Of a stretch of 64,000 bases of DNA, positions 1 through 64,000 are shown piece by piece. This stretch comes from Prosthecobacter debontii. GTDB taxonomy: Bacteria; Verrucomicrobiota; Verrucomicrobiia; Verrucomicrobiales; Akkermansiaceae. The notes beneath the pieces were generated by a model. It saw only the letters and a program-made list of their open reading frames with translations, was not told the DNA's origin and did no database searches. Positions within the stretch are counted from its first letter, which is position 1. Every line of letters starts with the position of its first letter. The translations under genes were made by a program, and so were the position numbers. Location: NCBI GenBank assembly GCA_945869465.1, contig CAMBPB010000002.1, positions 27,874-91,873 of the forward strand, in the 5' to 3' direction.

Positions 1-598
1 AGGCGTCTTCCGTGAGCGCTGTGCCATCAAGGTATGGTGCGTCATCACTCCATGAGAAGGTGATGAAAGTGCGGCAGCCGTCCTGTTCGATAAGCCAGTC
101 GCCGATAAGCCATTGAAGAGCGATCAATTTTTCGCTTGCCGGAGCGTGGTCCCCGATCTCGTCGCGGACGCTCGCGGTGAGCCAGGTTCCATTTTCCTGT
201 TTGACCTGCACCGCGGTATCATAATGGGGGGCGACTTCGCCCGAGGATTTTGTGAGATGAAGGGTGCCATCCTCAATTGCGATGCAGGGAGTCACCAAAC
301 GGACCGAACCGGTCTCCAGCGCGGCTTTGGATTTTTCATCGCCGGAGAAAATCTCTGTGTAGAACTCGCGGATATCATCGCGTCCCGCGACCACCTCGCC
401 GTCGGCGAGGACGATTTCGCCGTCGGCAAGAAACATCTTCGCAAGCGCGTCCGGATCCTCCTTATTGTAGGCATTCACAAAGCTGGCTGCGTTCGCCGCC
501 AGAGCCTCAAGTTTCGATTTGTTGGGGTCCTCTTGCTGGGCGGGAGCGAATGTCGCGGTGAGAAGGACCAGTGCAAGGTGCTGAATGAATACTTTCAT
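1..598 (-). CDS. Secreted NTF2-like/SnoaL (DUF4440, SgcJ/EcaC-like) protein, 3' end runs off the window
   Basis: Translated by hand from ATG at 598 (GAGG upstream): MKVFIQHLALVLLTATFAPAQQ (signal peptide), then ASFVNAYNKEDPDALAKMFLADGEIV...LQWLIGDW. Frame stays open to position 1, so it is missing from the ORF track. Confidence 0.75.
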   Translation of the reverse strand, partial: MKVFIQHLALVLLTATFAPAQQEDPNKSKLEALAANAASFVNAYNKEDPDALAKMFLADGEIVLADGEVVAGRDDIREFYTEIFSGDEKSKAALETGSVRLVTPCIAIEDGTLHLTKSSGEVAPHYDTAVQVKQENGTWLTASVRDEIGDHAPASEKLIALQWLIGDWLIEQDGCRTFITFSWSDDAPYLDGTALTEDA

Positions 599-747
599 GA
601 CTTTCCTCAGTGGAGGTAGGAATCTCGTCGCCTTTAAAAACAGCCATCCTAAAATAATTCGTCATCAGAAAAAAATCAAGAGAGCATCTGGTCGCAGGAC
701 GGAGCGGGGTTTTACACCGCGGGAGTCAGGTGCCGCGTGAGGTACCT

Positions 748-1194
748 TTACATGGAAGGTTTTGGTTTTGCCTTCATGAGACGCCGGATTCCACGAAGCA
801 CCCAGCCGATGAATGGAAACTCGTCATCCATGGCAAACGACGCATCCCAATGATCGTGTTGCACCGCCACACGGCCGTCCTGGGCGAATTTCAGATGGCT
901 GGTGCCGGTGATGACGTGTTCTTTGCCGCGGAATTCATAGCGCAAGGTCCACAGCAGGAAACCGGTTCGCTCGTCACCATGGGCATCCGTCACGGTCATC
1001 GAAACGCGGCATTTTTTCCCGAAGAGATCCTCATAGATCCCGCGCAGGGCGGCCATCCCGCGAACTTGGTGGATCGGATCCTGAAAATCCACCGCCGGGG
1101 AATAGATGTCTCCTAAATTGTCGAGTTTCCCGCGTGACAAGCCGTTGAAGAATCCGGCGACGGCGGTCATCGAGTCGGGGCAGTGCAAAGCCAT
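748..1194 (-). CDS. SnoaL-like / nuclear transport factor 2 family protein
   Basis: DIYSPAVDFQDPIHQVRG and QHDHWDAS motifs. Start uncertain (1170, 1194 or 1248). Confidence 0.75.
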   Translation of the reverse strand: MALHCPDSMTAVAGFFNGLSRGKLDNLGDIYSPAVDFQDPIHQVRGMAALRGIYEDLFGKKCRVSMTVTDAHGDERTGFLLWTLRYEFRGKEHVITGTSHLKFAQDGRVAVQHDHWDASFAMDDEFPFIGWVLRGIRRLMKAKPKPSM

Positions 1195-1267
1195 GGCGGA
1201 TGAAACCATGATTTTGGCGGATTGGAACCCACGATTTGCTGCGCTCAATCGCGCGAAAACGGCTGCG

Positions 1268-1987
1268 TCACCAACCGAAGATCAGCGGCGGCACGACGAT
1301 GCGGACATTGCCGCCCTGATGATCCTCGCTCTCTTCGACCGCAGTGACCACGTCATCCTTGAACTCCACCGCGGTCCGGCTTTTCTCCACTTGGGTGATG
1401 TGGGAAAACTGTCGGTAGACCCCGCCGGTGACGGGATCGACACGGGTGGTGTAGTGTTTGATTTGCTCGTAGTCGATGTATTCCCAGCGGCCAGATTGTC
1501 CTTTTTCGGTCTTGCGAAGGCTGGTCTTGGTGGGCTTGCCGCGGGACCGGGAAATTTCGTCAAGAGTCATGCCCACTGCGACTTGTTTGGCCTGGATCAG
1601 GGCTTGGACTTGGAGTTGGCGGTCATAGAGATCTTTGAGATGCACCACGAACTGTGGATCCTTCGAGGTAAACGCCCACGGGGCGACCCATCCGGCGATT
1701 CCGTCGCGCGTGCCTTGACCGCGGACCCGGTAGATGTTGTCCGTGATGGCCTCAAGGCGGGCGGTTTGATTGGCCTTGAGGGTTCCGAGGCGGATTTTGC
1801 CTTCCTTGTCGGAAAAGACCGGAGCTTCCTTGATCACCTTGAGGTCGATCGGTTTGGTCATGGTTTGGTCCAAATAAACCACGTCCGGATCGGTATCCAA
1901 CAGGGATTTTCGTGTTCCGCGCTTCGACTCGGCAGAGAGCGGCAGGACCAGGCAGGCGGCGATCAACAGTCTCATTGCCAGCTTCAT
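1268..1987 (-). CDS. Secreted hypothetical protein with a possible SH3-like segment
   Basis: Signal peptide MKLAMRLLIAACLVLPLSA; RLGTLKANQ...YRVRGQG...IAGWV resembles a bacterial SH3 domain. Confidence 0.7.
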   Translation of the reverse strand: MKLAMRLLIAACLVLPLSAESKRGTRKSLLDTDPDVVYLDQTMTKPIDLKVIKEAPVFSDKEGKIRLGTLKANQTARLEAITDNIYRVRGQGTRDGIAGWVAPWAFTSKDPQFVVHLKDLYDRQLQVQALIQAKQVAVGMTLDEISRSRGKPTKTSLRKTEKGQSGRWEYIDYEQIKHYTTRVDPVTGGVYRQFSHITQVEKSRTAVEFKDDVVTAVEESEDHQGGNVRIVVPPLIFGW

Positions 1988-2119
1988 GTGAGGAACGATA
2001 ACGGGTTTTTTGAAAAACGGAACCATGATTGTAAATGGACTCGGGTATTCGGGTGATTATTCATGGGAAATCCACTCTTCGCGATTGGCCGGTTGCCGAT
2101 TTTGGTTCAGAATGCGTGC

Positions 2120-3409
2120 ATGAATTCACCCGGTCCGCTCTCGAAGAAGTTGTTCGCTGTTGCCAAGGAGTTCATCCCTGGTGGGGTGAATTCGCCTGTC
2201 CGTGCTTTTCGTAACGTTGGCGGCGAGCCGTTTTTCGTGCGCCGCGCGGCTGGCAGCCGGATTGAGGACATCGATGGCAAGACCTACATCGACTACATCG
2301 GTTCGTGGGGCCCGAACATTCTCGGCCATGCGCCGGTGGTCATCACCAATACCATCCATGAAGTCGCCAAGAGCGGCATCTCCTTCGGCATCCCCAATCC
2401 GTTTGAAGTCGAAATGGCCCGCACGATCTGCGGTTGGGTGCCCTCGGTGGAAAAGGTCCGCATGTGCAACTCTGGCACCGAGGCCACGATGTCGGCCATC
2501 CGCCTTGCCCGCGGATTTACGAAACGCGACCTGATCGTGAAATTCGACGGCTGTTATCACGGCCACAGTGACTCGCTGCTCGTTGCTGCCGGTTCCGGCG
2601 CGCTGACCCACGGCGAGCCCGATTCCGCCGGGGTTCCCAAAGCCTTTGCGGAAAAAACCCTGGTGCTGCCTTACAATGATGCCGAGGCACTCGAAACGCT
2701 CTTCGCCGCCCGCGGAGAGCAAATCGCCGCCATCATCGTCGAGTCCTACCCTGCCAACGCCGGTCTCGTGTTTCCAAGACCCGGCTATTTGAATCGGCTC
2801 TCCGCCATCACGAAACAGCACGGCGCCCTGCTCATCTTCGACGAAGTCATGACCGGCTTCCGCCTCGGCAAGGCCGGCGTGCAGGGACTTGAAAATCTAA
2901 CGCCGGATCTTTCCTGTTTCGGCAAGGTCATCGGCGGCGGCTTGCCGGTCGGTGCCTTCGGCGGCCGCGCCGACGTGATGGACATGCTCGCTCCCGACGG
3001 CCCGGTCTATCAGGCAGGCACCTTATCTGGCAACCCGCTCGCCATGGCCGCCGGACTGGCCCAGCTTAAGGAACTTTCCAAACCCTCCGGCTTCCCGCGC
3101 CTCGAACAACTCGGCGCCCACTTCGAAGCCGGCCTGCGCGAGTTACTCGCGGAAAAAGGCGTGCCGCATCGTTTGAACCGCGTCGGCTCGATGTTCTGTT
3201 TGTTCTTTACCGATCGCGAAATCGTCAACGTTTCCGACGTGATGAAGCAGGACCTCGGGTTTTTCAAAAAGTTTTTCTGGGGCTGCCTCGACAAGGGTAT
3301 CTACCTCGCGCCAAGCCCCTACGAAACCGGCTTCCTCTCTCTCGCCCATACCGAAGCGGATCTCGACGACACGCTATCGGTCTTTCGCGAGGTGCTGACC
3401 GGGATCTGA
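2120..3409 (+). CDS. hemL: Glutamate-1-semialdehyde 2,1-aminomutase
   Basis: IPGGVNSPVRAF, NSGTEATMSAIRLARGFT, FDEVMTGFR, FGKVIGGGLPVGA. Confidence 0.97.
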   Translation: MNSPGPLSKKLFAVAKEFIPGGVNSPVRAFRNVGGEPFFVRRAAGSRIEDIDGKTYIDYIGSWGPNILGHAPVVITNTIHEVAKSGISFGIPNPFEVEMARTICGWVPSVEKVRMCNSGTEATMSAIRLARGFTKRDLIVKFDGCYHGHSDSLLVAAGSGALTHGEPDSAGVPKAFAEKTLVLPYNDAEALETLFAARGEQIAAIIVESYPANAGLVFPRPGYLNRLSAITKQHGALLIFDEVMTGFRLGKAGVQGLENLTPDLSCFGKVIGGGLPVGAFGGRADVMDMLAPDGPVYQAGTLSGNPLAMAAGLAQLKELSKPSGFPRLEQLGAHFEAGLRELLAEKGVPHRLNRVGSMFCLFFTDREIVNVSDVMKQDLGFFKKFFWGCLDKGIYLAPSPYETGFLSLAHTEADLDDTLSVFREVLTGI

Positions 3410-3415
3410 TCGAGC

Positions 3416-4495
3416 TCACTTAAAAACCGCTAGAACCGGCCGATGGTCGGAAGCTTCGCTCCATGACGGATCGTCGATGATGCGGGAGGTCTTGAAGTCC
3501 ACCTCGGGTTTAAGCATGCGGGTGACAGTGATGTAATCGAACCGCGAGTAGGTGTCATGCAAGGCCCAGTGATGAGTCCATGCCTCGCCACGCGAGTCTT
3601 TGGCGGGAATTGCAGTGAGATAGCCGGGATCGTTGTAATTTCCGGTCACCGTCCGGAAGGCCTTGCTCGGGCGCGTGTCGTTAAAATCGCCATACACGAT
3701 CAGGCGGGCGTTCGTGTCGGTTAGAAGGATCGCGTCCACGTGGTGGCGCAGCAAGCGGGCCTCGTGAATCCGCATCTCCTCCTGATCGGCTTCCTCGACC
3801 TCGCGTTTGGATTTCAAATGTACGCCGAGAAACCGATAGGACTTACCGCGTGCGCGGATGGTGGCATCGAGGATTCCGCGGTTGATGGCAAAGGTCCGGC
3901 CTTTGAGTTGGTAATCGACCTCAGCGGGTTTCGCCCTCGAGGTGATCGGAAAGCGGGATAACAGCCCGAGATGGCGGATGGGGTCGGACCCGCCGGTGTA
4001 GAGCACATGGGGCAGGTCAAGCCCGGCGGCTTTGAGGGAATTCTGAATTTCCGCCAGATCCCCGGCCTCGCCGATTTCGCAGAGGCCGACGATGTCCGGC
4101 GAGTGGCTCACCAGAATGTCGATGACCGCCTGTTTCTCCGCAGCGGGTTTGGGGGCGTTTTGCGAGGGCTTCTGGTCAGTAAAGCGGTCCATGGTCAGCC
4201 AGTTTTCCACGTTGTAGGCGATGAATCGCAGTCCCTCCGTGGAGGGCGGTGCCACGGCTGAGGGTGGGGCTTGCGCAGTTGTGGTCCGTCCGGAGACCGG
4301 TTTTGCAACGACGGAGTTGGAAACTTCGGCAACCGCGGGTTTTCCCACTTCCTCGCGGCCCCATTCGGGGGTGCCGGTCTTTTTGCCGCAGGACGTGAAC
4401 CAGAGCGCAAGGGCACCAACGAAAACGGCCCCGGTAAACCCCGGGGCACGCTTTGCAAGGAGACCGGAAAACCGCCCTTGGCTCATGAAAATCAA
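3416..4495 (-). CDS. Endonuclease/exonuclease/phosphatase family lipoprotein
   Basis: Lipobox-like WFTSC; IAYNVEN, GLCEI, VHLKS, GDFND, SDHRPV. Confidence 0.88.
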   Translation of the reverse strand: MIFMSQGRFSGLLAKRAPGFTGAVFVGALALWFTSCGKKTGTPEWGREEVGKPAVAEVSNSVVAKPVSGRTTTAQAPPSAVAPPSTEGLRFIAYNVENWLTMDRFTDQKPSQNAPKPAAEKQAVIDILVSHSPDIVGLCEIGEAGDLAEIQNSLKAAGLDLPHVLYTGGSDPIRHLGLLSRFPITSRAKPAEVDYQLKGRTFAINRGILDATIRARGKSYRFLGVHLKSKREVEEADQEEMRIHEARLLRHHVDAILLTDTNARLIVYGDFNDTRPSKAFRTVTGNYNDPGYLTAIPAKDSRGEAWTHHWALHDTYSRFDYITVTRMLKPEVDFKTSRIIDDPSWSEASDHRPVLAVFK

Positions 4496-4704
4496 GTGTC
4501 TTGGGGCTCCTTGCCAGGAGCATCCTTCACCCTCACGTCGGTCTCGCCGCGGGTGATCTCCTTTTCAAAATCGTCACGGGCTTTTTTGAATTCCCCCATG
4601 CTTTTGCCGATTCCGCGGGCGAGTTCCGGCAGTTTTTTGGCTCCGAAGAGCAACAGGATCACGACAAAAATCATGATCATTTCAGGCATTCCGATGGGTC
4701 CCAT
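4492..4704 (-). CDS. tatA: Twin-arginine translocase TatA/TatE subunit
   Basis: MGPIGMPEMIMIFVVILLLFGAKKLPELARGIGKSMGEFKK (70 aa). Confidence 0.93.
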   Translation of the reverse strand: MGPIGMPEMIMIFVVILLLFGAKKLPELARGIGKSMGEFKKARDDFEKEITRGETDVRVKDAPGKEPQDT

Positions 4705-5010
4705 AAGTTGATTGGTGTTGTTGAGAAAACCGTAAACCCGCTTCCGGGGCGGCGCAACGCATTTACCGGGAAACATTTTCTGATCTTTCAGAGGCCCCCG
4801 CCTGCTTGCCGGCCGGCCCACCCCGGTATGCACCGCAGGCGGCGCCGCGCCCACATTATCAAACCGATCATCCGCTCCGCGTGCCCTGCATCTCAGCGCT
4901 GCGAGCGGTGCTTGGCCGGTTGGATTGGCTGCAAACAAATCCCGTCCCGGCATTGACGCCGAGGGCTTGTTCGGGTGAGATTCCGCACCCGCCCGCCGGC
5001 GGCGCCTGCC

Positions 5011-6177
5011 ATGGACTATCAAGCGAAAATCGCCCGCAACGTTGCCTCAATCCCACGCTCGGGAATCCGCGACTTTTTCGAACTCGTACAGGGCCGCGAC
5101 GATGTGATCTCGCTCGGCGTCGGGGAACCGGACTTCGCCACGCCCTGGCACATCCGGGAGGCGGCCATCTACTCGCTCGAAAAGGGCCAGACCACCTACA
5201 CCTCGAATCTCGGTCTGCTTTCACTGCGGAAATCCATCGCCCGCTACGTGTCGGACTTCTTTGGCGTGGCCTACGACCCCGCCCGCGAGGTATTGGTGAC
5301 GGTGGGCGTTTCGGAAGCCATCGACATCGGCCTGCGCGCCCTGCTCAATCCTGGCGACGAGGTGATTTATCACGAACCCTGCTACGTTTCCTACAGCCCG
5401 AGCATCGTGATGGCCCATGGCGTGGCGGTTCCGGTGGTCACCACCAAGGAGGACGGCTTCTCGCTGAAACCGGCGAACGTCGCGGCGGCCATCACGCCGA
5501 AAACGCGTTTGATCATGCTCAATTTCCCTACCAATCCGACGGGTGCCTGCGCCTCGCGGGAGGATTTGGAGGGCATCGCCAAACTCGCCATTGAACACGA
5601 TCTGATCGTGATGACCGATGAAATCTACAGTGAGCTCCGCTATGACGGCGAAGCCCACCTCTCGATCGCCGCGTTGCCCGGCATGCGGGAGCGGACGATT
5701 TTGCTGCATGGCTTTTCCAAGGCCTTCGCGATGACCGGCTTTCGCCTCGGTTATGCCTGCGCGCCGCAGCCGATCATCGAGGCGATGATGAAAATCCACC
5801 AGTACTCGATGCTGTGCGCGCCGATCATGAGCCAGAACGCCGCAATCGAGGCGCTGGAAAACGGCAGGCCCGCGATGTTGGAAATGCGTAACAGTTACCA
5901 CCAGCGCCGCGATTTCCTCGTCCGCCGGCTCAACGAGATCGGCCTCGATTGCCACCTGCCGGGCGGTGCTTTCTATGTGTTTCCGGACATCCGCAGCAGC
6001 GGGCTCACCAGCAAGGAGTTCGCCATGAAACTTTTGGAGCAGGAGAGCGTGGCCTGCGTGCCCGGAAGCGCGTTCGGTGCCTCCGGCGAGGGTTTCCTCC
6101 GCTGCTGTTATGCCACCGCCTTCGATGACATCCGCACGGCCACCGACAAGATCGAAAGTTTTGTCGGGCGACTCTGA
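5011..6177 (+). CDS. PLP-dependent aminotransferase, class I/II
   Basis: SLGVGEPDF, NFPTNPTG, DEIYSEL, GFSKAFAMTGFRLG. Confidence 0.93.
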   Translation: MDYQAKIARNVASIPRSGIRDFFELVQGRDDVISLGVGEPDFATPWHIREAAIYSLEKGQTTYTSNLGLLSLRKSIARYVSDFFGVAYDPAREVLVTVGVSEAIDIGLRALLNPGDEVIYHEPCYVSYSPSIVMAHGVAVPVVTTKEDGFSLKPANVAAAITPKTRLIMLNFPTNPTGACASREDLEGIAKLAIEHDLIVMTDEIYSELRYDGEAHLSIAALPGMRERTILLHGFSKAFAMTGFRLGYACAPQPIIEAMMKIHQYSMLCAPIMSQNAAIEALENGRPAMLEMRNSYHQRRDFLVRRLNEIGLDCHLPGGAFYVFPDIRSSGLTSKEFAMKLLEQESVACVPGSAFGASGEGFLRCCYATAFDDIRTATDKIESFVGRL

Positions 6178-6183
6178 ACCGAC

Positions 6184-6951
6184 ATGAGCGAACCGGCGCC
6201 GGTCAAGGATTTCGCCCGTCTCACGCTGGCACATGTGGTGCCTTTCGCGGTGTTCATGGGATTCATGGTCGTGCTCCAACTCGTTGCCGTGAAGATCGAG
6301 TGGAAACACCCGGACGCGCCGTGGTGGCGTCAGGATCCGGCGCATTTCATTTATCCGATCCAGACGCTCGTGATGCTTGCTCTCCTGCTTCGCTACCGGA
6401 AATGTTATGCCTTCCAATGGTCGTGGAAGTGGGTTCTAACCGCAATTGCCTTCGGCGCGGCGGGCATTGGATTCTGGCTGCTGCCGACGACGTTGTATGA
6501 TCATTGGGGACTGACTGGAAAGACGACGGGTGTGATGAAACTGCTTGGCGTTGCGGCGCGGCGCGAGGGGTTTGATCCTGGGATTTTCGAAAATCCAGCG
6601 GCGTATTGGTTGGCCGTCGGGTTGCGATTCCTGCGCGCGGTGGTGGTGGTGGCACTCGTCGAGGAGATTTTCTGGCGGGGATTTCTCATGCGCTTCGTGG
6701 GCGATTGGGAAGGGGACTATTGGCAACAACCCTTCGGCCGGGCGACGTGGAAATCCTATCTCATCGTCACGGTTTTGTTCATGGTGGCGCACGCGCCGAT
6801 CGACTACGCCGGGGCTTTCGTCTATGGCAGCCTCACCTATCTTCTTTGCATCTGGAGCAAGAGCCTCGGTGCCTGTGTCATCATGCACGCCACCGCCAAT
6901 CTGCTGATGGGGCTTTATGTGATGGCCTATGGCAAGAACGGCTTGTGGTGA
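6184..6951 (+). CDS. CAAX prenyl protease-related (CPBP family) intramembrane metalloprotease
   Basis: Multiple TM segments; VEEIFWRGFLMR, FMVAH and HATAN motifs. Confidence 0.88.
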   Translation: MSEPAPVKDFARLTLAHVVPFAVFMGFMVVLQLVAVKIEWKHPDAPWWRQDPAHFIYPIQTLVMLALLLRYRKCYAFQWSWKWVLTAIAFGAAGIGFWLLPTTLYDHWGLTGKTTGVMKLLGVAARREGFDPGIFENPAAYWLAVGLRFLRAVVVVALVEEIFWRGFLMRFVGDWEGDYWQQPFGRATWKSYLIVTVLFMVAHAPIDYAGAFVYGSLTYLLCIWSKSLGACVIMHATANLLMGLYVMAYGKNGLW

Positions 6952-6954
6952 GAC

Positions 6955-9900
6955 TCAGGAGAAATACCGCACGCCTGCCGCGAATACCGGCTGGTGTTTT
7001 GCCCCGGGGATGTTCTTGGCGACGTGAGTGCCGGCGCGCTCGCTGTGGCCCATCTTGCCCAAGACCCGGCCGCAGGGGCTGGTGATGCCTTCGATGGCGG
7101 CGAGCGAACCGTTCGGATTGGTGGCGATGTCCATCGAGGGAACGCCGCTGGGATCGCAATACTGAGTGGCGATCTGGTGGTTTTTTGCAAGTTCGGCGAT
7201 CACTTCCCCGCTGGCTAGGAATTTTCCTTCGCCATGGGAAAGCGGAATGGTGTGGATGTCTCCGACGTTGCTGTTGGAAAGCCACGGAGACAGCGTGCTG
7301 ACGATCCGGGTGTTCGCGTAGCAGGAAATGTGGCGGCCGATGTCGTTGTGGACGAGGGTCGGGGCGTCCTCCGATGGATTGCGGATTTCGCCATAGGGCA
7401 CGAGGCCGGTTTTGATGAGAGCTTGGAAACCATTGCAAATGCCCAGGATCAGACCGTCGCGGTTTCTGAGCAGGTCCATGATGGCATCGGCCACACGCGG
7501 GCTGCGGATGATGGTGGCGATGAATTTGGCGGAACCGTCGGGCTCATCGCCGGCGCTGAATCCACCGGGAAACATCAGGATTTGCGAGTGGTGGATTTCC
7601 CGCGCCAGGGCGCCGAGGGATTCCTCGATGTGGCGTGCGGATAGATTGCGGAAGACCAGGATTTCAGCAGCGGCCCCGGCCTGGCGGAAGGCCTTGGCAG
7701 AATCGTATTCGGAGTTGGTGCCGGGGAAGGTGGGGATTAAGACCTTCGGTTTTGCGTGAGCAGTGGGCAGTGAGCGGTGAGCAGTGGAAGAGCTGAAGAA
7801 GGAGACATCCATGCTCTCAACTCTCCGCTCTGCGCTCTCCGCTCTTGTTGGATAGACGGGCTCAAGGGTGGCGGTCCAGGCGGTTTGGAGATCGGCTAGG
7901 GAATGGATTTCTCCGTTGAGCACGAGGGTGGGATCGGTGGTGGTGTGGCCGAGAGTTTGGGAGCTGAGGGATTCAGGAAGCGGCTCGCTGTGTTCGATGA
8001 GGAATGCGAAGTAGCGCTCGGTGAAGAGGGGTGTGGATGAAACGTCCTCGCTTCTTAGGCCGATGCCGTTGCCGAAGGCCATTTTGGCGAGGGCGGCGGC
8101 CAGCCCGCAGCGGCCGATGTGGTGGAGGGAGAGCAGTTTGCCTCCGACGTTGAGCTGGTGGAGTTGCTCCGAGGTTTGTTTGAGTTTCTCAAAATCGGGG
8201 AGATGATCGGCGTCGCGCGGGACTTCGACGAGGGAGACGGTGGAGCCGGGTTGCTTGAACTCCGGTGAGAGGGCGAGGCTGGCCTTGCCGGGGGCTAGGG
8301 CGAAGGAAACGAGGGTGGGGGGAACGTCGAGCTCGTTGAACGAGCCCGACATCGAGTCCTTGCCGCCGATGGCGGCCAGGCGCAGCGAGTGCTGGGCGTG
8401 AAAGGCACCTAACAATGCGGCGAAAGGCATGCCCCACCGGGTGGGATGATTGCCGAGCTTGGGAAAATACTCCTGCAGGGTCAGGCGGATGTCGCGGAGT
8501 CGGGCCCCGGCGGCAACGGCCTTGCAGACCGATTCGGTGACGGCGTAAACCGCGCCGTGAAACGGGGATTTTTCGGATAGAGAGGGATCGAAGCCCCAGC
8601 TCATGTAGGTGCAGACATCGGTGTCGCCTTCCAATAGCGGCAACTTGGCGACCATCGCGTCGGGTGGCGTGAGTTGGTTGTTGCCTCCGAAAGGCCACAG
8701 CACGGTGCCCGCGCCGACCGAGCCGTCGAAGATTCCGCCGAGGCCTTTTTGAGAGCAGATGTTGAGGGAAGACAAGTGCTCCGCGAGCGGTGATCGGTGA
8801 GCTGGGGATGAGAAGAGGGCCTGGCGGTGGGAAACCGCCGCCACGGGGGAGGGCGCGGGGAAATCGGCAGGACGTTGATAGATAACGGGATCGATGAACA
8901 GCAGAGTCTCGCCGTCCGCGGCCACAAGCACGTTTTCGTTGTGAAGTTCTTCCACGAAAAGGTCGAGTGATGGCAGATAGTAATCGTCGTTGCGGAAGCG
9001 GAAGGCTCCATATGCAGCGGCCATTTCCCGTTCGACCTGACTGCGGGTGGCTCCCATGGGTTGTCCCGAGATATCCTTCCGGGTTCTTACGGCTTGCTGG
9101 CTGACGACGAATGCGATCGCGCAATCATCCTCGGTCAGGCCTTCGATGGTGTAGGCGGTTTCGGGGAAGAGCAGACGATGGAGATGCAGCCGCTCAAGGT
9201 ATTGCAGCCAGTGGCCGTGATAGCTGCCGTTGTTGATCTTGCGGAAATGGCGGCCATCGGCAGTCGGGAATACCTTTTGTTCCGCGCCGCCGAGTTCACC
9301 GGCACGCTTCCACCGGGCGTCGAGTCCGGTGGAATCAAGCCACAGATTTTTCAGGCCGCGGAGTTCGCGTTCCTCGATGGAACGCAGGGCTCGTTCGAAA
9401 TCGAGGCGTCCTTGGCGGTCTCCTGGCAGCGGAGTGCCAGTTTTTTGGCCTGCTCGATGCACTCTTCGTAAGACATCGGCGATTGTTTCGCCAACGCTGC
9501 CAAGGCTTTCTCGGAACGTTGGCGATGCGCTTCGCTCAAGTAGGGTTGCGGTGTGTTCATGATTGGATGTTACGCTGGGTGTTAAGGTGAGGGAAGGCGG
9601 CGGGCAGGATGCCCCCGCCACGTGGATCTTGGCGGTTTGTTGCACGCCGTTGGTGTCGAGGAAGGCGCGGGAGAGATTGACGATGGTCTTGCCGCGCCAG
9701 GTCATCACGAGGCGGCCGGTGTCGGTCACCTTGGCGACTTGGACGCACTCCAGGTTTTCCAGGTCGGCCTCGCGGATGAAGTAGTCGATTTGCGAGGGAT
9801 CCACGCAGACGGCCATCCGTTCCTGGGATTCGGAGATGGCGAGTTCGGTGCCGTCGAGGCCATCGTATTTTTTCGGAACCGCATCGAGATTGATTTCGAG

Positions 9901-11463
9901 CGATGGCGCGATCTCGCCGATGGCCACGGCCACGCCGCCGGCCCCGAAGTCGTTGCAGATTTTGATTTTGCGGGTGAGTTCCGGGTTGCGGAAAAGGCGT
10001 TGGATTTTGCGCTCGGTGGGGGCGTCGCCCTTTTGGACTTCGGCGGAGTTTTCGAGAGCGGTGGCGGTGTGTTCCTTGGAAGAACCGGTGGCCCCGCCGA
10101 CGCCGTCGCGGCCGGTGCGGCCGCCGATGAGCAGGATGACATCGCCGGGCGCGGGAGTGCCGCGGAACACTTGGGAGCGCGGGGCGGCGGCGACGACCGC
10201 GCCGATTTCGAGGCGCTTGGCGACATAACCGGGGTGATAGATTTCCGCGACCTGTCCGGTGGCGAGGCCGATCTGGTTGCCATAGGACGAGTATCCGCGG
10301 GCGGCGACCTGGCAGATTTTTTTCTGCGGAAGCTTGCCGGGCAGTGTGGCGGCAAAGGGTGTCAGGGGATCGCCCGCGCCGGTGACCCGCATGGCCTGAT
10401 AGACATAGGAGCGCCCGGAAAGCGGATCGCGGATGCAGCCGCCGAGACAGGTAGCGGCGCCGCCGAAGGGCTCGATCTCGGTGGGGTGGTTGTGCGTCTC
10501 GTTTTTGAACATGACGAGCCACTCCTCGGTGGTGGGACTGTCGATTGAAGATTGAGGATTGAAGCTTGGAACATCCACGACGATGGAGGCGGCGTTGACT
10601 TCCTCGGAGACTTCGAGGTTGTCGAGCTCGCCGGAGGCCCGGAGTTCGCGCATGCCGATGAGGGCGATGTCCATCAGGGTCACGGGCTTGTCGCCGCGGC
10701 CTAACATATCTCGGGTTTCTAGATAGGTTTGCCAGGCGCGCTGGATGGGTTCGGTTCCCGCGCCGAAGGTGACGTCCGTGATTTGTGTTAGAAACGTGGT
10801 GTGGCGGCAGTGGTCGGACCAGTAAGTGTCCAACATCCGGATTTCGGTGATGCAGGGGCTGCGTTTTTCCTCGTCGCGGAAATAGTTTTGGCAGAAGGCC
10901 ACATCTTCGGGTGACATGGCGAGGGCGAGTTGGGTGCGGAGGGTGGCGGGATCCTGGGTGGTGAAGTGGGTGAGGATGGCGACATCCGGGGGAGAAGATG
11001 AGGACTGGCGGTTGGAAAACTCCGCCACTGGGACTTCGTGGGAATCCACGGCATTGATCACGTAGGCCTTGACGGTGGCGATTTCCGCGTTGGAAAGAGT
11101 GCCTTCGAGGATGATGACCTTTGCGCAATAGACGGCGGGGCGTTCCTTGCCGGTGAGAATTTGAACGCACTGGGCGGCGGAGTCGGCGCGTTGGTCGAAC
11201 TGGCCGGGCAGATACTCCACGGCGAAGGCGGTTTCGGTTTCTCCCAGGATCAGGGTGGGGAAAACATCGTCCACCTGGGGCTCCGAGAGGATGAGGGCGG
11301 TGGTCTGCGAAAACTCGGCTTCGGTTAGGCCAGCGATGCGATAGCGCTGGACCACCCGAACGCGGTGCAGGCCGGGCAAGCCAAGCGATTCACGGAGGTC
11401 GTGCAGCAGGTGGTGAGCCTGGGCATTGTGGGCGGCTTTTTTTTCAACGAAAATGCGGTTCAT
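6955..11463 (-). CDS. purL: Phosphoribosylformylglycinamidine synthase (single-chain large PurL) with internal in-frame insertions
   Basis: DTYWSDHCRH, KNETHNHPTEIEPFGG, SESQERM, GGFSAGDEPDGSAK, GICNGFQ, MGHSER. 1502 aa, longer than the ~1250 aa usual for this type. Confidence 0.96.
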   Translation of the reverse strand: MNRIFVEKKAAHNAQAHHLLHDLRESLGLPGLHRVRVVQRYRIAGLTEAEFSQTTALILSEPQVDDVFPTLILGETETAFAVEYLPGQFDQRADSAAQCVQILTGKERPAVYCAKVIILEGTLSNAEIATVKAYVINAVDSHEVPVAEFSNRQSSSSPPDVAILTHFTTQDPATLRTQLALAMSPEDVAFCQNYFRDEEKRSPCITEIRMLDTYWSDHCRHTTFLTQITDVTFGAGTEPIQRAWQTYLETRDMLGRGDKPVTLMDIALIGMRELRASGELDNLEVSEEVNAASIVVDVPSFNPQSSIDSPTTEEWLVMFKNETHNHPTEIEPFGGAATCLGGCIRDPLSGRSYVYQAMRVTGAGDPLTPFAATLPGKLPQKKICQVAARGYSSYGNQIGLATGQVAEIYHPGYVAKRLEIGAVVAAAPRSQVFRGTPAPGDVILLIGGRTGRDGVGGATGSSKEHTATALENSAEVQKGDAPTERKIQRLFRNPELTRKIKICNDFGAGGVAVAIGEIAPSLEINLDAVPKKYDGLDGTELAISESQERMAVCVDPSQIDYFIREADLENLECVQVAKVTDTGRLVMTWRGKTIVNLSRAFLDTNGVQQTAKIHVAGASCPPPSLTLTPSVTSNHEHTATLLERSASPTFRESLGSVGETIADVLRRVHRAGQKTGTPLPGDRQGRLDFERALRSIEERELRGLKNLWLDSTGLDARWKRAGELGGAEQKVFPTADGRHFRKINNGSYHGHWLQYLERLHLHRLLFPETAYTIEGLTEDDCAIAFVVSQQAVRTRKDISGQPMGATRSQVEREMAAAYGAFRFRNDDYYLPSLDLFVEELHNENVLVAADGETLLFIDPVIYQRPADFPAPSPVAAVSHRQALFSSPAHRSPLAEHLSSLNICSQKGLGGIFDGSVGAGTVLWPFGGNNQLTPPDAMVAKLPLLEGDTDVCTYMSWGFDPSLSEKSPFHGAVYAVTESVCKAVAAGARLRDIRLTLQEYFPKLGNHPTRWGMPFAALLGAFHAQHSLRLAAIGGKDSMSGSFNELDVPPTLVSFALAPGKASLALSPEFKQPGSTVSLVEVPRDADHLPDFEKLKQTSEQLHQLNVGGKLLSLHHIGRCGLAAALAKMAFGNGIGLRSEDVSSTPLFTERYFAFLIEHSEPLPESLSSQTLGHTTTDPTLVLNGEIHSLADLQTAWTATLEPVYPTRAESAERRVESMDVSFFSSSTAHRSLPTAHAKPKVLIPTFPGTNSEYDSAKAFRQAGAAAEILVFRNLSARHIEESLGALAREIHHSQILMFPGGFSAGDEPDGSAKFIATIIRSPRVADAIMDLLRNRDGLILGICNGFQALIKTGLVPYGEIRNPSEDAPTLVHNDIGRHISCYANTRIVSTLSPWLSNSNVGDIHTIPLSHGEGKFLASGEVIAELAKNHQIATQYCDPSGVPSMDIATNPNGSLAAIEGITSPCGRVLGKMGHSERAGTHVAKNIPGAKHQPVFAAGVRYFS
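7757..7846. repeat. Paired heptamer arrays forming an imperfect hairpin inside purL
   Basis: TGAGCAG TGGGCAG TGAGCGG TGAGCAG (7757-7784) and TGCTCTC AACTCTC CGCTCTG CGCTCTC CGCTCTT (7812-7846). GAGCRG units are complementary to YGCTC units. Confidence 0.85.
8822..8844 (-). repeat. GTGG-type REP-like hairpin
   Basis: Minus strand GTGGCGGCGGTTTCCCACCGCCA. Confidence 0.7.
9351..9560 (-). CDS. Small 69-aa ORF nested out of frame in the purL insertion
   Basis: MNTPQPYLSEAHRQRSEKALAALAKQSPMSYEECIEQAKKL...; ATG lies at the start of the kinase-like segment, one base out of the purL frame. Confidence 0.45.
   Translation of the reverse strand: MNTPQPYLSEAHRQRSEKALAALAKQSPMSYEECIEQAKKLALRCQETAKDASISNEPCVPSRNANSAA
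9599..9621 (-). repeat. GTGG-type REP-like hairpin
   Basis: Minus strand GTGGCGGGGGCATCCTGCCCGCC, read as VAGASCPP in PurL. Confidence 0.7.
10543..10563. repeat. Heptamer tandem repeat in purL
   Basis: GATTGAA GATTGAG GATTGAA; lies in PSFNPQSSIDSP just before WLVMFKNETH. Confidence 0.75.
11006..11028 (-). repeat. GTGG-type REP-like hairpin in purL
   Basis: Minus strand GTGGCGGAGTTTTCCAACCGCCA, nearly identical to the copy at 8822-8844. Confidence 0.7.
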
Positions 11464-11546
11464 CAGCGGCGGAGCTTTGGGAAGCGCCGAAGGTTAAAGC
11501 GCCGGACCGCGAGGGCAAGCGGAATGGGGTGATTCGGGTTTCCAAG

Positions 11547-11572
11547 AAAAAACCCCGCCTTTGCAGGCGGGG
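11547..11572 (-). terminator. Intrinsic terminator downstream of tRNA-Asp
   Basis: Stem CCCCGCCT-TTGC-AGGCGGGG with an A tract at 11547-11552 (U tract on the minus strand). Confidence 0.8.
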
Positions 11573-11590
11573 CTGATTCACGAACGGGGA

Positions 11591-11667
11591 TGGCGGAGCG
11601 GACGGGGCTCGAACCCGCGACCTCCAACGTGACAGGCTGGCGCTCTAACCAACTGAGCTACCGCTCC
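11591..11667 (-). tRNA. tRNA-Asp (GTC)
   Basis: GGAGCGGTAGCTCAGTTGGTTAGAGCGCCAGCCTGTCACGTTGGAGGTCGCGGGTTCGAGCCCCGTCCGCTCCGCCA: cloverleaf, GTC anticodon, encoded CCA. Confidence 0.97.
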
Positions 11668-11759
11668 ATCCCGTTCGGGATGGCGCGGACGCTAGGAGGC
11701 GACTCCTGTCCGCGCAACACCTTTTTCTCGTGCGGGTGAGATTTTTTCCGCAGGTTTTT

Positions 11760-12686
11760 TCAGGACAGAGCCTCCACCGCGGCTTCGAGACTCGGGAGGT
11801 CTTCGACGGAGTGAACCACGGCTTCCTTGTCGTTCTTTGCGACCAGGCCGGCGATGACTCTGTCGGGCCCCAGTTCCAGAAAATTCCGGTGGCCCATGGC
11901 GATGAGCGCTTGGATCGAGGCGGTCCAGCGAACCGAGCCGGTGACTTGTTTTTCCAGCATCGAGCGGATTTCGGCTGGCTCGGAAACCGGAGTGGCCGTG
12001 TAGTTGCAAACCACCGGGATGGCGGGCTTGAGCAACGAAACGGCGGCGAGTTCGGCGGCGAGTTGGTGCCGGGCGCTTTGCATCAGGCGTGAGTGATAGG
12101 CCCCCGCAACATTGAGTTTGATGGCGCGACGGATGCCGAACTCCTTGGCTCTGGCCACTGCGGCGTCGATGCCGGCGACGGTGCCGGAAAGCACGATTTG
12201 TCCGGGTGCGTTGAAATTGGCGATATCCACCTCGGTGGCGGCGGCGAGGGCGCGGATCTGGTCTTCCTCGCCGCCGATCAGCGCGGCCATGGATCCTGCG
12301 GTGGCCAGGCAGGCCTCTTCCATGAAGGCCCCGCGTTTGCCGACGATGCGAAGCCCGTCTTCAAACGAGAAGGTTCCAGCGGCGGCATGGGCGGTGAATT
12401 CGCCCAGCGAGAGTCCCGCAGCGGCGACGGGGGTGAGCCGCGGAAGCCGTTGGCGAATCAGCGCGAGCGCCATCAGACCGTGAAGATAGAGCGCGGGTTG
12501 GCAGCGCGAGGTTTTTGTGAGTTCCTCGTCGGGGCCTTCGAACATCATCTCTGAAAGCGGGAAGCCGAGGGTTTCGTCGGCCTTGACGGCCATCCCGCGG
12601 GCGGCGGCGGACGATTCCGCGAAGTCCTTGCCCATGCCGGTTTTTTGGGCTCCCTGTCCGGAAAAAAGAAGAACGATTTGGCTCAT
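11760..12686 (-). CDS. fabD: Malonyl CoA-ACP transacylase
   Basis: LFSGQGAQKTGMG, GLSLGEF, VAGAYHS, ELGP. Confidence 0.96.
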   Translation of the reverse strand: MSQIVLLFSGQGAQKTGMGKDFAESSAAARGMAVKADETLGFPLSEMMFEGPDEELTKTSRCQPALYLHGLMALALIRQRLPRLTPVAAAGLSLGEFTAHAAAGTFSFEDGLRIVGKRGAFMEEACLATAGSMAALIGGEEDQIRALAAATEVDIANFNAPGQIVLSGTVAGIDAAVARAKEFGIRRAIKLNVAGAYHSRLMQSARHQLAAELAAVSLLKPAIPVVCNYTATPVSEPAEIRSMLEKQVTGSVRWTASIQALIAMGHRNFLELGPDRVIAGLVAKNDKEAVVHSVEDLPSLEAAVEALS

Positions 12687-12796
12687 GTCGAGGGCGGTCT
12701 AGGGGAATGCCTCTTGGGTGAAAAGAGAATTGCGATTGCAACCCTTCCGAGCTTTCGGGGTTTGAGCGACTGCTTGACCAATCCTATCAAATCACC

Positions 12797-13240
12797 ATGA
12801 AAACCTCACCCCATCGTATCGCAAAAATCCTGGGAACTCTCGCATTCGGCGGATTTTTAATGAATCCATCCCAGTTATCCGCTCAGGAACCGGGGAATCG
12901 GGAAACGCAAGCGGGGCCGCCGCCTCAGGATCGCATCCGGCATCTGCGTGAAGCCGCTGAGCATCTGAAGGCCGCCGGGTTTGAGAAGCAGTCCGCCCAA
13001 GCGGTTGCTGAAATCGCGAGGATCGAGGCTGCAAACCGGCCCAAGCAGGACCAATGCTGCTGCGATGAGGGTTCACAAGCCAATGCTGCCCTTCAGAAGG
13101 AGTTGAATAAACTCCGCCGTGAAATGGATGAACTCCGCGGTCAGGTTCGTCGCCTCAGTGCGGCGACCCCTCCGAAACACACTCCGCAAAGTCCGCAACG
13201 TCCCGATCCGCGTGGCGATCGGGGGCCGGAGGACCGGTGA
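12797..13240 (+). CDS. Secreted hypothetical protein with coiled coil
   Basis: Signal-like N-terminus; HLREAAEHLKAAG and LQKELNKLRREMDELRGQV. Confidence 0.65.
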   Translation: MKTSPHRIAKILGTLAFGGFLMNPSQLSAQEPGNRETQAGPPPQDRIRHLREAAEHLKAAGFEKQSAQAVAEIARIEAANRPKQDQCCCDEGSQANAALQKELNKLRREMDELRGQVRRLSAATPPKHTPQSPQRPDPRGDRGPEDR

Positions 13241-13261
13241 GGTTTCCCGCAACGGCCATTG

Positions 13262-14002
13262 TCAGGGATCCTTGGCGCGCCCTGACCAAATCAGTTCGAA
13301 ATTGTTAGGCGGTTTTACGGCCTCGTGGGCTAGTCCGTCGGCGGTGAGAGCCAACCACGGGTTGATCTCGCCGCCGAGGCATTCAATGGTTTGCACAGTC
13401 CAGACATTGCAAACCCGGGGGATAAAATACCGATGAGGGGACTCCAGTTGCACGCCTTTGCCCCAGCTGGACTCACCAATCACTCGTGGCTTGCCATCGG
13501 CTCCCTTGGCGCTGCAAGCGTTGAGGAAGGCGGCGAGGGCCGGTCCACGGTCCCGAGGGACGAGTTTCCTCCAAATCCGCTGCTGCGGACAGACTTCCGC
13601 CACGTTCCACTCCGCGGGAATCAACTCCATCACTGAGGGAGTCCTGGTGAAAATGACGCGGAAGATTTTCCACGCGTTGTCGATTCCCTCTTTTGAATAG
13701 GCGTGCCGGTTTCCCCAGCTCATCGTGACGTAGCGGGGTTTGCCGAAATTTGCCGGCGGCACAAAACCGGATTCTTCCAACCACTCGTAGGGGAAGACCA
13801 TGCCGGTGTGATAGGTGTCGGCGATCAGCCAGACAAGCACGTCCGGATCTTGAGCGGGTTTGGCAGGCGGCGGTTCCAGACGCACCTTCACCCGTTGGAC
13901 TGAAGCGGGACGGACCGGCAGGCGGATACCGCAGGAGCCCAGCAGGGCCATTGCCACCACCCCTGCGGCGAGGGTGCTTCGCATCATCGGCGGGCGGGGC
14001 AT
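13262..14002 (-). CDS. DUF2459-like lipoprotein
   Basis: Lipobox LLGSC; TYHTGMVFP, MSWGN, PRVCNVWT. Start trimmed to avoid overlap with ppnP. Confidence 0.7.
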   Translation of the reverse strand: MPRPPMMRSTLAAGVVAMALLGSCGIRLPVRPASVQRVKVRLEPPPAKPAQDPDVLVWLIADTYHTGMVFPYEWLEESGFVPPANFGKPRYVTMSWGNRHAYSKEGIDNAWKIFRVIFTRTPSVMELIPAEWNVAEVCPQQRIWRKLVPRDRGPALAAFLNACSAKGADGKPRVIGESSWGKGVQLESPHRYFIPRVCNVWTVQTIECLGGEINPWLALTADGLAHEAVKPPNNFELIWSGRAKDP

Positions 14003-14003
14003 T

Positions 14004-14324
14004 TCAGGCAGGCAGGAACGAACAGATATATTCGCAGATGCAATCGTCCACGGTGATGGAAAATCCGCTATTTCCCGCAACCTCGAAGGCGGATCCAGCG
14101 GCGACTGTGAGCACCTCCGAAGTGCCGTCCAGCAACACTTCGCAGACGCCCGCGATGATTTCCATGCGCTCCGGAGCGGCGGTGCCGAAATGAAATTTCC
14201 CTGGGAAAATCAGCCCGAGGGTTTTCTTGGTGCCCTCCGCGAAATGCACGGTGTGGGAAACGACCCGGCCGTCGAAATAGACGTTGGCCTTGGCATCGAC
14301 GGTGACGTTGGAAAATGAGGTCAT
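14004..14324 (-). CDS. ppnP: Pyrimidine/purine nucleoside phosphorylase (DUF1255)
   Basis: KANVYFDGRVVS, KKTLGLIFPG, FGTAAPERMEI, EYICSF. Confidence 0.93.
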   Translation of the reverse strand: MTSFSNVTVDAKANVYFDGRVVSHTVHFAEGTKKTLGLIFPGKFHFGTAAPERMEIIAGVCEVLLDGTSEVLTVAAGSAFEVAGNSGFSITVDDCICEYICSFLPA

Positions 14325-14353
14325 GTGAGTTGGAATTGGGTGAGGGATTGGAT

Positions 14354-14854
14354 TTATTCAACGGGCATGCCGGCTTGCTTCCACCTGTCCCAGCCGCCGG
14401 AGAAGGTTTTGACCGGGTAGCCGAATCCGGAAATATGAATGGCGACTGTGCGGGCGTCCGGGCAGGTCATGCTGGTGCAATACACCACCAGCGACTTCCC
14501 GTCCGCCAAGGCGGCCTTGATTTTGGATTCCCGTGCGGCGATGGTCTCGTCGCAATGGTTTTTTGGAAGATTGATCGCGCCCGGGATGTGGCCAAGATTG
14601 TAGAAGAACGCCGGGCGGGCATCGAAGATCAACGCCTTGCCGGATTGCTGAAGCGCGAAAAACTCCTCGAATGACACCGAGGAAACCTCGCCCCGGCCGT
14701 TCATCCGGGGCGGCTTCTTGTATTTCGGGGCTTCCGCCTGGGGTTCCTTGGCAGTTTCAGGAGTCGCGGCCGGCGCGACTTTCGTCTGATCCGCGCATGC
14801 CGCGAGGATCAGCGAACAGACAAGCACGGGAAATGGTGTCCGCAGACAGGTCAT
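14354..14854 (-). CDS. Rhodanese-like lipoprotein
   Basis: Lipobox LAAC; IFDARP, GHIPGAINLP, VVYC, FSGGW. Confidence 0.88.
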   Translation of the reverse strand: MTCLRTPFPVLVCSLILAACADQTKVAPAATPETAKEPQAEAPKYKKPPRMNGRGEVSSVSFEEFFALQQSGKALIFDARPAFFYNLGHIPGAINLPKNHCDETIAARESKIKAALADGKSLVVYCTSMTCPDARTVAIHISGFGYPVKTFSGGWDRWKQAGMPVE

Positions 14855-15696
14855 TTGACGATATCGATCAATTCGACGTCGAACACCAAGGTTCCGGCGG
14901 GAGCGCCTGCCGGCGGGGTTTCCCCGTAGGCGAGCTTGGCGGGAATCCAGAGGCGGCGTTTCTCACCCACCACCATGAGTTGCACTCCTTCGGTCCAGCC
15001 GGCAATGACTTGGTTCAGCGGGAAAACAATCGATTCACCGCGCACCACTGAACTGTCGAAGAGTTTGCCGTCGGTGGTCCAACCGGAGTAGTGCACTTTG
15101 ACTTGATCGGTTGCTTTCGGATGCTCGGTGCCAGTGCCCTTGGTGAGGACGCGGGAGGCAATGCCAGTCGCGGTTTTTTCAGCGCTTTCGGGGGCGGCGG
15201 CCACATCTTCCGGCACGGCGGGTGGCTTGGGAGCGGCCTTGATGGCCAGCAATTCGACATCGAATACGAGCATGCCACCCGGGCGTCCGCCGCTGGCTTC
15301 GCCATAGGCGAGGTTGGCTGGGATCCAGAAGCGGCGTTTTTCGCCTTCCACCATCAACTGCAACCCTTCGGTCCAGCCCTTGATCACTCCATTCAGCGGA
15401 AAACTCGAGGGTTGGCCGCGCTTCACCGAGCTATCGAAGAGTTTCCCATCCGTCGTCCAACCGGAGTAATGAACCGTCACGGTATCGGCCGCGGCGGGTT
15501 TTTGGTCGCCCTTGCCGGCTTGAAGGACTTTTGAAGCAAGGCCGGAGGCGGTTTTTACGGCCTCGGCGGGCGGTGCTTGGACGTCGGCGGGAGTTTCGGG
15601 CATGGCGGGTTCGGCGTGGGCGGTGAGGGTTAGGGCAATTGCCATCCAGGCCGCGTGCGGAAAGATGGTTGGTATGGAATTCGGAATGAAATTCAT
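14851..15696 (-). CDS. FKBP-type peptidyl-prolyl isomerase with two FKBP domains
   Basis: Two copies of VHYSGWTTDGKLFDSS...VIxGWTEG...LVFDVEL after a signal peptide. Confidence 0.93.
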   Translation of the reverse strand: MNFIPNSIPTIFPHAAWMAIALTLTAHAEPAMPETPADVQAPPAEAVKTASGLASKVLQAGKGDQKPAAADTVTVHYSGWTTDGKLFDSSVKRGQPSSFPLNGVIKGWTEGLQLMVEGEKRRFWIPANLAYGEASGGRPGGMLVFDVELLAIKAAPKPPAVPEDVAAAPESAEKTATGIASRVLTKGTGTEHPKATDQVKVHYSGWTTDGKLFDSSVVRGESIVFPLNQVIAGWTEGVQLMVVGEKRRLWIPAKLAYGETPPAGAPAGTLVFDVELIDIVK

Positions 15697-15748
15697 CCGC
15701 GGAGAATTGATGAATCGGGACGACGCTGTCAACCCCTTGCATCACAGG

Positions 15749-16147
15749 TCATTTCGGTCGGTTGCGGCCGCGGACTTCCAATATCGTCGGTTCGTGGCAA
15801 TAGGGACACCGAAAGGAATTCCTGAACAATACCGCCAGAGCCACCCGCAGGCGGTGGCTGCCGAGAAAGCTCCGGGCACGCCGGTTGGTCGCACATTTTT
15901 TGGCGGCGAGAACCGGCGTCATGCACAGCGGGCAACCGGTTCGTGAGGCGACGAGCCATTGCAGGATGGTGGTTAGTGCCGTCAGGGCGATCAACCCGAT
16001 CCCGATGATGGTGAGCTGGTGGTTGCTGGTAATCGTGGATTGGATCAAGACCCCGCCAGTGACCGGGACCAGCATGCATTTGGCGCACAGAAGGAAGGCG
16101 GCAAGGCGAAAGCGGTGGATGAGGGATTTCGATTTAAGCCGGTGCAT
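15749..16147 (-). CDS. Hypothetical membrane protein with two CxxC motifs
   Basis: Two TM segments followed by CPLC...CPYC. Confidence 0.6.
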   Translation of the reverse strand: MHRLKSKSLIHRFRLAAFLLCAKCMLVPVTGGVLIQSTITSNHQLTIIGIGLIALTALTTILQWLVASRTGCPLCMTPVLAAKKCATNRRARSFLGSHRLRVALAVLFRNSFRCPYCHEPTILEVRGRNRPK

Positions 16148-16204
16148 CAGGGATTGGCTAAAAGTCAGGAGCGATGGAAAAGTTTACACAGCAAAGCGGG
16201 GCAA

Positions 16205-16474
16205 TCAAAAAAAAGAGCCCTGTCCCTCATCGCCGCGGCGGGCGGACGTAGGGCCGGCCAGCAGGGCGTCGATGCGAGTGAGCAGGTCGAGCGACGGCAC
16301 TTCGTTGCCATCCAACAGCACCCGCAGGCGGGTCCGCCATTGCTCAAGGGTGCCGCCTTCTTCCGCGGCGAGCACCATGGCGGTCTGGGTGAGGCGGCCG
16401 CTGACCGCCAACTGGCGGCCGGTCCGGCGCAGCCAGGCTTCAAAATAAGGACGGTCGGTCTTCGGGGTGAACAC
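16205..16474 (-). CDS. Small hypothetical protein, possibly HTH-like
   Basis: 89 aa, co-oriented just downstream of uvrB, ends QGSFF. Confidence 0.55.
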   Translation of the reverse strand: MFTPKTDRPYFEAWLRRTGRQLAVSGRLTQTAMVLAAEEGGTLEQWRTRLRVLLDGNEVPSLDLLTRIDALLAGPTSARRGDEGQGSFF

Positions 16475-16506
16475 GGCGGGAGACTCGGATCAATCCACCC
16501 GCGGGG

Positions 16507-18702
16507 TCAAGATTTCCCTCGGGCTTTGCGAGTGCGGGCGTTGTTCGCGCCCGGATATTTCACCGGCCGCATGGCGGTGGCGGTGGCCGGGTTCTTTAAC
16601 GCGGCGATCTGGTCGCGGAGATGGGCGGCGCGCTCGAACTCTAACCGGGATGACGCCTCCCGCATGTCCTCTTCAAGTTCCGCGATCACGCGCAGTTGGT
16701 CGTAGGTTTCCTCATCCTCGGCGACCAGCGAGCGGTTCAGGTGTTCGGCCTGCTCCCGTTCCTTTTCGTGGGTGTGCAGGCTTTGTTGCTGCGCGCGCTT
16801 GACGCTTTGCGGGGTGATTCCGTGTTCCTCGTTGTGAGCCTGCTGCCGGGTGCGGCGGTATTCGGTGATGTTGAGCAACGCCTGGATGGAATCGGTCACC
16901 ACATCACAGAACAACACGCACTCTCCGCCAAGGTGTCGGGCGGCGCGCCCCGCGGTCTGGATCAATGAGGTTTCATTGCGCAGGAAACCCTCCTTGTCCG
17001 CGTCGAGAATGCAAACCAACGAGACTTCCGGCAGATCGAGCCCTTCGCGCAGCAGGTTGATGCCGACTAACACATCCACCGTGCCCGCGCGGAGTTGGCG
17101 CAGGATTTCCACCCGCTCGACGGCGTCGATGTCGGCGTGGATATAGCGCACCTTGAGGCCGGTGCCCTGCAGGTATTCGCTGAGATCCTCGGCGGTTTTT
17201 TTGGTGAGCGTGGTGACTAACACCCGCTCGTGCCGCTCGACCCGCTGGCGGCACAGTTCGATGGTCTCGTCGATTTGCCCTTTGAGCGGACGCAGCTTGA
17301 TCACTGGATCGAGCAGTCCAGTGGGCCGGATGATTTGCTCGACGACGAGCGGGGTGCCGCGTTTGGCCGGATCGAAGTGTTCCACCGGTTCGGCGTTTCC
17401 GCTCGGGGTGAGGTGGATTTTCCGCATGATGGCGGGCAGTGTCCGGCCTGCCGCGTCTTTGGTTTTCACGGGGATGAACGAGTGGTTTTCCGGGCGTGAG
17501 TTGACGAGTTCAAAGGGTCCCGGTGTCGCGGAGACATAGAGCCGCTGGCCGGTCATGTGCATGAACTCTGCGAAACGCAGCGGCCGGTTGTCCAAGGCGC
17601 TCGGCAATCGGAAGCCGTGATCGACGAGCACCGTCTTGCGGCTTTTGTCGCCCTCAAACATGCCGCCGATCTGCGGAATCGTGGCATGGCTTTCATCGAT
17701 CATCAGCAGGAAATCGCGCGGAAAAAAGTCCAGCAACGTGTGCGGCCGCGCGCCCGGCTCGCGGCCGGTTAGGTGGCGCGAGTAGTTTTCGATTCCCTGG
17801 CAGAAGCCCATCTCGGCCATCATTTCGAGATCGTAATCCGTGCGCATCCGCAGCCGCTGCGCTTCCAGCAGTTTGCTGTCCTTTTCGAACCTCGCCACCT
17901 GCTCGTCGGCCTCCTTGCGGATCTCCACGGTCGCTCGCTTCATCTTGTCGCCCGGTGTCACGAATTGTTTGGCCGGGAAGAAAGTGTGCTTTTCCAGCCG
18001 CTCGATCAGATGTCCTGTGAGCGTGTGGATGCTGCTGATCCGTTCCACCTCGTCGTCGAAAAACTCCACCCGGATCGCGGTCTCGTCGAGATAGGCCGGG
18101 TGGACCTCCACCACATCGCCGCGCACCCGGAATTTGCCGCGCCCGAAGGCGATGTCGTTGCGTTCGAACAGCATGCCCACCAGCGAGTTGAGAAACTCCT
18201 CGCGCGTCAGCTTTTGCCCGGTCCACACCGGCACCATCATGGTTTCGTAGTCCTCCGGCGAACCCAGGCCATAGATGCAGGAAACCGAAGCCACCACGAT
18301 CGTGTCCTGGCGCGTCAGCAGCGAACCCATCGTGCTGAGCCGCAGGCGTTCGATCTCGTCGTTGATCGACGAATCCTTCTCGATATAAGTATCGCTCCGC
18401 GGGATGTAGGCTTCTGGCTGATAGTAATCGAAGTATGAGACGAAATACTCCACCGCATTGTGCGGGAAGAAGTTCTTGAACTCCGAGTAAAGCTGTGCCG
18501 CAAGCGTTTTGTTGTGGCTCATAATCAGCGTCGGCTTGCCATGCAGTGCGATCAGGTTCGCCATCGTGAAGGTCTTTCCCGAGCCGGTGACTCCCAGCAA
18601 AGTCTGGTGGCGATTGCCGGCCGCCAGCGATTTCGCGAGTTTGGCGATGGCCTGCGCCTGATCGCCCTCAGGTTGGTAATCGCTGACCAATTGGAAGTCC
18701 AT
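16507..18702 (-). CDS. uvrB: Excinuclease ABC subunit B
   Basis: GVTGSGKT, FVSYFDYYQPEAY, DESH, SATPG, NLLREGLD, QTAGRAAR, FERAAHLRD. Confidence 0.98.
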   Translation of the reverse strand: MDFQLVSDYQPEGDQAQAIAKLAKSLAAGNRHQTLLGVTGSGKTFTMANLIALHGKPTLIMSHNKTLAAQLYSEFKNFFPHNAVEYFVSYFDYYQPEAYIPRSDTYIEKDSSINDEIERLRLSTMGSLLTRQDTIVVASVSCIYGLGSPEDYETMMVPVWTGQKLTREEFLNSLVGMLFERNDIAFGRGKFRVRGDVVEVHPAYLDETAIRVEFFDDEVERISSIHTLTGHLIERLEKHTFFPAKQFVTPGDKMKRATVEIRKEADEQVARFEKDSKLLEAQRLRMRTDYDLEMMAEMGFCQGIENYSRHLTGREPGARPHTLLDFFPRDFLLMIDESHATIPQIGGMFEGDKSRKTVLVDHGFRLPSALDNRPLRFAEFMHMTGQRLYVSATPGPFELVNSRPENHSFIPVKTKDAAGRTLPAIMRKIHLTPSGNAEPVEHFDPAKRGTPLVVEQIIRPTGLLDPVIKLRPLKGQIDETIELCRQRVERHERVLVTTLTKKTAEDLSEYLQGTGLKVRYIHADIDAVERVEILRQLRAGTVDVLVGINLLREGLDLPEVSLVCILDADKEGFLRNETSLIQTAGRAARHLGGECVLFCDVVTDSIQALLNITEYRRTRQQAHNEEHGITPQSVKRAQQQSLHTHEKEREQAEHLNRSLVAEDEETYDQLRVIAELEEDMREASSRLEFERAAHLRDQIAALKNPATATAMRPVKYPGANNARTRKARGKS

Positions 18703-18854
18703 GTGCCGCGAGTGATAAGCCCGGGTTCGGAATTCTGCAAGGGTAGGGAGACGATGGCCAAGAAAGGTCTCGCGGGGAGCATGGCATCGCCCAGCCGCTC
18801 GAAGGTTCGGACTTTGAAATCCAACGGGACAACCTCAAAGAATGGATTGAAATC

Positions 18855-20354
18855 TCACTCCTCCTCCGACCCGCCGAGGGTGACGTTGATGTTGTATTTG
18901 TTCTGAAGGTGCGCGTGGGCCTGGCCGGCCTGGCCGGCCTTCGGGTAGCGCTTGCAGGTGAGTTGGAAGGTGCGGATGGCTTTCTCCTTGTCCTTGGCCT
19001 CCTCATAGGTGAAGCCGATCTGCAGGGACGCTTCGGGTGCGGCGTTGTCGATGACCTTGATCTGATTGTAGAGAACGATGGCCTCCAGCGGTTCGCCGAG
19101 CTTGCGGTGGCAGGCCGCCATGCGGAAATAGTTGTCCGGGAAGCGGTCGATCTGCCGGTAGGTGGCGATGGCCTTCTTCCAGTCCGCCAGCTTTTCGTAA
19201 CACTCCGCGATCGACCACAGGTAGTCGCCGGCGTGATCGCCATCGATCTCTATCAGTTTCCGAAAGACCTCCATGGCTTCCGGGATCTTGCCCTCTTCGA
19301 GAAACATCGCGGCGATGTTTTTGCGCCCGGCCACCACGTCCTTGAATTCTTCATACATCCGGCGGGCATCGGCGCGTTTCTCGCGCTGTTTGTACCAGGC
19401 CGCCATCCGGCCGAGCAGGTCGTCGTCGCGGCCGAAGCGTTTGCCGATTTCCTCATAGAACTTCCATGTTTCGCTGGGCCGGCCGAGCGTGGCGTTGAGG
19501 TCGGCGGCCCGATAGAGGAGTTCCTTTTCGATCGCGGGGCGTTCGACGGCTTCGGCCCGCAAGGTGGTTAGAAGCTGGTCGGCCAGCTTGAGCGCGGCGG
19601 GTTTGGTGGCGGGCTTTTTGAGCAGGTGTTCGACGGTTTTGGCCGAGAGTCCGTACACATTGTCGAAGAGTTCCGGTCCGGCGTAGGTGGTGGCCAGCGC
19701 CTTGCTGCCCTCGTCGAGGCGCTGGGCGAAGAAGTGGAGTTCGGCGAGTTCGCGGCAGGCGGCGATGCAGGTGGCTGTGGCCGTCTCGGTGCGTTTGACC
19801 TTGAAGGTGAGATCATTCAGCAGGGCGAGGCGCTCGACCTCGTCCTGATGGAGCCGGGCGTAGTGGAGCAGGTCCACGCGGGAGCGAACCGCGATGTCAT
19901 GATCGGGGTATTCCTTGACTAGGAAACGGAAGGCGGTCTGCGCGCTTTTGACCTCGCCCATGGTGCGATAGGCATCGGCGATGCAGTAGGCGGCCATCGT
20001 GGCTTCGTGGGATTCCGGCCAATAGTCGATGACCGATTGGAATCCCTCGCGCAGCGCGGTCTTGGGTTTCTTGAGCTGCATCATCGTGTGGCTCCACATG
20101 AGTTGGGCGTAAGGCGCGCCGGGACTTTTTTCGTAGAGAGTTAGAAATTTCTCATACTCGGCGAGGGCGACTTTGAAAGTGCCGTTGGTGTAGTGTTTTT
20201 CAGCGATCTTGATCTGATATCGCTCGACCTCGCGCATCTTTTCAAAGGTGGCGAGCTGGATTTGTTCGAGCGGGGAGAGCGCGGCGCGCGAGGCGGGGGC
20301 GAGCGCCAGCAGCAGGCAGGCGGCAAGCAAGGTGAGGGTCGGGCGGGTTCTCAT
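18855..20354 (-). CDS. Secreted tetratricopeptide-repeat protein
   Basis: ATG at 20354 overlaps the upstream stop (ATGA); signal peptide MRTRPTLTLLAACLLLALAPASRA; YbgF/BamD-like TPRs. Confidence 0.85.
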   Translation of the reverse strand: MRTRPTLTLLAACLLLALAPASRAALSPLEQIQLATFEKMREVERYQIKIAEKHYTNGTFKVALAEYEKFLTLYEKSPGAPYAQLMWSHTMMQLKKPKTALREGFQSVIDYWPESHEATMAAYCIADAYRTMGEVKSAQTAFRFLVKEYPDHDIAVRSRVDLLHYARLHQDEVERLALLNDLTFKVKRTETATATCIAACRELAELHFFAQRLDEGSKALATTYAGPELFDNVYGLSAKTVEHLLKKPATKPAALKLADQLLTTLRAEAVERPAIEKELLYRAADLNATLGRPSETWKFYEEIGKRFGRDDDLLGRMAAWYKQREKRADARRMYEEFKDVVAGRKNIAAMFLEEGKIPEAMEVFRKLIEIDGDHAGDYLWSIAECYEKLADWKKAIATYRQIDRFPDNYFRMAACHRKLGEPLEAIVLYNQIKVIDNAAPEASLQIGFTYEEAKDKEKAIRTFQLTCKRYPKAGQAGQAHAHLQNKYNINVTLGGSEEE

Positions 20355-21769
20355 TTCGCGGTGGCATCGAGCCATTTGTTGTATTCGGCGTGGGCGTAGT
20401 AGATAACATTGGTTCCGAGCTGATAGCATGACTCCCAGATTTCCTGCGGGACGCCGGAGTGGCCGTCCGCCCAGGCATCGCCGATGTCGCCGGGATGGTA
20501 GTAAACGACGAGGCGTCCGTCCACCACCCAGCCGAGGGCATTGGAGCGTCCGTGTGGGGCGACGATGGGAAGGCGCGGGAGCAAATACGGGACGCGATGG
20601 ATCGGGTGGTCCAGATAGACCGAGATCGGCTCCACCTTGGGCAGCACCTTGCGCATCATGGAGACGAACTGGCCTTCCCACCCGGAGCTGCCGCCATTGT
20701 CACCGAACAGCATGCCGTGGTGATCGAGCAGATAGGTGCGCAGAATGTTGATTTCCGCGTCGCTGACGTGGATGTTCTGTTGGCCGGTCATGTAAACCAT
20801 CGGCGGGCTCTTGCGGGCGGGAAAACTCTTGAGCCGGCCGATTTCCATCGGTTCCGGCCGGTCGTTGACGGGGTGGCCGAGACGCACGCCGTATTCGGTG
20901 AGCAGGTTGAGATCCGAGCCGCGGTCCATGTCCTGGGACCAGTCGCCGCCGTCATACTTGAGCCGGATGAAGCGGACCTTGCCGCGGGTGGTGCCGGTGG
21001 AGAATCCGGCCCCCTCGCCTTTGCCTTGGCCGATTTTGTAGAGATGCTCGGTGACTTCGAGAACCTCGAGTTTCACGTCATCGATGGGTGGGGGATTGAA
21101 GAGAATGCTGCTGTAGGGATTGATGACATACTTCTTGTTGATGACCTTCTGGATTCTAACGATCTGCCTGATTTGTTTTTCCTCCCCGCCGCCTATCGGC
21201 GATTCATAGATGCCACAGCCCGTGAGACGGGTCAGGATGAGGAAGACCAGGCCGAAGAGGCAGGAGTAGGTGACGAGGGTGAAGAGGGACTGGCGGAGCT
21301 TGCGGCTGGTGCGGCCGAAATACCACGCCACCAGCTGGCGGGGATCCCAGATGCGTTGGGGAGTGGCAGGCGGGGTGGCGCGTTTGGTTTCCCGGTCGAT
21401 CCACCAGACGGCCCAGCCAAGGCCAAGGAAAAACGCGCCGATCGTGCCGGCAAGCGAGATCAAGGCGGCGAGTTCGTAGGCCGAAACCAGCAGCGGCAGA
21501 TGGGCGGCGAGTTGCCAGACGGGGAAGTAACAGGCGCTCTGAACCGCGCGGTAAACCACCGCAGGACCGTTTCGCCAGCGCCGGAGCCAGTAGTAACAAA
21601 CCGGAATGGCGGTTAGAAAGCCGGCCGCCTGGATCAGGGGGGCTAACATGAAACCAACCCGGGCATCGAGCCAGAGCAGGCACCACAACCCGGCGTAAAG
21701 GCCGGTGAGCACGACCGGACGTCGGGCGTGGTGTCGCAGCGATTCCCTGATCCGGGGCCAATCCATCAC
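20351..21769 (-). CDS. DUF4159-domain protein with N-terminal TM region
   Basis: Four hydrophobic segments, then FIRLKYDGGDW, PMVYMTG, HPGDIGDAW, YQLGTNV. Confidence 0.82.
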   Translation of the reverse strand: MMDWPRIRESLRHHARRPVVLTGLYAGLWCLLWLDARVGFMLAPLIQAAGFLTAIPVCYYWLRRWRNGPAVVYRAVQSACYFPVWQLAAHLPLLVSAYELAALISLAGTIGAFFLGLGWAVWWIDRETKRATPPATPQRIWDPRQLVAWYFGRTSRKLRQSLFTLVTYSCLFGLVFLILTRLTGCGIYESPIGGGEEKQIRQIVRIQKVINKKYVINPYSSILFNPPPIDDVKLEVLEVTEHLYKIGQGKGEGAGFSTGTTRGKVRFIRLKYDGGDWSQDMDRGSDLNLLTEYGVRLGHPVNDRPEPMEIGRLKSFPARKSPPMVYMTGQQNIHVSDAEINILRTYLLDHHGMLFGDNGGSSGWEGQFVSMMRKVLPKVEPISVYLDHPIHRVPYLLPRLPIVAPHGRSNALGWVVDGRLVVYYHPGDIGDAWADGHSGVPQEIWESCYQLGTNVIYYAHAEYNKWLDATAK

Positions 21770-22224
21770 TCAAGATCCTTCAGGAAGTCGTCGCCCTTGT
21801 TTTCGAGCGGGTTTTTGTTCGGCGGGGCTGTTAGCTCGTCACCGACGCCGAGGGTGGAAGGCGCATCGGGTTTGGGCGGCGCCTGTGGGACTTCCGCAAC
21901 GGCGGGAGGCGCCGCCACCGGGGGCGCAGGAGTGTTCGTCGTAACGGGAGCCGGGGCTTGTTTGCCGCCGAGGAAAAACGGGATGGCGGTGAATAACAGG
22001 ATTCCGCCCGCGACAAGGCCGGTGGAGAGGATGAGCGAGCGGGCGAGCTGGCTGGAGGAAACCACGCCAAGCATTTCCTGCGGGCTCTTGCCTTTGAGTT
22101 CGCGCAGGAACGCCTGCAACTCCTGCACGGTGGCGCGCGAGTTGCCCTTGAGTTCGCGCAAGTCGGCGGCGGTGCTGGCCAGCGCGTTGCGTCCGGTTGC
22201 GGAAGGGTTGGGTTGGATCTTCAT
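21766..22224 (-). CDS. Single-TM hypothetical protein with Pro/Ala-rich C-terminus
   Basis: Overlapping start/stop with both neighbours; one hydrophobic helix. Confidence 0.75.
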   Translation of the reverse strand: MKIQPNPSATGRNALASTAADLRELKGNSRATVQELQAFLRELKGKSPQEMLGVVSSSQLARSLILSTGLVAGGILLFTAIPFFLGGKQAPAPVTTNTPAPPVAAPPAVAEVPQAPPKPDAPSTLGVGDELTAPPNKNPLENKGDDFLKDLE

Positions 22225-22637
22225 GGAGTGGCGGGTTTCTCTTCGGGTTCGAGGATATGGATCAAATCGCCGCCCGCTTCACTGATGGCGGCGATGACGG
22301 GTTCGAAGTGGCTCGCCCTGGCCTCGCGGTGGACTTTGAGGAATACGTTGCGCTGGCCGGCCGGCGCGTCGCCGAGAATTTTTGATAGGGCAGCGGCCAG
22401 CTCCGCGGGAGAGGTCTCCTTGCCGTCGAGATAGGTTTTGTATCCGGTATCGATCGTGACACTGGCGCGCGGCGCGGCGGCCATCGTGACATCCTTGAGT
22501 CTGGCCGGCTGCCACTGGATGTGGCTGTCGTCCTGGGCGCGGGCGAGGATGACGAAAAAGATGAGCAGCAGGAAGGCGATGTCACCCATCGCGAAGGTCG
22601 GGACCGATGCGGTTAGTTTTTTGCGCGGGAGTTTCAT
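22221..22637 (-). CDS. ExbD/TolR family protein (second copy)
   Basis: MKLPRKK...AMGDIAFLLLIFF; ATG at 22637 overlaps the upstream stop. Confidence 0.88.
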   Translation of the reverse strand: MKLPRKKLTASVPTFAMGDIAFLLLIFFVILARAQDDSHIQWQPARLKDVTMAAAPRASVTIDTGYKTYLDGKETSPAELAAALSKILGDAPAGQRNVFLKVHREARASHFEPVIAAISEAGGDLIHILEPEEKPATP

Positions 22638-23056
22638 TTGACGTTGATGGTGCGCTCGGATTCGAGTTCGAGGGTGAGGATGCCGCCGGCCTGGCCGATG
22701 GCCTGCGAGACATGGACCCAGGTCGGGTAAGGTGTATCCGGGGCGCTTTTGACGACCACGATGCGATCGGCTTCGCGGGTTTTCGGTTTGAGGGCGGCGG
22801 CGATGCGTTGGGCGAACTCCGGGAGTTGGAGTGGGCTGCCGTTGAGCACGATGCTGGTGGGGGTGATCGAGACCTCGATGTTCTGGCTTTGCTCGCGTTT
22901 CTCCGTCTTCGCCTCGGTTTTCGGGAGCATCTGGGGCATGCCGGTTTCCGGCTGCACGGCCGCGCAGACGAGGAAGAAGATGATCAGGGTGAAGGCGATG
23001 TCCGAACTGGCACAATCCGGCGGATCCACCAACATTTTACCGCGCTTCAGTTTCAT
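22634..23056 (-). CDS. ExbD/TolR family protein (first copy)
   Basis: SSDIAFTLIIFF, periplasmic domain with VVVKSAPDTPY. Confidence 0.88.
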   Translation of the reverse strand: MKLKRGKMLVDPPDCASSDIAFTLIIFFLVCAAVQPETGMPQMLPKTEAKTEKREQSQNIEVSITPTSIVLNGSPLQLPEFAQRIAAALKPKTREADRIVVVKSAPDTPYPTWVHVSQAIGQAGGILTLELESERTINVK

Positions 23057-23778
23057 GCGTCTTCCTGGTCAAGAGTCAGGCGCAGGGTGACGACCTCGAT
23101 CAACTCGGCGGCCGAGGTCTCCACTTGCAGCACGAATTCATTGATGATGCCGGTGAAGTAGTTGAAGGCCATGTAGGCGGGGATGCCGACGATGAGCCCG
23201 AAGGCGGTGGTTAGAAGGGCCACGCGGATGCCGGATGCGGCGGCCACCACGATGTTCTGTTGGCCGATGTTAGCCTCGATATCGCCGAACGCGACGATCA
23301 TTCCCTGGACCGTGCCGAGAAATCCGAGCATCGGCGCGACGGAGGCGATGGTGGCGAGAATCGGCAGGTGTTTCTCCAGCGCCGCCACGATGTGAACCCC
23401 GCAGTTCTCCATGCTCTTGATGACCTGTTGCTCCATTTGGGCGGGATCGTAATTGAGGCGGCGCAGAACCAAGTATTTCCGTAGTCCGTTAGAAAGAATG
23501 GCGGGCACGGGGCCGCGGGCGGCGTCGCATAGTTCGAGCGATTCCTCGATCTTGTCCTCGGACAAGAGTGCCACGACTTCCTCGCGCAGGGCGCCGGCAT
23601 CGGTCTCCAACAGTTTGAGACTGCGGTAGCGCTCGATGATGACGGCGATGGCGAGGATGAAGAGCGCGAGGATCGGCCACATGAAGAAGCCGCCTTCGAG
23701 CAGGTAGTTGAGGGCTCCGCTCTGGAAAAACCCGGCGGCGAGGGTGGTGAAATCGGCGGGGTGGGAGGACATGGTCAT
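23053..23778 (-). CDS. MotA/TolQ/ExbB proton channel family protein
   Basis: GGFFMWPI, APMLGFLGTVQGMI, ALLTTAFGLIVGIPA. Confidence 0.93.
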   Translation of the reverse strand: MTMSSHPADFTTLAAGFFQSGALNYLLEGGFFMWPILALFILAIAVIIERYRSLKLLETDAGALREEVVALLSEDKIEESLELCDAARGPVPAILSNGLRKYLVLRRLNYDPAQMEQQVIKSMENCGVHIVAALEKHLPILATIASVAPMLGFLGTVQGMIVAFGDIEANIGQQNIVVAAASGIRVALLTTAFGLIVGIPAYMAFNYFTGIINEFVLQVETSAAELIEVVTLRLTLDQEDA

Positions 23779-26700
23779 TCGTTCAGGTTGGCTTCTCTTT
23801 CAAACTGGTCGAGCAGCTCGGGCAGGGCAAGCCGGCCGCGCGAGTATTTGGCGGCGTCGCTTTCGGGAAAATCCCAGCGGCAGCGGTTGTAGCGGCGGAA
23901 GGCGTTGGGGATGTCCTTGGCCATGCGGTAGCTTTCGCCCGCCCAGAAGAGCGCCTGGGCGGTGAGTTCCTGTTCGGGGAAACGTTTCACAAACGCGTCA
24001 AAGGCGAGTCCGGCCTTTCCGAACTTCTCGAGCTTGTAGTGGCACTGGCCGATGCGGAACGCCATCTTGGGCGTCCATTCATGGTTCGGGAAACGCTCGA
24101 TGAACTTGCCGCCGACGGTGGCCGCGACGGCAAACTCCTCCTTCAGATAGAAATGCTCGTTGATCCGCAGCATCACGTTGGCGATGAGCGGGTTTTTCGG
24201 ATAGGTGGCGGCGAGGGTGACGTAGGCCTCCAGCGCTTCGTCGAGCTCGCCCGCCTCCTCGTGGCACTGGCCGAGTTTGTATTGGGCGTCGGGCGCGAGG
24301 TTGTGCTCGGGATGGTTGCGCACGATCGAGCCATAGGCGGCGATGGCCTCGTTCCAGGCCTGCATTTCCTGGGCGAACTGGCCTAGCAGATAAGAGATGC
24401 GCGGGGCGTATTTGGGATTCGGATAGTCCTCGTGAAGTTCGCGCAGGACCCGGCGCCCGGCCTGCAGATCGGCGGTGGCCTCTTCCGCGTGCTTGAGCTT
24501 GCGGTGGCCCTTGAACAGCTCGAAGTGGCTTTCCGCGATGTGAAACTGGGTTTGGATTGCAAGGTCCTCATCCTTGTAAACCTTGCTGAACGCGGCCATT
24601 TCGCCATCCGTGCCGACTGCGACCGGAATCTTGAGTTCGATGACCGGCAGTCCGCTCGGGGTTTGCGCGACGTTGTCGAGATAGCCGACCGTGATGTCGT
24701 CGCCGAAGAAGCACTCGATCTCGCCGGCGAAGTTGCCGGAAGTCGGCTTGGGGGCGGCCTTGAGTGGAAACGATCCGCTGAAGACGCCGCTGTGAGTCAG
24801 GGTTTCCTCCAGCTCGATCGTCTCATCCTCGCCGGAGGCGGTGACGAGGCGCACCATGGCCTTGTCCCGCTTGCCGGAGGTGTCGCCGTCGGGATCGTCC
24901 AGCAGCAGGAACAGCTTTTTGCCGACGTGGGCAATCGTGGCGTCCTCCAGGTATTCCGCGTCGGTGAGGCGCAGGGTGGCGGCCGAGAAGAGCGCGGCTT
25001 TTGCCTCTAGCAGGGTGTCCGGGTCGCCGGACCGGGCGCGGTCATGGTAGCGGGCGGTGATGGTGTCGCTGCCGAGAACATTGAGCACGTGAAGTCCGGC
25101 CGGGGCTTGTTTCGCCCCTTCTTCCGGGGGATCTTCGTTAGATCCGTCATCCGGAGGAAGCACCCTGCCGAGCCTGCCGCCGGCGAGTGATCCCTCGGCG
25201 GGCAGGGCGCCCGCGCTTTCCGCAGCACCTAGCAGGAGCGGAACCTGCCCGACGAAGCGGCCCTCGAACAATGCGGGATTGCGTGACTCATCCATCGTTT
25301 CGTTAGGGGAGGCGAAGGCCCGGGAAAGCACGCACTCGACGCGGGCCTTCGCGCCCTGGTTGGTGGCGACTTCGATCGTGACGGTGCTGCGCGCGTCTTT
25401 CGCCTGGTCCGGATCGATCACCTCCACAGTGAGTGGAAGCCGGTATTCGATCTTGCTAACATGATCCGGCGGCCGGGTTCCCTCTACCGGGATCAGGCGC
25501 GGCGCGGCGGCCACCGGCGTCTCGCTTTCCACAATCTGGATGACGGCGCCGGTGGGTTGATTGAGGAGGACCACGGTCTCGCGGTGGAAGGCATGGCCGG
25601 GAAAGGTGTTTTGTTTGTCGAGATAGCGCAGGTAAACCTTGTCGCCTTGTTTCACCACGATCTTGCCTTTCGCCGGTTGCGCGGCGGTATCGATCTCGGC
25701 GGTGAACACGCCGGTCGAGGGACCGGTCTCGGTCGCGGTGACCTGGATTGGCGGCTGGGCATTCACCTGCACCGCGACCTCCACTGTGTCGCGGTCGAGC
25801 CCGGTATCGAGATCGAAATCGACCACCTCGGCGACGATACGTTCGCCGGGTCCGATGCGCATGAGCTCCTTGCGGCTTCCCTGGACGGAGCCGCCGCCGG
25901 TGCGGGCGAAGTCATAGCCGACTGGCGTGATCCCGCCGTTGTGATAGGTGGCGGATAGATCTTTGGTTAGGAGCTTGTTGCGTTGCGCCGCGCCGGCGGT
26001 GAGTTCGTCGAGATAGGAAACCCGCACCGTATCGCCGGGCGCGAGTTCGAGGATCGGATTGCGGGCGAGTTCGAGCACGTCGGCGGCGGGCGGCAGGTGT
26101 TTGGCTCCGCCACCGCTGACTTCGACGTTGCTGACGGCAATGGCCTCCCCGCGGTATTCGAGAAACTCGAAGTCGATGAATCGCAGCTCGCGGGCCGGCA
26201 TCGCGAGCGTCCAATGGTTGGCCTCGTGTTTGATTTCATCGACCGGAACGACGCCGATCTTGGGCAGGTCCGGTGCCGCGGCGGGATTGAAATCGGCGGC
26301 GGTGAAAGGTCGCATCGTCACGCCGGAGGACTGGCGGTTTTCCCGGGCGCGGAGGGCCTCGACGGATTTGGTTCCGGCCGCGACGATCGAGACGATGGTT
26401 AGTTCATGCACCCCGCGTTTGGCGAACACATCGACGGTCCGGTTGCCCTCGCCGATCGGGAGTTCAAGCCGCCCGTCGAACATGATGGCGGTGAGCTTGC
26501 CGGAGACTCCCAGGCGCATGCCGCCGTCGCGTTCCTGGATGAAGGGGCCGGACCAGACGAGGAAGAACGCTTCCTCGCTCGTTTCGGGCATTTCCCATGC
26601 GAGGCGCTCGACCTTGAGGTTTTCGTGGGGCTCCAGCTTCTTGGTTAGATCGGCGATTTCATCCCAGGTGTAGGTCGAGCGCAGGTTCTTGGCGGGGGTC

Positions 26701-29700
26701 TTGTAAATGCGCAGACGCATCTCCGGGGTGGGAAAACCGACGTGCGCGGCGGGTTTGGGCGCGGGGAACTCGCCCAGGCTGAACCAGAACCGGCCGTCGT
26801 GACTGCCGCGCGCGCGCATGCGGACCGGCGCTTCCTGTTCGGCATCGGGTGTTGTTAGGACGACGGATTCGACCGGCCGGAGTTCCTTCATATCGACCGA
26901 GAGCGACTTCGGCGCTGCGCCGTCCGGTTCGCTGCGCCAGAAGGTTTTCAAGTCGTGATCGATGGCCATGAGTGGGCTGTGATCGAGGGCCGAATCGGAG
27001 GCCTTCGCGCCGGCCGGGAGTTCGCCGGTGCGGACCGTGCCCTGGAAAACGCCGCCATGCTGGCTTTGTTCCTCGATCCCGAGCTGCACTTCGTCGCCGC
27101 TGGAGGCGGTGAGCTTGATGCCGACTTTGTCCGGATTTGCAGTGAGATCGCGGTCACCGTCCTCGACCTGCACGTAGATCAGGTTGCCGGGTTTGATTTG
27201 GTCCTTGGGACGCGCGGCGGAGCGCGACTGTGCGACTTCGGTGCTGGCGACCTCCTGCTTCAGGGTATCGGTGAAGGTCGCTTCAGGCTCGTTGAGGATT
27301 TCGCTGCTGGCCACTTCAAGGTGGCCGTCGGAAGCGATCTGGAGGCGGGTGTTGCTGAGGAATTCGAACTGGAACTGCTTTTTAAAATCCTCTGGATAGT
27401 CCACCGTGATCGTGTCCCCGCCGGTGACTTGCAGCGTGCCGTCCTTGGGTTTCGCCTCGCCGAGGATGGTGGGAACCTCGGTGAGGAAGATGCCCTTGCC
27501 GGCACCGCCGCTGGTTAGAAACGATTCCTCATGATCGTTGCCGGGCTCGGTGCGGATGACCACCGGGATGCGGGTGTCGCCATGGCTGATGCCGAGATCG
27601 GAGTCCTGCACTACCACCGAGATCGCGGTGCCGGGGGTGTGCCAGAGTTTGGACTCCTGGCCGAGGCGGCCGACGGTGCGCAGGGTTTCAAGTTGTGTGA
27701 GGAAGCGCTGTTCGATCCCATACACCTCGGCGAGATTGAAGAGGGTTTCGTTGGCGAGATCGGCATCCGGGGCGTTTTCAAGAACGGAAAGAAAGATCCT
27801 GCGGGCCTCGTCGTGGTTGTCCTGGCGGAGCGAAACGACGCCGCGGAGGAAATTGGCGCGAATCGAGATCGCTGGAACCGGGCTCTCCGCCAGATCGGTG
27901 AAAATCTCCCCGGCCTGATCATAGACTTTCTGGGCCATGTAGGTTTCGCCGATGCCGAAGCGCGCGTTGACCGCCTCGGGCTGGTCCTTGTAAACGTTCA
28001 GGACGGTGGTGAACTCGGCGCGCGCGATGTCGAACTGCCCGGCCCGCTGATAGTTTTTAGCGAGCAGGAGCTGGATGCGCGCCTTGTCACGAATATCGAC
28101 GTTTTCCGCCGCGCCGAACTTGATCAACCATCCGCGCAGGATATCTTCGGCGCGTTCCTGGTCCTGCGGCGTGCCCTGGGAGATATGGAATTCGGCCGCG
28201 AACAGGATCAATTCAACTGGCAGCTCGGCACGATGGGCATCGAAGAGTTTGCGGTTTTGATCATAAGCTTGTTCGGCCAAGTCCGACTCGCCGAGCCGCA
28301 GATGGAGGACGACCTGCAGCAGCGGGGCGATCGGGCTGTCCGAGGGAATGTCCGTGCTCAGGCTGCCCATCCTCGAGTAGGTCTTGCGGAGCAGGGCGCG
28401 GGCTTCGGTCATCTCGGCCTCGCCGACCGAGCGGATCGAGTTGAGCAGGCCGTTGAGAATGGCGGCGGCGAGCGTGTGGTCTTCGCGCGCCATGGCGGCC
28501 TGGGCAAACGGGAAGATCCGTTTCCATGACTCGTAATGGGGCTCTGCTGTTAGGATCAGGCGCTGGGTGTGCAGCAGGCGGTCGATGGAGCGGGGTTCGT
28601 CGTCTAGCAGTTCCATTCCGGCTTCGGCGCTGAGGCGGCCGAGGTCCAGGTCGCGGACGATGCGGAACACGCGGGCCTTTTGCCCGTCCGGCCAGTCCTT
28701 GGCGTTGCGGGCCGTCTCCAACCATCCGCGCGCCGGCCATTCGCCCATGCCCGCTGGCCGGAACGGCGACTGGGCGGCGCGGGTGATGGCGATTTTCAGA
28801 ATCGCCTCCATGGCCGGGAAATCGCTGGCGCGGAATGCGAGGTTGGCGATTTCACCGGCATAAGCTCCATGGAAATCGGTGTCGGCCTCGAAGCGGGATT
28901 GCAGGAATGATTTGGCTTGTGCTGCCTCTAGGGTGCCGGCGACACGGAGGGCGCAGGACACGGATTCAGAGTCGTTAGGATTCAGATCCATCCGCGAGCG
29001 CCACCAAGCCACGGCTTCCGTCTTCATGCCGAGCTCGTTGATGAGGTCGCCAAGGCGCGATGAATGGGTGAGCGGATAGAGACTCCCCCTGGACGACGCG
29101 GCGATCCACGGGATGGCTTGTTTGATGATGGCTTCATCCTTGGACTCGCAGAGGCGGAGCCAGGTGTCGGGCGGGATGTCGGCGGGAGGGAGCGTTAGGA
29201 GATGGTGGGCGGCGGTGAGCTGCATTTCGCGGTTGGCGAAACCGGCGGCTTCCAGCCAGCGGGCGGCGGCATCGAGATCCTTGGGAATCTCGCGGCAGAG
29301 GGTTTCGTAGTGTTTGGCGGCGACCTCCTTGGACTTGCCGCCGAGGTGGTGGCGATAGACGTAGGCAAGGCGGGCGAGCAGGCGCAGCCGGTTTTCGGGG
29401 GAGGGGGATTTATCTAGCAGTTCCTGGCAGGCCTGGCCGGATTTGCCTCCCTCCTCGCGGGTCTGGCGCCAGAGCCGGGCGATGCCGTCGTTCTGATAGT
29501 TCTTTTTCGCGGCCAGCCAATCGCGGTTGCGGTTCTTATCGGCGGGCGCGGGGTTCCAAACACGATCCTGAAATCCGCCGAGGTGCGGAAAGGCCTGGGC
29601 ACTGGCGGTGACCAGAGCGAGGTCCTTGCGAAACACCTCGTCGCTCGGCGCGGAGTCATACAGGGATTTGATGATCTCCTCGGACCAACTGTCCTCGGCG

Positions 29701-30899
29701 GGTGATTTTGCCAGGAACTCGCGGGCCGCGTCCCCGGCCTTGGCGGCGTCCTTCATGCGGTCGCGGTAAACATCCAGGGCCAGCACCGCGCGCAGCTTCG
29801 CCGCTCCCGCGGGATTTTTGCCGATCACCTTCAGCAGCCCCTGCTCGGCGCGGCTCGTATCGTCGCCGCACCACGTGACGTAGGCCCGCGGAATGTCGTG
29901 GCTTGTCACGTCGTGAAGCATCACCTCGTCGCCGATGGTTAGAGCGAGCGCCGTGTTTTTAGACTCGGCGGCGGCATGGGCGGCGCGGGCCAGGGGCTCG
30001 TAGCGATCGTCGCGGCGCGGATAGGCGGCGAGGTAGCGGCGGGCTTCGGCTTCGATGTCGGCGGGCGGTTTTTTCGCGGAGATCATCGCCGAGATCAAAC
30101 TGCGATGCGCCTCGTCGCGGCCGGGGGCGATGGCCTTGCGAAACGACTGGATGGCGTTTTCATGTTGCCCGAGTTGGGATTCAAACTGGCCGGTGCGGAA
30201 TCCGAGGTCGCGCTGGCGGCTTTCATTCATCGGGGCCTTGCGGCGGACGAGGGCCTTGGCGATTTGCAGGCCGTCGGCCCATTGTTCGGCGCGGCCGGCG
30301 GCATCCATGCCCTGAAAGCCAACGTCGGTTAGAGCCAGGTCGGCGGGAAGTTTGTCCACCAAGCCGATTGCCAGAGCGGTGGCCTGTTTGAAGGACGGCG
30401 CGTTGTTCGCCGCCATCCACAACCGGAGCGCGCGGATGCCTTGCCCGGCGTTGCCGCCATTCTGCCAGATATCCCGGCGCTGGGTGGCGGCGCCGGTGCC
30501 TCGGCCGCTGCGCTCGAAGGCGGTGGCCAGGCGATCGCGCGCTTCATTGGCTAGCGCGTGGGTGGGAAAGAGTTCGAGAAACTGGCGGCCGGTGGTGATG
30601 ACGTCATCGTGGCGGGCGGTGGCCGCGTAGCCATCGATCAACTTGAGCGTGACTTCCGCGCGGCGCGGGTGCTCGGTCTGGGCGCGCGAGAATTTCCCGG
30701 CGGTCCGGATCAGGCCGAAGACCTGGCCGTCCTGCCAGTAGAGATCGATGAGATCCAGCATCAGCTTGGCGCCGGCCGGCGAGGCCTCGGCGGTTTCCTT
30801 GAGGCGGGCTTCAAGATCGGGCGCCTTGTCGGCTGGGGCGGCGATGGCGTGGCTGCCCAGCACGAGCAGGAGGGTGAGTTGGCGGAAAAGTGTTTTCAA
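23775..30899 (-). CDS. Giant (2374 aa) secreted TPR protein with repeated beta-rich modules and F5/8C- and PA14-like segments
   Basis: TTG start overlapping the upstream TGA; signal peptide; TPR blocks; five DxDxD...GxF modules; AIDHDLKTFWRS...SLSVDM. Confidence 0.85.
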   Translation of the reverse strand: MKTLFRQLTLLLVLGSHAIAAPADKAPDLEARLKETAEASPAGAKLMLDLIDLYWQDGQVFGLIRTAGKFSRAQTEHPRRAEVTLKLIDGYAATARHDDVITTGRQFLELFPTHALANEARDRLATAFERSGRGTGAATQRRDIWQNGGNAGQGIRALRLWMAANNAPSFKQATALAIGLVDKLPADLALTDVGFQGMDAAGRAEQWADGLQIAKALVRRKAPMNESRQRDLGFRTGQFESQLGQHENAIQSFRKAIAPGRDEAHRSLISAMISAKKPPADIEAEARRYLAAYPRRDDRYEPLARAAHAAAESKNTALALTIGDEVMLHDVTSHDIPRAYVTWCGDDTSRAEQGLLKVIGKNPAGAAKLRAVLALDVYRDRMKDAAKAGDAAREFLAKSPAEDSWSEEIIKSLYDSAPSDEVFRKDLALVTASAQAFPHLGGFQDRVWNPAPADKNRNRDWLAAKKNYQNDGIARLWRQTREEGGKSGQACQELLDKSPSPENRLRLLARLAYVYRHHLGGKSKEVAAKHYETLCREIPKDLDAAARWLEAAGFANREMQLTAAHHLLTLPPADIPPDTWLRLCESKDEAIIKQAIPWIAASSRGSLYPLTHSSRLGDLINELGMKTEAVAWWRSRMDLNPNDSESVSCALRVAGTLEAAQAKSFLQSRFEADTDFHGAYAGEIANLAFRASDFPAMEAILKIAITRAAQSPFRPAGMGEWPARGWLETARNAKDWPDGQKARVFRIVRDLDLGRLSAEAGMELLDDEPRSIDRLLHTQRLILTAEPHYESWKRIFPFAQAAMAREDHTLAAAILNGLLNSIRSVGEAEMTEARALLRKTYSRMGSLSTDIPSDSPIAPLLQVVLHLRLGESDLAEQAYDQNRKLFDAHRAELPVELILFAAEFHISQGTPQDQERAEDILRGWLIKFGAAENVDIRDKARIQLLLAKNYQRAGQFDIARAEFTTVLNVYKDQPEAVNARFGIGETYMAQKVYDQAGEIFTDLAESPVPAISIRANFLRGVVSLRQDNHDEARRIFLSVLENAPDADLANETLFNLAEVYGIEQRFLTQLETLRTVGRLGQESKLWHTPGTAISVVVQDSDLGISHGDTRIPVVIRTEPGNDHEESFLTSGGAGKGIFLTEVPTILGEAKPKDGTLQVTGGDTITVDYPEDFKKQFQFEFLSNTRLQIASDGHLEVASSEILNEPEATFTDTLKQEVASTEVAQSRSAARPKDQIKPGNLIYVQVEDGDRDLTANPDKVGIKLTASSGDEVQLGIEEQSQHGGVFQGTVRTGELPAGAKASDSALDHSPLMAIDHDLKTFWRSEPDGAAPKSLSVDMKELRPVESVVLTTPDAEQEAPVRMRARGSHDGRFWFSLGEFPAPKPAAHVGFPTPEMRLRIYKTPAKNLRSTYTWDEIADLTKKLEPHENLKVERLAWEMPETSEEAFFLVWSGPFIQERDGGMRLGVSGKLTAIMFDGRLELPIGEGNRTVDVFAKRGVHELTIVSIVAAGTKSVEALRARENRQSSGVTMRPFTAADFNPAAAPDLPKIGVVPVDEIKHEANHWTLAMPARELRFIDFEFLEYRGEAIAVSNVEVSGGGAKHLPPAADVLELARNPILELAPGDTVRVSYLDELTAGAAQRNKLLTKDLSATYHNGGITPVGYDFARTGGGSVQGSRKELMRIGPGERIVAEVVDFDLDTGLDRDTVEVAVQVNAQPPIQVTATETGPSTGVFTAEIDTAAQPAKGKIVVKQGDKVYLRYLDKQNTFPGHAFHRETVVLLNQPTGAVIQIVESETPVAAAPRLIPVEGTRPPDHVSKIEYRLPLTVEVIDPDQAKDARSTVTIEVATNQGAKARVECVLSRAFASPNETMDESRNPALFEGRFVGQVPLLLGAAESAGALPAEGSLAGGRLGRVLPPDDGSNEDPPEEGAKQAPAGLHVLNVLGSDTITARYHDRARSGDPDTLLEAKAALFSAATLRLTDAEYLEDATIAHVGKKLFLLLDDPDGDTSGKRDKAMVRLVTASGEDETIELEETLTHSGVFSGSFPLKAAPKPTSGNFAGEIECFFGDDITVGYLDNVAQTPSGLPVIELKIPVAVGTDGEMAAFSKVYKDEDLAIQTQFHIAESHFELFKGHRKLKHAEEATADLQAGRRVLRELHEDYPNPKYAPRISYLLGQFAQEMQAWNEAIAAYGSIVRNHPEHNLAPDAQYKLGQCHEEAGELDEALEAYVTLAATYPKNPLIANVMLRINEHFYLKEEFAVAATVGGKFIERFPNHEWTPKMAFRIGQCHYKLEKFGKAGLAFDAFVKRFPEQELTAQALFWAGESYRMAKDIPNAFRRYNRCRWDFPESDAAKYSRGRLALPELLDQFEREANLNE

Positions 30900-33091
30900 A
30901 ATCCTGCTTTCTTGAGCGCTTCGACAATCTTGTTGGCTTCCGGGGCGATGGCGCTTTCCGGGTAATCGTTGATGAGTTGCTCGAAACGCCGCCGGGCTTC
31001 CGGCTTGCGATCAAGCTTGTAGAGGCAGCGCCCGTAGTTGAAGAGGATGACATCGAGGAAATTGGCGTCCGGGTGGTCCGAGAGCACGTTTTCAAACACA
31101 TCGACCGCCCGCTTGTAATCCTCCTTCTGATAGTAAAAAGCGGCCATCTTCGCGACCGCGTCGCCGACGCGTCCGGAATCGGGAAACTTCTCGTAAACCT
31201 GCTGATAGGCGAGGAAGGCCTTCTCGAAAAGCTGGCTGGATTGTTCCGCCACCGCCTTGAGAGCCATCGCTTCATAACATTCTCCGATGTAGAACTGGCC
31301 CTCGCCGCGAAGTTTGCTGTTCGGCAGTTTGGTGATGCTTGTGTAGAGGCTGATGGCCCGCAGGTGGTTCTCCCGCTTGCGTTCGACGTGGGCCTGCTGG
31401 AGCATCGCCTCGTCGATGAAGGCACTGGCGGGAAACTCGGCTAACAAGCGCCGGCTCATGCCGAGCGCGAGGTCGAGTTCATCCATGGCGAAGTAGATGC
31501 GCCAGAGCTGCACGTAGGTTTCCTCCAGCAGTTTTCCTCCCGCCCCGCGCGCCTGTTCGAGGATCTCCTCGCAAACTCCAAGCGCCTCGGTGTATTTCAA
31601 GTCGGCCTTGGCGTTGAGGCCGAATTCCTTGTAGTGGTTGCCAACTTCGGTTAGCGCCGTGGCGGTGCGGACTCTCGTTTTCAGGGCCAGTTCCTCGTCG
31701 GAAATGTCGGTGCGCGTCACCCGCACTTCGCCCAGGTTGCCCTCGATGATCCTGGCTTCGGCGGTCCGCACCAGCGGGCTTTGCCCGAGGTGGCGCTCGT
31801 CGAGGTAAACCAGGCGGATGGTCTGGCCGGGCTCGCCGGTCAGGGTGCCCTCGGCGGTGCCGGGACGCAGCGGCAGCGCGCAACGGAAGATTCCCGCCTG
31901 AGCGGTTTCCCGCAGGGTGACCGGGGTGCTGCGCACCATCACCAGCGGGTCGATCTGTTGTTTCATGTCCTCGCCATCGGCGCCTTCGGTGAGTTCCCCG
32001 CTGGCCACGCGCTTGGCGAGTTCGTCATCGATTTCATCGGTCGTTTTGCGCCGGAACACCTGCACTTCGGCGGCGATCGTGTCGGGCCCGGGCGTGGTGT
32101 CGTGGTCGGCGTCGGAAACCTGAAGGTGGAGCGGCTTGCCGAGCACCGCGGCCTGGATTTCCCGCTGATAGGATCCGTCCGTGATGCGGGCCAGTCCGTT
32201 GCCCACGACGACGACCTCCTTGAGGCGCTTCTGGTCGAAGGTCTTGCCGGCGGTGTGGGCGTCGGTGTAGGTCACGCTGACGGTGTCGCCGCCGCGGACC
32301 TCGAGGACTCCGTTGTTAGGGGCACGCGGGCCGAGGGTGGTGGCGATTCCGCCGAGGGCCATCCGGGCGTTGCGCCCGACCAACTCGCAGGGCACCGTTT
32401 CCTCATCGCCACTCTGGGTTGTGCAGCGGACTTTCACCTGTTCCCCGACCGGCAGGATCGCGAAATCCTGGTCGTCGATTTTGATATGGAGGCGCTTGCC
32501 GGCCTCCACCTTGTCGATTTTCGAATCCTCGATGGAGAGGGCGGTGCCGACTTTTTCGAGGGCCTCGATGGCGCGGCTGTAGTGGCCGAGTTTGAAGTGG
32601 CCGAGACCGATGTAGTAATACGCCTCGTTGACCTGCGTGGAAGCGGGGAAACGCTCGATCACATCGCGCATGATGGTGAAGCACTTGCCGTAGTTGGCGG
32701 ACTCGTAGTAACAGGTGCCGGTCTTCAGATAGGCATAGGCGCGGCGCTCGTCGTTTTCGTTGCCTTCCACCGCCGCGGCTTCGTAATGGAGGCGGGCCTT
32801 GTCGTAATCGCGCGTTTCCTTGAGCAGGTGATCGGCGAGGCGCAGGTGCGCGTCGAAACGAACCTGGCTGCGCGGGTAGCGCTCGACGACGGATTCCCAA
32901 ATCTCCAGCGCCTTTTCGTTTTCGCCAACCTCGCGGCGGGCATCACCCGCCTGCAACAACTTGCGGGCCGCGCGGTCCTCGATGATCGACCCCCGCTCGG
33001 CGGCGGGCGGGGCTGGTTCGGCCGCCGGCAAGGGGAGTGCGAGGACTACGGAAAGAATTATGAAGAGAAGCGAATTAGACATTTTTTGCAT
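30896..33091 (-). CDS. Secreted TPR protein (731 aa) with two of the same beta-rich modules
   Basis: Signal peptide; TPRs at both ends; DQDFAILP and DADHDTTPGPDTI modules. Confidence 0.85.
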   Translation of the reverse strand: MQKMSNSLLFIILSVVLALPLPAAEPAPPAAERGSIIEDRAARKLLQAGDARREVGENEKALEIWESVVERYPRSQVRFDAHLRLADHLLKETRDYDKARLHYEAAAVEGNENDERRAYAYLKTGTCYYESANYGKCFTIMRDVIERFPASTQVNEAYYYIGLGHFKLGHYSRAIEALEKVGTALSIEDSKIDKVEAGKRLHIKIDDQDFAILPVGEQVKVRCTTQSGDEETVPCELVGRNARMALGGIATTLGPRAPNNGVLEVRGGDTVSVTYTDAHTAGKTFDQKRLKEVVVVGNGLARITDGSYQREIQAAVLGKPLHLQVSDADHDTTPGPDTIAAEVQVFRRKTTDEIDDELAKRVASGELTEGADGEDMKQQIDPLVMVRSTPVTLRETAQAGIFRCALPLRPGTAEGTLTGEPGQTIRLVYLDERHLGQSPLVRTAEARIIEGNLGEVRVTRTDISDEELALKTRVRTATALTEVGNHYKEFGLNAKADLKYTEALGVCEEILEQARGAGGKLLEETYVQLWRIYFAMDELDLALGMSRRLLAEFPASAFIDEAMLQQAHVERKRENHLRAISLYTSITKLPNSKLRGEGQFYIGECYEAMALKAVAEQSSQLFEKAFLAYQQVYEKFPDSGRVGDAVAKMAAFYYQKEDYKRAVDVFENVLSDHPDANFLDVILFNYGRCLYKLDRKPEARRRFEQLINDYPESAIAPEANKIVEALKKAGF

Positions 33092-33110
33092 ATTGTTCTG
33101 CTTGTGCCAA

Positions 33111-33461
33111 CTAATTCTCCGTAAAAATCCTTACTGACAGCGGGATGAATGGCAGAGTCATTCCGAAAATATAAACGGTGATGAAGACGATTGAGATGCT
33201 CAAAGTCAGGGTGACAGTAAGTAGGCTTAGTTCGAAGCTCTTGCGGGATCTTGCGCTGTGAAATACGGCCCACGCAAACAGTGGCAGAGGAAAGAGGTAA
33301 ATCAGAACGGCATCGGGGTAAAATGCCTTTGAAATCATCGGAAGCTCCATCGATGACGATCGATGGAACGATCCGATCTCAGAGGCAAGAACATGGCAAA
33401 CGAACGCGGTTAAAGATGCCGCGATCACGGAAAGCCAGACACTGGTGAGCCGGAGCATCAT
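33111..33461 (-). CDS. Small multi-TM hypothetical protein with atypical, AT-richer composition
   Basis: MMLRLTSVWLSVIAASLTAFVCHVL...FGMTLPFIPL; exactly fills the gap between two operon genes. Confidence 0.6.
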   Translation of the reverse strand: MMLRLTSVWLSVIAASLTAFVCHVLASEIGSFHRSSSMELPMISKAFYPDAVLIYLFPLPLFAWAVFHSARSRKSFELSLLTVTLTLSISIVFITVYIFGMTLPFIPLSVRIFTEN

Positions 33462-33465
33462 GGTC

Positions 33466-34722
33466 TCAGCCGAACAGCTCGTGGATCGGATTGGCCTCCT
33501 TGCGGACGAGGCGCATCGGGCGGCCTTGGGGGGTGATGATTTCCTTGTCGAGTTTGATGCCCAGCGCGAGGCAGAGCGAGGCGTGGAGATCGGCGACGTT
33601 GACGGGGCGCTCGGCGGGTTCCATGCCGTCCTCGTCGGAGGCGCCGATGATGGTGCCGCCCTTGATGCCACCGCCGGCCATCAGGCAACTGAAGCAGCGC
33701 GCCCAGTGGTCGCGGCCGGCGCCTTCGTTGATGCGCGGGGTGCGGCCGAATTCGCTGAGCACGACCACCAGCGTTTTTGCTAACAAGCCGTTGGCCTTGA
33801 GGTCGGAGAGCAGCGAGGCGATGCCGGGGTCCATGGCCGCGCCGTGCGCCCGCATGGCCTGGAAGATGTTGCCGTGGTTGTCGAAGCCGCCGCGGTTGAC
33901 CTGCACGAAGCGCACGCCTTTTTCGACGAGGCGTCTTGCCAACAGCGCGCCGCGGCCGAACTCGGTGTTGCCGTAACGTTCGATGGTCTGGGGCTTTTCC
34001 TCATCGAGTTCGAAGGCTTTCAGCGCGGGGCTTTCCATCAGGGCGACGGCATCCTTGAGCGCGGTTTCGGAGGCTTTCATTTCGCTGGCACCCACGCTGC
34101 CGGAAGTCCGGGCGTTCATGCGCTCGAGGATCTGGAGCCGCTGCATTCCCCGGGCGTGACTGATGCCCTCGGGAAACGCGAGGTAGGGGTCCTTTTCGCC
34201 GGGGCGTCCGACGAAGTAGGCCTCGCATTGCTGGCCGAGGTATCCGGCGCGCGACGCCTGGCCGCTGATGCTGACAAAGGCGGGCAGGTCGCCTAACGGT
34301 TCGCGCTCGTGGACCACGATCGAGCCGAGTCCGGGATGGAGGATGTTGGGCGACTGGCCGAAGCCGGTCTGGAGTTCATACTGGGCGCGGCCGTGGTCGC
34401 CATTGGTGCCGGCGATCGAGCGGATGAGCGCGGCATGGTGCATCTGCTTGGCGAGTTGCGGGAAAATCTCCGAGATTTCCATGCCGCTGACGGAGGTCTT
34501 GATCGGCGCGAACTCGCCCTGGACCTTGCGGCCGGGTTTCGGGTCCCAGGTGTCGAGGTGGCTCATGCCGCCGCTGTTCCAGAACAGGATCACGTGTTCG
34601 GCGCTGGCCTGGCCGGGCACCGTGCGGGCCAGCAACTCGCTGATCGGCATGCCGAGGATCGACGCGCTGAACATCTTCAGCATCCGGCGGCGGGTGATCT
34701 GGTAATCGGTGCAGGCGTTCAT
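33466..34722 (-). CDS. DUF1501 family protein with Tat-like signal
   Basis: ITRRRMLK; GGMSHLDTWDPK, LARRLVEKGVRFVQV, SEFGRTPRIN, GRDHW. Confidence 0.93.
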   Translation of the reverse strand: MNACTDYQITRRRMLKMFSASILGMPISELLARTVPGQASAEHVILFWNSGGMSHLDTWDPKPGRKVQGEFAPIKTSVSGMEISEIFPQLAKQMHHAALIRSIAGTNGDHGRAQYELQTGFGQSPNILHPGLGSIVVHEREPLGDLPAFVSISGQASRAGYLGQQCEAYFVGRPGEKDPYLAFPEGISHARGMQRLQILERMNARTSGSVGASEMKASETALKDAVALMESPALKAFELDEEKPQTIERYGNTEFGRGALLARRLVEKGVRFVQVNRGGFDNHGNIFQAMRAHGAAMDPGIASLLSDLKANGLLAKTLVVVLSEFGRTPRINEGAGRDHWARCFSCLMAGGGIKGGTIIGASDEDGMEPAERPVNVADLHASLCLALGIKLDKEIITPQGRPMRLVRKEANPIHELFG

Positions 34723-34739
34723 GGTTTTGAAAGGTGATG

Positions 34740-37184
34740 TTAGGGCAGGAAGCGGAACTCGTGGCTGTTGAGCAGGGCCCAGCGCAGGTCGGCCATGCCT
34801 TCGAGCTTGTCATTCGAGAGAAGGGCGCGGGCCTCGGCTTTTTCCTCCGCGCCGGGAAGGCGGGTCAGGATTTCCTGATAGACGTGGTCGATGGCGAGCT
34901 CGGGATTTTTTTGCAGGATGCGGTGAACGGGCTCCAGCGGGCCGACGCGGGACGCCTCGTGGGTCATGCGGCCGTTGAGCATCATGAGTTGCTGGCGCAG
35001 CGAGGAGGAAGTGTCGCGAAACTCGCCAAGTCCGGTGCGGTCCGGTTGGCCGAAGACGCGGAGGAAATGGGAGGGAGGGGCGGGCGTGGCCATGTGCATG
35101 GCGCTGTCGAGACGCGGATTGTCGTCAACAGTTTCGGTGACTGTCTTGGTGGTGAACTTCATGGTCTCGCCCTGCGATTGCTTCTGCATGGCCATCATCT
35201 TTTCCGCCGCGATTTGTTCGTCGGACATCGCGCGCATTGAGTCGAGTTCGGTGCGCTCCTGTTTGGTTAGGATGGCATTGAAGTCCAGCTTGAGGGTCGA
35301 TTCGAGATCGTAACCGTCGCCGCGGGAGGCGGGGGATCCGGTGCCGGCTTTCATCGCGGTTTCCTTGTTAGCCGGACCCTTGGCCTTGGTGGTCTCACCC
35401 GTGGGAACGCGGATCTCGCGGCTGACCTGCTTTGCATTGGCGCCCTCCGGCCATTTGAAATCGCCGAGGTGGCCGGCGATGACCACGCTGTCGAAAAGCA
35501 CCTCGCCGAGCATGCGGCGGGTGGGGGCGGCGGCGAAACTCTTCTCGCTTTCCTCGCGTTTCACGATGTGGGTTTCGGCGGGCAGGGTCGCGCGCCGGTA
35601 GGCATCGGAGAGGGTGATGATGCGGATCAGGCTGCGGAGGTCGTAGCCGCCGGCGACGAACTCGCGGGCGAGAAAATCGAGCGTCGTGGCGTTGTGCGGC
35701 GGATTGTAGTCGGAGAAGTTGTCGAGCGGTTCGACAAAGCCGTGGCCTAGCAGTTCGGCCCAAACGCGGTTGACGAAGGCGCGGGCGAAGTAGTCGTTGT
35801 GTGGATCGGTGATGAGCCCGGCGAGCTGGTTGCGCAACTGGCTGGTGCGGTAGATGTCGCGCTGCACATCGAGGGCGCGGCTGTCTTTTTTGGCTTCCTC
35901 AAGGACCGGATCGCGCGGGCTGCCGAGCGCGGGTTCGACGGCATCCAGCAGGGCATCGAGGGCGGCGGTGGCTTTGCCGGACGAGGCGGTTTCCTGCTCG
36001 CCGCGGCGGATTTTTTCGAATCGCACAAGGTGCTCCGGGGCCTTGTCAGGTTTGGCTAACTGAAACGGAAAACGTGGCGCCACCGGGATCCGGGCGCTGG
36101 TGCCGGCCTTGTCCTCCGGCGGCCAAAGCACCGACATTTCATTACCCTCGGTGGTGTAAACCATCCCGTCCTGGCGGCCCTGCACTTTTTTGGTTTTCCC
36201 GAAGAAGGCGGCAAAGTGATAGAAATCCTTCTGTTTCCAATCGTCGAAGGGATGGTCATGGCACATCGCGCAGCCGATCCGCACGCCGAGAAACACCTGG
36301 GCGGTGGCGGCGGCGAGTTCCATCGGCTTGGCGTCATCACCTAGCAGATAGCCCACCGCCGGATTGGAGTTGGCGCGGCCGGACGCGGCGATGAGTTCGC
36401 GCACCAGAACATCGTAGGGTTTTCCGTGTTCGATCGAGCCGTGGATATAGGCAAGCAACTGGTTGCCACCGGCGATGTTCGAGCGGATCCGCAACATGTC
36501 GGACATGAAGATGGTCCAACGATCGGCGAAACGAGGGTGGGCGACGAGTTTTGCGACAAGTTTCCCACGGCGGTCGAAGCTCCAGCCTTCATATTCGCGG
36601 ACCTCGGCCATGGTCGGGATGCGCCCGATGAGGTCGATGGTGGCGCGGCGCAAAAAGGCGGTATCGGTGATGGGCGAGGTGGTGGTGACTTGGGTGCCGG
36701 CGTTTTCGCGTTTCAGGATATCGTCCAGCATCGCGGCCGCTTCGGCGGGCGAGGCGGGGGCTCTGTCCGGCATGGCGACGCGCTTGATCGGAGTGGGTTT
36801 GCGTTCGGTGAGGGTGATGCCCGACGGCCAAGGCGCACCGGCGCGCACCCAGGCATCGAGCAGCTCGACTTCCTCGTTCGCCAAGGCCTGGCCTTCGTCG
36901 GGCATGACGCCGTCGTCGATGGGGCGAAGGTGGATGCGCACGAGCAGCTCGCTTTTCGCGGTGTCGCCGGGGACAATCGCATCAGCGGTATCGCCGCCTT
37001 TGAAGATGGCATCGCGGGTGTCCATGCGCAGGCCGCCCTTGGTTTTGTCGGCATTGTGGCAGCGGACGCAATTGCGCTCGAGGATCGGCTGGATGAGTTC
37101 CGCGAAGTCCGGCCCCGCGGCGGTAGCTGGGAGGACGATCGCAAGAAGTCCGAGGGCGGGGAGGATGGAGGATTTGGTGAGCAC
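34740..37184 (-). CDS. Planctomycete cytochrome c (PSCyt1) + DUF1549 + DUF1553 protein
   Basis: CVRCH, KGGLRMDT, FLRRATIDLIGRIPT, GCAMCHDHPFD, FVNRVWAELLGHG, WALLNSHEF. Confidence 0.92.
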   Translation of the reverse strand: MLTKSSILPALGLLAIVLPATAAGPDFAELIQPILERNCVRCHNADKTKGGLRMDTRDAIFKGGDTADAIVPGDTAKSELLVRIHLRPIDDGVMPDEGQALANEEVELLDAWVRAGAPWPSGITLTERKPTPIKRVAMPDRAPASPAEAAAMLDDILKRENAGTQVTTTSPITDTAFLRRATIDLIGRIPTMAEVREYEGWSFDRRGKLVAKLVAHPRFADRWTIFMSDMLRIRSNIAGGNQLLAYIHGSIEHGKPYDVLVRELIAASGRANSNPAVGYLLGDDAKPMELAAATAQVFLGVRIGCAMCHDHPFDDWKQKDFYHFAAFFGKTKKVQGRQDGMVYTTEGNEMSVLWPPEDKAGTSARIPVAPRFPFQLAKPDKAPEHLVRFEKIRRGEQETASSGKATAALDALLDAVEPALGSPRDPVLEEAKKDSRALDVQRDIYRTSQLRNQLAGLITDPHNDYFARAFVNRVWAELLGHGFVEPLDNFSDYNPPHNATTLDFLAREFVAGGYDLRSLIRIITLSDAYRRATLPAETHIVKREESEKSFAAAPTRRMLGEVLFDSVVIAGHLGDFKWPEGANAKQVSREIRVPTGETTKAKGPANKETAMKAGTGSPASRGDGYDLESTLKLDFNAILTKQERTELDSMRAMSDEQIAAEKMMAMQKQSQGETMKFTTKTVTETVDDNPRLDSAMHMATPAPPSHFLRVFGQPDRTGLGEFRDTSSSLRQQLMMLNGRMTHEASRVGPLEPVHRILQKNPELAIDHVYQEILTRLPGAEEKAEARALLSNDKLEGMADLRWALLNSHEFRFLP

Positions 37185-37287
37185 GTGGATGGGTGGTGAT
37201 AATCAGCGCATCAATCAGAGACGGTTAGTCGATTGGGAGTCTGCGGGAAAGCGAAAAGTTTTCCACCGTTGCGGCTGCGGTCCATCC

Positions 37288-37298
37288 GGGGGGGGGGG
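37288..37298. repeat. G11 homopolymer upstream of the DUF1549 operon
   Basis: Eleven consecutive G, about 105 bp upstream of the start codon at 37184. Confidence 0.8.
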
Positions 37299-37480
37299 CG
37301 ATGTGGTCACGGACGAGCCCCCGGCGGCGGTCTTTTGGCCGGCTTTTTCGCTGAATCCGGCAAACCACATCCTGCCCCGACCATGGCGCGCTGAGGGCTC
37401 GGACCGTGCCGCCGGAAGTCGCGACTCCGTCGAGACACCTGAAACACTCGACTTTAAGGGTTCCAGAGGCGGTGTGAGGC

Positions 37481-37745
37481 CGCGGCGTCTTCAAGCGGGA
37501 TGTGGGCATCGGCATCGCCGCCAGCGGCCGGACCCCGTTCGTGTGGGGAGCGCTCCATGCCGCGCACGAGCGGGGAGCGGTGACCATGCTCGTCTGTTTC
37601 AATCCCGATCGATCATTTCCGGCCGGCATTCGACCGACCGGATTGGGTGATTGCCCCGCGCATTGGCCCGGAAATCCTAACGGGATCCACCCGCTTGAAG
37701 GCCGGCGCCGCCACCATACTGATGCTCAATCGGTTACGCCATTAG
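37481..37745 (+). pseudogene. murQ: Frameshifted fragment of N-acetylmuramic acid 6-phosphate etherase
   Basis: RGVFKRDVGIGIAASGRTPFVWGAL...CFNP, then a GACC duplication at 37632-37639 shifts frame to IGPEILTGSTRLKAGAATILMLN, ending at TAG 37743-37745. Confidence 0.85.
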
Positions 37746-37927
37746 GAGTGATGACACTCCCGGCGTGAATGCGCATGAGAGGTGATAGACGGTGGCGAAG
37801 ACTTTGATTTCGCCATCCATTCGCCCGCCACAGGAGTGTGGTGGCTCCTGATGGGTGCGATTCGCGCCATGACGGCGTGAGCATTTCACTGAAAACCAGC
37901 AGCTTTCAGTGTCCGCCGCCTTGGGAC

Positions 37928-39517
37928 TCACCCCTGATCGATGGTCTTTTCCGTCTTGGCGTCGATGATGGTGAAGCGTTCGCGGTTGAGCGATGGATCC
38001 GAGCGGAAGATTAGGCGGCCGGAATGCGAGCGCTCGAGCTCGACTAACAGTTTCGAGTCCTCGCTCTTGAAGCGGTTGAGCACGTCGCTGTTGACGATGA
38101 CGACGATGTCGCCGACGGAGTCACGGTGTTTCTGAATGACGGTGTTGAGGCGGCGCTGGATCTCGACGGACATGGTCATCGGGGTTTTCACGCGGCCGCG
38201 GCCCTGGCAATACGGGCAGGGTTCATACATCGAGTCGCGCAGTGATTCGTTGAGGCGCTGGCGCGTCATTTCCATCAGGCCGATGGGCGAGATCTGCAGC
38301 ACCTGGGTCTTGGCCTTGTCCTTCTTGAGGCGGTCCTTGATGACCTTGTAAACCGTCTGCTGATCCTTGCGGTGGCGCATGTCGATGAGGTCGATGACGA
38401 CGAGGCCGCCGATGTTGCGGAGACGGAGTTGGCGGGCGACTTCACGGGCGGCTTCGATGTTGGTTTCCAGAATCATCTTGTCCACGTCCTTGGATCCGCG
38501 GTTGCGGCCGGTGTTGACGTCGATGGCGATGAGGGCTTCGGTTTCATCAATCACGATATAGCCGCCGCAGGGCAGCCAGACCTGGCGTGAGAACGCCTCG
38601 TCGATCTGTTTCTGGATATTGATGCGCTCGAAGATCGGCTGGGCGCTGGTGGGCATGTGGTGCACGCGGCGTTTGGCGCGGCGGGAGATTTTGCCGGCGA
38701 TCTGGCGGATCATCTCGGTGGTTTCCGCATCATCGCAGAGCACCTGGTTGATTTCGTCGGTGAGGAAATCGCGGGCGGTGCGTTCGATCAGGCCGGGTTC
38801 CTGGAAGATGCAGGCGGGGGCTGGATTGCTGGCGCGGCGGGCCTCGATTGCGTCCCATTGTTCCAGCAGCATCGCGAGATCGCGGACGAAATGGCGGGCG
38901 CGGGTGCCTTGGGCGATGGTGCGCATGATGATGCCCATGCCTTCCGGAACCGAGAGTTTCTCCACGATCTTGCGCAGGCGGGCGCGCTCCTTGGGATCCT
39001 CGATCTTGCGGGAGATGCCGAACTGTTCGGTGAAGGGCATCAGCACTAGGTAGCGGCCGGCCAACGAGATGTTGGTGGTGACGCGCGGCCCCTTGGTGCC
39101 GATCGGGCCTTTGGAAACCTGGATGACGATCTCGGAGCCGATCGGATAGATATCAGGGATGTCCTTGGAGGTGATTTTTTTCGGTTGCTTGCGCTTGCTG
39201 CTTTCGCGCTGGATTTCCTCCAGTCCGGCGTCGAGCGCGGCGGGGATGGCATCCCAGAAATGGAGGAAGGCGTTTTTATCCAGGCCGATATCGACGAACA
39301 TCGCCTTGAGGCCGCCTTCGATGTTTTTGACGCGGCCCTTGAAGATGCCGCCCACGATGTTCTGGTCGCCTTCGCGTTCGACGGTGTATTCTTCGAGCAC
39401 GCCGTCTTCGAGCAGGGCGACGCGGCGTTCGAGTTTTTCAACGTTGACGATGATGCTGTTGCCGCGCATGGGGTCGGGTTTGCCGATGCCGAGGAGTCTT
39501 TTGATGTGTTGGATCAT
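37928..39517 (-). CDS. rng: Rne/Rng family ribonuclease
   Basis: IFKGRVKNI, KGPRVTTNISLAGRYLV, IAIDVNTG, LRLRNIGGLVVID, CPYCQGRG. Confidence 0.92.
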   Translation of the reverse strand: MIQHIKRLLGIGKPDPMRGNSIIVNVEKLERRVALLEDGVLEEYTVEREGDQNIVGGIFKGRVKNIEGGLKAMFVDIGLDKNAFLHFWDAIPAALDAGLEEIQRESSKRKQPKKITSKDIPDIYPIGSEIVIQVSKGPIGTKGPRVTTNISLAGRYLVLMPFTEQFGISRKIEDPKERARLRKIVEKLSVPEGMGIIMRTIAQGTRARHFVRDLAMLLEQWDAIEARRASNPAPACIFQEPGLIERTARDFLTDEINQVLCDDAETTEMIRQIAGKISRRAKRRVHHMPTSAQPIFERINIQKQIDEAFSRQVWLPCGGYIVIDETEALIAIDVNTGRNRGSKDVDKMILETNIEAAREVARQLRLRNIGGLVVIDLIDMRHRKDQQTVYKVIKDRLKKDKAKTQVLQISPIGLMEMTRQRLNESLRDSMYEPCPYCQGRGRVKTPMTMSVEIQRRLNTVIQKHRDSVGDIVVIVNSDVLNRFKSEDSKLLVELERSHSGRLIFRSDPSLNRERFTIIDAKTEKTIDQG

Positions 39518-39569
39518 GAGGGTGTGGTTGGGGGTAGGGTGTTGGATTAGGAGTGGTGGATTAGATAAA

Positions 39570-41747
39570 TCATGGCTCAGCAACGGGCACGGCTCGGGGG
39601 ATGACTGTGCCCTCGTCGTCGATTTCCGGAGTGAGGGTGGGAGTGGGGGTGGCGGTGTTGTCGGCCGACGGGGTGGTGGCTTCCGCGACCATTTCGCCGA
39701 CTTCGTCGCCGGTTTCGCCGGGATCGGAAAGTTCGAAGGGTTCGTTGGCGTCGATGGCGGCGAGCACGTCGGCGGGCAGTTCGATGGCTTCGATGCGCTC
39801 GGTGTTGCCGGCGAATTCGGTTTGCGGTTTGAGCGGCAGTTTGAGGCCCTCGTCCTGGGCGAAGAGGCCGCGGTAAATCAGGTGGACGAGGGGTCCGCAG
39901 ACGCCGCCGCCGGAGCCGGCGTTTTGCACCAGCACGCAGACCGCGTATTTGGGGTTTTCGTAGGGGGCGAAGCTGATGACCCAGGAGTTGTTGGATTTTT
40001 TGCCGTTTTCGGTGGTCTGGGCGGTGCCGGTTTTCGCGGCGACTTCCATGTGCGGCATTTTGACCTTGCCGGCGGTGCCGCCCCTAACATTGACGGCCAT
40101 CCACATGCCTTTGCGGATCATGTCGAAATCCTTGGCTTTAACGCCGGCTTCGATCAGATCGACGACGAGTTTGGGTTGCTCCGAGATCAGCACCTTGCCT
40201 TCTTCGGAGACGGCCCTGCGCACGATGCGCGGCTGATAGTATTTGCCGCCGTTGGCGACGCAGGCGGTCATCGCGCAGAGTTGGAGCGGGGTGGTCATCG
40301 TGTCTCCCTGGCCGATCGAGACGAAAGCGGTGAGCACGGGAGTCATTGCGGCGCTGGGGTTGGCGGCGCGCCAGGCGCGGCTGCCGGGCAGGATGCCGGG
40401 TTTTTCGGAGGGCAGCTCGATGCCGGTGCGTTTGCCGATGCCGACCATCTGGCAGCCTTCGACCATGGCCCGCCAGCCGATGGTGTTGGCGAGTTTGTTA
40501 AAGTAGGGGTTGCAGGATTGCTGGAGGGCTTTTGACAGCGTCAGCGAGCCGTGGGCACCTTTGCTTTTGTTCCACAACCAGCAGCCGACCTTGTGATTGC
40601 CGTAGGCCACATAGCCGTCGCATGAAAACGACCGGGACGACATTCCCTGAAGCGCGCCGGAGATGGCCGTGGGCACTTTCATGGTCGAGCCGGGAGCGTA
40701 TTCGGAGATCGCACGGTTGGTTAGAGGCGAGAGCAGTTTGGCTTCGATGTATGATTTCCAGCGCTCGGGCGCGATGCTCGGAATGAAGGCGTTGGGTTCG
40801 TAGTCGGGCACCGAGGCCATGGCGAGCACCTCGCCGGTGTTGACATCCATCACGACGCCGGCGGCCCGTCCCGCGCGGCGAAGTACGTTTTCAAGGAGGT
40901 ATTGCTTGCGGGCGTCGATGGAGAGCTGGACCTTGGCGCCAGTGCCTGGTTTGGCGTAGTCGGACATGCGGATGGTCCGGCCCTTTTCGTCTTTGACTAC
41001 GGTCTTGCGGCCTTCCGGGCCGCGGAGCATGGTGTCCATGCTGGCCTCGACGCCGGCGATGCCTTTTTGGTCTCCGATATAGTGGTTGAAGACGCGGGTG
41101 GCGCTGTCCGGCACGTCGCCCTTTTCCCATTGTTTCAGATAGCCGATGACATGGCTGGCCAACGAGCCATAGGGATACTGCCGCTGCGGCCGGATGCCGA
41201 CGTAAACGCCGGGCAGGTCGAGATTGTGTTCCGCGAATTTCGCAAACTCCTCGTAAGTGAGGTCGGTGCGATAGCTGAAGGGAATGAGACCGCCGTGAGT
41301 GAGGTAATGGGTGCGCAGGTCGCCGGCTTTGTAGTTCTTGGCCAATCCAAGCGCCTTCAAGCGGCCGATGGTGCTTTCCTTGCCATCCTGGACGATGGCG
41401 ACGATGTCCTTCTCCTCCGCCTCGCGATCGATGCCGTCCTTGCGGGTGACGCGTTTGATTTTGGGGTCGTTCTGGTGCTGGGCCTGATAGGCCTGGCGGA
41501 TTTCCTCGAGGTTGAAGGAAACCTCGTATTTGCGGAGGTTGCGGGCGAGGGTGATGCCGTTGCGGTCGGTGATTTCGCCGCGGATGCCGGGCTCGCGGAC
41601 GGTGACGGTGCGGTTGCCGGGAACCAGGTTGAGGAATTCGTTGCGGCGCTCGATCTGGAACTCGTGCAGGCGTGTCAGCAACACGCCGAAGCCGACGAGC
41701 ACGAGTGCCGTCAGCAGATAGAGTCGGAAGCGGTAGCCGGGTTCCAT
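39570..41747 (-). CDS. mrdA: Penicillin-binding protein 2
   Basis: RGEITDRNG, PGSTMK (SxxK), QSCNPYF, AAKTGTAQ; lies in the mre operon. Confidence 0.9.
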   Translation of the reverse strand: MEPGYRFRLYLLTALVLVGFGVLLTRLHEFQIERRNEFLNLVPGNRTVTVREPGIRGEITDRNGITLARNLRKYEVSFNLEEIRQAYQAQHQNDPKIKRVTRKDGIDREAEEKDIVAIVQDGKESTIGRLKALGLAKNYKAGDLRTHYLTHGGLIPFSYRTDLTYEEFAKFAEHNLDLPGVYVGIRPQRQYPYGSLASHVIGYLKQWEKGDVPDSATRVFNHYIGDQKGIAGVEASMDTMLRGPEGRKTVVKDEKGRTIRMSDYAKPGTGAKVQLSIDARKQYLLENVLRRAGRAAGVVMDVNTGEVLAMASVPDYEPNAFIPSIAPERWKSYIEAKLLSPLTNRAISEYAPGSTMKVPTAISGALQGMSSRSFSCDGYVAYGNHKVGCWLWNKSKGAHGSLTLSKALQQSCNPYFNKLANTIGWRAMVEGCQMVGIGKRTGIELPSEKPGILPGSRAWRAANPSAAMTPVLTAFVSIGQGDTMTTPLQLCAMTACVANGGKYYQPRIVRRAVSEEGKVLISEQPKLVVDLIEAGVKAKDFDMIRKGMWMAVNVRGGTAGKVKMPHMEVAAKTGTAQTTENGKKSNNSWVISFAPYENPKYAVCVLVQNAGSGGGVCGPLVHLIYRGLFAQDEGLKLPLKPQTEFAGNTERIEAIELPADVLAAIDANEPFELSDPGETGDEVGEMVAEATTPSADNTATPTPTLTPEIDDEGTVIPRAVPVAEP

Positions 41748-41751
41748 GGGA

Positions 41752-42336
41752 TCAGTAGGCGCGCCGGCACCGGCGGCCCGCTTCGGGGTTGATCGAGTGG
41801 TCGCACGCGCTGGAGATGCGGAACAGCATCCAGAACACGAGCGGGGAGAAGAGCATGGTTAGAACGGAGGTGTAAACTATCTGCAGGAGGGTGGCCCAGT
41901 TCAGCACGAAATCGCCGCGGACGAAGTTGATGATGGCGTATTCGGCTGCCAGATAGAGCATGACGGCGATGCCGGAAAGCATGGCCGAGAACTGCCACTT
42001 GCCTTGTTGGAAGAGGGGTTGGATGCCTTGCATCAGGAGACCCATGCCGCCGAACAGCAGGATCGAATAGCCGAAGCGCAGGGACTCGACCTGTTGGGTG
42101 TAAACCTCCGGATCCCCGCCGTGCGGGCCGAGCGCGCATTGGGCGTCCCAGAAAAAGCCGCCAATGAAGGCCAGCACCAGCATGGTGCGCTGGCCGACGG
42201 TGACGGCGCAGCAGAGGAAAACGAGCTGGACGAGCAGAATGCGCGAGTGGTGGAGGCCCGTGAACGCGGGTAGGAACTGTTGCACCACGAAAGCGGCGAG
42301 CAACAGAAGGATCGTGATGAAGGAGTAGCGGATCAC
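41752..42336 (-). CDS. mreD: Probable rod shape-determining membrane protein MreD
   Basis: Multi-TM protein between mreC and mrdA; call rests mainly on position. Confidence 0.7.
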   Translation of the reverse strand: MIRYSFITILLLLAAFVVQQFLPAFTGLHHSRILLVQLVFLCCAVTVGQRTMLVLAFIGGFFWDAQCALGPHGGDPEVYTQQVESLRFGYSILLFGGMGLLMQGIQPLFQQGKWQFSAMLSGIAVMLYLAAEYAIINFVRGDFVLNWATLLQIVYTSVLTMLFSPLVFWMLFRISSACDHSINPEAGRRCRRAY

Positions 42337-42342
42337 GGGCGG

Positions 42343-43155
42343 TTAGGAATCGGCGTCCAGTAAAACGAATACCGCGCCAAGATCCGCGAAGTTCACCGAG
42401 GGTCGGACGAGAGCTTCAGAATCCAGCGCGCCTTTTTCCACGGAATCGATGGTTCCAAGGAGGATGTTGGCCTTGAAGGTGCCCCCGCGGCCGGTGGTGA
42501 ACACGCGCTGGCCGGAGTGGACGGAGGTGTTGGCGGAAAGGAATTTCAGACGCAGCATCGGATCGCCGTCGAAGCCGCCGCGCTGGCCGCTGAGGATGCC
42601 GACCTCGGGCGAGTTTTCGATCCGCACCGAGACCTGGCATTTCTCGTCGGTGAGAAGCAGCACCGACGAGCGTTCGCCGCCATTGTCGATGCGGTCGATC
42701 TTGCCGACGAGGCCCTGGTTAGAAAGCACCGCGAGCTGGGTGCCGACGCCGCGCTTGGAACCCGCGTCGATTTCGACGGTTTGCCACCAGGTGGTGGGAT
42801 TGCGGCGGATGACGCGGGCGGCGACCACATCGAAGGTGGTGGCTTTTTTGAAGTCGAGCGCGTGGCGGAGTTGCACGTTTTCGTATTCGAGGGCGCGGAA
42901 GCGGGACTCGATGAGGCGGAGGCGGCCGAGTTGTTCGCGGGTGGATTCGAGTTCGGCTTCGAGTGCCTTGGAGTGGTGGGTTTCCCCGAGAAACGCGCGG
43001 GCCTGGGTTTCCATTTTGGAGCCGGATTTCAGGAACGGCGACATCGCCGAATAGTAGGCGTTTTGGATTTCCCTCACCGTCCGATCGCTGCGAGTAAGCG
43101 CCCAGACGGCACCTCCGAGGAAGAGCAGTAACGCGATGAGGTTGAGCGGCTTCAT
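42343..43155 (-). CDS. mreC: Rod shape-determining protein MreC
   Basis: TM anchor, coiled coil, ARVIRRNP, GLVGKI, VFTTGRGG. Confidence 0.92.
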   Translation of the reverse strand: MKPLNLIALLLFLGGAVWALTRSDRTVREIQNAYYSAMSPFLKSGSKMETQARAFLGETHHSKALEAELESTREQLGRLRLIESRFRALEYENVQLRHALDFKKATTFDVVAARVIRRNPTTWWQTVEIDAGSKRGVGTQLAVLSNQGLVGKIDRIDNGGERSSVLLLTDEKCQVSVRIENSPEVGILSGQRGGFDGDPMLRLKFLSANTSVHSGQRVFTTGRGGTFKANILLGTIDSVEKGALDSEALVRPSVNFADLGAVFVLLDADS

Positions 43156-43180
43156 GGCCGGGTAATGCCCAAGGAACCGT

Positions 43181-44209
<1,029 letters not shown>

Positions 44210-44401
44210 GGAAGGTGTTGAAAATGAGAGAGTCGTTGGGAAATTCAGGTGGTCTGAGGGTGTCCGGCTGCGGCTTCATTCCGGCTGGCTGGCCGGTCGA
44301 ATACGAAGAGTGGGCTTGGAAACTATCAGGAGAAGCGGGCGACGTTCGCCATTCGCTCCGGGGAGGTCAAGGCGGAATCCGCGTGGCCCAATGATCCAAA
44401 C

Positions 44402-44575
44402 ACTCGCGTCTGGGTGCGGACGCAGGACTGGGACGCGCCATGGAAGGCAACGGGCGCGCCGGGGAAATTCCAGGGGCTCGTGGATGGCAAACCTCTCGCC
44501 GAGACCTTCGGCACCAAGGGAACGGATTGGCAATGGCACGATGGTGGTGCGAATCGAGGAAACCGCGACGCATGC
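44402..44575 (+). pseudogene. Fragment resembling the N-terminal region of PVC/Bacteroidetes FAD-dependent oxidoreductases
   Basis: RVWVRTQDWDAPWKATGAPGKFQGLVDGKPLAETFGTKGTDWQWHDGG, continuing as VRIEET in another frame; no start codon and no catalytic region. Confidence 0.55.
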
Positions 44576-44701
44576 CGGCCCCGGTGTCAAGTCGGCGGAC
44601 GATGCGGAAGATTTGACAGAATCCGCCGAGGACAGAATGATTTTTTGGGGAGGCTTGGAGCGGCAGGATCTAACTAGGAAAGGTTTTCTTCAATGATTCT
44701 G

Positions 44702-46483
44702 TCAAAATCCATCCGGGTTTGAAGGGGTTTGCTCTCCTTGTGAATCGTCGCTGGTAGCCCGGCGGGTGATGTGGATGGCGGCGGAGAATTTCCAGCAGAT
44801 TTCCTGAAGGAGGGGATCGGACAGGATTCGCTCAAGCGGCCATGGCAGGCGGAAGCGCCAGTTGTGGCTGCCGCTGGTGCCGGGGTGGTTGATGCGTTCG
44901 TCGATCCCGAAGAGTTCGGTGACCATCAGGGAGGCGTAGCGGGAATTGGCGGCGAACAAAGCCTTGATGAGGCGCAGGCGGATGCCTTCGGTGAAGGGCG
45001 GCCACAGGCCGTGGCCCGCAATCGGAATGGCGGCGAATTCCGACAGGATGCGGAGCGTGTTGTGGGCATCGTGGACATGCCAGCCCGATTGTTCCGTGGG
45101 ATTCTCGTGGTGTTCGCGAATCACCCGCAGGCAACTGCGCCAGATGCCGTTGACGGGATCATGGTCGTGGGTGGAGTAGGTGGCGAAGGAATGTTCCGGA
45201 AAACCAATGCCGGGCGTGGGGTGTCCGAATTCGTTGCAATCCCAGTGCGGAATGCGGAAACCGGCGATGCCAAGGTCCGTGAGATGGGGACGCACGTAAT
45301 CCGGAACCCAGCCGAGATCCTCGGCGATGACTTCGGCGCCGTTGGCGGCTGCTAGAATGGCGCGCAGGCGCACGTCGCCATCGGCGCGGTTGGCGGCTTT
45401 GTTTTCGACACTGTCGTCGGAGCGCAGGAACCAGCGGGGGAGGCGGCCGCCGTTGAGGCCGGCGGCTTGTTCGTGGGAGAGGCCGAGAAACTCGTGGTTG
45501 CGCTGCGGCCTCCAAGGGAACGCATAGATCCGATAGAATCCCAGAATGTGGTCGAGACGGAACATCCGGAAAATCTCGGTCAGGCGCGAGATGCGTGTTT
45601 TCCACCAGGTGAATCCGTTAGCCTCCATGTGGTCCCATCGATAGAGCGGGATGCCCCAGTTTTGGCCCCACTGCTGGAAAAACGGATCGCTCTGGCCCAT
45701 GCCTTCTGGCGGCGAGCCGCCGCACCAGTCGAGGTGGAATTCCTCCCGGTTGAAAAACACATCGCAGGAATGCCAACTGATGCCGATGGGAACATCGCCC
45801 ATGAGTTTCACGTTGCGGGAGTCGGCATGGAGGCGCAGCGCGCGCCATTGGCGGAAACACAACCATTGGACGAAGGCGAAAAAGCCGAGCCGGTAGTCGA
45901 TGGCCGCCGCGTCGCGGAGCCGCAGTTTCTCCAGGTGGCGGCGCGCGTTCTCCGGGGTCTGGCAGGAGGCGGGCCAGTGGTCCCAGGTGAGGGCTTCGCC
46001 ATGCAGTTCCATCAGCAGGCGGAACAGGCAGTAGTCGTCGAGCCACTCGGCCTCCTTCTCCCGGAACCGCGCGAATTCACCGGTAGGCTCCGGCCCGGCC
46101 CCGTCGAACTTCGACCAGGCGAGTTCCAACAGCATGCGCTTGACGCGCCTCACCGCCGGATAGTCCACCGCTGGGGCGTGCAGCGCGGGGCCGCCTTGGT
46201 CACGGGCCTTGGAGATTTCGGCGGCGGTGAGACCGGGGATTTCGCCCGCCTCGATCGTTAGATAGACGGGGTCCAGTGCGATTGAGGAAATGGCGCTGTA
46301 TGGGCTTTCGTCCGGGCCATTTTCGTTGATCGGGAGGAGCTGGATGAATCCGACGCAGTGATCCGCTGCCCAGTCGATCCATTCACGCAAGGCTCGCGTG
46401 TCGCCGATGCCAAGGTCGCCCTTGCGGCGCGGGGAAAAGGCGGGCATCAGGATGCCGGCCTGGCGGTTTCCGGGTGGGTGCAC
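44702..46483 (-). CDS. malQ: 4-alpha-glucanotransferase (amylomaltase, GH77)
   Basis: QLLPINE, SPYSAISS, MGDVPIG, QNWGIPLY, FRLDHILGF, AEDLG, THDH. Confidence 0.93.
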   Translation of the reverse strand: MHPPGNRQAGILMPAFSPRRKGDLGIGDTRALREWIDWAADHCVGFIQLLPINENGPDESPYSAISSIALDPVYLTIEAGEIPGLTAAEISKARDQGGPALHAPAVDYPAVRRVKRMLLELAWSKFDGAGPEPTGEFARFREKEAEWLDDYCLFRLLMELHGEALTWDHWPASCQTPENARRHLEKLRLRDAAAIDYRLGFFAFVQWLCFRQWRALRLHADSRNVKLMGDVPIGISWHSCDVFFNREEFHLDWCGGSPPEGMGQSDPFFQQWGQNWGIPLYRWDHMEANGFTWWKTRISRLTEIFRMFRLDHILGFYRIYAFPWRPQRNHEFLGLSHEQAAGLNGGRLPRWFLRSDDSVENKAANRADGDVRLRAILAAANGAEVIAEDLGWVPDYVRPHLTDLGIAGFRIPHWDCNEFGHPTPGIGFPEHSFATYSTHDHDPVNGIWRSCLRVIREHHENPTEQSGWHVHDAHNTLRILSEFAAIPIAGHGLWPPFTEGIRLRLIKALFAANSRYASLMVTELFGIDERINHPGTSGSHNWRFRLPWPLERILSDPLLQEICWKFSAAIHITRRATSDDSQGEQTPSNPDGF

Positions 46484-46659
46484 GGGCAGGACTGTGGCAG
46501 GACGACCGACCGCGTAAATCCTGAATTTTTGCGCTTATGTCTGATTCCGGCCGGGCGGGAAACGCACGGATTTCGCAGTTTGACAGAAGAACATTCTACT
46601 GGGAGTATTTCGGCGAGTGGCAAAAATCTCATTGCCGCATCAAACAACCCCAGAATACC

Positions 46660-46920
46660 ATGAAAAAACAACTATGGACTTCAATGATAGTGCTCCCGTT
46701 CCTGTTGGTCGGGTGCAATCCGAAAGAAACCACAAAGGAAAAAATGGACGCCGGCGCCGAAAAAGTGTCGGAAGGTGTGAAGAAAATGGCGGATGCCGCC
46801 GATGATCAGACGGCGAAAGCCAAGGCCGCTGTCGATACAGAGGTGAAAGCCGCGGCGGATGCAGCCAAGGATGCGGCGGACAAAGCCAAAGACGCCGTGA
46901 AGGGCGCGATAGAAGAGTAA
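46660..46920 (+). CDS. Small Ala/Lys-rich lipoprotein
   Basis: MKKQLW...LLVGC lipobox; helical low-complexity body. Confidence 0.8.
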   Translation: MKKQLWTSMIVLPFLLVGCNPKETTKEKMDAGAEKVSEGVKKMADAADDQTAKAKAAVDTEVKAAADAAKDAADKAKDAVKGAIEE

Positions 46921-46968
46921 GTCAAAATCCCGCCAAGTCACCGAACTTGGTGATCTGAATTCCATGAG

Positions 46969-46998
46969 CCGGTGTTCCTTTGGGAACGCCGGTTTTTT
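46969..46998 (+). terminator. Intrinsic terminator between convergent genes
   Basis: CCGGTGTTCC-TTT-GGGAACGCCGG followed by TTTTTT. Confidence 0.8.
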
Positions 46999-47050
46999 CT
47001 TGCCTCTGGTTCCCGAGTGGAAGTTCGAGCAACTTTGCCCATCAGATGGG

Positions 47051-50000
47051 CTATTTCTGCTCGTCTTCCTCGTCGATGTTGTGAGTGAGGATGAATTGCA
47101 GGTCGTCGAGTCCGAGGTTCGAGGCGAAGCCTTCATCGCCGAGCACGTTGGTGACGAGTTGCGTCTTCTGGTGCTGGAGGATGCGGATTTTTTCCTCAAC
47201 CGTATCCCGGGTGAGCAATCGATAGGCGATGACCTTGTTTTTCTGACCGATCCGGTGCGTCCGGTCGATCGCCTGGTTTTCGACGGCCGGGTTCCACCAT
47301 GGATCGTAGAGAATGACGTAGGAGGCCGAGGTCAGGTTGAGACCCGAGCCACCCGCTTTGAGTGACAGCATGAAGACGGACGGGTCCTTGGTGGTTTGGA
47401 AACGTTCGATCTCCCCCTTACGGTCCTTGGTCTGGCCGGTGAGGTAATTGTAGGGGCGGTTTTCGAGTTCGAGGCGCGCCTTGATGAGATCGAGCATCGA
47501 GACGAACTGCGAGAAAACGAGCACCTTGTGGCCTTCCTCGTGGAGCTGGTCCAACAGATAGAAAAGCGATTCCATCTTGGCGGACTCCTCCTTGAGATAC
47601 TTCGGATCGATGAGCCCGGGGTGGCAGCAGATCTGCCGCAGGCGCATGAGCCCTTGCAGGATGGCGAAGGAGTTTTTCTTCACCGCCTCGTCGGAGTCGA
47701 GACCTAGCAGGGCTTTCTGGATGCGCTTGAGCTCGGCCTTGTAGAGGTCCACCTGGATGCCTTCCATCTTCGAGTAAACCTCTTCCTCGGTGCGCGGCGG
47801 CAGGTCCTGGGCGACTTGGAGTTTGGTGCGCCGGATCAGGAACGGACGCAGGCGCGAGGCGAGGCGGCTCTGGCTGAGCGGGTCCTTGCGCTTGTCGAAG
47901 CGTTTCTTGAAATACGCGCGGGAACCGAGCACGCCGGGCATGGCGAAGGCCATCAGCGACCACATGTCCAGCAGGCGGTTTTCGATTGGCGTGCCGGTGA
48001 GCACCAGGCGGTTCTGGGAATCGAGCTCGCGGGCGCACTTGGCGGCCTTGGAGTCCGGGTTCTTGATTTGCTGGCCCTCGTCAAGGATGGTGGTGAGCCA
48101 CTTGATGCCGTTGAGTTCCTCGCCACAGACACGGAGCTGGGCGTAGTTGAGCACGAGGATGTCGATGTGATTCTGGATGAAATCGACATTGATGTCGTCG
48201 CGGTTCTTGAGGATCTTGAGCTTGAGCTGGGGAGTGAATTTCTGCGCCTCGCTGGCCCACACGTCCAACACCGATTTCGGGCAGACGACGAGCGCGGGTT
48301 TTTTCGCGCCGTTCACCTTCCGGTGTTCTTCGAACAGCCACAACAGATAGGTGAGGGACTGGATGGTTTTTCCCAGACCCATGTCGTCGGCAAGAATGCC
48401 GCCGAAGTTGTTGACCGCGAGGTAGGCGAGGAACTTGAAGCCATCGATCTGATAGGGACGCAGCGTCGCGTTGAGGCCGTCCGGGACATCGGGATTGACC
48501 TCGAGCTGGATGTCGCCCGCGCGGTTCCTGATGCGTTCCCAGGCTTTGGGATCGAACACCTCGGCGGCTTTCGGATCGGCCAGTTGCAGGGCGTGCATCC
48601 GGTGCGTCTCACCGGATAGATCGAAGGGATCGAGCCCGAGCCGGGTGACGGCCTCGCGCTGGTCGGCGTCGAGTTTGATTTCGAGGCGCATCCACGAGCC
48701 GTCCTCCATGCGGACGTAGCCGCCGCGCGCGGCGACGAGTTGGCGGATCTGGGCTTTCGAGAGATTGACACCCTGCACGTCGATGACGATGCGGAGGTCG
48801 AACCAGTCGATGTCTTGGCCGACGACCTCGAAGCGGACGGCGGCGGTGACCGGGTCGGCGAGGATGGATTTGAGGCGCAGGTCGATGTCGAGTTCGATGT
48901 CCTTGGGCATCTCCTTGATCCACTCAGCGAATTTCTCGGGGAATTGTTTGGTGATGCGGGATTTGAACGAGAGCAGCTTCTCGTCGTAGGAGAGGCCCAT
49001 TTCATCGAGGATGGAGGGCACCGGATAGAGCGATTCGCGGGCGAAGCGCATGAGCTGCTTGCCCTTAACCGGCTGTTGTTCCGCGAGTTCCCAACCGTCC
49101 TTGGTCAGGCGCTCGGTGCGGCGGCCTTTGGTCTCCACGGCGGTGACGTCGATGACGAGGTGCTCGGTCTCGGCGGCGGTAAGGCCGGCGACCAGCTTCA
49201 TTTCGAACTTTGGCCTCAGTTCGAGGTCGATGACGCGTTTCTTGAGGGATTCCGGCAGTGAGGCGCCGATTTTGCGCAGGAACTCGACACCTTCGAGCGA
49301 ATCGATGACGCGCTTCGGAATGAGATAACGCGGCATGACGTCGGTCTCCTCCAGCCAGCGGGGCGGGCCGGGGAAAACGGTTTCGTCGGACTGATAGAGC
49401 TCCTTGCGGCCGGGCAGCAGGCGGACCGAGTGCGAGACGTTGTCGCTCTCGGCGGTGACCAGTTGCAGCGCGAAGCTTTTCGCGTCATAAGGATCGTCCT
49501 CACAGATCCAGCGGAGGGCGTCGGCGACGACTTTGAACTCCTTTTCATCGAGGTTGACGATATATCCCTTGAGCGCGGGCTGGCGGAACACCCGGTTCAT
49601 GAAGCGGCAGGATTCCTCCTGGTCGAAGTCCAGGGTGGTGTCGCCGTATTTTCGATAGAACGCGAGGTAGTGCTCCCACAGGGTCTGGCTGGGCGCGTCC
49701 ATGAGCAGGGCGCCCTCGTGGTGGAGGTTGACGTAGTGCTCGATGTCGTTTTTCTCGCGGAGCTGGATCCAGACATTGGCTTTATCCTCCCTGACCTCGA
49801 TGCGGGCCTCATTGATCGTGGCGACGAGGCGGAACGAGACGGTTAGAGGCTCGTCCTGTGGCGGACGTTCGTTGACCTGCTCGATGCGGTCATACCAGGC
49901 GGCCACTTCGCGTTCCTGCTCCCAGTCCGCCATTTTTTTCTGAACATGGCCGAGATCGGTGATCACGCTCATGAACTCCGGATAGGGGAGTTTTTTCTTA

Positions 50001-50548
50001 TAGAAGGCGTAGGCGAGGTAGTTCCAGAACTCCATGATGTCCCCGGGGGGCATCGGCCAAAGTTCCAGCGGTTCGTAGGTGGTGATTTCCCAGCGTGGGC
50101 TGATGCGCACCATGTCATGGTCGTGCAGTTCGCCTTCGATGACGTAGCGGCGGTAGCGTTTTTCGATTTTGGTGACGAAATCAGCCTCTTTATCGTCGAG
50201 TTCGCGGCCGATTTTCTCCTCGATGATGTCGAGGACCGGAGTGTCGTCGAATTCGTTGGGCGATTCGGGCAGGTCTTCGCCGCGGTGCATGCGCTCCATC
50301 ATGGTGGCATACTGGCAGGCGCCGGCGACGATCTCATCCTCGGCGGTGCAGGAGCCGAACCAGCGGTTGCCTTGAAGTCGGAGGCTGGTGCGGAAGGTGC
50401 CGGATTCGTCCTCCACCCGGCCTTGAATGAAGAGGTGATTGCCGAAGATCTGGGTGACAGCTCCGTCTTTTTGGAGCATTTCGCCGCGTTTCCGGGCATC
50501 TTCTGGGAAACTGTTGAGGAAATTGAGAGTGGCTCGGTCTGGATTCAT
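47051..50548 (-). CDS. SNF2-family (DEAD/DEAH box) helicase
   Basis: LRPYQ, ILADDMGLGKT, DEGQQIKN, TGTPIEN, VFSQF, SLKAGGSGLNL, QAIDRTHRIGQ. Confidence 0.95.
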   Translation of the reverse strand: MNPDRATLNFLNSFPEDARKRGEMLQKDGAVTQIFGNHLFIQGRVEDESGTFRTSLRLQGNRWFGSCTAEDEIVAGACQYATMMERMHRGEDLPESPNEFDDTPVLDIIEEKIGRELDDKEADFVTKIEKRYRRYVIEGELHDHDMVRISPRWEITTYEPLELWPMPPGDIMEFWNYLAYAFYKKKLPYPEFMSVITDLGHVQKKMADWEQEREVAAWYDRIEQVNERPPQDEPLTVSFRLVATINEARIEVREDKANVWIQLREKNDIEHYVNLHHEGALLMDAPSQTLWEHYLAFYRKYGDTTLDFDQEESCRFMNRVFRQPALKGYIVNLDEKEFKVVADALRWICEDDPYDAKSFALQLVTAESDNVSHSVRLLPGRKELYQSDETVFPGPPRWLEETDVMPRYLIPKRVIDSLEGVEFLRKIGASLPESLKKRVIDLELRPKFEMKLVAGLTAAETEHLVIDVTAVETKGRRTERLTKDGWELAEQQPVKGKQLMRFARESLYPVPSILDEMGLSYDEKLLSFKSRITKQFPEKFAEWIKEMPKDIELDIDLRLKSILADPVTAAVRFEVVGQDIDWFDLRIVIDVQGVNLSKAQIRQLVAARGGYVRMEDGSWMRLEIKLDADQREAVTRLGLDPFDLSGETHRMHALQLADPKAAEVFDPKAWERIRNRAGDIQLEVNPDVPDGLNATLRPYQIDGFKFLAYLAVNNFGGILADDMGLGKTIQSLTYLLWLFEEHRKVNGAKKPALVVCPKSVLDVWASEAQKFTPQLKLKILKNRDDINVDFIQNHIDILVLNYAQLRVCGEELNGIKWLTTILDEGQQIKNPDSKAAKCARELDSQNRLVLTGTPIENRLLDMWSLMAFAMPGVLGSRAYFKKRFDKRKDPLSQSRLASRLRPFLIRRTKLQVAQDLPPRTEEEVYSKMEGIQVDLYKAELKRIQKALLGLDSDEAVKKNSFAILQGLMRLRQICCHPGLIDPKYLKEESAKMESLFYLLDQLHEEGHKVLVFSQFVSMLDLIKARLELENRPYNYLTGQTKDRKGEIERFQTTKDPSVFMLSLKAGGSGLNLTSASYVILYDPWWNPAVENQAIDRTHRIGQKNKVIAYRLLTRDTVEEKIRILQHQKTQLVTNVLGDEGFASNLGLDDLQFILTHNIDEEDEQK

Positions 50549-50660
50549 CGCGTCAGAAGTGGAAACTCCGCCCCGAAACGGCAAGCACGACAAATCGCCG
50601 GCAGCCGATTGGGCGGGGCGCTAGACTAATCCAAGAATTTTCCACGAATCAACAAAAACA

Positions 50661-51203
50661 TCATGCGTTAGTCGTCACACCTCGCCGCACGACGAGCGCG
50701 CGCACGGCAATCACGAGGCCGCCGACGACGAACAAACCGGGAAACCAGATGGAGAATCCCGGCGCCAGCGAGTCCGGTTGCAGGACGGCGAACCCGGGGT
50801 TTTCTGGATCGACCCGGCAGGTGGTGGTTTGGCCGGTCGGGTATTGTGCGGCTCTGGCTTCGGCCAGGCCGCGTTTGGACGACCACGGGCACCCGCGCAA
50901 GGTCAGGAGGTTGCCGGTGTGAGGCTCGCCCCGCCATTGGTAGCCGAAACTCACCGCTTGCCGATATTCCGGCGGTGACTGGGGATCGTGGACACGTTCC
51001 TCAATTTCCGAGGTGAGGATCACGCAGGGCACTTCCGGCCAGGCGCGCATTTCATCAGCCCGCAGGAAACTGCGCGCCATCAGCCAGACGAACAAACCGC
51101 CAATCACTGCCAGTAGCAGACCCAGTGCCACCAAATACCAGCGGCCTCCTGCCGTGGCTTCGGGGCGGCGGACGATGGCGGATGAGCAAGAATCACGGGT
51201 CAT
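50661..51203 (-). CDS. DUF3592-like membrane protein
   Basis: TM, WPEVPCVILTS, YPTGQ...VDPENP, TM. Start chosen at 51203. Confidence 0.72.
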   Translation of the reverse strand: MTRDSCSSAIVRRPEATAGGRWYLVALGLLLAVIGGLFVWLMARSFLRADEMRAWPEVPCVILTSEIEERVHDPQSPPEYRQAVSFGYQWRGEPHTGNLLTLRGCPWSSKRGLAEARAAQYPTGQTTTCRVDPENPGFAVLQPDSLAPGFSIWFPGLFVVGGLVIAVRALVVRRGVTTNA

Positions 51204-51431
51204 TACGCGGTCAATCGATAGTCGAGGCGAATCGCCAAGGCGAATTGAATTTGTGGGACGGCCCTTTCGGGGGCTCCGTTGGATCGTCCTTTGAGCCGTG
51301 AACTGGTGCGTGGAGCGGACGGGTTGGTGAAGGAAAGGAGTTGCGTTGAGCGTGCCCGAGCGTAAATGTGACGTCGTCATTCGGTAATCACAAAGTAAAG
51401 AAAGAGTGTTGCCTTAATTTCTCAAACTCCT

Positions 51432-54400
51432 TTGAAAACTCACGCAAAATGCCCTTCGACCCGAGGTTTTGCCCTGGTCGTCACGCTTTCCCTGATGATT
51501 CTGTTGACGCTGGTTGCCATCGGCATGCTGACGTTATCCACGGTCACACTGCGTGCCACCGGCCAGGGTGAAGCGATGACGGCCGCCCGAAGCAACGCAC
51601 GGCTGGGGTTGATGTTGGCGATTGGAGACCTGCAGAAATCGCTCGGTCCCGACAAGGCGATCACCGCAACTTCCGAAATTCTAACAACCTATCCCGCCAA
51701 AGCCAACACCACCGGTGTCTGGGAATCATGGGATTTCAACCCGCTCAGCGCTCCGGGCTACAGCACCGAGAAAACGGCCCGGTTCCGCCGCTGGCTGGTT
51801 TCCAGTGCGGATCCGGCGGCGCCCGAATCCCTGGATTTCGGAATCTCCCCATGGACCGGCGAGACGATCGAACTGGTGGGCGACGCCTCGTTAGGCGGCA
51901 ATGCGGCGGATGGCGCGAAAGCGGTTGCGGGAAAAGTCCCCGTCTCCCGCGACGGGAAAGTCCATGGCGCGTTCGCCTGGCATGTGGCGGACGAATCCGT
52001 GAAAGCCCGCATCAATCTCTATCGGGATCCCCGCCAGAACGCCACGTTGGCGCAAAAAGGCGCGCTGCTTGCCGGGCAGCGGCCGGATCCCTCGGTGATG
52101 AAGGGTGCCGATGGCGGATTCATGGATTTCCTTGCCACCGATGTGGCCACCTCCGCTGCCGATACCGCCCTGAAAAATTTCACCAAGGCCAAGGAGACCA
52201 CCGGGAAAATCCTCGATCTCGATCAGGTGGAGTTGCACGGCAACGCCAGGGGCAGGATCAAACCGTTTCGCAACCACGTGACGCCCTATTCGCTGGGCCT
52301 GCTGACGGATGTGCGCAAGGGCGGCCTCAAGCAGGATTTGTCGTCCGTGTTTGAAATGAACACCGCGCTGCCAAGTGAATTCACCAGCCGCAAGTTGTAT
52401 CAATCGACCCACGGCATCACTGGCGTTTCCGACCCCTATTGGAGCGCCCTTTCCGGCTACTACAACTCCTTCCGGAGCATCACTTCCCGCGAAACCAGTC
52501 CGACGTTCAACACCAAGCCGGTGCAGGACATCGCGTTCACCAATCTGGCGCCGTCCACCACCTACTCGCCGGGTCCGGTCATCGCCAAAATCGAGATGCT
52601 TTTTAACTTCGTGGCCCGCGAATCGCACGGCATGTGGACCTCCCCGCTCAAATCGCAGAGTTCCGAAAACCTATATATGGGTCACCTGGTGCTAACTCCC
52701 GTCATCACCCTGCACAATCCCTACAACATCAATCTCTCGTTCGATCAACTCGACGTGGCTTTCCAAAACCTGCCCGTCGCGTTCAGATTCTACGTCAATG
52801 GTGCGGCGCAAAACACCCAATTTGTGTCGTTGAACTCGCTGTATTGGGATGACAACCTCAGTCAGGACCGGAAGTTCATCATCGGCATCGCCAACTGGTC
52901 CAACTACACCGCCAATGATACTTCCAGGGCCAGCCCGATCATCATGAAGCCCGGCCAAACCCTGGTGTGCGGAATTTATATGAACCCGCAGACCATTTTC
53001 AGTTACGGCGACGACAGCTCGTGGATTACTAACGACAGGGATCTCAGGGGCAAGTTTGTCAAGGCCATCCCCGGATTCAAGGGGCGTTGCTTCGGCTACG
53101 ACCTGGACGTGCTCTCGCCGGTAAACTACAGTCCGCCGGACGCCAACCAGAGCGACGGGGTGCACCGGGTGCTCGGGTTGAAGCCCGACGACCTGGTTCA
53201 CATGGAATTCGCCATTCAGAAGCCCCCCATGGATCCGAGTGGCGAGTTCAAGGTGCTCGCCACGATATCCTCCAACGGATCGACCAAGGAATACGGCGGC
53301 CTGAGTTTTAAATATCAGGACGCTGCCACCCTCAAATCGTTGTTCCCCAAAGTCTATCGATATCCCGCCAGCGGGGCCTTCAGGGCCAGCGATTCCCATG
53401 TGTCTAACACAATTACCCCAGACGCCTTTTTTTCCAACCATGCCAACGCGAAGACCGTGGCGATTTTCTCGGCCTATGCCCGCACCGCCAACGGCGGGGT
53501 GTATGAAACCGGCAAGCGCAGCGAAACCGCCGGGGCGCTCAATGCCCTGCGCGACGGTCGTCTGGCTGGCAAACCCTTCCTATTCCATAATCCGGCCCGC
53601 ACGGTCGTCACGGTGGATTTGAAGAACCAGAAACCCGGCTCGCAATCCCATGAGCTCAACCTCCAGCCGCTCCCCGGATCTCCTGATGATGTCCTGCCAA
53701 TCGACAATCTCGACCGCAGCCCTTATCTAACGGCGAATACCGAAACCCGGGGAATCAAATCCGGCAGCTATCTGGAATTGCCCACCGGGCCGATGCAGAC
53801 GATCGCCGGTTTCCGCAGGTCCAACGCCTTGACCTCGTCCTATCTGCCCAATTTCGTGCAACCCGTCGGCAATTCGCAAGTCTCTCCGCTGATGTCCACG
53901 ACCAAGGTGAACCAGACGGATCCGGCCATGGCCAGTTATGCCTTGCTCGACCACTCGGTGCTCGCCAACCACGCGCTTTACGACCGGTTTTATTTTTCCA
54001 GTTTCGCGACGCGGGGGACCGTGCTGCCGGACTCGGTGTTCGAGCAGTTCATGAATGGAACCACGCCGCTGGCGTCGCAGGTCTTCCAGTCCTATCTGCC
54101 CGCCGGCAAGACCGTCTCCACCGCCAAGGCGGAACTCTTCGCATCCGGCAAACCTAAAAGCACGGCCTATCAGACAGTGGCGGAATACCAGATGGTTCAG
54201 GGGCCGTTCAATGTCAATTCGACCAGCGTGCAGGCTTGGAAGGCAAGGCTGGCGTCGCTCAACAAGAGCGACATCGCCACCCTGTGGGCGAAAAGCACGG
54301 CGCTCGAAAGCAAGCCGTCGGGCGGCATTCCCATCCTCGCCATGTCCCTCCTCAACGGCGGTCGGGCGGGCGCCGCCGTGGATGCCGCTAAGATCGATAA

Positions 54401-55007
54401 CCCGAAGACCAACGATTGGAACGGCTATCGGGTGATTACCGAATCCGAGCTTGAAATCCTCGCGACAAAAATCGTCCAACAAGTGCGTCTTCGCGGCCCG
54501 TTCCTTTCGATGTCGGAGTTCGTGAACCGCCAGATCGGCGTGAAGTCGCCTTTGACCCTCAGCGGTGCGCTGGAAGCGGCTATCACCGAGTCCGGGATCA
54601 ATGACAACACCTTTAAAACCCAGGTGACCAACATCGAGCTAAGGGATATCAGCAACGCAGCCCTATACCGTTACAACACGCCGGAAGCCTCACTTGGCAA
54701 CCCGGCGGCCGGGGCACCCGGATGGATCAGCCAGGGCGACCTGATGCAAATCCTCGAACCCGCTGCCACCGTGCGTTCCGACACCTTCGTCATCCGGGTT
54801 TGTGGTGAGGCGAAGGATGCCGCCGGAAAGGTGAGTGCGCGCGCCTACGCCGAAGCCGTGGTGCAGCGCGTGCCCGAATATCTTGACCCCGTGGACCGGC
54901 CGTCGTTGCATGTTTACACCGATGTTGCGGCAGCCGCGGCCAACAAGACTTTTGGACGCCGCATGAGCGTGGTCTCGTTCCGGTGGCTGACCGCCAATGA
55001 AATCTAA
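51432..55007 (+). CDS. Large type IV/pseudopilin-like protein (Verru_Chthon cassette protein A-like)
   Basis: Prepilin-type N-terminus RG|FALVVTLSLMILLTLVAIGML; ARSNARLG...LQKSLGPD; GPFNVNSTSVQAW; C-terminal SDTFVIR...GRR...FRWL. Confidence 0.8.
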   Translation: MKTHAKCPSTRGFALVVTLSLMILLTLVAIGMLTLSTVTLRATGQGEAMTAARSNARLGLMLAIGDLQKSLGPDKAITATSEILTTYPAKANTTGVWESWDFNPLSAPGYSTEKTARFRRWLVSSADPAAPESLDFGISPWTGETIELVGDASLGGNAADGAKAVAGKVPVSRDGKVHGAFAWHVADESVKARINLYRDPRQNATLAQKGALLAGQRPDPSVMKGADGGFMDFLATDVATSAADTALKNFTKAKETTGKILDLDQVELHGNARGRIKPFRNHVTPYSLGLLTDVRKGGLKQDLSSVFEMNTALPSEFTSRKLYQSTHGITGVSDPYWSALSGYYNSFRSITSRETSPTFNTKPVQDIAFTNLAPSTTYSPGPVIAKIEMLFNFVARESHGMWTSPLKSQSSENLYMGHLVLTPVITLHNPYNINLSFDQLDVAFQNLPVAFRFYVNGAAQNTQFVSLNSLYWDDNLSQDRKFIIGIANWSNYTANDTSRASPIIMKPGQTLVCGIYMNPQTIFSYGDDSSWITNDRDLRGKFVKAIPGFKGRCFGYDLDVLSPVNYSPPDANQSDGVHRVLGLKPDDLVHMEFAIQKPPMDPSGEFKVLATISSNGSTKEYGGLSFKYQDAATLKSLFPKVYRYPASGAFRASDSHVSNTITPDAFFSNHANAKTVAIFSAYARTANGGVYETGKRSETAGALNALRDGRLAGKPFLFHNPARTVVTVDLKNQKPGSQSHELNLQPLPGSPDDVLPIDNLDRSPYLTANTETRGIKSGSYLELPTGPMQTIAGFRRSNALTSSYLPNFVQPVGNSQVSPLMSTTKVNQTDPAMASYALLDHSVLANHALYDRFYFSSFATRGTVLPDSVFEQFMNGTTPLASQVFQSYLPAGKTVSTAKAELFASGKPKSTAYQTVAEYQMVQGPFNVNSTSVQAWKARLASLNKSDIATLWAKSTALESKPSGGIPILAMSLLNGGRAGAAVDAAKIDNPKTNDWNGYRVITESELEILATKIVQQVRLRGPFLSMSEFVNRQIGVKSPLTLSGALEAAITESGINDNTFKTQVTNIELRDISNAALYRYNTPEASLGNPAAGAPGWISQGDLMQILEPAATVRSDTFVIRVCGEAKDAAGKVSARAYAEAVVQRVPEYLDPVDRPSLHVYTDVAAAAANKTFGRRMSVVSFRWLTANEI

Positions 55008-55012
55008 CTTGC

Positions 55013-55726
55013 ATGACCCCGCGAAAACTTCTGCTCGTATTCACCGCCGCGTGGCTGCCCGTGGCGGGCCTTGCCCAGCACAACGAAGGACCGGCGGCGC
55101 TCCAGATTCGCGCGGTGCTGCACGATCCGCTCCACCCGGTCGCCGAGCTCTATCTGGCTGACAGAACGGGGTCGGTGGTCAGGTTGGAGTTGGTTGCGGA
55201 AGGATGGTCCAAACCCCAGTTCACCGTTCCGATCAACGGTTCGCTGGTGCTTTACGACAACGCCACCGTCGATCCGAAAAAACCCGGCGCGAACATGGCG
55301 GCAAGCTGTAAAATCCCCGCCAACACCCAACGGGCGATGATCGTCGTGGTGCCGGGACCCGCCGATGCCAAACCCGCCTACCGGCTGGTCCTTGTGGATG
55401 ATTCCGCGAAGGCATTTCCCAAAGGCGAATCTCGGGTGATCAGTCTGGTTGCGGTCGAAATGGCCATCGAAGCCGGAGAGCACAAACTTCCGGTTCACCC
55501 TGGAAAAATCACCGACGTGCCGGCCGTCAAAAGGGTCAATGAATTCAACATGGCGCAAGCGAATTTCTATTACAAGGACCAGCAATCCTGGGTGGCGTTC
55601 ACCGAGCGTCAGTTGCAATTTCTGGACGCGTTCCGGCGGGTCTTCATCATCCATGCGACGCCGGGTGCCATCCAGCCGGCAGTCACTACGATTGTTGACA
55701 CGGCGCCGGCCAGACCGTTGAACTGA
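55013..55726 (+). CDS. Secreted hypothetical partner protein
   Basis: Signal peptide; starts 5 bp after the pilin-like gene. Confidence 0.75.
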   Translation: MTPRKLLLVFTAAWLPVAGLAQHNEGPAALQIRAVLHDPLHPVAELYLADRTGSVVRLELVAEGWSKPQFTVPINGSLVLYDNATVDPKKPGANMAASCKIPANTQRAMIVVVPGPADAKPAYRLVLVDDSAKAFPKGESRVISLVAVEMAIEAGEHKLPVHPGKITDVPAVKRVNEFNMAQANFYYKDQQSWVAFTERQLQFLDAFRRVFIIHATPGAIQPAVTTIVDTAPARPLN

Positions 55727-55738
55727 CCAGTGGATCTA

Positions 55739-56506
55739 TCAGGAGTAACGGTTGAAGGTCGGCGGCCTCAGGAATCCGATCAGGGTTTGTCCTGATTCCC
55801 GGGCGAAGTCCACGGCGAGCGAACTGGGTGCCGAGATCGCCGCGATCAGCGGGATGCGGGCGGCGAGCGCCTTTTGCAGGATTTCAAACGATACCCGGCC
55901 GGACAGCAGCAGGAACGTTTCGGCGGGATCGATCCCGTGCAGCAGGGCGTGGCCAATGGCCTTGTCCACCGCATTGTGCCTGCCGATGTCCTCGCGGGAA
56001 ATCAGGAGTTCGCCGGCGGCGGAGAACATCCCGGCGGCGTGCAGGCCGCCGGTGGTTTCGAAGGTGCGTTGCGCGGCGCGTAGTCTCGCGGGTGCGCCGA
56101 GCAGCGCGTCCTCGGCGAGGTGGATTTCCCGTTCAATCCTCGGGAAGTGGGTGAAGATCGCGTCGAGTGTTGCCTTGCCGCAGATTCCGCAGGACGAACT
56201 CGCGAAAAAGCGGCGGGTGTGGCGGCTTGGATCGCTTTCCACCCCGTCGGCGAGAAATGCAAGCACCCGGTTTTCCTCGGGCCGGGCTTCGATTTTACGC
56301 ACCTGGCCCAGCGAAGCAACGATGCCTTCGGTGAACAGGAAGCCCGCGGCCAATTCCTCATCGTGACCGGGCGTGCGCATCACCACTGCGATCGGGTGGC
56401 CGTCGAGGCGGATTTCCAGCGGTTCCTCAAGTGCGACCTCGTCGTTCTCGGCGACTGCGCCGGCGGGTCCGCAACGGACGATGGGAACCGGCTTGGACAA
56501 CTGCAT
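55739..56506 (-). CDS. fdhD: Formate dehydrogenase accessory sulfurtransferase
   Basis: MRTPGHDEELAAGFL, SSCGICG, TGGLHAA, EDIGRHNAVDK. Confidence 0.95.
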   Translation of the reverse strand: MQLSKPVPIVRCGPAGAVAENDEVALEEPLEIRLDGHPIAVVMRTPGHDEELAAGFLFTEGIVASLGQVRKIEARPEENRVLAFLADGVESDPSRHTRRFFASSSCGICGKATLDAIFTHFPRIEREIHLAEDALLGAPARLRAAQRTFETTGGLHAAGMFSAAGELLISREDIGRHNAVDKAIGHALLHGIDPAETFLLLSGRVSFEILQKALAARIPLIAAISAPSSLAVDFARESGQTLIGFLRPPTFNRYS

Positions 56507-56614
56507 GGTTGGATTCTGTCAGCTCTGCGCCGCGGCGCAATCCGGGATCGCGGGTGGATTTCCTGTGGTTCTTCGCTTTACCCCGGCGCTGCGGACGGCT
56601 AATTTCGTTCCGCG

Positions 56615-57904
56615 ATGCACGGATTCTCCTACAAAAACGGTTCACTTTATTGCGAAGATGTCGATTTGGCCACGCTTGCCACCGAGTATGGCACCCCGCT
56701 CTATGTCTATTCCGCGGGGACGATTCTCGATCATTACCGCCGCCTTGATGCCGCGCTGGCCGGTGTGAATCACGAGGTGGCGTATGCGGTGAAGGCGAAT
56801 TCCAATCTCTCGGTACTCCGCTTGCTTGCCAACGAGGGCGCCGGTTTCGACATCGTTTCGGGTGGCGAGCTCTATCGGGTGATCAAGGCTGGCGGGGATC
56901 CGGCGCATTGCACCTTTGCCGGTGTCGGCAAGACTCGCGACGAGATCGTGTATGCCCTCGAACAGGGGATCTACTCGTTCAACGTCGAGAGCGAGGAGGA
57001 ACTTCGCTATCTGAACGAAGTGGCTGGCGAACTCGGCGTGATTGCGCCCGCTGCGGTGAGGGTGAATCCCAATGTCGATGCGCACACTCACAAGTATATC
57101 TCCACCGGCAAGTCCGAGAACAAGTTCGGGGTCGATTTCGGGGCTATCGCCGGACTTTACGAACGCGCGGCAGCGGAGATGCCTAACATCCGGATGCGTG
57201 GCCTGCAAATGCACATCGGATCACAGCTCACCTCAATCGCGCCGTTCATCGAGGCGGTGGAAAAAGTCGCGCCGCTCGCCAGGGAACTCAAGGAGCGCCA
57301 TGGCATCGAATTCTGGTCCATCGGCGGCGGCATCGGGATTATCTACAAGGGTTCGCTGGAATCCGGCAGTGTCGAATGGTGGGAAAGCCAAACCGATGAA
57401 GAGCGCCCGCTGACCACCGTGCGCTATGGGGCCGAACTCGTGCCACGCCTCAAGGAGCTCGGCTTGAAAATCCTGGTGGAACCCGGTCGTTTCATCGTGG
57501 GCAATGCCGGCGTGCTGCTCACCCGCTGCCTCTTTGAGAAAAAGGGCGCGGCCAAGACTTTCAAAATCGTCGATGCCGGAATGAACGATCTGATCCGTCC
57601 GGCACTCTACGAGGGCCACCATGAAATCGTCCCGCTCAAACAACCGGCGACGGATGCGCGGGTCACCGTGGATGTGGTGGGGCCGATCTGTGAGAGCGGC
57701 GACTTTTTCTGCCAGAACCGCGAGCTGCCCGACTTTCAGCCCGGCGATACCGTCGCGTTGATGTCCGCGGGCGCCTATGGTTTTGTGATGGCTTCGAATT
57801 ACAACTCGCGGCCCTTGCCTGCCGAGATTCTGGTCGAGGGATCGACCTCGACCGTCGTCCGCAAACGCCAGAGCCTGGATGATCTGATCGACGGTGAGCT
57901 CTAA
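56615..57904 (+). CDS. lysA: Diaminopimelate decarboxylase
   Basis: YAVKANS, HIGSQ, GGG, EPGR, GPICESGD, GAYG...SNYNSRP. Confidence 0.97.
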   Translation: MHGFSYKNGSLYCEDVDLATLATEYGTPLYVYSAGTILDHYRRLDAALAGVNHEVAYAVKANSNLSVLRLLANEGAGFDIVSGGELYRVIKAGGDPAHCTFAGVGKTRDEIVYALEQGIYSFNVESEEELRYLNEVAGELGVIAPAAVRVNPNVDAHTHKYISTGKSENKFGVDFGAIAGLYERAAAEMPNIRMRGLQMHIGSQLTSIAPFIEAVEKVAPLARELKERHGIEFWSIGGGIGIIYKGSLESGSVEWWESQTDEERPLTTVRYGAELVPRLKELGLKILVEPGRFIVGNAGVLLTRCLFEKKGAAKTFKIVDAGMNDLIRPALYEGHHEIVPLKQPATDARVTVDVVGPICESGDFFCQNRELPDFQPGDTVALMSAGAYGFVMASNYNSRPLPAEILVEGSTSTVVRKRQSLDDLIDGEL

Positions 57905-57922
57905 CCGTTTCTGTGGTGGGCA

Positions 57923-57943
57923 GATGGGACGAGACGTCCCATC
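57923..57943. terminator. Perfect hairpin between convergent lysA and folB
   Basis: GATGGGACG-AGA-CGTCCCATC; no clear U tract. Confidence 0.55.
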
Positions 57944-57946
57944 GGC

Positions 57947-58300
57947 TTATCCCCTCACCACATGCACGGCCACGCACTCGGTGTCTGGCAGGATGTGTTT
58001 CTCGATGGTGACGGCGACGCTCGTCAAGGGGTGTCGGCCTAACAGCCAGTCAGCGGTTTCCACGGCGAGGGTTTCAATCAGGTTGCGGGGCCTGGAAGCG
58101 GCGAGGGCCTGGATTTCCAAGGCAACGGCGTGGTAATCGACTGTGCGCGAAATATCGTCGGCGAGGCCGTCGAAACCCTGGCCGGGGACCAAACGCACGC
58201 TGATCCACAGCGTTTGCGCGCGGGCGCGCTCCTCGTCAGGCACGCCGATGCGGGCGCTGACTTGCAGGCGGCGGATTTCAATGGTGTCGGGTGGGTTCAT
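57947..58300 (-). CDS. folB: Dihydroneopterin aldolase
   Basis: IGVPDEER..AQ, DDISRTVDY, NLIETLA, IEK. Confidence 0.92.
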   Translation of the reverse strand: MNPPDTIEIRRLQVSARIGVPDEERARAQTLWISVRLVPGQGFDGLADDISRTVDYHAVALEIQALAASRPRNLIETLAVETADWLLGRHPLTSVAVTIEKHILPDTECVAVHVVRG

Positions 58301-58346
58301 TGGAATGAGGTTTGAACGGAGAGCGGTCGGATTTGCGGTGTTTCTA

Positions 58347-59390
58347 TCAACTATCGATCATCAACTTCCGCTCCATGGCCACGGCGAGCAACGTGCGGGT
58401 GGGTTGGTTGAGATCAAGGGCGAGGGCATCGGCCGGCGAAAGCCAGAGGAATTCCTCGGCTTCGTCGTTGAGGCGCACGTCGGTGCCGCGGGCACGGGCG
58501 AGGTAGTTGAGCAGGATGAAATGCTCGGGACGCATGAACTCGGTGGAGTCGATGCAGTCCTGGACGATGACGAAGCGGACGTCGTCGATGACGAGGGCGG
58601 TTTCCTCGAGGACCTCGCGGCGGAGGGCGGTGTGGGAGGGCTCGCCACGGTTGATTTTCCCGCCGGGAATGCCCCATTTGTCGCTCCACTTGTGGGTGCG
58701 GATCATCAGGACCCTGCCCGCGCCATCGTGGATCAGCGCGCCGACGGTGGCGATGGGGCGGGAGATGCGGCGGCGGTCTAGCAACTCGCGCAGCGCCCCG
58801 AGATCGGGAACGGTGAGGTCCGGCCTAACGGCAGCGAGGATTTCCGGGTGGTTGTAGCCGGTGAGAACCGCGATGGACGAAACGCCGCCGTGACGCGCGG
58901 TTTCGACATCGTGGGTCATGTCGCCGACAAACGCGGTTTCGTTAGGATTGAGGCCGTGGGTTTCGAGGATCTGGTGGATGATCTCGCGTTTGTCGAGGAC
59001 CCCGGAGTAGGTGGCTTCGAAGAGATCGCGCAGGCCGAAGTCGTCCATCTGCCTTTCGAAGGCGGTGGAATCCATCGAGGTGAGGACGAAAGTGCGGATG
59101 CCGGATGCGGCGCACCATTCGAGTTTTTCCCGGGCGTGGGGGAGCACGGTGACGGGAGTGAGCGCGGCATCGAAGGCCGGGCGGAAATGCGCCTCAAGTT
59201 CCTCCAACGGAACATGCGGCAGCATCTCGGTGTAAAATTCGCGATAGGGCAGGCGGAAGTGGCGGCGGAAGCTCTCGCGATCGAAGGGCGGAACGGCGTA
59301 TTTCCCCAACACCGCGTTGGTCGCCTCGATCACCGGTCCGAGATCGTCCACCAGCGTGCCTGACCAATCAAAAATGAGGTTGCGGAACAT
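58347..59390 (-). CDS. HAD-family phosphatase fused to a Nudix hydrolase
   Basis: N-terminal FDWSGTLVDD and FVGDMTHD; C-terminal Nudix box GGKINRGE...ALRREVLEET. Confidence 0.9.
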   Translation of the reverse strand: MFRNLIFDWSGTLVDDLGPVIEATNAVLGKYAVPPFDRESFRRHFRLPYREFYTEMLPHVPLEELEAHFRPAFDAALTPVTVLPHAREKLEWCAASGIRTFVLTSMDSTAFERQMDDFGLRDLFEATYSGVLDKREIIHQILETHGLNPNETAFVGDMTHDVETARHGGVSSIAVLTGYNHPEILAAVRPDLTVPDLGALRELLDRRRISRPIATVGALIHDGAGRVLMIRTHKWSDKWGIPGGKINRGEPSHTALRREVLEETALVIDDVRFVIVQDCIDSTEFMRPEHFILLNYLARARGTDVRLNDEAEEFLWLSPADALALDLNQPTRTLLAVAMERKLMIDS

Positions 59391-59398
59391 GGGGGAGA

Positions 59399-59485
59399 AA
59401 TTTTGAAATTTTAAATCCTAAGTTCTAAATGGAGTGAAATCGGAAGGCGGAACTCTGATCTTCCGTTTCGAATTTAGGGCTTAAT
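59399..59485. repeat. AT-rich heptamer array with complementary distal arm
   Basis: AATTTTG AAATTTT AAATCCT AAGTTCT AAAT; inner stem CGGAAG/CTTCCG; distal arm TTTCGAATTTAGGG. Confidence 0.7.
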
Positions 59486-59501
59486 CATGAGTGCCTGGTC
59501 A

Positions 59502-59873
59502 TTATCCCAAGGCGAATTTTACCGACTTGATACGGTTTTCGCCGAGCTGGCTGCGGATGCGGGTGAGCAGTATGGGTTTCATTTGTTCGAGGTGGAAGCG
59601 CATGGCCGGCTGGGTGACGCGGAGCACGAGGTGGCCGTTTTTCACCGAAACGGGCTCGGTGTGGCGGGCGACGAAATCCCCTGCGAGTTCCTTCCAGGCA
59701 GAACGCACCTGATCCTCGTGCAGTCCGTCCTCCGCCCCGGCGGAGCGCAGGATAGCGGTGACAAAATCCGTCGCGGCATGTATCCCGTCATTGAGGTCCA
59801 GCGGTTCTTCGCAACCGCGCCATTCGCGCAGAATCTCCTCACTGATTCCGCCGTTGCGCGGTTTGCGGCTCAT
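59502..59873 (-). CDS. DUF721/DciA family protein
   Basis: WKELAG...HTEPVSVKNGHLVLRV...FHL...KSVKFALG. Confidence 0.8.
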   Translation of the reverse strand: MSRKPRNGGISEEILREWRGCEEPLDLNDGIHAATDFVTAILRSAGAEDGLHEDQVRSAWKELAGDFVARHTEPVSVKNGHLVLRVTQPAMRFHLEQMKPILLTRIRSQLGENRIKSVKFALG

Positions 59874-59886
59874 GGCGGCGGGGCGC

Positions 59887-60123
59887 TTACGCGTCGCCAT
59901 CATCGCCGATGGCCTCGACGGGGCAGCCTTCCATCGCCTCGCGGCACTGGGCGGTTTCCTCGTCGTTTTCCGGTTGTTTGAAAACGTAGGAATATCCTTC
60001 ATCCTCGGCCCGGGTGAAATTGCTGGGCGCGGTCTCGCGGCAGAGGTCGCAGTCGATGCACTGGCTGTCCACATAGAATTTGCCAGCAACGTTTTCGGAG
60101 TTCTTGTCTTCGCGGTCAGCCAT
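59887..60123 (-). CDS. Ferredoxin
   Basis: GKFYVDSQCIDCDLC...CPVEAIG (78 aa). Confidence 0.93.
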   Translation of the reverse strand: MADREDKNSENVAGKFYVDSQCIDCDLCRETAPSNFTRAEDEGYSYVFKQPENDEETAQCREAMEGCPVEAIGDDGDA

Positions 60124-60260
60124 GGTGGTGGGGTGAAATGGTGGGTGTCTGCATGCCTTCGAAGGGCCTCCGATGCAACCCGATTTTTCGAGAACTTGTG
60201 ATTTGTCATTCGCACTGGTCAAGCGACGGTTCCGCCCGTAAGAAAAACCAAGCGCCCGCC

Positions 60261-61394
60261 ATGACACCCAAGACACCTTCTTCATCCGGGGGATCCGATC
60301 TGCCACCCAGGCATCGGCCGACGCTGGGCAACTTGTCCCAAGACACGACGGAGTTGGATCTGTGGGAGTTTGACGACGAACTGGACGCTGCGGAGGCCCG
60401 GTTGGAATCGCCGCCCGGTCTGGAGCCTTCCCGGTCTTCGGGAAGGGATCTTCCGTCACCGCGGGAGCACCCGGCGGAAAAGAAGCGGAAACCCGACGAA
60501 GGCACGGTGGCGAAGCTACCCCCGGCTGCGGATCAGATCCGGATGAACGTCAACAAATTCCGCGAGACCCCCCGGCCGGCCGGGCCATCGGAAGGGCGAT
60601 CTAAAACCGAGGGAGAATTTGACGACCTCGAACACTGGGAGGATGTTCTGCTGGCCCCGGAGATCGTTGAGTTGCCGGTGGATGTCATTCCGGAACCTAT
60701 CCCGCCGAGAAAACTGCCGGAACTTCCGGTGGAGGCGGCAGTCGAACCTCCTCCGGAAATCGCTCTGGCTCCCGCGCTGGCGGCCGAGTTGAAGCCCGCT
60801 GGCGATGACGAGTTCTCTCCAGTCGCGCGTGAAAACGCCGTGCCTGTCTCCCTGCGCCCGCATTTGGGCTTGTCGAAAATCGAGCGGATCGGGCTCGTGG
60901 GTTTGCTCGGCTGCCTTCTCGCTGGCGGCGCGGGCATCTTCATGTTCTCCCTCAATCGCCTGCCCCGGGAGTCGGAACGGGCGAAAGTCACCGATTTTCC
61001 GATCAAGGGCAGCCATCTCACCATCAAATCCGCCGCGAGTTATTGGCGCGTGCCGATCATGCAAGGGGCTTCCCCGGATACGTTCCGCCGTGGAACCCAG
61101 CTCCTGCCGGTCATCGAACTCGCCGTCGATGGCGGTCCGGCAGCCCTCCGGATCCTGTTCCGCAATGAGGAACGCGCGGTCATCGGCGACGCGGTCACCC
61201 GCACGGTCCGCGAGGCTGGGAACCTGAAAATCGCGGCGACCGCGGGTTTCGACGATCTCGGAATGCATGCCGCCTACCGCACCGGCGAGAGCAAGCCGTG
61301 GACCATCGAGGTGTATGAGGCGCCTTCCGAGGATACGGCGGGCACCGCCTTCAAGAAACTTTTCGAAATGAACATCTCCACCGACCGTCGCTGA
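60261..61394 (+). CDS. Hypothetical bitopic membrane protein
   Basis: Pro/Glu-rich N-terminal half, one TM segment (IGLVGLLGCLLAGGAGIFMF), globular C-terminus. Confidence 0.72.
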   Translation: MTPKTPSSSGGSDLPPRHRPTLGNLSQDTTELDLWEFDDELDAAEARLESPPGLEPSRSSGRDLPSPREHPAEKKRKPDEGTVAKLPPAADQIRMNVNKFRETPRPAGPSEGRSKTEGEFDDLEHWEDVLLAPEIVELPVDVIPEPIPPRKLPELPVEAAVEPPPEIALAPALAAELKPAGDDEFSPVARENAVPVSLRPHLGLSKIERIGLVGLLGCLLAGGAGIFMFSLNRLPRESERAKVTDFPIKGSHLTIKSAASYWRVPIMQGASPDTFRRGTQLLPVIELAVDGGPAALRILFRNEERAVIGDAVTRTVREAGNLKIAATAGFDDLGMHAAYRTGESKPWTIEVYEAPSEDTAGTAFKKLFEMNISTDRR

Positions 61395-61406
61395 ACCCCC
61401 ATCATC

Positions 61407-62234
61407 ATGCCCATATCAGAAGTCACTCCCATCGTGCCCAGAGAAGGCTGGCACGTCATGCATTTGTTCTATCACGTCGATCACGCGCAATGGGCGCTGT
61501 ATGGCGACGATGAAAAACGCCAGGCCAAGACCCGCCTCACGGAGTTGGTGCAGGAAATCCGCGCCACGCCCGACACCCACCTGCTGATTTTCTCGGTGGC
61601 GACGCCCAAGGCGGACCTCGGGTTCATGCTTCTAACACCCGACTTGCAGGTGGCGAACACTTATGAGAAACAACTCGGCCTCTCGCTCGGGCCGGAGATC
61701 CTCAGCGCGGCGTATTCCTATCTCTCGCAGACGGAAAGTTCCGAATACACCACCAGTCGCGAGCAATACGCCGCGGAAACGCTGGTGGAGGAAAAAGGCC
61801 TGGCCGATGGCACCCCAGAGTTCGAAACCGCGCTCAAGGAGTTCGACGAGCGGATGGCCCACTATCTCAAACACCGACTCTATCCGGTGCTGCCGGACTG
61901 GCCGGTGATCTGTTTCTATCCAATGTCGAAGCGCCGCAGCGGGGCCGACAACTGGTATGCCCTCAGCTACGAGCAGCGCCGCGAGCTGATGTCCGGCCAC
62001 GCCCGAGTCGGCCGCACTTATTCGGGCCGAATCCTCCAGCTCATCACCGGCTCGACCGGCCTTGATGAATACGAATGGGGCGTCACCCTGCTGGCCAAGG
62101 ACACCATCGACATCAAGTCGATCGTCTATGAAATGCGCTTCGACGAGGTGTCCGCCCGCTACGCCGAATTCGGCGATTTTTTCGTCGGCATGCAGCTCCC
62201 GCTAGACGTGCTGTTCCGGCGGATCTGTTTGTAG
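61407..62234 (+). CDS. hemQ: Coproheme decarboxylase HemQ/ChdC (chlorite dismutase-like)
   Basis: EGWHVMHLFY, CFYPMSKRR, NWYAL, HARVGR, GSTGLDEYEWGV, EMRFDEVSARYAEFG. Confidence 0.88.
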   Translation: MPISEVTPIVPREGWHVMHLFYHVDHAQWALYGDDEKRQAKTRLTELVQEIRATPDTHLLIFSVATPKADLGFMLLTPDLQVANTYEKQLGLSLGPEILSAAYSYLSQTESSEYTTSREQYAAETLVEEKGLADGTPEFETALKEFDERMAHYLKHRLYPVLPDWPVICFYPMSKRRSGADNWYALSYEQRRELMSGHARVGRTYSGRILQLITGSTGLDEYEWGVTLLAKDTIDIKSIVYEMRFDEVSARYAEFGDFFVGMQLPLDVLFRRICL

Positions 62235-62395
62235 CAGGGCGGCGCGCAGGTGCCCGCGCCACGGTGCCCGGGCAGCTTGCCCGGCTGCGTTGCGACTCGG
62301 CGAACGCAGCGGCAGCCGGACAGGTGTTCGCAAGAACGAACCGCAAGATCGCCAACGACCCGAACGGCAAGGAACTTTCCCCCGTTGCATGCTAC
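62231..62395. repeat. REP/REPIN-like hairpin cluster bounded by GTAGCA...TGCTAC
   Basis: Terminal inverted GTAGCA/TGCTAC; minus-strand GTGGCGCGGGCACCTGCGCGCC (62241-62262); internal hairpins CCGGGCA/TGCCCGG and GCTGCGTT/AACGCAGC. Confidence 0.7.
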
Positions 62396-62853
62396 TTGAT
62401 CAGGCGGAAGAACAGCTTGCCCGGAGCCGCCGTGAAGGTGATGGACTTGGTGATACCGTCATCGGCGATTGGATATGCCGAATCCTCCCAGCTCTCCGGC
62501 GTCAGATCGGAGCTTTGCTGCAGCGGATGGGTGGTGAACGAAGACTGCCAAGCGACCGTGATGGTCGCGTCCGCGCTGAGAGCGATTCTCAGCGGGGGGC
62601 CTTCCACCGTGATGACGCTCAGGAAGCCGGCATCGACGCTGAAGTCACTGCCGGACATCGAACCGCCAGACTCGGGCTGGCTGACTGCACCGCTGAGGGA
62701 GTATTCGCCGCCGGAACTCTCGCCACCGCCTCCTTCGATGGCGAACCAGTCGACGTGATAGTCTTCCCCGGCGCTCGAGTCATAGAACACCAGCAGACAG
62801 CAGGCGGCGGCAGGCCGGATCCAGCGGACTCCCGGAATGCGGCTGGGTTTCAT
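62392..62853 (-). CDS. Small secreted protein with a Gly-rich motif and C-terminal FFRL tail
   Basis: Signal-like N-terminus; DWFAIEGGGGESSGGEYSLSGAVSQP; ends PGKLFFRLIK. Confidence 0.78.
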   Translation of the reverse strand: MKPSRIPGVRWIRPAAACCLLVFYDSSAGEDYHVDWFAIEGGGGESSGGEYSLSGAVSQPESGGSMSGSDFSVDAGFLSVITVEGPPLRIALSADATITVAWQSSFTTHPLQQSSDLTPESWEDSAYPIADDGITKSITFTAAPGKLFFRLIK

Positions 62854-64000
62854 TTCGCACCTCCTTCGGATTTGCGAGCGAGGGATTCGACGCTGCGCCG
62901 CAGGTCAGTGATGGCTTGCTTCAAGCTGGCGATCTCGTCGTCCTTTCGCTCCATTTCATCCTCGAATTTTCCGTTCAACCCCTGAATGGCCGCCAACGCG
63001 ACGCCATCCGCATCGACAGTGGCGATGTGCCTGTCGTCGGGACCTACGCCGAAAGCGGCGTGGAAGTCCTGGGCCATCGGGCCGAGATGGCGGACGGAGG
63101 GGTCGGATTTGTAGCACCACTCGCTCACCGGCAAGGCCACCAGTTTATCAAGGACAGACTGTGGCTCCACGGACCGGAAGTCTTTTTTTGCGTTCCGGTC
63201 ACTGCTCAGGATCACTGAGTTGGCGACCACGTTGCCGCGCACGTTGAGATTTCCCGGACTGGTCAAGCGCATGAGTTCCAGCCCGCCAGCGCCGGGATCG
63301 TGGGCGGTGTTGCTGTGGATGCCAATCCGGTGCCATGAGAAATGGTTTCCGGTGCGAAAGTAGAGGGTGTCCGACTGCACGCCGACGGCATACAGGCTTC
63401 CGACCAGATTGACCAACTGCCCGATGGCAGCGCCAAAGCTGAGGGTGCCGGAGCCATTTACCGTCAGGTTTCCGGCGGATGAGATCGCTAGGCGCGATTG
63501 GTTCGCGGTAACCAATTCCAACGGGTGATTGCTGGCGGTTCCCATGAATCCGAGTCCGCTTTGGCTGGCTTCCATCTGCACCTCGACGCGCTGGGATCCG
63601 ACGGCGGGGGCCGGACCCGCCACGGCCAGGAACGCCGCTCGTCCCGAGGTCAACCCGTCTTCCACCACGCAGCGCTGGCTGGCGGCATTGATGGTGGCCG
63701 CGCCGGATGACTCGCCGACATGCAGCCGGTGCAAAGGGGATGTCGGGCCGATTCCCACCCGGAGATCCTGCATCAGGGTCATGACTGGAAAGTCACCGGG
63801 AGAACCTCCGTAAGAGAAGCGCATCTTGCCGTTGGTCCGGCCTCCTGCCGGTCCGTTGTCGATGTGGAAATAGGCGAATCCGTCGGGTGGCCGGAAAGTG
63901 ATCGCCCCCGGGATGCCGAAGTCCAAGCCGGTGGTGATCCGGTTGTGGAAATGATTGTTTCCGGTGAAAGCCTGATCTGCGGTGAGGCGGGCGATATTGG
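62850..64000 (-). CDS. Tail-fibre-like protein with a C-terminal peptidase S74 chaperone domain, 5' end beyond the window
   Basis: Frame open to the window edge (NIARLTADQAFTGNN...); SDRNAKKDF, HLGPMAQDFHAAFG, DGVALAAIQGL, then a coiled coil. Confidence 0.88.
   Translation of the reverse strand, partial: NIARLTADQAFTGNNHFHNRITTGLDFGIPGAITFRPPDGFAYFHIDNGPAGGRTNGKMRFSYGGSPGDFPVMTLMQDLRVGIGPTSPLHRLHVGESSGAATINAASQRCVVEDGLTSGRAAFLAVAGPAPAVGSQRVEVQMEASQSGLGFMGTASNHPLELVTANQSRLAISSAGNLTVNGSGTLSFGAAIGQLVNLVGSLYAVGVQSDTLYFRTGNHFSWHRIGIHSNTAHDPGAGGLELMRLTSPGNLNVRGNVVANSVILSSDRNAKKDFRSVEPQSVLDKLVALPVSEWCYKSDPSVRHLGPMAQDFHAAFGVGPDDRHIATVDADGVALAAIQGLNGKFEDEMERKDDEIASLKQAITDLRRSVESLARKSEGGAK

What the first reader, a model, noticed from the sequence alone, without database searches (positions are those of the whole stretch)
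2896..61636. Dispersed pentamer CTAAC/GTTAG (possibly CTARC) appears to be selected for in all frames and both orientations
Seen: counting by eye gives about 70 CTAAC/GTTAG sites against about 20 other CTAA-N/N-TTAG sites, and the latter cluster in intergenic or AT-rich DNA. If the fifth base were random, roughly a third of sites would be CTAAC. The motif is built from codons that are otherwise scarce here, in several phases: CTA-AC (very common), xCT-AAC (13303 region, 25137, 57183), G-TTA-G (uvrB 16641-16645, 17067-17071, 17217-17221), GTT-AGA (21156-21160) and GTT-AGG (40084-40088). It also forms TAA stop codons as C-TAA-C (34739, 42342, 55004, 57901). About 20 of 25 CTAG sites fit CTAGC/GCTAG, so the true motif may be CTARC. 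Orientation follows the coding strand rather than one DNA strand. Inference: no single mutational route (e.g. 5mC deamination of GTCAG) produces all these contexts, so this looks like positive selection for a genome-wide signal. Known analogues are GATC/Dam, cyanobacterial HIP1 and nucleoid-protein sites; candidates are a modification site or a DNA-binding-protein site. I know of no described motif of this sequence in Verrucomicrobia.
Basis: partly seen in the sequence, partly recalled or inferred. Interest (0 to 1): 0.82.

Follow-up and report, generated by a model that had tools for sequence, protein, structure and literature searches.

The report
Over-abundant DNA word CTAAC in Luteolibacter
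This Luteolibacter-like bacterium and many relatives write the five-letter DNA word CTAAC about once per kilobase into their own genes, against their codon habits and on both strands, which resembles the DNA uptake words of Neisseria and Haemophilus, but the protein that reads it was not found.

Summary
The window has 73 CTAAC/GTTAG sites against 22 sibling sites (CTAA followed by A, G or T). The whole genome has 3420. Under a shuffle that keeps each protein and each gene's codon usage, CTAAC is the most enriched 5-mer (observed/expected 2.46, z about 45), while its siblings fall to 0.24-0.33. Every permitted frame, both orientations, TAA stop codons and spacers all show it, so it is a DNA-level effect.

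The word has soft flanks (Y-CTAAC-A-R). It is scattered at random at about 1 per kb in native genes and is not enriched in atypical low-GC3 genes. It shows no bias towards either replication strand. Individual sites are kept no better than neutral synonymous sites.

Across 151 genomes of the genus its strength varies about 40-fold. G000, the genome that holds this window, is intermediate. A Chthoniobacterales family carries a sharper version, GCCTAACGA, with 1803 copies in one genome.

5mC deamination, Vsr repair, the genome's only recognisable DNA methyltransferase, Chi/KOPS-type signals and sequencing error were tested and not supported.

Best reading: this is the recognition word of an unidentified sequence-specific DNA protein, kept abundant by biased fixation as in DUS/USS uptake sequences. 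The mechanism is inferred, not shown.

The parts
2896..61636 (.). Span holding 73 dispersed CTAAC/GTTAG sites (30 CTAAC and 43 GTTAG on the + strand), about 1.14 per kb
   Evidence: Codon-shuffle O/E in the window is 3.08 (59 observed against 19.2 expected, z 8.8).
2897..2901 (+). First site. It reads CTA-AC (rare Leu codon CTA followed by Thr) in a + strand gene.
   Evidence: Genome-wide, CTA is 16.7% of Leu codons before AC, against about 2% elsewhere.
16641..16645 (+). CTAAC on the + strand, which reads G-TTA-G (rare Leu codon TTA) in uvrB on the - strand. The same applies at 17067-17071 and 17217-17221.
   Evidence: (UvrB Pfam domains). Genome-wide, G-TTA-G is 673 observed against 197 expected.
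25137..25141 (-). GTTAG on the + strand, which reads xCT-AAC in the 2374-aa - strand gene. That gene carries about 18 sites.
40084..40088 (+). CTAAC on the + strand, which reads GTT-AG in a - strand gene
34739..34743 (-). C-TAA-C stop codon of the - strand ORF 34740..37184
   Evidence: Genome-wide, 121 of 510 TAA stops are C-TAA-C.
42342..42346 (-). C-TAA-C stop codon of the - strand ORF 42343..43155
55004..55008 (+). C-TAA-C stop codon of the + strand ORF 51432..55007
57901..57905 (+). C-TAA-C stop codon of the + strand ORF 56615..57904
57183..57187 (+). xCT-AAC site in a + strand gene (local sequence GCCTAACA)
61632..61636 (+). Last site, CTA-AC in a + strand gene

Best explanation
CTAAC/GTTAG is the core of a short double-stranded DNA word. 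The soft consensus is (W)T/C-CTAAC-A-R in this genus. It is read by a still unidentified sequence-specific DNA-binding or DNA-processing protein of the lineage.

Changes that create the word are fixed more often than changes that destroy it. DNA that has lived long in the lineage therefore settles at about one copy per kb, whatever the frame, the strand or the codon cost, while individual copies turn over.

The most likely concrete form is a DNA uptake or self-recognition word of the DUS/USS kind: biased uptake or recombination of conspecific DNA acts as a molecular drive.

Shown: the DNA-level enrichment, its anatomy, its lineage pattern and its second version (GCCTAACGA).
Inferred: that a protein reads it, and that a drive rather than site-by-site selection maintains it.
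Not shown: any uptake, binding or modification.
For: 1. The effect is at the DNA level and is symmetric. It uses pairs of rare codons in both orientations. TTG-TTA-G is 252 observed against 12.6 expected. CTA-ACA-A is 50 against 3. T-TCT-AAC is 209 against 8.8. It also appears at stops and in spacers.

2. Preferences extend 2-3 bases on each side of the core. CCTAACAA occurs 241 times against 9 for CCTAAGAA. CTA takes 42% of Leu codons in the T|Leu-Thr context. Variants of the 4th base are tolerated when CAG follows. This looks like the graded recognition expected of a protein reading DNA.

3. Density is about 1 per kb in native genes whatever their codon bias. O/E rises from 1.06 in the lowest-GC3 genes to 3.65 in the highest. 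Density rises with local GC. [quoted passage not shown]

4. The scatter is random, with no clusters or inverted pairs, and per-gene counts are Poisson.

5. Sites turn over. Only 15-21% of G000 sites are kept in the enriched relatives G001 and G018. Co-occurrence odds ratios are 5-11, but retention is not above what the residual 4-fold-site identity of 0.53-0.58 predicts.

6. The trait is heritable and graded. The ratio of YCTAACA to its reversed control ranges from 0.15 to 6.7 across 151 genus genomes. Counts are about equal on both strands in nearly every genome (one, G584, reads 1763 against 1365). The pattern is clade-structured on a UvrB tree.

7. A second version exists. Chthoniobacterales genome G389 has GCCTAACGA 1803 times against 70 for the reversed control. 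G513 has 852 and G472 has 318, and nearly all of the other 197 genomes of the class sample have 12 or fewer (family member G138 has 60 and G034 has 75, near their reversed controls). This parallels the DUS dialects that share a common core (PMC3630211).

8. ComEC and DprA are intact in G000 and nearly all relatives.
Against: - No reader protein was found.
- ComEC and DprA are present in enriched and non-enriched species alike, so they do not discriminate.
- In G000 the core is only 5 bases and the enrichment is 2.5-fold for the 5-mer. The best 7-8-mers outnumber their G-for-C sibling words about 25-fold. This is far weaker than the DUS, USS or HIP1 words.
- A 5-7 base word would discriminate self DNA poorly.
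- The word uses rare codons, whereas USS sit preferentially where preferred codons fit (PMC2817400).
- The contrast is weaker in spacers (odds ratio 2.5) than in coding DNA (odds ratio 9).
- Natural transformation has not, to my knowledge, been shown in these bacteria.
Confidence: 0.45

Rival explanations
1. The word is the binding site of an abundant lineage-specific nucleoid or chromosome-organising protein. A minimum density of sites is selected in the cell's own DNA.
For: The same anatomy fits this reading: symmetric, about 1 per kb, soft flanks, in native DNA only. HIP1 was proposed to act in nucleoid structure (PMC5861425).
Against: Spacing is Poisson, with no sign of regularity (CV 1.12). 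Sites are not conserved above the neutral expectation. A 40-fold range among species of one genus is odd for a housekeeping architectural need. No candidate protein was found.
Confidence: 0.2
2. Methylation-linked biased repair, as proposed for HIP1 or for Dcm/Vsr. An enzyme pair recognises the word and converts near-matches in mismatched DNA into the word.
For: It would act on both strands, in all frames and in spacers. It would give turnover without site conservation. Cognate methyltransferases accompany HIP1 (PMC4390886).
Against: G000 and G001 have no PF00145 C5 methyltransferase and no Vsr. G019 has a ratio of 2.5 and has neither. All six relatives with a ratio above 2 among G001-G024 lack Vsr. 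G000 has no PF02384 enzyme. Its single PF01555 methyltransferase occurs in 37 of 50 species, including non-enriched ones, and is missing from the strongly enriched G043, G065, G067, G070 and G087. No single one-base neighbour is specially depleted.
Confidence: 0.12
3. Context-dependent mutation bias alone, for example a hotspot CTGAC->CTAAC, with no protein that recognises the word.
For: There is turnover without conservation. CTGAC is mildly low (O/E 0.82). The trait varies gradually among lineages.
Against: The sequence dependence spans 9-11 bases, and in G389 it is a sharp 9-mer. That is wider than the short context I would expect for a mutational process (my general knowledge, not tested here). 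Building TTG-TTA-G from CTG-CTC-G needs several individually disfavoured steps. The CTGAC deficit (about 700) is less than half the CTAAC excess (about 1550). No C5 methyltransferase is present. The odds ratio differs between coding DNA and spacers.
Confidence: 0.08
4. A polar recombination or segregation signal of the Chi or KOPS type.
For: Such signals are short, over-represented, lineage-specific words written through genes. The Chi site of Bacillus subtilis is a 5-mer (from my own knowledge).
Against: There is no orientation bias once gene strand is accounted for. On the replication-G-rich strand the counts are 467 CTAAC against 522 GTTAG, and the sense ratio is 1.86 against 1.64, p 0.38. 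In G389 each 20-kb locus holds both orientations in about equal numbers. The replichore assignment here comes from contig-level skew and is approximate.
Confidence: 0.03
5. A translation-level codon-pair effect, or an assembly or sequencing artefact.
For: The strongest single frame is CTA-AC on the sense strand. A separate sense-only effect does exist for CTATC.
Against: The reverse complement is enriched to the same degree on the sense strand (2.28 against 2.52), as are stops and spacers. Orthologous counterparts are ordinary synonymous codons that differ at 1-3 bases. The word is seen in dozens of independent assemblies. Stops in CTAAC context do not look like broken genes.
Confidence: 0.02

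Closest known systems
DNA uptake sequences: DUS of Neisseriaceae and USS of Pasteurellaceae
   Same: - A short asymmetric word in hundreds to thousands of copies, about 1 per kb, on both strands and through coding DNA in several frames.
- Missing from genes without homologs in relatives.
- Lineage 'dialects' that share a core.
- Thought to be kept by a drive, with little constraint on single copies (PMC2817400, PMC3630211, PMC1939737).
   Different: - The core here is 5 bases with soft flanks, and the enrichment is 2.5-fold for the 5-mer. The best 7-8-mers outnumber their G-for-C sibling words about 25-fold. DUS and USS are far more sharply over-represented. Only the Chthoniobacterales 9-mer reaches a comparable scale.
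- It is written with rare codons.
- No uptake bias, receptor or natural transformation is known for these bacteria.
- The phylum is different.
HIP1 (GCGATCGC) of cyanobacteria
   Same: A hyper-abundant word written through genes. Its function is long unresolved. Its abundance varies between lineages (PMC5861425, PMC4390886).
   Different: HIP1 is a palindrome. It has two cognate orphan methyltransferases. Its sites are conserved between genomes and spaced periodically. Here the word is asymmetric, no cognate methyltransferase was found, sites are not conserved above neutral and spacing is Poisson.
Chi sites of RecBCD/AddAB
   Same: A short, species-specific, over-represented word that marks the cell's own DNA.
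   Different: Chi is oriented with replication. No such polarity is seen here.
Preferred pentamers of xenogeneic silencers
   Same: A pentamer-scale DNA word whose density differs between native and acquired DNA.
   Different: The sign is opposite. Silencer words are rare in native DNA and common in foreign DNA. CTAAC is common in native genes and at expectation in atypical genes.

Membership tests
DNA uptake sequences (DUS/USS) | One specific word present in hundreds to thousands of copies, far above expectation, on both strands | tested here: met
   G000 has 3420 copies of CTAAC (O/E 2.46) and 241 of CCTAACAA against 9 of CCTAAGAA. Forward and reverse counts are about equal in nearly every genome (G584 reads 1763 against 1365). 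G389 has GCCTAACGA 1803 times against 70 for the control. The scale in G000 itself is weak for this family.
DNA uptake sequences (DUS/USS) | Accumulates in resident genes and is lacking in recently acquired genes | tested here: met
   O/E is 1.06 in the lowest 5% GC3 genes and 3.65 in the top 10%. Density rises with local GC. 'Acquired' is inferred from composition only.
DNA uptake sequences (DUS/USS) | Related lineages carry dialects of the word with a shared core | tested here: met
   TCTAACA(R) in G643, G536 and L115. YCTAACA in G000 and G018. GCCTAACGA in the Chthoniobacterales genomes G389, G513 and G472.
DNA uptake sequences (DUS/USS) | Cells take up DNA carrying the word in preference to DNA lacking it | not testable with these tools
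   This needs uptake or transformation assays.
DNA uptake sequences (DUS/USS) | Competence machinery present, and a receptor that reads the word | tested here: inconclusive
   ComEC is found in 33 of 35 genomes and DprA in 112 of 116, regardless of word abundance. No receptor candidate was examined.
HIP1-type palindromes | Palindromic word with cognate orphan methyltransferases | tested here: not met
   The word is asymmetric. G000 has one PF01555 methyltransferase, whose phyletic pattern does not follow the word.
HIP1-type palindromes | Sites conserved between genomes above neutral, and periodic spacing | tested here: not met
   Retention is 8-36% at shared opportunities, against about 30-40% expected from residual synonymous identity. 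Spacing CV is 1.12. Long-range periodicity was not tested.
Dcm/Vsr very-short-patch repair signature | A C5 methyltransferase and a Vsr endonuclease present, with the T-for-C neighbour word depleted | tested here: not met
   G000 and G001 have no PF00145 and no PF03852. All of G003, G014, G017, G018, G019 and G023 (ratio above 2) lack Vsr. CTAAT and TTAAC are no lower than other TAA-containing words.
Chi / KOPS polar words | Orientation co-directional with replication | tested here: not met
   467 against 522 on the replication-G-rich strand, p 0.38 for the interaction. Orientations are mixed within each 20-kb locus of G389. The replichore inference is approximate.
Dispersed repeat element (REP/MITE) | Conserved sequence extending well beyond the core | tested here: not met
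   Information content falls to about 0 beyond -3 and +3.

The most novel reading that the evidence does not exclude
CTAAC-core words are the uptake or self-recognition sequences of a natural transformation system in Verrucomicrobiota. TCTAACA(R) is the version in Luteolibacter-like Verrucomicrobiales, and GCCTAACGA is the version in a Chthoniobacterales family. If so, this would be, to my knowledge, the first such system with dialects outside the Neisseriaceae and Pasteurellaceae. Its reader could be found by phylogenetic profiling against the 40-fold range of word abundance.
Probability: 0.3. Interest if true: 0.85.

Novelty: new variant of a known kind. Interest (0 to 1): 0.72.

Why it matters
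To my knowledge, genome-wide over-abundant words are known from very few bacterial groups: DUS, USS, HIP1 and Chi. Each has opened a piece of biology, such as self-recognition in transformation, control of recombination, or possibly nucleoid structure.

Here the same kind of signal appears in common freshwater and soil Verrucomicrobia, a phylum in which almost nothing is known about DNA exchange or chromosome biology. The signal is graded 40-fold among 151 species of one genus, and a sharper version exists in another order. That makes the reader protein findable by comparative genomics and testable in cultured Luteolibacter.

There are practical uses as well. The word is a strong native-versus-acquired marker for these genomes, and it explains their odd use of the rare codons CTA, TTA and TCT.

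Tried and rejected
1. 5mC deamination of GTCAG. CTGAC is only mildly low (O/E 0.82). G000, G001 and G019 have no C5 methyltransferase. Orthologous counterparts are mostly CTC-AC, G-CTC-G and G-CTG-G, not CTGAC.

2. Vsr-type repair. G000 has no Vsr, and no genome with a ratio above 2 has one.

3. The only recognisable DNA methyltransferase of G000 (278 aa, SPPY motif, at C7:33866-34585). Orthologs at 72-85% identity occur in 37 of 50 species whatever their word abundance, and it is absent from five strongly enriched species. A motif scan for other amino-methyltransferases gave only RsmD and unrelated enzymes. Several giant proteins with NPPF/NPPW motifs were not checked.

4. Chi/KOPS polarity: none. 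Local GC skew in this genome follows the coding strand, so the simple skew window was misleading and was replaced by a decomposition.

5. Repeat element: flanks are not conserved.

6. Clusters, operator-like arrays or hairpin pairs: none. There are zero windows with 5 or more sites in 250 bp, and inverted pairs are rarer than direct pairs. From memory, GCCTAAC and GTTAGGC look like integron attC core sites. Without paired inverted copies I treat this as a resemblance only.

7. Alternative words in non-enriched relatives: none found.

8. Polarising SNPs with a near-identical strain. The one contig found is 99.89% identical, with 14 differences in 12.9 kb, which is too few.

9. ComEC and DprA phyletic patterns: both are nearly universal, so uninformative.

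10. A 5-mer spans at most two codons, so such a null reproduces the count by construction. I used sibling words, the reverse complement, stops and spacers as controls instead.

11. Literature: no paper links CTAAC, GTTAG or GCCTAACGA to a bacterial genome-wide motif.
Full report
**What was checked first.** The window is C2:27874-91873 of a 3.59-Mb, 161-contig, 61% GC assembly. I refer to this genome as G000. Record titles of related uvrB loci place it among Luteolibacter-like Akkermansiaceae/Verrucomicrobiaceae of the order Verrucomicrobiales.

The window holds 30 CTAAC and 43 GTTAG sites, 73 in all, against 22 sites of the sibling words CTAA[A/G/T].

**Is it more than chance?** The genome has 3420 sites. 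CTAAC is the highest 5-mer by maximal-order Markov O/E (1.83), although against plain base composition it is at 0.69. The reason is that all TA-containing words are strongly depleted here.

I called 2323 genes crudely from long ORFs. Within each gene I shuffled synonymous codons among positions of the same amino acid. Observed is 2615 against 1063 expected (O/E 2.46, z about 45), the highest O/E of all 5-mers. CTAAA, CTAAG and CTAAT are at 0.24-0.33.

- All four permitted frames are enriched relative to their siblings: CTA-AC 4.2x, G-TTA-G 3.4x, xCT-AAC 1.5x, GTT-AG 1.3x. The sibling words in the same frames are at 0.2-0.5x.
- CTA makes up 16.7% of Leu codons before AC, against 1.4-3.7% in 14 other contexts. 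With a T before, it is 42%.
- TAA stops are C-TAA-C 121 times, against 18-25 for the other following bases.
- In strict spacers the word is still favoured: 97 against 84/45/42, with interaction odds ratio 2.46, compared with 8.96 in coding DNA.

A codon-pair-preserving null would reproduce a 5-mer count by construction. The controls I used are therefore the sibling words, the reverse complement, stops and spacers.

**Anatomy of the word.**
- Flanks are not conserved beyond about 3 bases, so this is not a repeat element.
- Within that range there are consistent preferences in every frame: pyrimidine at -1, A at +1, R at +2, A at +3.
- The top 6- to 8-mers of the whole genome under the shuffle are members of the family: TCTAAC 5.4x, CTAACA 5.1x, CCTAACAA 14.7x, CTAACAAA 15x.
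- Genome-wide, CCTAACAA occurs 241 times against 9 for CCTAAGAA.
- The extended words are built from pairs of rare codons in both orientations. TTG-TTA-G is 252 against 12.6. CTA-ACA-A is 50 against 3. T-TCT-AAC is 209 against 8.8. A translational cause would not be mirrored on the complementary strand.
- CTAGCAG and CTATCAG are also enriched in both orientations, while CTACCAG is depleted. The fourth base can therefore vary when the 3' flank is good. CTAGC alone is not enriched (0.74).
- CTATC as a 5-mer is mainly a separate sense-strand effect: C-TAT-C (2699 against 1383) and CTA-TC, while its complement GAT-AG is depleted.

**Distribution.**
- Gaps between sites are close to exponential (CV 1.12).
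- There is no window of 250 bp with five sites, and inverted pairs are not favoured.
- Per-gene counts are Poisson (chi2/df 1.07).
- Density rises with local GC, from 2.0 per 5 kb below 56% GC to 6.1 above 63%.
- O/E rises from 1.06 in the 5% of genes with lowest GC3 to 3.65 in the top 10%. Absolute density stays near 0.93-1.03 per kb in the upper three quarters of genes. Compositionally atypical DNA, which is probably acquired, lacks the enrichment.
- Local GC skew here follows the coding strand, which is C-rich. After separating that from a contig-level replication component, the orientation of the word shows no replication bias: 467 against 522, p 0.38.

**Evolution of sites.** I built codon alignments of orthologs from 60-100 kb samples of relatives.
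- Only 15% (G001) and 21% (G018) of G000's sites are kept, although both relatives are themselves enriched.
- The counterparts are ordinary synonymous codons, often 2-3 bases away: CTC-AC, G-CTC-G, G-CTG-G. This excludes sequencing error.
- At positions where both species could encode the word synonymously, co-occurrence is above independence (odds ratios 5.3, 11.4 and 10.7, and 1.2 for G013). Retention is 8-36%.
- That retention is not above what the residual identity at 4-fold sites (0.53-0.58, meaning roughly a third of sites unchanged) predicts.

So I see no site-by-site purifying selection. The abundance is a property of density.

**Phyletic pattern.**
- Codon-shuffle O/E in samples: window 3.08, G001 2.60, G018 2.10, G013 1.46, G012 1.10, G008 0.82, G015 0.75, G029 0.62, G002 0.55.
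- On a UvrB tree of 66 species, the 16 basal rows have no enrichment. A 50-row clade has many species at O/E 2-6 and some sub-clades without it.
- Whole-genome counts of YCTAACA against its reversed control in 151 genus genomes range from 0.15 (G581) to 6.7 (G643). G000 is at 1.16. About a fifth of the genomes are above 2. The two strands are about equal in nearly every genome (one, G584, reads 1763 against 1365).
- The strongest genomes (G643 and G536, GC 52-54%) carry CTAAC at 2.0-2.8 per kb with consensus (A/T)TCTAACA(G/A). G581, at 61% GC, has 0.15 per kb.
- Non-enriched relatives show no replacement word.
- In a 301-genome sample of the phylum, I took the genomes with high YCTAACA counts and compared YCTAACA with YCTAAGA. 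Only G000 (ratio 19) and G389 (ratio 8) stand out. The others checked lie between 0.4 and 2.4.

**A second version.** G389 belongs to another order; its nearest named protein relatives are Chthoniobacterales. It has CTAAC at 2.05 per kb, codon-shuffle O/E 2.93 (z 17.6), in all four frames. Its flanks are sharp: G at -2 (0.73), C at -1 (0.67), G at +1 (0.70), A at +2 (0.75). That is the 9-mer GCCTAACGA.
- It occurs 96 times in 140 kb, in both orientations within each locus.
- It occurs 1803 times in the genome, against 70 for the reversed control.
- Two other genera of the same family have 852 and 318 copies, and a fourth has 60.
- Nearly all of the other 197 genomes of the class sample have 12 or fewer (G034 has 75).
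- One-mismatch variants are the next most common words.

The shared CTAAC core with lineage-specific flanks parallels the DUS dialects of Neisseriaceae (PMC3630211).

**Tests of specific mechanisms.**
- G000 and G001 have no C5 methyltransferase (PF00145) and no Vsr (PF03852).
- Among G001-G024, all six genomes with a ratio above 2 lack Vsr. G019 (ratio 2.5, 97% complete) also lacks any C5 methyltransferase.
- G000 has no PF02384 enzyme and one PF01555 methyltransferase. Orthologs of that enzyme are found in 37 of 50 species irrespective of the word, and it is missing from five strongly enriched species.
- CTGAC is only mildly depleted, and no one-base neighbour stands out.
- ComEC and DprA are intact almost everywhere. 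This permits the uptake reading but does not test it.

**Reading.** The breadth of the sequence dependence, the strand symmetry, the lineage-specific flanks and the native-versus-atypical contrast argue for a sequence-specific protein acting on DNA. The turnover of copies argues for biased fixation at the level of density, not for conserved functional sites.

Among known systems this is closest to uptake sequences (PMC2817400, PMC1939737, PMC3630211). It differs from HIP1, which is palindromic, has cognate methyltransferases and has conserved, periodic sites (PMC5861425, PMC4390886). It differs from Chi, which is polar.

The weak points are:
- No reader was identified.
- The short core and modest enrichment in G000 itself.
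- The use of rare codons.
- The weaker contrast in spacers.
- The absence of any functional data.

**Earlier notes of this scan.** One search shows that other agents saw the same word in other Luteolibacter-like genomes, and as local islands in Chthoniobacterales. I treated these as leads. My own tests agree on the observation. They add the whole-genus gradient, the 9-mer version and the negative gene-content tests. They do not support the claim that single copies are specially well kept.

Noticed in passing
whole genome G000; window count 8: GTAC is almost eliminated (codon-shuffle O/E 0.13). GTCGAC is at 0.08 and TTAA at 0.24, which looks like avoidance of restriction sites. GTAC is also very low in G001, G002, G008, G012 and G018, but not in G029 and less so in G013.
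   Followed up: partly
G000:C7:33866-34585 (- strand), outside the window: The only recognisable DNA methyltransferase of this genome is a 278-aa beta-class enzyme with an SPPY motif. NCBIfam gives only weak matches to adenine methyltransferases. Orthologs at 72-85% identity occur in 37 of 50 related species, which suggests a conserved orphan enzyme. Its target is unknown.
   Followed up: partly
G389 (L127-L132, L146), G513, G472: A Chthoniobacterales family carries the 9-mer GCCTAACGA in 318-1803 copies per genome (0.1-0.6 per kb), on both strands and in all frames. A fourth genus of the family (G138) has only 60 copies.
   Followed up: partly
G472:C9:459447-460251: G472 has the fewest GCCTAACGA copies (318) of the three 9-mer-rich genera of that family. 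In it, comEC is split by an internal TGA.
   Followed up: no
whole genome G000: GC skew follows the coding strand, which is C-rich (coding component -0.03 to -0.10). On contigs with a clear replication component, more genes lie on the C-rich strand.
   Followed up: partly
whole genome G000 and all genus samples: GGAAA/TTTCC (1.9x), GGAAAC (2.2x) and GAAAC are enriched under the codon shuffle in every species of the genus sampled, whether or not CTAAC is enriched. They are not enriched in G029.
   Followed up: no
whole genome G000: There are sense-strand-only context effects. C-TAT-C is 2699 against 1383 and CTA-TC is 513 against 141, while xCT-ATC is depleted. TTG is halved before AC (TTGAC, the core of the -35 promoter box).
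   Followed up: partly
L041 (SRR3656954 contig) against window 15841-28702: A public metagenome assembly holds a strain 99.89% identical over 12.9 kb (14 differences). It could serve for population-level tests.
   Followed up: partly

What the first reader, a model, noticed from the sequence alone, without database searches (positions are those of the whole stretch)
8784..9621. purL carries a REP-bracketed, in-frame kinase-like cassette of about 279 codons
Seen: PurL similarity stops at ...NGVQQTAKIH and resumes at LAEHLSSLNICSQKGL. The insert begins exactly at the GTGG of one REP-like hairpin (9621). It ends with a second, same-orientation REP-like hairpin (8822-8844) followed by three heptamers (8784-8804). 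The reading frame is preserved and the glutaminase motifs downstream (GICNG, GHSER) are intact. The insert has kinase-fold motifs: Gly loop LGGAEQKVF, RKIN, EELHNENVL and FIDP. Established knowledge: these match my recollection of the Kinase-PolyVal domain of phage/plasmid polyvalent proteins, and REP hairpins are substrates of RAYT HUH transposases. Inference: a foreign gene was carried between REP ends into a surface linker of a purine-synthesis enzyme. It could be an addiction-like passenger, a regulatory fusion, or an element removed at DNA or RNA level. The catalytic-loop Asp appears as Glu (EELH), so it may be a pseudokinase.
Basis: partly seen in the sequence, partly recalled or inferred. 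Interest (0 to 1): 0.82.

Follow-up and report, generated by a model that had tools for sequence, protein, structure and literature searches.

The report
Kinase module nested inside purL
An essential purine-synthesis gene of a Verrucomicrobia bacterium carries, in frame, a complete phage-type mini protein kinase and a hidden small gene in a second reading frame; related species have this block, lack it, keep a remnant of it or hold a different version, which is very unusual for a housekeeping gene.

Summary
purL (window 6955-11463, minus strand, 1502 aa) is a TIGR01857-type FGAM synthase. Its linker between the two synthetase halves holds an in-frame Kinase-PolyVal domain (PF18762, 88.8 bits). 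The flanking hairpins belong to dispersed REP-like repeat families.

The REP-vehicle reading is not supported. Orthologous cassettes often lack the hairpins, empty alleles carry them, and a DNA-level cassette swap has its crossovers in conserved coding sequence.

The cassette is old: it is also in Roseibacillus. It is polymorphic, with about 21 of 151 genomes of the genus occupied and at least 29 state changes on the PurL tree. It is lost by deletion, leaving remnants. It comes in three deeply divergent types that move between near-identical purL backbones by homologous recombination. The kinase is under purifying selection (dN/dS 0.12-0.27) and its active site is almost always intact. This copy uniquely has Glu for the catalytic Asp.

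The first ~70 codons also encode, in the +1 frame, a conserved 55-70-aa two-helix protein. It has stand-alone homologues and overlaps free-standing Bacteroidota kinases in the same way. Three of four kinase-less remnants keep it intact.

LigA of the same genome carries a second, distinct Kinase-PolyVal insert. The function is unknown. My best guess is a conflict or toxin-antitoxin-like two-gene module nested in essential genes.

The parts
6955..11463 (-). purL, a fused TIGR01857-type FGAM synthase of 1502 aa that hosts the cassette
   Evidence: ORF. TIGR01857 scores 1642 bits in two stretches. AIRS_C, FGAR-AT_linker and GATase_5 are found.
8776..9621 (-). Extra segment between H614 and L897 (282 aa), made of linker plus cassette. 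The block inserted relative to an empty allele is 8845-9621 (259 codons).
   Evidence: Alignment with 20 relatives and with 186 PurLs: empty alleles have 18-22 aa here, occupied ones 250-305.
9596..9621 (-). REP-like hairpin, family A (GTGGCGGGGGCATCCTGCCCGCCGCC), read in frame as VAGASCPPP
   Evidence: Fold. There are 37 genomic copies at <=5 mismatches against 3 for the control. The same unit occurs in empty alleles of relatives.
9351..9560 (-). Overprinted +1-frame small ORF of 69 codons plus TGA; its ATG lies inside the invariant main-frame His-Glu (CATGAA). It encodes a predicted two-helix protein of an unnamed family.
   Evidence: ATG-started and open in 24 of 24 cassettes. The profile search finds 34 hits, including stand-alone 52-66-aa proteins. 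It lies in the +1 frame over free-standing kinase genes in 37 of 40 loci. It is kept in kinase-less remnants. AF2 model.
8875..9348 (-). Kinase-PolyVal domain core (PurL aa 706-863)
   Evidence: PF18762. The AF2 model has pLDDT 85-94 over the core. All top Foldseek hits are protein kinases. There are 60 invariant columns among 16 sequences. dN/dS is 0.12-0.27.
8947..8949 (-). Codon of E839, at the HRD-like catalytic Asp position; Asp in 61 of 65 homologues
8818..8844 (-). REP-like hairpin, family B (GTGGCGGCGGTTTCCCACCGCCAGGCC), read as VAAVSHRQA. It corresponds to the start of the native linker of empty alleles.
   Evidence: 22 copies against 2 for the control. Empty alleles read 'VAAVSNRQALF...'.
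8784..8804 (-). Degenerate remnant of a heptamer microsatellite (CTCACCG ATCACCG CTCGCGG) in the 3' part of the linker
   Evidence: Sequence. TRF finds no array. Clear arrays lie at the same place in relatives L045, L049 and L059.
11002..11028 (-). A third REP-like unit (family B) in frame in the N-terminal linker of PurL (VAEFSNRQS)
   Evidence: (C2:38875).

Best explanation
SHOWN
- The PurL inter-half linker holds an in-frame copy of a two-gene module.
- One gene is a minimal protein kinase of the Kinase-PolyVal family, translated as part of PurL and flanked by disordered tethers.
- The other is a 55-70-aa two-helix protein written in the +1 frame over the first ~70 codons of the cassette.
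- The same 'small ORF overlapping the kinase 5' end in +1' layout is found in free-standing genes of Bacteroidota and Verrucomicrobiota.
- The nested copy is old: it is present in Roseibacillus and other genera.
- It is dispensable for PurL: many close relatives lack it, and remnants show deletion.
- It exists as at least three deeply divergent types that are exchanged between near-identical purL backbones by homologous recombination.
- Both the kinase and the small ORF are under purifying selection.
- A distinct Kinase-PolyVal subfamily is nested in LigA of the same genome, and a relative of that subfamily sits at a second PurL loop in one relative.
- The REP-like hairpins and heptamer repeats are real, but they are separate colonisers of the permissive linker DNA. 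Where they flank the cassette as direct repeats they may promote its deletion.

INFERRED
- The module is a conflict-type or toxin-antitoxin-like pair: a kinase effector plus a small antagonist or regulator.
- Being in frame inside essential, constitutively expressed genes, the module is expressed, and only frame-preserving deletions can remove it.
- PurL keeps working with the kinase displayed on tethers.
- The small protein is made by internal initiation at an AT-rich site without a Shine-Dalgarno sequence.
- In this window the catalytic Asp is Glu, so this copy may be attenuated.
For: Architecture and family.

Polymorphism and age:
-.
- In one search, 21 of 151 genomes of the genus have the domain in PurL-sized frames.
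- In one search, 63 protein clusters have it, including Roseibacillus ishigakijimensis.
- at least 29 state changes among 167 PurLs.
- remnants sit as sisters of occupied alleles.

Exchange:
- Insert and flank trees conflict at well-supported nodes, with patristic r = 0.30.
- P0038 and P0026 have flanks 95-100% identical but inserts 35-60% identical.
- At DNA level the P0038 insert is 93-100% identical to that of P0028, whose flanks are 83-92% identical. The crossovers lie in the conserved 'LLERS' block and in 'LNICSQ'.
- Insert dS is well below flank dS in several pairs.

Selection on the kinase:
- dN/dS is 0.12-0.27.
- G726, E728, K742, Q789, E843 and N844 are present in 65 of 65, and D858 in 64 of 64.

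Small ORF:
-.
- Homologues.
- It is in the +1 frame relative to the kinase in 37 of 40 free-standing loci. Amino-acid identity there is 0.46 in its frame against 0.27 in the kinase frame.
- One stand-alone copy has no kinase nearby.
- It is intact in 3 of 4 kinase-less remnants, with alt-frame identity 0.42-0.66 against main-frame 0.29-0.38.
- In P0159 the main-frame His-Glu is lost but the ATG is kept.

LigA. Second PurL site.
Against: - No expression, phosphorylation or toxicity data exist.
- There is no Shine-Dalgarno sequence before the small ORF.
- The openness of the small ORF alone is not surprising, given the main-frame protein: P is about 0.42 per sequence by synonymous resampling.
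- The small protein has no recognisable antitoxin or DNA-binding domain.
- Neither protein matches PADLOC or PHROGs models.
- Most alleles lack both genes, so any 'addiction' is weak.
- Neighbourhoods of free-standing modules in Bacteroidota look like ordinary housekeeping regions.
- AF2 also predicts confident helices for the main-frame translation of the overlapped stretch, so both frames may matter.
- The recombination mechanism was resolved at DNA level in one case only.
- The sampled proteins are biased: the occupied set was retrieved by insert similarity, the empty set by N-terminal similarity.
Confidence: 0.6

Rival explanations
1. REP/RAYT-mobilised cargo. Two same-orientation REP hairpins act like IS200/IS605-type ends, and a Y1 HUH transposase excises and inserts the kinase cassette as single-stranded DNA next to REP hairpins in the purL linker.
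For: - Same-orientation hairpins bracket the insert in this window.
- Both hairpins belong to dispersed repeat families.
- The genome has 20 Y1_Tnp matches, two of them near full length.
- In several relatives the same unit flanks the cassette on both sides: P0049, P0039, P0042, G023.
- Empty alleles look like the product of recombination between such repeats.
Against: - Within the closest insert clade (type I), P0004, P0005 and P0006 have no REP unit at either end, and neither does Roseibacillus (P0008).
- In this window the two units belong to different families.
- REP units also fill empty alleles and a third purL linker, and they lie inside other long ORFs.
- The resolved swap has its crossovers in conserved coding DNA.
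- The LigA insert and the free-standing modules need no REPs.
Confidence: 0.1
2. Host-beneficial regulatory domain. The kinase is simply a lineage-specific accessory domain of PurL (and of LigA). It senses or regulates nucleotide metabolism, for example by phosphorylating PurL or partner enzymes. It is inherited vertically and has been lost repeatedly where it is not needed, and the small ORF is a by-product.
For: - Purifying selection and an intact active site.
- An old origin, with many losses and remnants.
- Both hosts are nucleotide-using enzymes.
- There are no hits to defence-system models.
Against: - Cassette types 35-60% identical sit in backbones 95-100% identical, and insert dS is well below flank dS. 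This shows horizontal exchange rather than plain vertical descent.
- The domain family is otherwise typical of phage and conjugative-element polyvalent proteins.
- The small ORF is conserved on its own. It has stand-alone homologues, and remnants that lost the kinase keep it.
- Presence is patchy even between sister species.
Confidence: 0.22
3. Neutral or selfish domain parasite. The cassette is a functionless passenger tolerated in a permissive loop, and recombination alone spreads it.
For: - It is dispensable, since many alleles are empty.
- It lies in disordered linkers.
- Remnants decay.
Against: A neutral insert would not keep 60 invariant columns, dN/dS of 0.12-0.27 and a complete active site over inter-genus distances.
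Confidence: 0.06
4. Assembly chimera, or an element removed before the mature protein is made (an intein or an intron).
For: None, beyond the abrupt boundaries of the insert.
Against: - The same architecture appears in 63 protein clusters from independent assemblies, including an isolate genome.
- There is no Hint or intein domain and no intron or Rfam match.
- The reading frame is continuous in all copies.
Confidence: 0.02

Closest known systems
Kinase-PolyVal domain (Pfam PF18762) of phage and conjugative-element polyvalent proteins, and its stand-alone Bacteroidetes versions (Iyer, Burroughs, Anand, de Souza and Aravind 2017, PMC5512222)
   Same: It is the same domain family. The HMM match is well above threshold, the C-terminal kinase lobe is missing, and the Glu before strand 2 and the conserved Gln are present. 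Its phyletic range, Verrucomicrobia and Bacteroidetes, is also the same.
   Different: Here the domain is not in a polyvalent protein and is not stand-alone. It is nested in frame inside an essential biosynthetic enzyme, and in LigA. It is polymorphic and is exchanged by recombination. It also carries an overprinted +1 small ORF. The passages I read in that paper (those mentioning 'kinase') mention neither feature.
Lineage-specific insertional domains of housekeeping enzymes, for example the BEAN and HABAS insertions in RNA polymerase (PMC11515920, title and abstract only)
   Same: A folded domain is inserted in a surface loop or linker of a conserved enzyme, and the host fold stays intact.
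   Different: Those insertions are fixed markers of large clades. This one varies between sister species and comes in divergent, swappable types. It belongs to a conflict-associated family and contains a second gene.
Inteins (from my own knowledge)
   Same: They are in-frame insertions in essential, conserved genes, with patchy distribution and horizontal spread.
   Different: This insert has no Hint splicing domain, no homing endonuclease and no splice-junction residues. It sits in a variable linker rather than a conserved active-site motif, and it presumably stays in the mature protein.
Kinase toxin-antitoxin pairs such as HipBA, and overprinted gene pairs such as lambda Rz/Rz1 (from my own knowledge)
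   Same: A small partner gene is coupled to, and here overlaps, a kinase gene. The partner survives when the kinase is lost, like an orphan antitoxin.
   Different: The kinase is not a member of the HipA family. The small protein has no HTH or RHH domain. The overlap covers the whole small gene. Toxicity and neutralisation are untested.
Rickettsia palindromic elements and REP/BIME elements with RAYT transposases (from my own knowledge)
   Same: They are short palindromic repeats in dispersed families, with Y1 transposase genes in the genome. Like Rickettsia palindromic elements, these units are read through in frame inside genes.
   Different: This comparison applies only to the flanking hairpins, not to the kinase cassette. 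Copy numbers are modest, and a link to a specific RAYT was not tested.

Membership tests
Kinase-PolyVal (PF18762) | Match to the family HMM above the gathering threshold | tested here: met
   The insert alone scores 88.8 bits and the domain within PurL 84.6 bits, against a cut-off of 27.
Kinase-PolyVal (PF18762) | Protein-kinase fold that lacks the whole C-terminal subdomain (Iyer et al. 2017) | tested here: met
   The AF2 core spans about residues 100-260 of the insert at pLDDT 85-94. Every one of the 50 listed Foldseek hits is a protein-kinase or pseudokinase domain. The hits align over 142-192 columns of chains 241-338 residues long, with E values of 6e-3 or weaker and TM about 0.3.
Kinase-PolyVal (PF18762) | [quoted passage not shown] | tested here: met
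   E728 (in the GAE motif) and Q789 are present in 65 of 65 occupied PurLs. The features are as described in PMC5512222.
Kinase-PolyVal (PF18762) | Intact ATP-binding and phosphotransfer residues | tested here: inconclusive
   K742, E843, N844 and D858 are present. The HRD-like Asp is Glu in this copy (E839) and Asp in 61 of 65 homologues. Activity is untested.
Kinase-PolyVal (PF18762) | Context: polyvalent proteins of phages or conjugative elements, or stand-alone genes | tested here: not met
   The domain is nested inside PurL. This is a difference of context, not of domain membership.
REP/RAYT mobile unit (REPtron-like or IS200/IS605-like) | The flanking hairpins are members of a dispersed palindromic repeat family | tested here: met
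   The two families have 37 and 22 copies, against 3 and 2 for the controls.
REP/RAYT mobile unit (REPtron-like or IS200/IS605-like) | A Y1 HUH transposase is encoded in the genome | tested here: inconclusive
   There are 20 PF01797 matches, two of them near full length. RAYT and IS200 TnpA were not told apart, and a REP association was not tested.
REP/RAYT mobile unit (REPtron-like or IS200/IS605-like) | The hairpins are constant ends of the mobile unit in all copies | tested here: not met
   Many orthologous cassettes lack one or both hairpins, and empty alleles carry them. The swap crossovers are not at hairpins.
Intein | A Hint splicing domain and conserved splice-junction residues | tested here: not met
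   There is no Hint or intein Pfam hit. The insert starts with Val-Ala-Gly and is followed by Leu.
Type II toxin-antitoxin pair (kinase toxin type) | A small partner gene is coupled to the toxin gene and is retained when the toxin is lost | tested here: met
   The small ORF overlaps the kinase 5' end in 37 of 40 free-standing loci. It is intact in 3 of 4 kinase-less remnants and is the better-conserved frame there.
Type II toxin-antitoxin pair (kinase toxin type) | The antitoxin has a DNA-binding or otherwise recognisable antitoxin fold | tested here: not met
   No Pfam hit passes a threshold. One homologue scores 20.7 bits against RelB-like, below the cut-off of 27. AF2 gives a plain two-helix hairpin.
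Type II toxin-antitoxin pair (kinase toxin type) | The kinase is toxic and the partner neutralises it | not testable with these tools
   This needs expression tests in a laboratory strain.
FGAM synthase, fused type (TIGR01857) | Full-length match above the equivalog cut-off, with the glutaminase domain | tested here: met
   The match scores 1642 bits against a cut-off of 1057. GATase_5 has E = 2e-80.

The most novel reading that the evidence does not exclude
The cassette belongs to an undescribed class of selfish or conflict elements. It would be a kinase toxin with an overprinted antidote gene that lives in frame inside essential housekeeping genes (PurL, LigA). It would act like an intein without splicing: the host gene guarantees its expression and shields it from all but frame-preserving deletions, while homologous recombination spreads and swaps divergent alleles, perhaps under phage-driven balancing selection. 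The +1 'antidote in the linker' layout may be inherited from phage polyvalent-protein genes.
Probability: 0.25. Interest if true: 0.9.

Novelty: new variant of a known kind. Interest (0 to 1): 0.8.

Why it matters
Essential metabolic and replication enzymes are usually the most conservative genes in a genome. Here two of them, PurL and LigA, host a conflict-type kinase. In purL the block varies between sister species, comes in swappable versions and hides a second gene in another reading frame.

If the pair is a toxin-antidote or defence module, this would be a new way for such modules to persist. It would link phage polyvalent proteins to host housekeeping genes.

The finding also matters for annotation. 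These proteins are filed only as PurL or PurQ, and the small gene is missed. It is testable as well, because a cultured carrier exists (Roseibacillus ishigakijimensis KCTC 12986).

Tried and rejected
- **Internal sigma-70 promoter.** The near-invariant TTGACA lies about 20 nt before the small ORF's ATG. The scan found no promoter-like site, this window reads TTAACA, and the spacing does not fit.
- **Openness of the +1 ORF as proof of coding.** Synonymous resampling keeps the frame open in about 42% of trials. I therefore relied on homologues, frame-specific conservation and the remnants.
- **Rfam families in 8500-9900.** None at E <= 1.
- **PADLOC and PHROGs models** for the insert and the small protein. 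None.
- **Pfam for the small protein.** Only sub-threshold noise.
- **Tandem Repeats Finder on the insert region.** No array.
- **Pfam on the second-site insert of G021.** No hit. Its kinase nature rests on BLASTP at 1e-16 to the LigA-type insert.
- **BLASTP between the PurL insert and the LigA insert of this genome.** No significant similarity, so they are separate subfamilies and not copies of one cassette.
- **Foldseek against the PDB.** Hits are only weak (E >= 6e-3, TM about 0.3), though all are kinases.
- **Structure of the whole PurL with the insert.** Not attempted, because 1502 aa exceeds the 1200-aa limit.
- **Neighbourhoods of free-standing Bacteroidota modules.** ORFs were listed only and not searched against families. 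By eye they look like varied housekeeping genes with no consistent partner.
Full report
**The observation**

purL is the ORF 6955..11463 on the minus strand, 1502 aa. It is a fused FGAM synthase. TIGR01857 scores 1642 bits but in two stretches, the first ending at aa 618 and model position 616 of 1239. Pfam finds FGAR-AT_linker, AIRS_C (aa 439-589), GATase_5 (aa 1238-1501) and, between them, PF18762 Kinase-PolyVal at aa 706-863. That match scores 84.6 bits in PurL and 88.8 bits for the insert alone, against a cut-off of 27.

In an alignment with 20 relatives, PurL similarity stops after ...NGVQQTAKIH and resumes at LSSLNICSQKGL. Empty alleles have 18-22 residues there and this one has 282. Against an empty allele that reads 'VAAVSNRQALF...', the inserted block is window 8845-9621, which is 259 codons in frame.

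They belong to dispersed repeat families: 37 and 22 copies at <=5 mismatches in the 3.59-Mb genome, against 3 and 2 for reversed-pattern controls.

The 'heptamers' at 8784-8804 are too degenerate to be called by TRF. They correspond to clear (ACCGATC)n and (CTCACTG)n arrays at the same place in relatives.

An assembly artefact is excluded. The same architecture occurs in 63 protein clusters from independent assemblies, one of them the isolate Roseibacillus ishigakijimensis KCTC 12986.

**The kinase**

Sixteen inserts align with 60 invariant columns. An AF2 model built on that alignment has pLDDT 85-94 over residues ~40-263 and disordered ends at 1-38 and 264-283. All top Foldseek hits in the PDB are protein kinases, although weakly (best E 5.7e-3, TM ~0.3). 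That fits a kinase lacking the C-lobe.

The features Iyer et al. give for this family are present: loss of the C-terminal subdomain, a Glu before strand 2 and a conserved Gln (PMC5512222). Over 65 occupied PurLs, G726, E728, K742, Q789, E843 and N844 are invariant and D858 is present in 64 of 64. The HRD-like Asp is present in 61 of 65, and this window alone has Glu (E839).

dN/dS of the insert core is 0.12-0.27. That is similar to the C-terminal half of PurL (0.13-0.24), so the domain is maintained by selection.

**Distribution**

Among 40 relatives, only genomes of the same genus have the insert. Most same-genus PurLs lack it.

In 151 genomes of the genus, PF18762 lies in PurL-sized frames in 21. 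On a tree of the PurL flanks (167 near-complete sequences: 54 occupied, 7 remnants, 106 empty) the state changes at least 29 times. An outlying clade that includes Roseibacillus is almost wholly occupied.

Remnants sit next to occupied sisters: P0099 beside P0038, G039 beside P0056, P0086 beside P0054, and P0063 beside P0020. Deletion is therefore documented. The insert is old and has been lost many times.

**Exchange between backbones**

The insert tree and the flank tree conflict at well-supported nodes, and the patristic correlation is only 0.30. There are at least three insert types, 35-60% identical to each other.

Flank sisters carry different types. P0038 and P0026 have flanks 95-100% identical and inserts 35-60% identical, and P0047 and P0021 behave likewise. 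In both pairs the identity switches exactly at the insert borders.

At DNA level, P0038 matches P0026 at 90-98% outside the insert and 51-70% inside. It matches P0028 at 83-92% outside and 93-100% inside. The 5' crossover lies within the conserved CTACTTGAACGAAGC ('LLERS') block of the cassette, and the 3' crossover lies in the conserved LNICSQ region of purL. This is homologous recombination, not transposition.

In several pairs, insert dS is far below flank dS (for example 0.14 against 1.72 and 0.56), which points to recent spread of cassettes.

**The REP question**

The linker of empty alleles is hypervariable and is largely made of these hairpin units, read through in frame (VAGASCPSP, VAAVSNRQA, TERGLQSA and others). 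Compensatory stem changes are visible between alleles.

Occupied alleles show every arrangement:
- the same unit on both sides (P0049, P0039, P0042, G023);
- different units on each side (this window, P0002, P0014);
- no unit at all (P0004-6, P0008).

A third unit lies in another purL linker at 11002-11028. Other copies lie inside long ORFs elsewhere in the genome. The genome does encode Y1 transposases, with 20 PF01797 matches.

I conclude that the hairpins colonise permissive linker DNA independently of the cassette. Where they flank the cassette as direct repeats they could promote its precise deletion, but they are not its ends.

**A hidden second gene**

The invariant main-frame His-Glu (CATGAA) near the start of the cassette contains an ATG. 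That ATG opens a +1-frame ORF of 69 codons (window 9560-9354, stop at 9353-9351).

The ORF is ATG-started and 65-74 codons long in 24 of 24 distinct cassettes. Openness alone is weak evidence, since synonymous resampling gives P of about 0.42. The stronger evidence is as follows.

- **Composition.** Main-frame GC3 falls to 0.42-0.50 here against 0.76-0.78 in the flanks. Main-frame position 1, which is position 3 of the +1 frame, is 0.68-0.78.
- **Diversity by codon position.** Main-frame third-position diversity is 0.33-0.43 here against 0.5-0.65 in the kinase core.
- **Conservation by frame.** The +1 peptide is as conserved as the main frame (0.50 against 0.51). The +2 frame is 0.37 and has stops.
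- **Homologues.** A profile of the peptides finds 34 proteins among 1.84 billion representatives. About 25 of them are stand-alone 52-66-aa proteins from other, lower-GC organisms, with a clear shared motif (YLNEYHRK...QPxMSxEECIEQxKRL). One of them has no kinase nearby.
- **Free-standing loci.** In free-standing kinase loci, mostly from Bacteroidota, the small ORF lies in the +1 frame over the kinase 5' end in 37 of 40. Its frame is 46% conserved against 27% for the kinase frame over the same bases, and the kinase frame stays open across it in 36 of 40.
- **Remnants.** Three of four kinase-less remnants (G018, P0086, P0159) keep an intact ATG-started small ORF scoring 64-66 bits. Among the remnants and this window the +1 frame is 42-66% identical and the main frame 29-38%. 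In P0159 the main-frame His-Glu is gone but the ATG remains.

AF2 predicts a two-helix hairpin for the small protein. It matches no Pfam, PADLOC or PHROG family. The ~30 nt before the ATG are AT-rich (~40% GC in a 61% GC genome) and lack a Shine-Dalgarno sequence. Whether the ORF is translated is untested.

**Other hosts of the family**

The only other PF18762 match in this genome lies inside LigA (G000:C12:23052-26012). It scores 41.3 bits at aa 265-423 and splits the adenylation domain.

That insert is present in 14-15 of 24 same-genus genomes. Shorter partial forms occur in two (G013, G019). It is absent from all 16 genomes of other families in the order.

It is a different subfamily. BLASTP finds no similarity to the PurL insert, and no small ORF was detected in it.

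In G021, PurL carries a ~240-aa insert at a different loop (near aa 305). That insert is related to the LigA type (BLASTP 1e-16), although it falls below Pfam detection.

**Interpretation**

The descriptive part is solid. A kinase plus small-ORF module is nested in frame in PurL. It is old, dispensable, selected, polymorphic and recombining.

The function is inferred. Three things suggest a conflict-type or toxin-antidote-like pair:
- the family's association with phage and conjugative-element polyvalent proteins;
- the coupling to a small partner gene;
- the survival of that partner after the kinase is lost.

Being nested in essential genes would secure the pair's expression and its persistence.

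A host-beneficial regulatory domain remains a serious rival. The REP/RAYT vehicle is unlikely, and chimera, intein or intron explanations are excluded.

**Literature and earlier notes**

I found no mention of the PurL or LigA nesting, or of the small ORF, in the held literature. Kinase-PolyVal appears in one other paper. The passages of the founding paper that mention 'kinase' describe only polyvalent and stand-alone versions.

Earlier notes of this scan on other genomes describe a swappable PurL kinase (e1-4216269) and the LigA insert (e1-4284403). I reached the same points independently and tested them here. A further note on +1 small genes in the linkers of a phage polyvalent-protein gene (e1-3489607) is an untested lead for the origin of the layout.

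Noticed in passing
outside the window: G000 contig C12:23052-26012 (-), locus L002: The NAD-dependent DNA ligase LigA of the same genome carries a distinct Kinase-PolyVal domain (41.3 bits, aa 265-423) inside its adenylation domain. The insert is present in about 60% of same-genus genomes and absent from other families of the order. Two genomes (G013, G019) have shorter partial forms.
   Followed up: partly
L052 (G021:C24:24000-29200), PurL aa ~305 loop: One relative has a ~240-aa kinase-like insert at a second PurL site. The insert is related to the LigA-type kinase (BLASTP 1e-16) and has no Pfam hit. Its linker at the usual site is empty.
   Followed up: partly
window 11002-11028 (-), and genome-wide (for example C74:4769 and 5267, C47:18997, C14:12380): REP-like hairpin units of two families lie in frame inside purL and apparently inside other long ORFs. 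This resembles the Rickettsia palindromic elements. Spurious long frames in a 61% GC genome were not excluded.
   Followed up: partly
window ~10528-10566 (-) (PurL aa 300-312), and the same loop in relatives: This loop is filled in relatives by translated heptamer microsatellites, for example (AATCCAC)n read as IHNPQSS. They vary in length between species. A further variable insert lies near aa 1366 in G008, G010 and G019.
   Followed up: no
L008 (G021:C230) and L010 (G006:C304): Free-standing kinases of ~320 aa, 35-38% identical to the PurL insert, lie next to ORFs that by eye resemble restriction-modification, helicase and HNH-nuclease genes. This hints at defence-island contexts within the genus. 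The neighbours were not searched against families.
   Followed up: no
G000 genome: C51:2440-2775, C47:2588-2929 and 18 further places: There are twenty Y1_Tnp (IS200/IS605 or RAYT-like) matches. Many cover only the N-terminal half of the domain, within ~400-aa frames. This is a possibly expanded family that was not characterised.
   Followed up: no
relatives G025-G040: Most other families of the order have a split PurL of ~800 aa (six genomes matched this query at E 1e-31 to 1e-38; nine gave no match at E <= 1e-30). This genus and G039 have the fused TIGR01857 type, so purL itself may have been acquired horizontally.
   Followed up: no
L120-L175, 3' end of the small ORF in free-standing Bacteroidota loci: The small ORF ends in Lys-rich, A-rich tracts (…KNKKQR), and the kinase frame is -1 relative to it and open across it in 36 of 40 loci. 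A programmed -1 frameshift that joins the two frames is conceivable.
   Followed up: no

Follow-up and report, generated by a model that had tools for sequence, protein, structure and literature searches.

The AglRQS-Glt gliding machinery of Myxococcus xanthus brings one TolQ-like motor protein and two TolR-like ones together with TPR proteins in a complex. In A. muciniphila, the MUL1 locus (Amuc_0543-0548; Davey et al. 2023) is reportedly required for mucin uptake (PMC12418764, PMC13174399, PMC11480725). Loci of PVC bacteria that contain TPR, tolQ-like, two tolR-like and transducer genes were published in 2025 (PMC12204202, Mol Biol Evol, section 8), and the modules of DUF1501 with PSCyt/PSD1 in these bacteria were published in 2012 by Kamneva et al. 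(PMC3542564).

The locus compared here with these systems lies entirely on the minus strand at positions 18855-37184 of the window, that is, the whole 64,000-nt stretch of DNA that was analysed. Gene calls and Pfam searches confirmed the co-oriented block of motor, TPR and DUF1501 genes reported in a preliminary description, of whose eleven genes ten had family support; the eleventh, a 116-aa ORF without Pfam or NCBIfam match, was doubtful and fell in a lineage-specific insert. We regard the region, with a probability of roughly 0.55, as one copy of an ancient, rarely retained ten-gene PVC accessory cassette for an envelope machine driven by the proton motive force and distinct from both Ton and Tol-Pal. 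In gene order, its features are the following:

34740..37184, minus strand: exported 814-aa protein with PSCyt1, DUF1549 and DUF1553 (Pfam matches above cut-off)
33466..34722, minus strand: 418-aa DUF1501 protein (Pfam DUF1501, 355 bits, E 5e-106)
33092..33465, no strand: lineage-specific 374-bp insert (GC 48.7% against about 62% in its flanks)
33111-33461, minus strand: doubtful 116-aa hydrophobic ORF inside the insert, no family
30896..33091, minus strand: Sec-exported 731-aa TPR protein (TPR Pfam families; TIGR02795, 102.5 bits)
23775..30899, minus strand: Sec-exported 2374-aa TPR/beta-sandwich giant (Pfam and NCBIfam)
23053..23778, minus strand: ExbB/TolQ-type stator channel subunit, 241 aa (PF01618, MotA_ExbB, 93.9 bits)
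22634..23056, minus strand: ExbD/TolR paralogue 1, 140 aa (PF02472)
22221..22637, minus strand: ExbD/TolR paralogue 2, 138 aa (PF02472)
21766..22224, minus strand: bitopic 152-aa protein, no family (alignment of 29 orthologues)
20351..21769, minus strand: DUF4159 membrane protein, 472 aa, five TM helices (PF13709, 107.7 bits)
18855..20354, minus strand: Sec-exported 499-aa TPR protein, last cassette gene (TPR Pfam families; TIGR02795, 91.7 bits)
Next after the 499-aa TPR gene: the neighbouring UvrB gene

As had been claimed, all seven junctions from the 731-aa to the 499-aa TPR gene were 4-bp start/stop overlaps (ATGA, TTGA or GTGA), the last formed by the DUF4159 stop and the ATG at 20354, and such overlaps were likewise present in the loci of relatives. 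Of 80 related loci, which came from Verrucomicrobiales, Opitutales and Planctomycetota, 61 showed the full order ExbB, ExbD, ExbD, DUF4159 and the others were cut by contig ends; this gene arrangement is far past chance. In the related loci the motor genes were in every case followed by two inner-membrane anchors and preceded by exported TPR/beta-sandwich scaffolds, and in most lineages dedicated DUF1549/DUF1553 and Tat-exported DUF1501 genes stood first.

The motor was strongly conserved, with ExbB identities of 65-96% across Verrucomicrobiota and Planctomycetota. ExbB carries the motifs LGFLGTVQGM and LLTTAFG, and its TM2 and TM3 Thr motifs were at least 98% conserved in 79 orthologues; the same level was found for the TM-helix Asp19 of ExbD1 (78 orthologues) and of ExbD2 (75 orthologues), the latter being in every case paired with ExbD1. 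The TTAFG motif and the two TM Asp residues noticed earlier are therefore genuine features of the family and, judged by sequence, ExbB and the two distinct ExbD retain all residues required for proton-coupled stator function. ExbB scored under both NCBIfam equivalog cut-offs (TolQ, 104.5 against 221 bits; ExbB, 64.1 against 206 bits). Moreover, Pfam and NCBIfam profile searches found no TonB_C, Plug or beta-barrel match in any operon protein, which upheld the description of a proton-motor operon without its own TonB or receptor.

These proteins might simply energise TonB-dependent receptors encoded elsewhere, with the flanking genes as unrelated passengers, a reading to which the four Plug-domain ORFs of the genome and the lack of any Pfam TonB_C match throughout it would lend themselves. 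It is very improbable, however, because contig C9 encodes a TonB-like protein of 413 aa alongside an ExbB and an ExbD of its own, with a receptor gene 16 kb away, while the partners in the cassette show strict co-conservation and 4-bp overlaps and the cassette ExbB falls far under the ExbB equivalog cut-off. The possibility raised beforehand, that a TonB and receptor elsewhere account for the motor, was thus borne out as to the existence of a Ton-like system, which does not explain away a strictly syntenic cassette. The genome holds four other ExbB motors in all, and Ton-like and MUL1-like functions can be served by them; identity of the cassette with Akkermansia MUL1 was rejected, a MUL1-like locus being separately present on contig C14.

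Each of the three TPR proteins (731, 2374 and 499 aa) is Sec-exported, in line with the three secreted TPR proteins first noticed. In the 731-aa protein a beta-rich middle lies between an N-terminal TPR region and a YbgF/CpoB-like TPR at the C-terminus, and identities to its orthologues were 72-87% within the family and 50-57% for those of other phyla; the 499-aa protein also has a YbgF/CpoB-like module. In the giant, a TPR/alpha-solenoid part of about 1050 aa precedes a stretch of about 1000 aa with at least ten beta-sandwich domains, and a further YbgF/CpoB-like TPR forms the C-terminus; orthologues of 2337-2547 aa were collinear with it from end to end, with identities of 41-80% across phyla. 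The YbgF-type modules exceeded the tol_pal_ybgF cut-off (TIGR02795, 90.1 bits) in all three scaffolds. This result, the higher score of ExbB on the TolQ than on the ExbB model and the PBP2 and RNase G genes that adjoin the cassette in the window would suit a Tol-Pal-like envelope-integrity or division machine, coordinating outer-membrane or peptidoglycan processes in bacteria without TolA, TolB and Pal. Such a role is nevertheless unlikely. The cassette was found in 24 of 151 sampled Akkermansiaceae genomes, being missing in 84% of them; the samples of 200 other Planctomycetota and 300 other Verrucomicrobiota genomes did not contain it at all, a rarity that argues against a housekeeping role like that of Tol-Pal. 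Besides, relatives with 87-94% identical RNase G lacked the cassette at that site, the PBP2/RNase G neighbourhood was not conserved among relatives, and the Pfam and NCBIfam searches found no TolA, TolB, Pal or receptor gene within the cassette.

Residues 1060-2135 of the giant gave an all-beta AlphaFold2 model (pLDDT 72), whose best Foldseek matches were a Nitrosopumilus S-layer and alpha2-macroglobulin MG arrays; the TM-scores were low (0.1-0.17) and point to a bead type in common, not an assembly. The resemblance to S-layer Ig arrays and the 1:2 motor gene pattern could be accommodated by a motor for surface motility, or for surface-layer assembly or secretion, similar to AglRQS-Glt; the giant would then be the element moved or assembled. 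We consider this quite unlikely in view of those TM-scores, since the cassette includes no gene for a Glt-type beta-barrel, a secretin or a GltG/J-like protein with TonB_C and the giant, with a Sec leader only, ends in YbgF-like TPR modules of the periplasmic type.

Both anchors agree with the single-TM Pro-rich protein and the TM-anchored DUF4159 protein recognised earlier. The 152-aa protein matched no Pfam or NCBIfam family. According to the alignment of its orthologues from three deep clades, its cytoplasmic N-terminal segment is conserved and leads into a single TM helix, after which a variable Pro/Ala linker connects to a C-terminal motif (LGVGE..APP..NPLE...DDFLKDLE) of about 25 aa that is again conserved; its gene stood between ExbD2 and DUF4159 in 69 related loci. 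In the DUF4159 protein, a four-helix TM bundle is followed by a conserved cytoplasmic motif (W..P..AW....KL.QS) and TM5, from which a likewise conserved linker of 80 aa leads to the periplasmic head; this layout of TM helix, linker and head is TonB-like. In Foldseek, the head in the AlphaFold2 model matched 4I66 (Hoch_4089) best, with a TM-score of 0.77 on the target; folds of class-I glutamine amidotransferases came next, and the vWA fold was absent among the best 50 matches; as modelled, the head has a class-I glutamine-amidotransferase-like fold and not a vWA fold. Owing to its conserved pre-TM motif, TM helix, conserved linker and globular head, the DUF4159 protein is at least as good a transducer candidate as the 152-aa protein, which had been proposed as the force transducer and remains one of two candidates. 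The SHLS motif of TonB and TolA contains a His that is missing from the TM helices of both anchors, which counts against the machine favoured here.

The first two genes require separate consideration. The 814-aa protein has CxxCH motifs at residues 39 (PSCyt1) and 305 (DUF1549), and its orthologues at the same position were 63-72% identical in 11 family genomes; six from Planctomycetota/Opitutales, 45-49% identical over residues ~150-814, were without the N-terminal cytochrome domain. The DUF1501 protein has a twin-arginine leader (TRRRML), with the RR motif kept by all orthologues, and probably belongs to the alkaline-phosphatase superfamily as a metal-dependent hydrolase or transferase, as predicted from its GGMSHLD and GRDHW motifs and from its Pfam clan, which we take to be that superfamily. 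Its orthologues, in every case directly upstream of the 731-aa TPR gene, showed 80-87% identity within the family; for those of other phyla the range was 61-70%. The genome encodes about a dozen DUF1501 paralogues or more, and in the window the 374-bp insert, which matched no related locus by blastn or tblastn, separates the pair from the TPR gene, as do 200-400 bp in some Planctomycetota genomes. The pair might then be one of many standing beside a motor-TPR operon by accident, an improbable situation that synteny has already weakened: in the survey across PVC genomes, the specific orthologous pair lay next to the motor block, on its strand, in all 11 family genomes examined and in six of the seven from Planctomycetota/Opitutales (17 of 18, three deep clades), the cassette DUF1501 was 61-87% identical to its orthologues against merely ~30-35% for same-genome paralogues, and most of the other family genomes examined had between -4 and +7 bp from DUF1501 stop to TPR start (59 bp in one; TPR start ambiguous in three). 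The assignment of the pair to the motor block therefore withstood the survey, in which the two proved co-conserved. The intergenic distance of 200-400 bp in the window and several Planctomycetota indicates that the cassette may be two transcription units. DUF1501 genes occurred in 133 of 151 family genomes, against 24 with the motor cassette, which shows that the family does not generally require the motor.

In the proton-driven machine that we favour, an ExbB pentamer around an ExbD1-ExbD2 heterodimer would convert proton flow to movement, and the two anchors may receive it, taking the part that TonB or TolA plays in other systems. The 152-aa protein could dock with its acidic C-terminal peptide in a TPR groove on one scaffold and the head of the DUF4159 protein could bind another partner, with the scaffolds crossing the periplasm and holding the DUF1549/1553-DUF1501 pair. 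Most likely, the machine would use the energy to capture, handle or import a polymer of the envelope or from outside the cell, which would probably be an anionic glycan, by means of outer-membrane partners encoded elsewhere. The analogous MUL1, the sparse distribution, gut Akkermansia having neither the cassette nor any DUF1501 family member, and the other motors free for Ton- and MUL1-like roles count in favour of this machine. Points against it are that the cassette encodes no outer-membrane component, that no solved relatives of the DUF1501 and PSCyt proteins were detectable via sequence and that the lectin-like F5/8 type C match of the giant was sub-threshold in Pfam. The possible division into two transcription units and the many family genomes with DUF1501 but no motor cassette weigh on the same side.

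Compared with known systems, the cassette resembles Tol-Pal in its 5:2-type motor, most TolQ/TolR-like, and CpoB/YbgF-type TPR modules, but it has no TolA, TolB or Pal, and it differs further in its two TolR paralogues, giant scaffolds and sparse accessory distribution. With the Ton system it shares ExbB/ExbD with proton-path residues and a Pro-rich bitopic partner, whereas the TonB C-terminal domain and receptor are missing and a Ton-like locus is separate in the genome. MUL1, from the same bacterial family, similarly couples ExbB and two ExbD to exported periplasmic TPR proteins, Mul1A being a 1077-aa TPR protein by Pfam; it is not orthologous, with an ExbB just 30% identical and no DUF4159, giant or DUF1501 pair. 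The analogy with AglRQS-Glt suggested at the outset holds for the pattern of one TolQ to two TolR and for nothing beyond it, as the cassette encodes neither outer-membrane barrels of the Glt type nor GltG/J with TonB_C nor the cytoplasmic partners AglZ/MglA. The modules of Kamneva et al. (PMC3542564) have the twin-arginine leader and CxxCH motifs of the first two cassette genes; the words ExbB and TolQ are absent from that paper, whereas the cassette ties one specific orthologous pair to a motor. The closest published description is that of the vWA force-transducer loci (Tichowtungia aerotolerans type, PMC12204202), which are likewise without TonB and TolA. Their head was published as vWA and that of the cassette is a glutamine-amidotransferase-like DUF4159, the published heads being compared by description only; the DUF4159 protein has four extra TM helices and lacks the SHLS His in its TM helix, and PMC12204202 makes no mention of a headless tether of the 152-aa type, two further TPR proteins or a DUF1549/1553-DUF1501 pair. 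The term undescribed, as originally applied to this machine, is consequently valid for the whole cassette and not for the motor arrangement (PMC12204202) or the DUF1501/PSCyt modules (PMC3542564): the motor half of the cassette alone has been described in print as such a locus.

The cassette comprises ten genes, all read from the minus strand, with UvrB downstream and an RNase E/G-family gene and PBP2 upstream.

Genes of the cassette (window positions)
34740-37184, minus strand, 814-aa PSCyt1, DUF1549 and DUF1553 protein (Pfam, above cut-off)
33466-34722, minus strand, 418-aa DUF1501 protein with a TRRRML twin-arginine leader (Pfam, above cut-off)
30896-33091, minus strand, 731-aa TPR protein (Pfam/NCBIfam)
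23775-30899, minus strand, 2374-aa TPR protein, here the giant (Pfam/NCBIfam)
23053-23778, minus strand, 241-aa MotA/ExbB-family protein (PF01618, 93.9 bits)
22634-23056, minus strand, ExbD of 140 aa (PF02472)
22221-22637, minus strand, ExbD of 138 aa (PF02472)
21766-22224, minus strand, 152-aa protein matching no family
20351-21769, minus strand, 472-aa DUF4159 protein (Pfam/NCBIfam)
18855-20354, minus strand, 499-aa TPR protein (Pfam/NCBIfam)

The preliminary description had counted eleven co-oriented genes, joined by 4-bp start/stop overlaps from the 731-aa TPR gene through the last TPR gene. The overlap was seen at 7/7 of these junctions which, together with the Pfam and NCBIfam gene content, confirmed that observation for ten genes; the eleventh, a very hydrophobic ORF of 116 aa (33111-33461), is doubtful as a gene. 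It lies in an insert of 374 bp between the DUF1501 and 731-aa TPR genes (33092-33465), with a GC content of 48.7% against about 62% around it, and searches of about 150 related loci matched neither insert nor ORF at the DNA or protein level. Since the distance from the DUF1501 stop to the TPR start is -4 to +7 bp in most relatives checked, the insert is peculiar to the lineage of the window. An Rfam scan of 18000-40000 gave no match, no repeats were found around the insert or within the upstream gap, and a consensus promoter/terminator scan stayed at chance level, with 2 promoter-like sites where chance alone would give 3.

As judged from sequence, the cassette supplies two conserved inner-membrane partners, the 152-aa and DUF4159 proteins (the anchors), in place of TonB/TolA, with no outer-membrane gene, together with three exported scaffolds (the TPR proteins), one dedicated DUF1549/1553-DUF1501 pair and an accessory distribution. 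The ExbB-ExbD motor would most likely move the two anchors, which would act on a periplasmic scaffold carrying the DUF1549/1553-DUF1501 pair; the probable task is to handle or import a polymer, powered by the motor, via outer-membrane partners encoded elsewhere. In its boldest form, to which a probability of roughly one in five was given, the cassette would represent a third proton-driven trans-envelope force class beside Ton and Tol, in which ExbB-ExbD1-ExbD2 (the two ExbD paralogues) pulls on a scaffold spanning the periplasm, via a tether tipped with a peptide and an anchor headed by DUF4159, and this scaffold feeds an anionic polymer to a Tat-exported enzyme of the alkaline-phosphatase superfamily, the DUF1549/1553-DUF1501 pair being the working end.

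The motor itself is well preserved. The ExbB TM2 motif LGFLGTVQGM and TM3 motif LLTTAFG were invariant (at least 98%) across 79 aligned orthologues, and so was the transmembrane Asp19 of both ExbD paralogues (at least 98%, 75-78 orthologues), which extends to 75-79 orthologues the earlier remark that TTAFG and the transmembrane Asp are retained. These invariances indicate that the predicted 5:2-type stator gene set, with its two ExbD paralogues, is intact and that two different ExbD proteins are a constant part of it. With 64.1 bits, the ExbB stayed under the 206-bit cut-off of the ExbB equivalog.

No TonB_C domain (PF03544) was matched in any cassette protein, nor genome-wide at E <= 0.01 in the assembly of 3.59 Mb (93.5% complete), and the four Plug-domain ORFs of the genome all lie outside the cassette, so that the reported lack of TonB and receptor in this operon holds. 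Five ExbB-family genes are present in the genome, the cassette copy included.

Other ExbB-family loci of the same genome
Contig C9: 413-aa Pro-rich TonB-like protein (36149-37390), ExbB and ExbD, 16 kb from a receptor gene
Contig C98: ExbB, ExbD and a 264-aa TolA/TonB-like protein (6694-7488)
Contig C31: ExbB, ExbD and an 804-aa TPR protein
Contig C14: ExbB, two ExbD and a 1029-aa TPR protein

The 413-aa and 264-aa Pro-rich bitopic proteins had no Pfam match at E <= 0.01, and because Pfam misses these two TonB/TolA-like proteins, the genome seems free of TonB despite its four Plug-domain ORFs. A reading of the cassette as a plain Ton system would draw on its ExbB-ExbD motor and on those Plug-domain ORFs; as TonB-like proteins stand beside other motors, Ton-type functions have candidates of their own that the cassette need not serve, and lower odds were assigned to this reading than to the polymer-handling one.

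The two anchors differ in build. Among 29 orthologues from three deep clades (alignment A2), the 152-aa protein consists of four parts: a conserved cytoplasmic segment (..ATV.EL..FL..LKGKSP.EMLG..), a single TM helix, a Pro/Ala-rich linker variable in length and sequence, and a conserved C-terminus of about 25 residues with an acidic tail (LGVGE..APP..NPLE...DDFLKDLE). It matched no Pfam or NCBIfam family, relaxed Pfam scans included, and appears TonB-like in build, headless and with a conserved tip. Because TPR domains bind acidic C-terminal peptides, the acidic tip would dock into a TPR groove. The DUF4159 protein was modelled with AlphaFold2 from 29 orthologues (mean pLDDT 70.6) and read together with alignment A1. 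Residues 1-130 form a four-helix membrane bundle, for which relaxed Pfam scans returned no family, followed by a conserved cytoplasmic motif (W141, P143, A148, W149, L158, Q160, S161), TM5 at 157-180, a linker of 80 residues (182-261) whose sequence is highly conserved while its pLDDT lies below 50, and a head of alpha/beta fold at 262-472. As modelled, this protein fits the layout of the transducer in the PVC vWA force-transducer loci of PMC12204202, with a TM helix, a disordered linker and a globular C-terminal domain. Foldseek placed the head first with 4I66, the DUF4159 structure of an uncharacterised Haliangium protein (TM-score 0.77 on target), followed by class-I glutamine amidotransferase folds, and no vWA fold was among the first 50 matches. 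Since alignment A1 holds no conserved Cys in the head, amidotransferase chemistry is unlikely; the head carries instead an invariant His/Asp-rich motif, YYHPGDIGDAWADGH. Within the anchor helices, alignment A1 marks L158, Q160, S161, Y168 and F172 as invariant for the DUF4159 protein and alignment A2 marks S58 and L60 for the 152-aa protein; a conserved His, as in the SHLS motif of TonB and TolA, is in neither helix.

The three TPR proteins all begin with Sec-type leaders, in agreement with their earlier description as secreted, and all pass the tol_pal_ybgF cut-off (TIGR02795, 90.1) with 102.5, 128.4 and 91.7 bits, the YbgF/CpoB match being one domain inside much larger proteins. The giant is collinear over its full length across groups (2337-2547 aa, 41-80% identity), and its middle (residues 1060-2135, modelled from 22 orthologues, pLDDT 72) is a predicted chain of at least ten beta-sandwich domains. 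The best Foldseek matches of this region were Nitrosopumilus S-layer Ig-like arrays and alpha2-macroglobulin MG-domain arrays, with overall TM-scores that were low, as expected of beads on a string; a PDB sequence search with the same region gave nothing meaningful. A weak NCBIfam match of the giant to an anammox S-layer protein agrees with the S-layer match, and an F5/8 type C match below the Pfam cut-off is only a hint of possible sugar binding. These resemblances bear on a reading of the cassette as surface-layer or motility machinery, which was placed at lower odds; the outer-membrane barrel and TonB_C (GltG/J) families of the AglRQS-Glt machine were not found among the cassette proteins.

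The DUF1501 pair is tied to the motor by position. Orthologues of the PSCyt protein (63-72% identity) and of DUF1501 (80-87%) stand directly upstream on the same strand in 11/11 family (Akkermansiaceae) genomes with upstream sequence available, belonging to several genera, with a DUF1501-to-TPR gap of mostly -4 to +7 bp. Similarly, when seven Planctomycetota/Opitutales loci were extended upstream, the same two genes were found in the same place in six, with DUF1501 61-70% identical to the window copy, against only about 30-35% for DUF1501 paralogues, and the first protein 45-49% identical over residues ~150-814. The synteny survey proposed by the preliminary description, which would have dropped the link had co-conservation been lost, found the opposite. 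A view of pair and motor as two separate modules may draw on the gap of 200-400 bp in several Planctomycetota/Opitutales genomes, as in the window, which suggests that in some lineages the cassette may consist of two neighbouring transcription units. DUF1501 occurs in 133/151 family genomes against 24/151 for the motor, DUF1501 genes without this motor being common, and therefore the motor is not needed by the DUF1501 family in general. Beside the adjacency in both sets of genomes, two modules were held to be less probable than one machine that carries the pair. The RR leader is kept in all DUF1501 orthologues. The PSCyt1 cytochrome c domain of the first protein (CVRCH at residue 39) occurs in Akkermansiaceae copies only; the Planctomycetota/Opitutales proteins (L145-L151) begin at DUF1549, whose CxxCH is the only one they retain, and the protein of the window has two CxxCH motifs. 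DUF1501 presumably belongs to the alkaline-phosphatase superfamily clan of Pfam, and its GGMSHLD and GRDHW resemble the metal and nucleophile motifs found in that superfamily; PDB sequence searches with DUF1501 and the PSCyt protein gave nothing meaningful. In two Pirellulaceae/Planctomycetota loci (L073 and L076), a DUF1501 paralogue (30-31%) lies on the same strand downstream of DUF4159, where the match to the 499-aa TPR protein is missing.

An ExbB scan of 185,579 species genomes returned 158 related loci. Among the best 80 of these, tblastn recovered one order on one strand (the 731-aa TPR protein, giant, ExbB, ExbD1, ExbD2, 152-aa protein, DUF4159 and the 499-aa TPR protein) in Verrucomicrobiales, Opitutales and Planctomycetota, given a contig of sufficient length, with complete ORFs for ExbB, both ExbD and DUF4159 in 61 loci and an ExbB identity across these groups of 65-96%.

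Occurrence of the cassette
Family, by ExbB: 24/151 genomes, 6/20 genera
Family, by DUF4159: 25/151 genomes
Other Verrucomicrobiota: 0/300 genomes
Other Planctomycetota: 0/200 genomes

The cassette is not shared by PVC bacteria at large, and its sparse distribution points to an accessory rather than a housekeeping function. In genomes taken, without certainty, to be gut Akkermansia, the cassette is absent and DUF1501 occurs in 0/18, which agrees with PMC4960237. Six genomes (G022, G004, G035, G055, G084 and G134; L139-L144) carry an RNase G 84-94% identical to that of the window (37928-39583) and lack the cassette both after this gene and genome-wide. The closest DUF4159 orthologues (78-81%) sit in another genus group, same-genus carriers reaching only 66-72%; these two observations could stem from within-family transfer, from differential loss or from a binning issue. 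Recent horizontal transfer between phyla, suggested by the high cross-phylum identity and the rarity of the cassette, is not supported, since the concatenated ExbB/ExbD1/ExbD2/DUF4159 tree keeps Verrucomicrobiales, Opitutales and Planctomycetota apart on long branches, which fits an old cassette with many losses. A shorter, widespread paralogous system was also observed in relatives (L081, L082 and L083 in G004, G094 and G035, respectively), in Victivallales and in Phycisphaera. It consists of a giant-like protein (1668-2100 aa in 2/3 loci, 686 aa in L081), a 214-aa ExbB (31%), two ExbD and, some 0.5 kb further on, a DUF4159 protein of 537 aa (33%); it is absent from the genome of the window, and G094 has both systems.

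DUF1549/1553 and DUF1501 count among the largest families of uncharacterised proteins in Planctomycetes and Verrucomicrobia, and this group of bacteria is known for the uptake of whole polysaccharides. If true, the third-class reading would give these two hugely expanded PVC families their first functional context. One specific orthologous pair tied to a motor offers a defined, single-copy genetic entry point, unlike dozens of redundant paralogues.

Ton and Tol-Pal are the two textbook routes by which inner-membrane energy reaches the outer envelope of Gram-negative bacteria, and the cassette keeps the motor while replacing every other part of both. An ExbB with the TM2/TM3 Thr and an ExbD with the TM aspartate are common to the cassette and the Ton system, whose TonB with TonB_C is not in the cassette. 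In comparison with Tol-Pal, the CpoB/YbgF TPR is shared, only as a domain of far larger scaffold proteins; this lends something to a Tol-like reading, for which lower odds than for the polymer-handling one were retained. The motor missed both the TolQ equivalog (TIGR02796, 104.5 bits against a cut-off of 221) and the TolR equivalog (TIGR02801, 25.8 against 127.3), and no TolA, TolB or Pal family was found among the cassette proteins.

Kamneva et al. 2012 (PMC3542564) described DUF1501 with PSCyt/PSD1 modules, in which a twin-arginine DUF1501 adjoins a PSCyt1/PSCyt2/PSD1 protein as in the cassette, and did not mention ExbB or TolQ. The PVC vWA force-transducer loci of PMC12204202 have a gene pattern that the cassette shares, whereas the vWA fold and SHLS His stated there are both missing from the cassette, which in turn has parts not mentioned in that work. 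The suggestion that this machine is undescribed stands for the ten-gene unit as a whole and for its link with the DUF1501 pair, which were not found in the literature searched, and has to be withdrawn for the motor class, already partly published in PMC12204202; the cassette is a further copy of that class, real and well delimited.

MUL1, the mucin utilisation locus 1 of Akkermansia muciniphila, joins ExbB/ExbD genes with periplasmic proteins and is reported in PMC12418764 and PMC13174399, which cite the original work, to be needed for mucin uptake. In a 2.65-Mb, single-contig gut Akkermansia genome (G064), the order MreB, RNase G, AsnC, three hypotheticals, ExbD, hypothetical, ExbB, endonuclease III and 3D-domain protein corresponds to that tabulated for Amuc_0540-0550 in the PMC11480725 supplement. 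Orthology of the cassette with MUL1 (Amuc_0543-0548: Mul1B, Mul1A, ExbD, ExbD, ExbB) was rejected, since the ExbB is 30% identical and the partners differ: the Mul1A counterpart in G064 is a 1077-aa TPR protein with only a weak TPR match to the giant, and G064 has no DUF4159 gene, unlike the cassette. It was further rejected by a separate MUL1-like locus in the same genome as the cassette (contig C14, ~21810-27851, outside the window), collinear with gut-Akkermansia MUL1, with an ExbB 53% identical (Amuc_0548-like), ExbD 38% and 44%, the 1029-aa Mul1A-like TPR protein 27% over 1035 residues (E 2.6e-75) and a Mul1B-like ORF 25%. This locus conflicts with PMC13174399, where MUL1 synteny is said to be absent from aquatic Akkermansiaceae, and the presence of both a cassette distinct from MUL1 and a MUL1-like locus in an environmental Akkermansiaceae genome bears on that recent claim. 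MUL1 genes are convergent to MreB and RNase G in gut Akkermansia (L123, G064:C1:660000-679900), and in the window RNase G and PBP2 (37928-44000) immediately precede the unrelated cassette; that two different ExbB systems share this position may be coincidence. Cassette and MUL1 appear to be different systems with a similar logic, and MUL1 is the nearest relative with a reported phenotype, mucin uptake.
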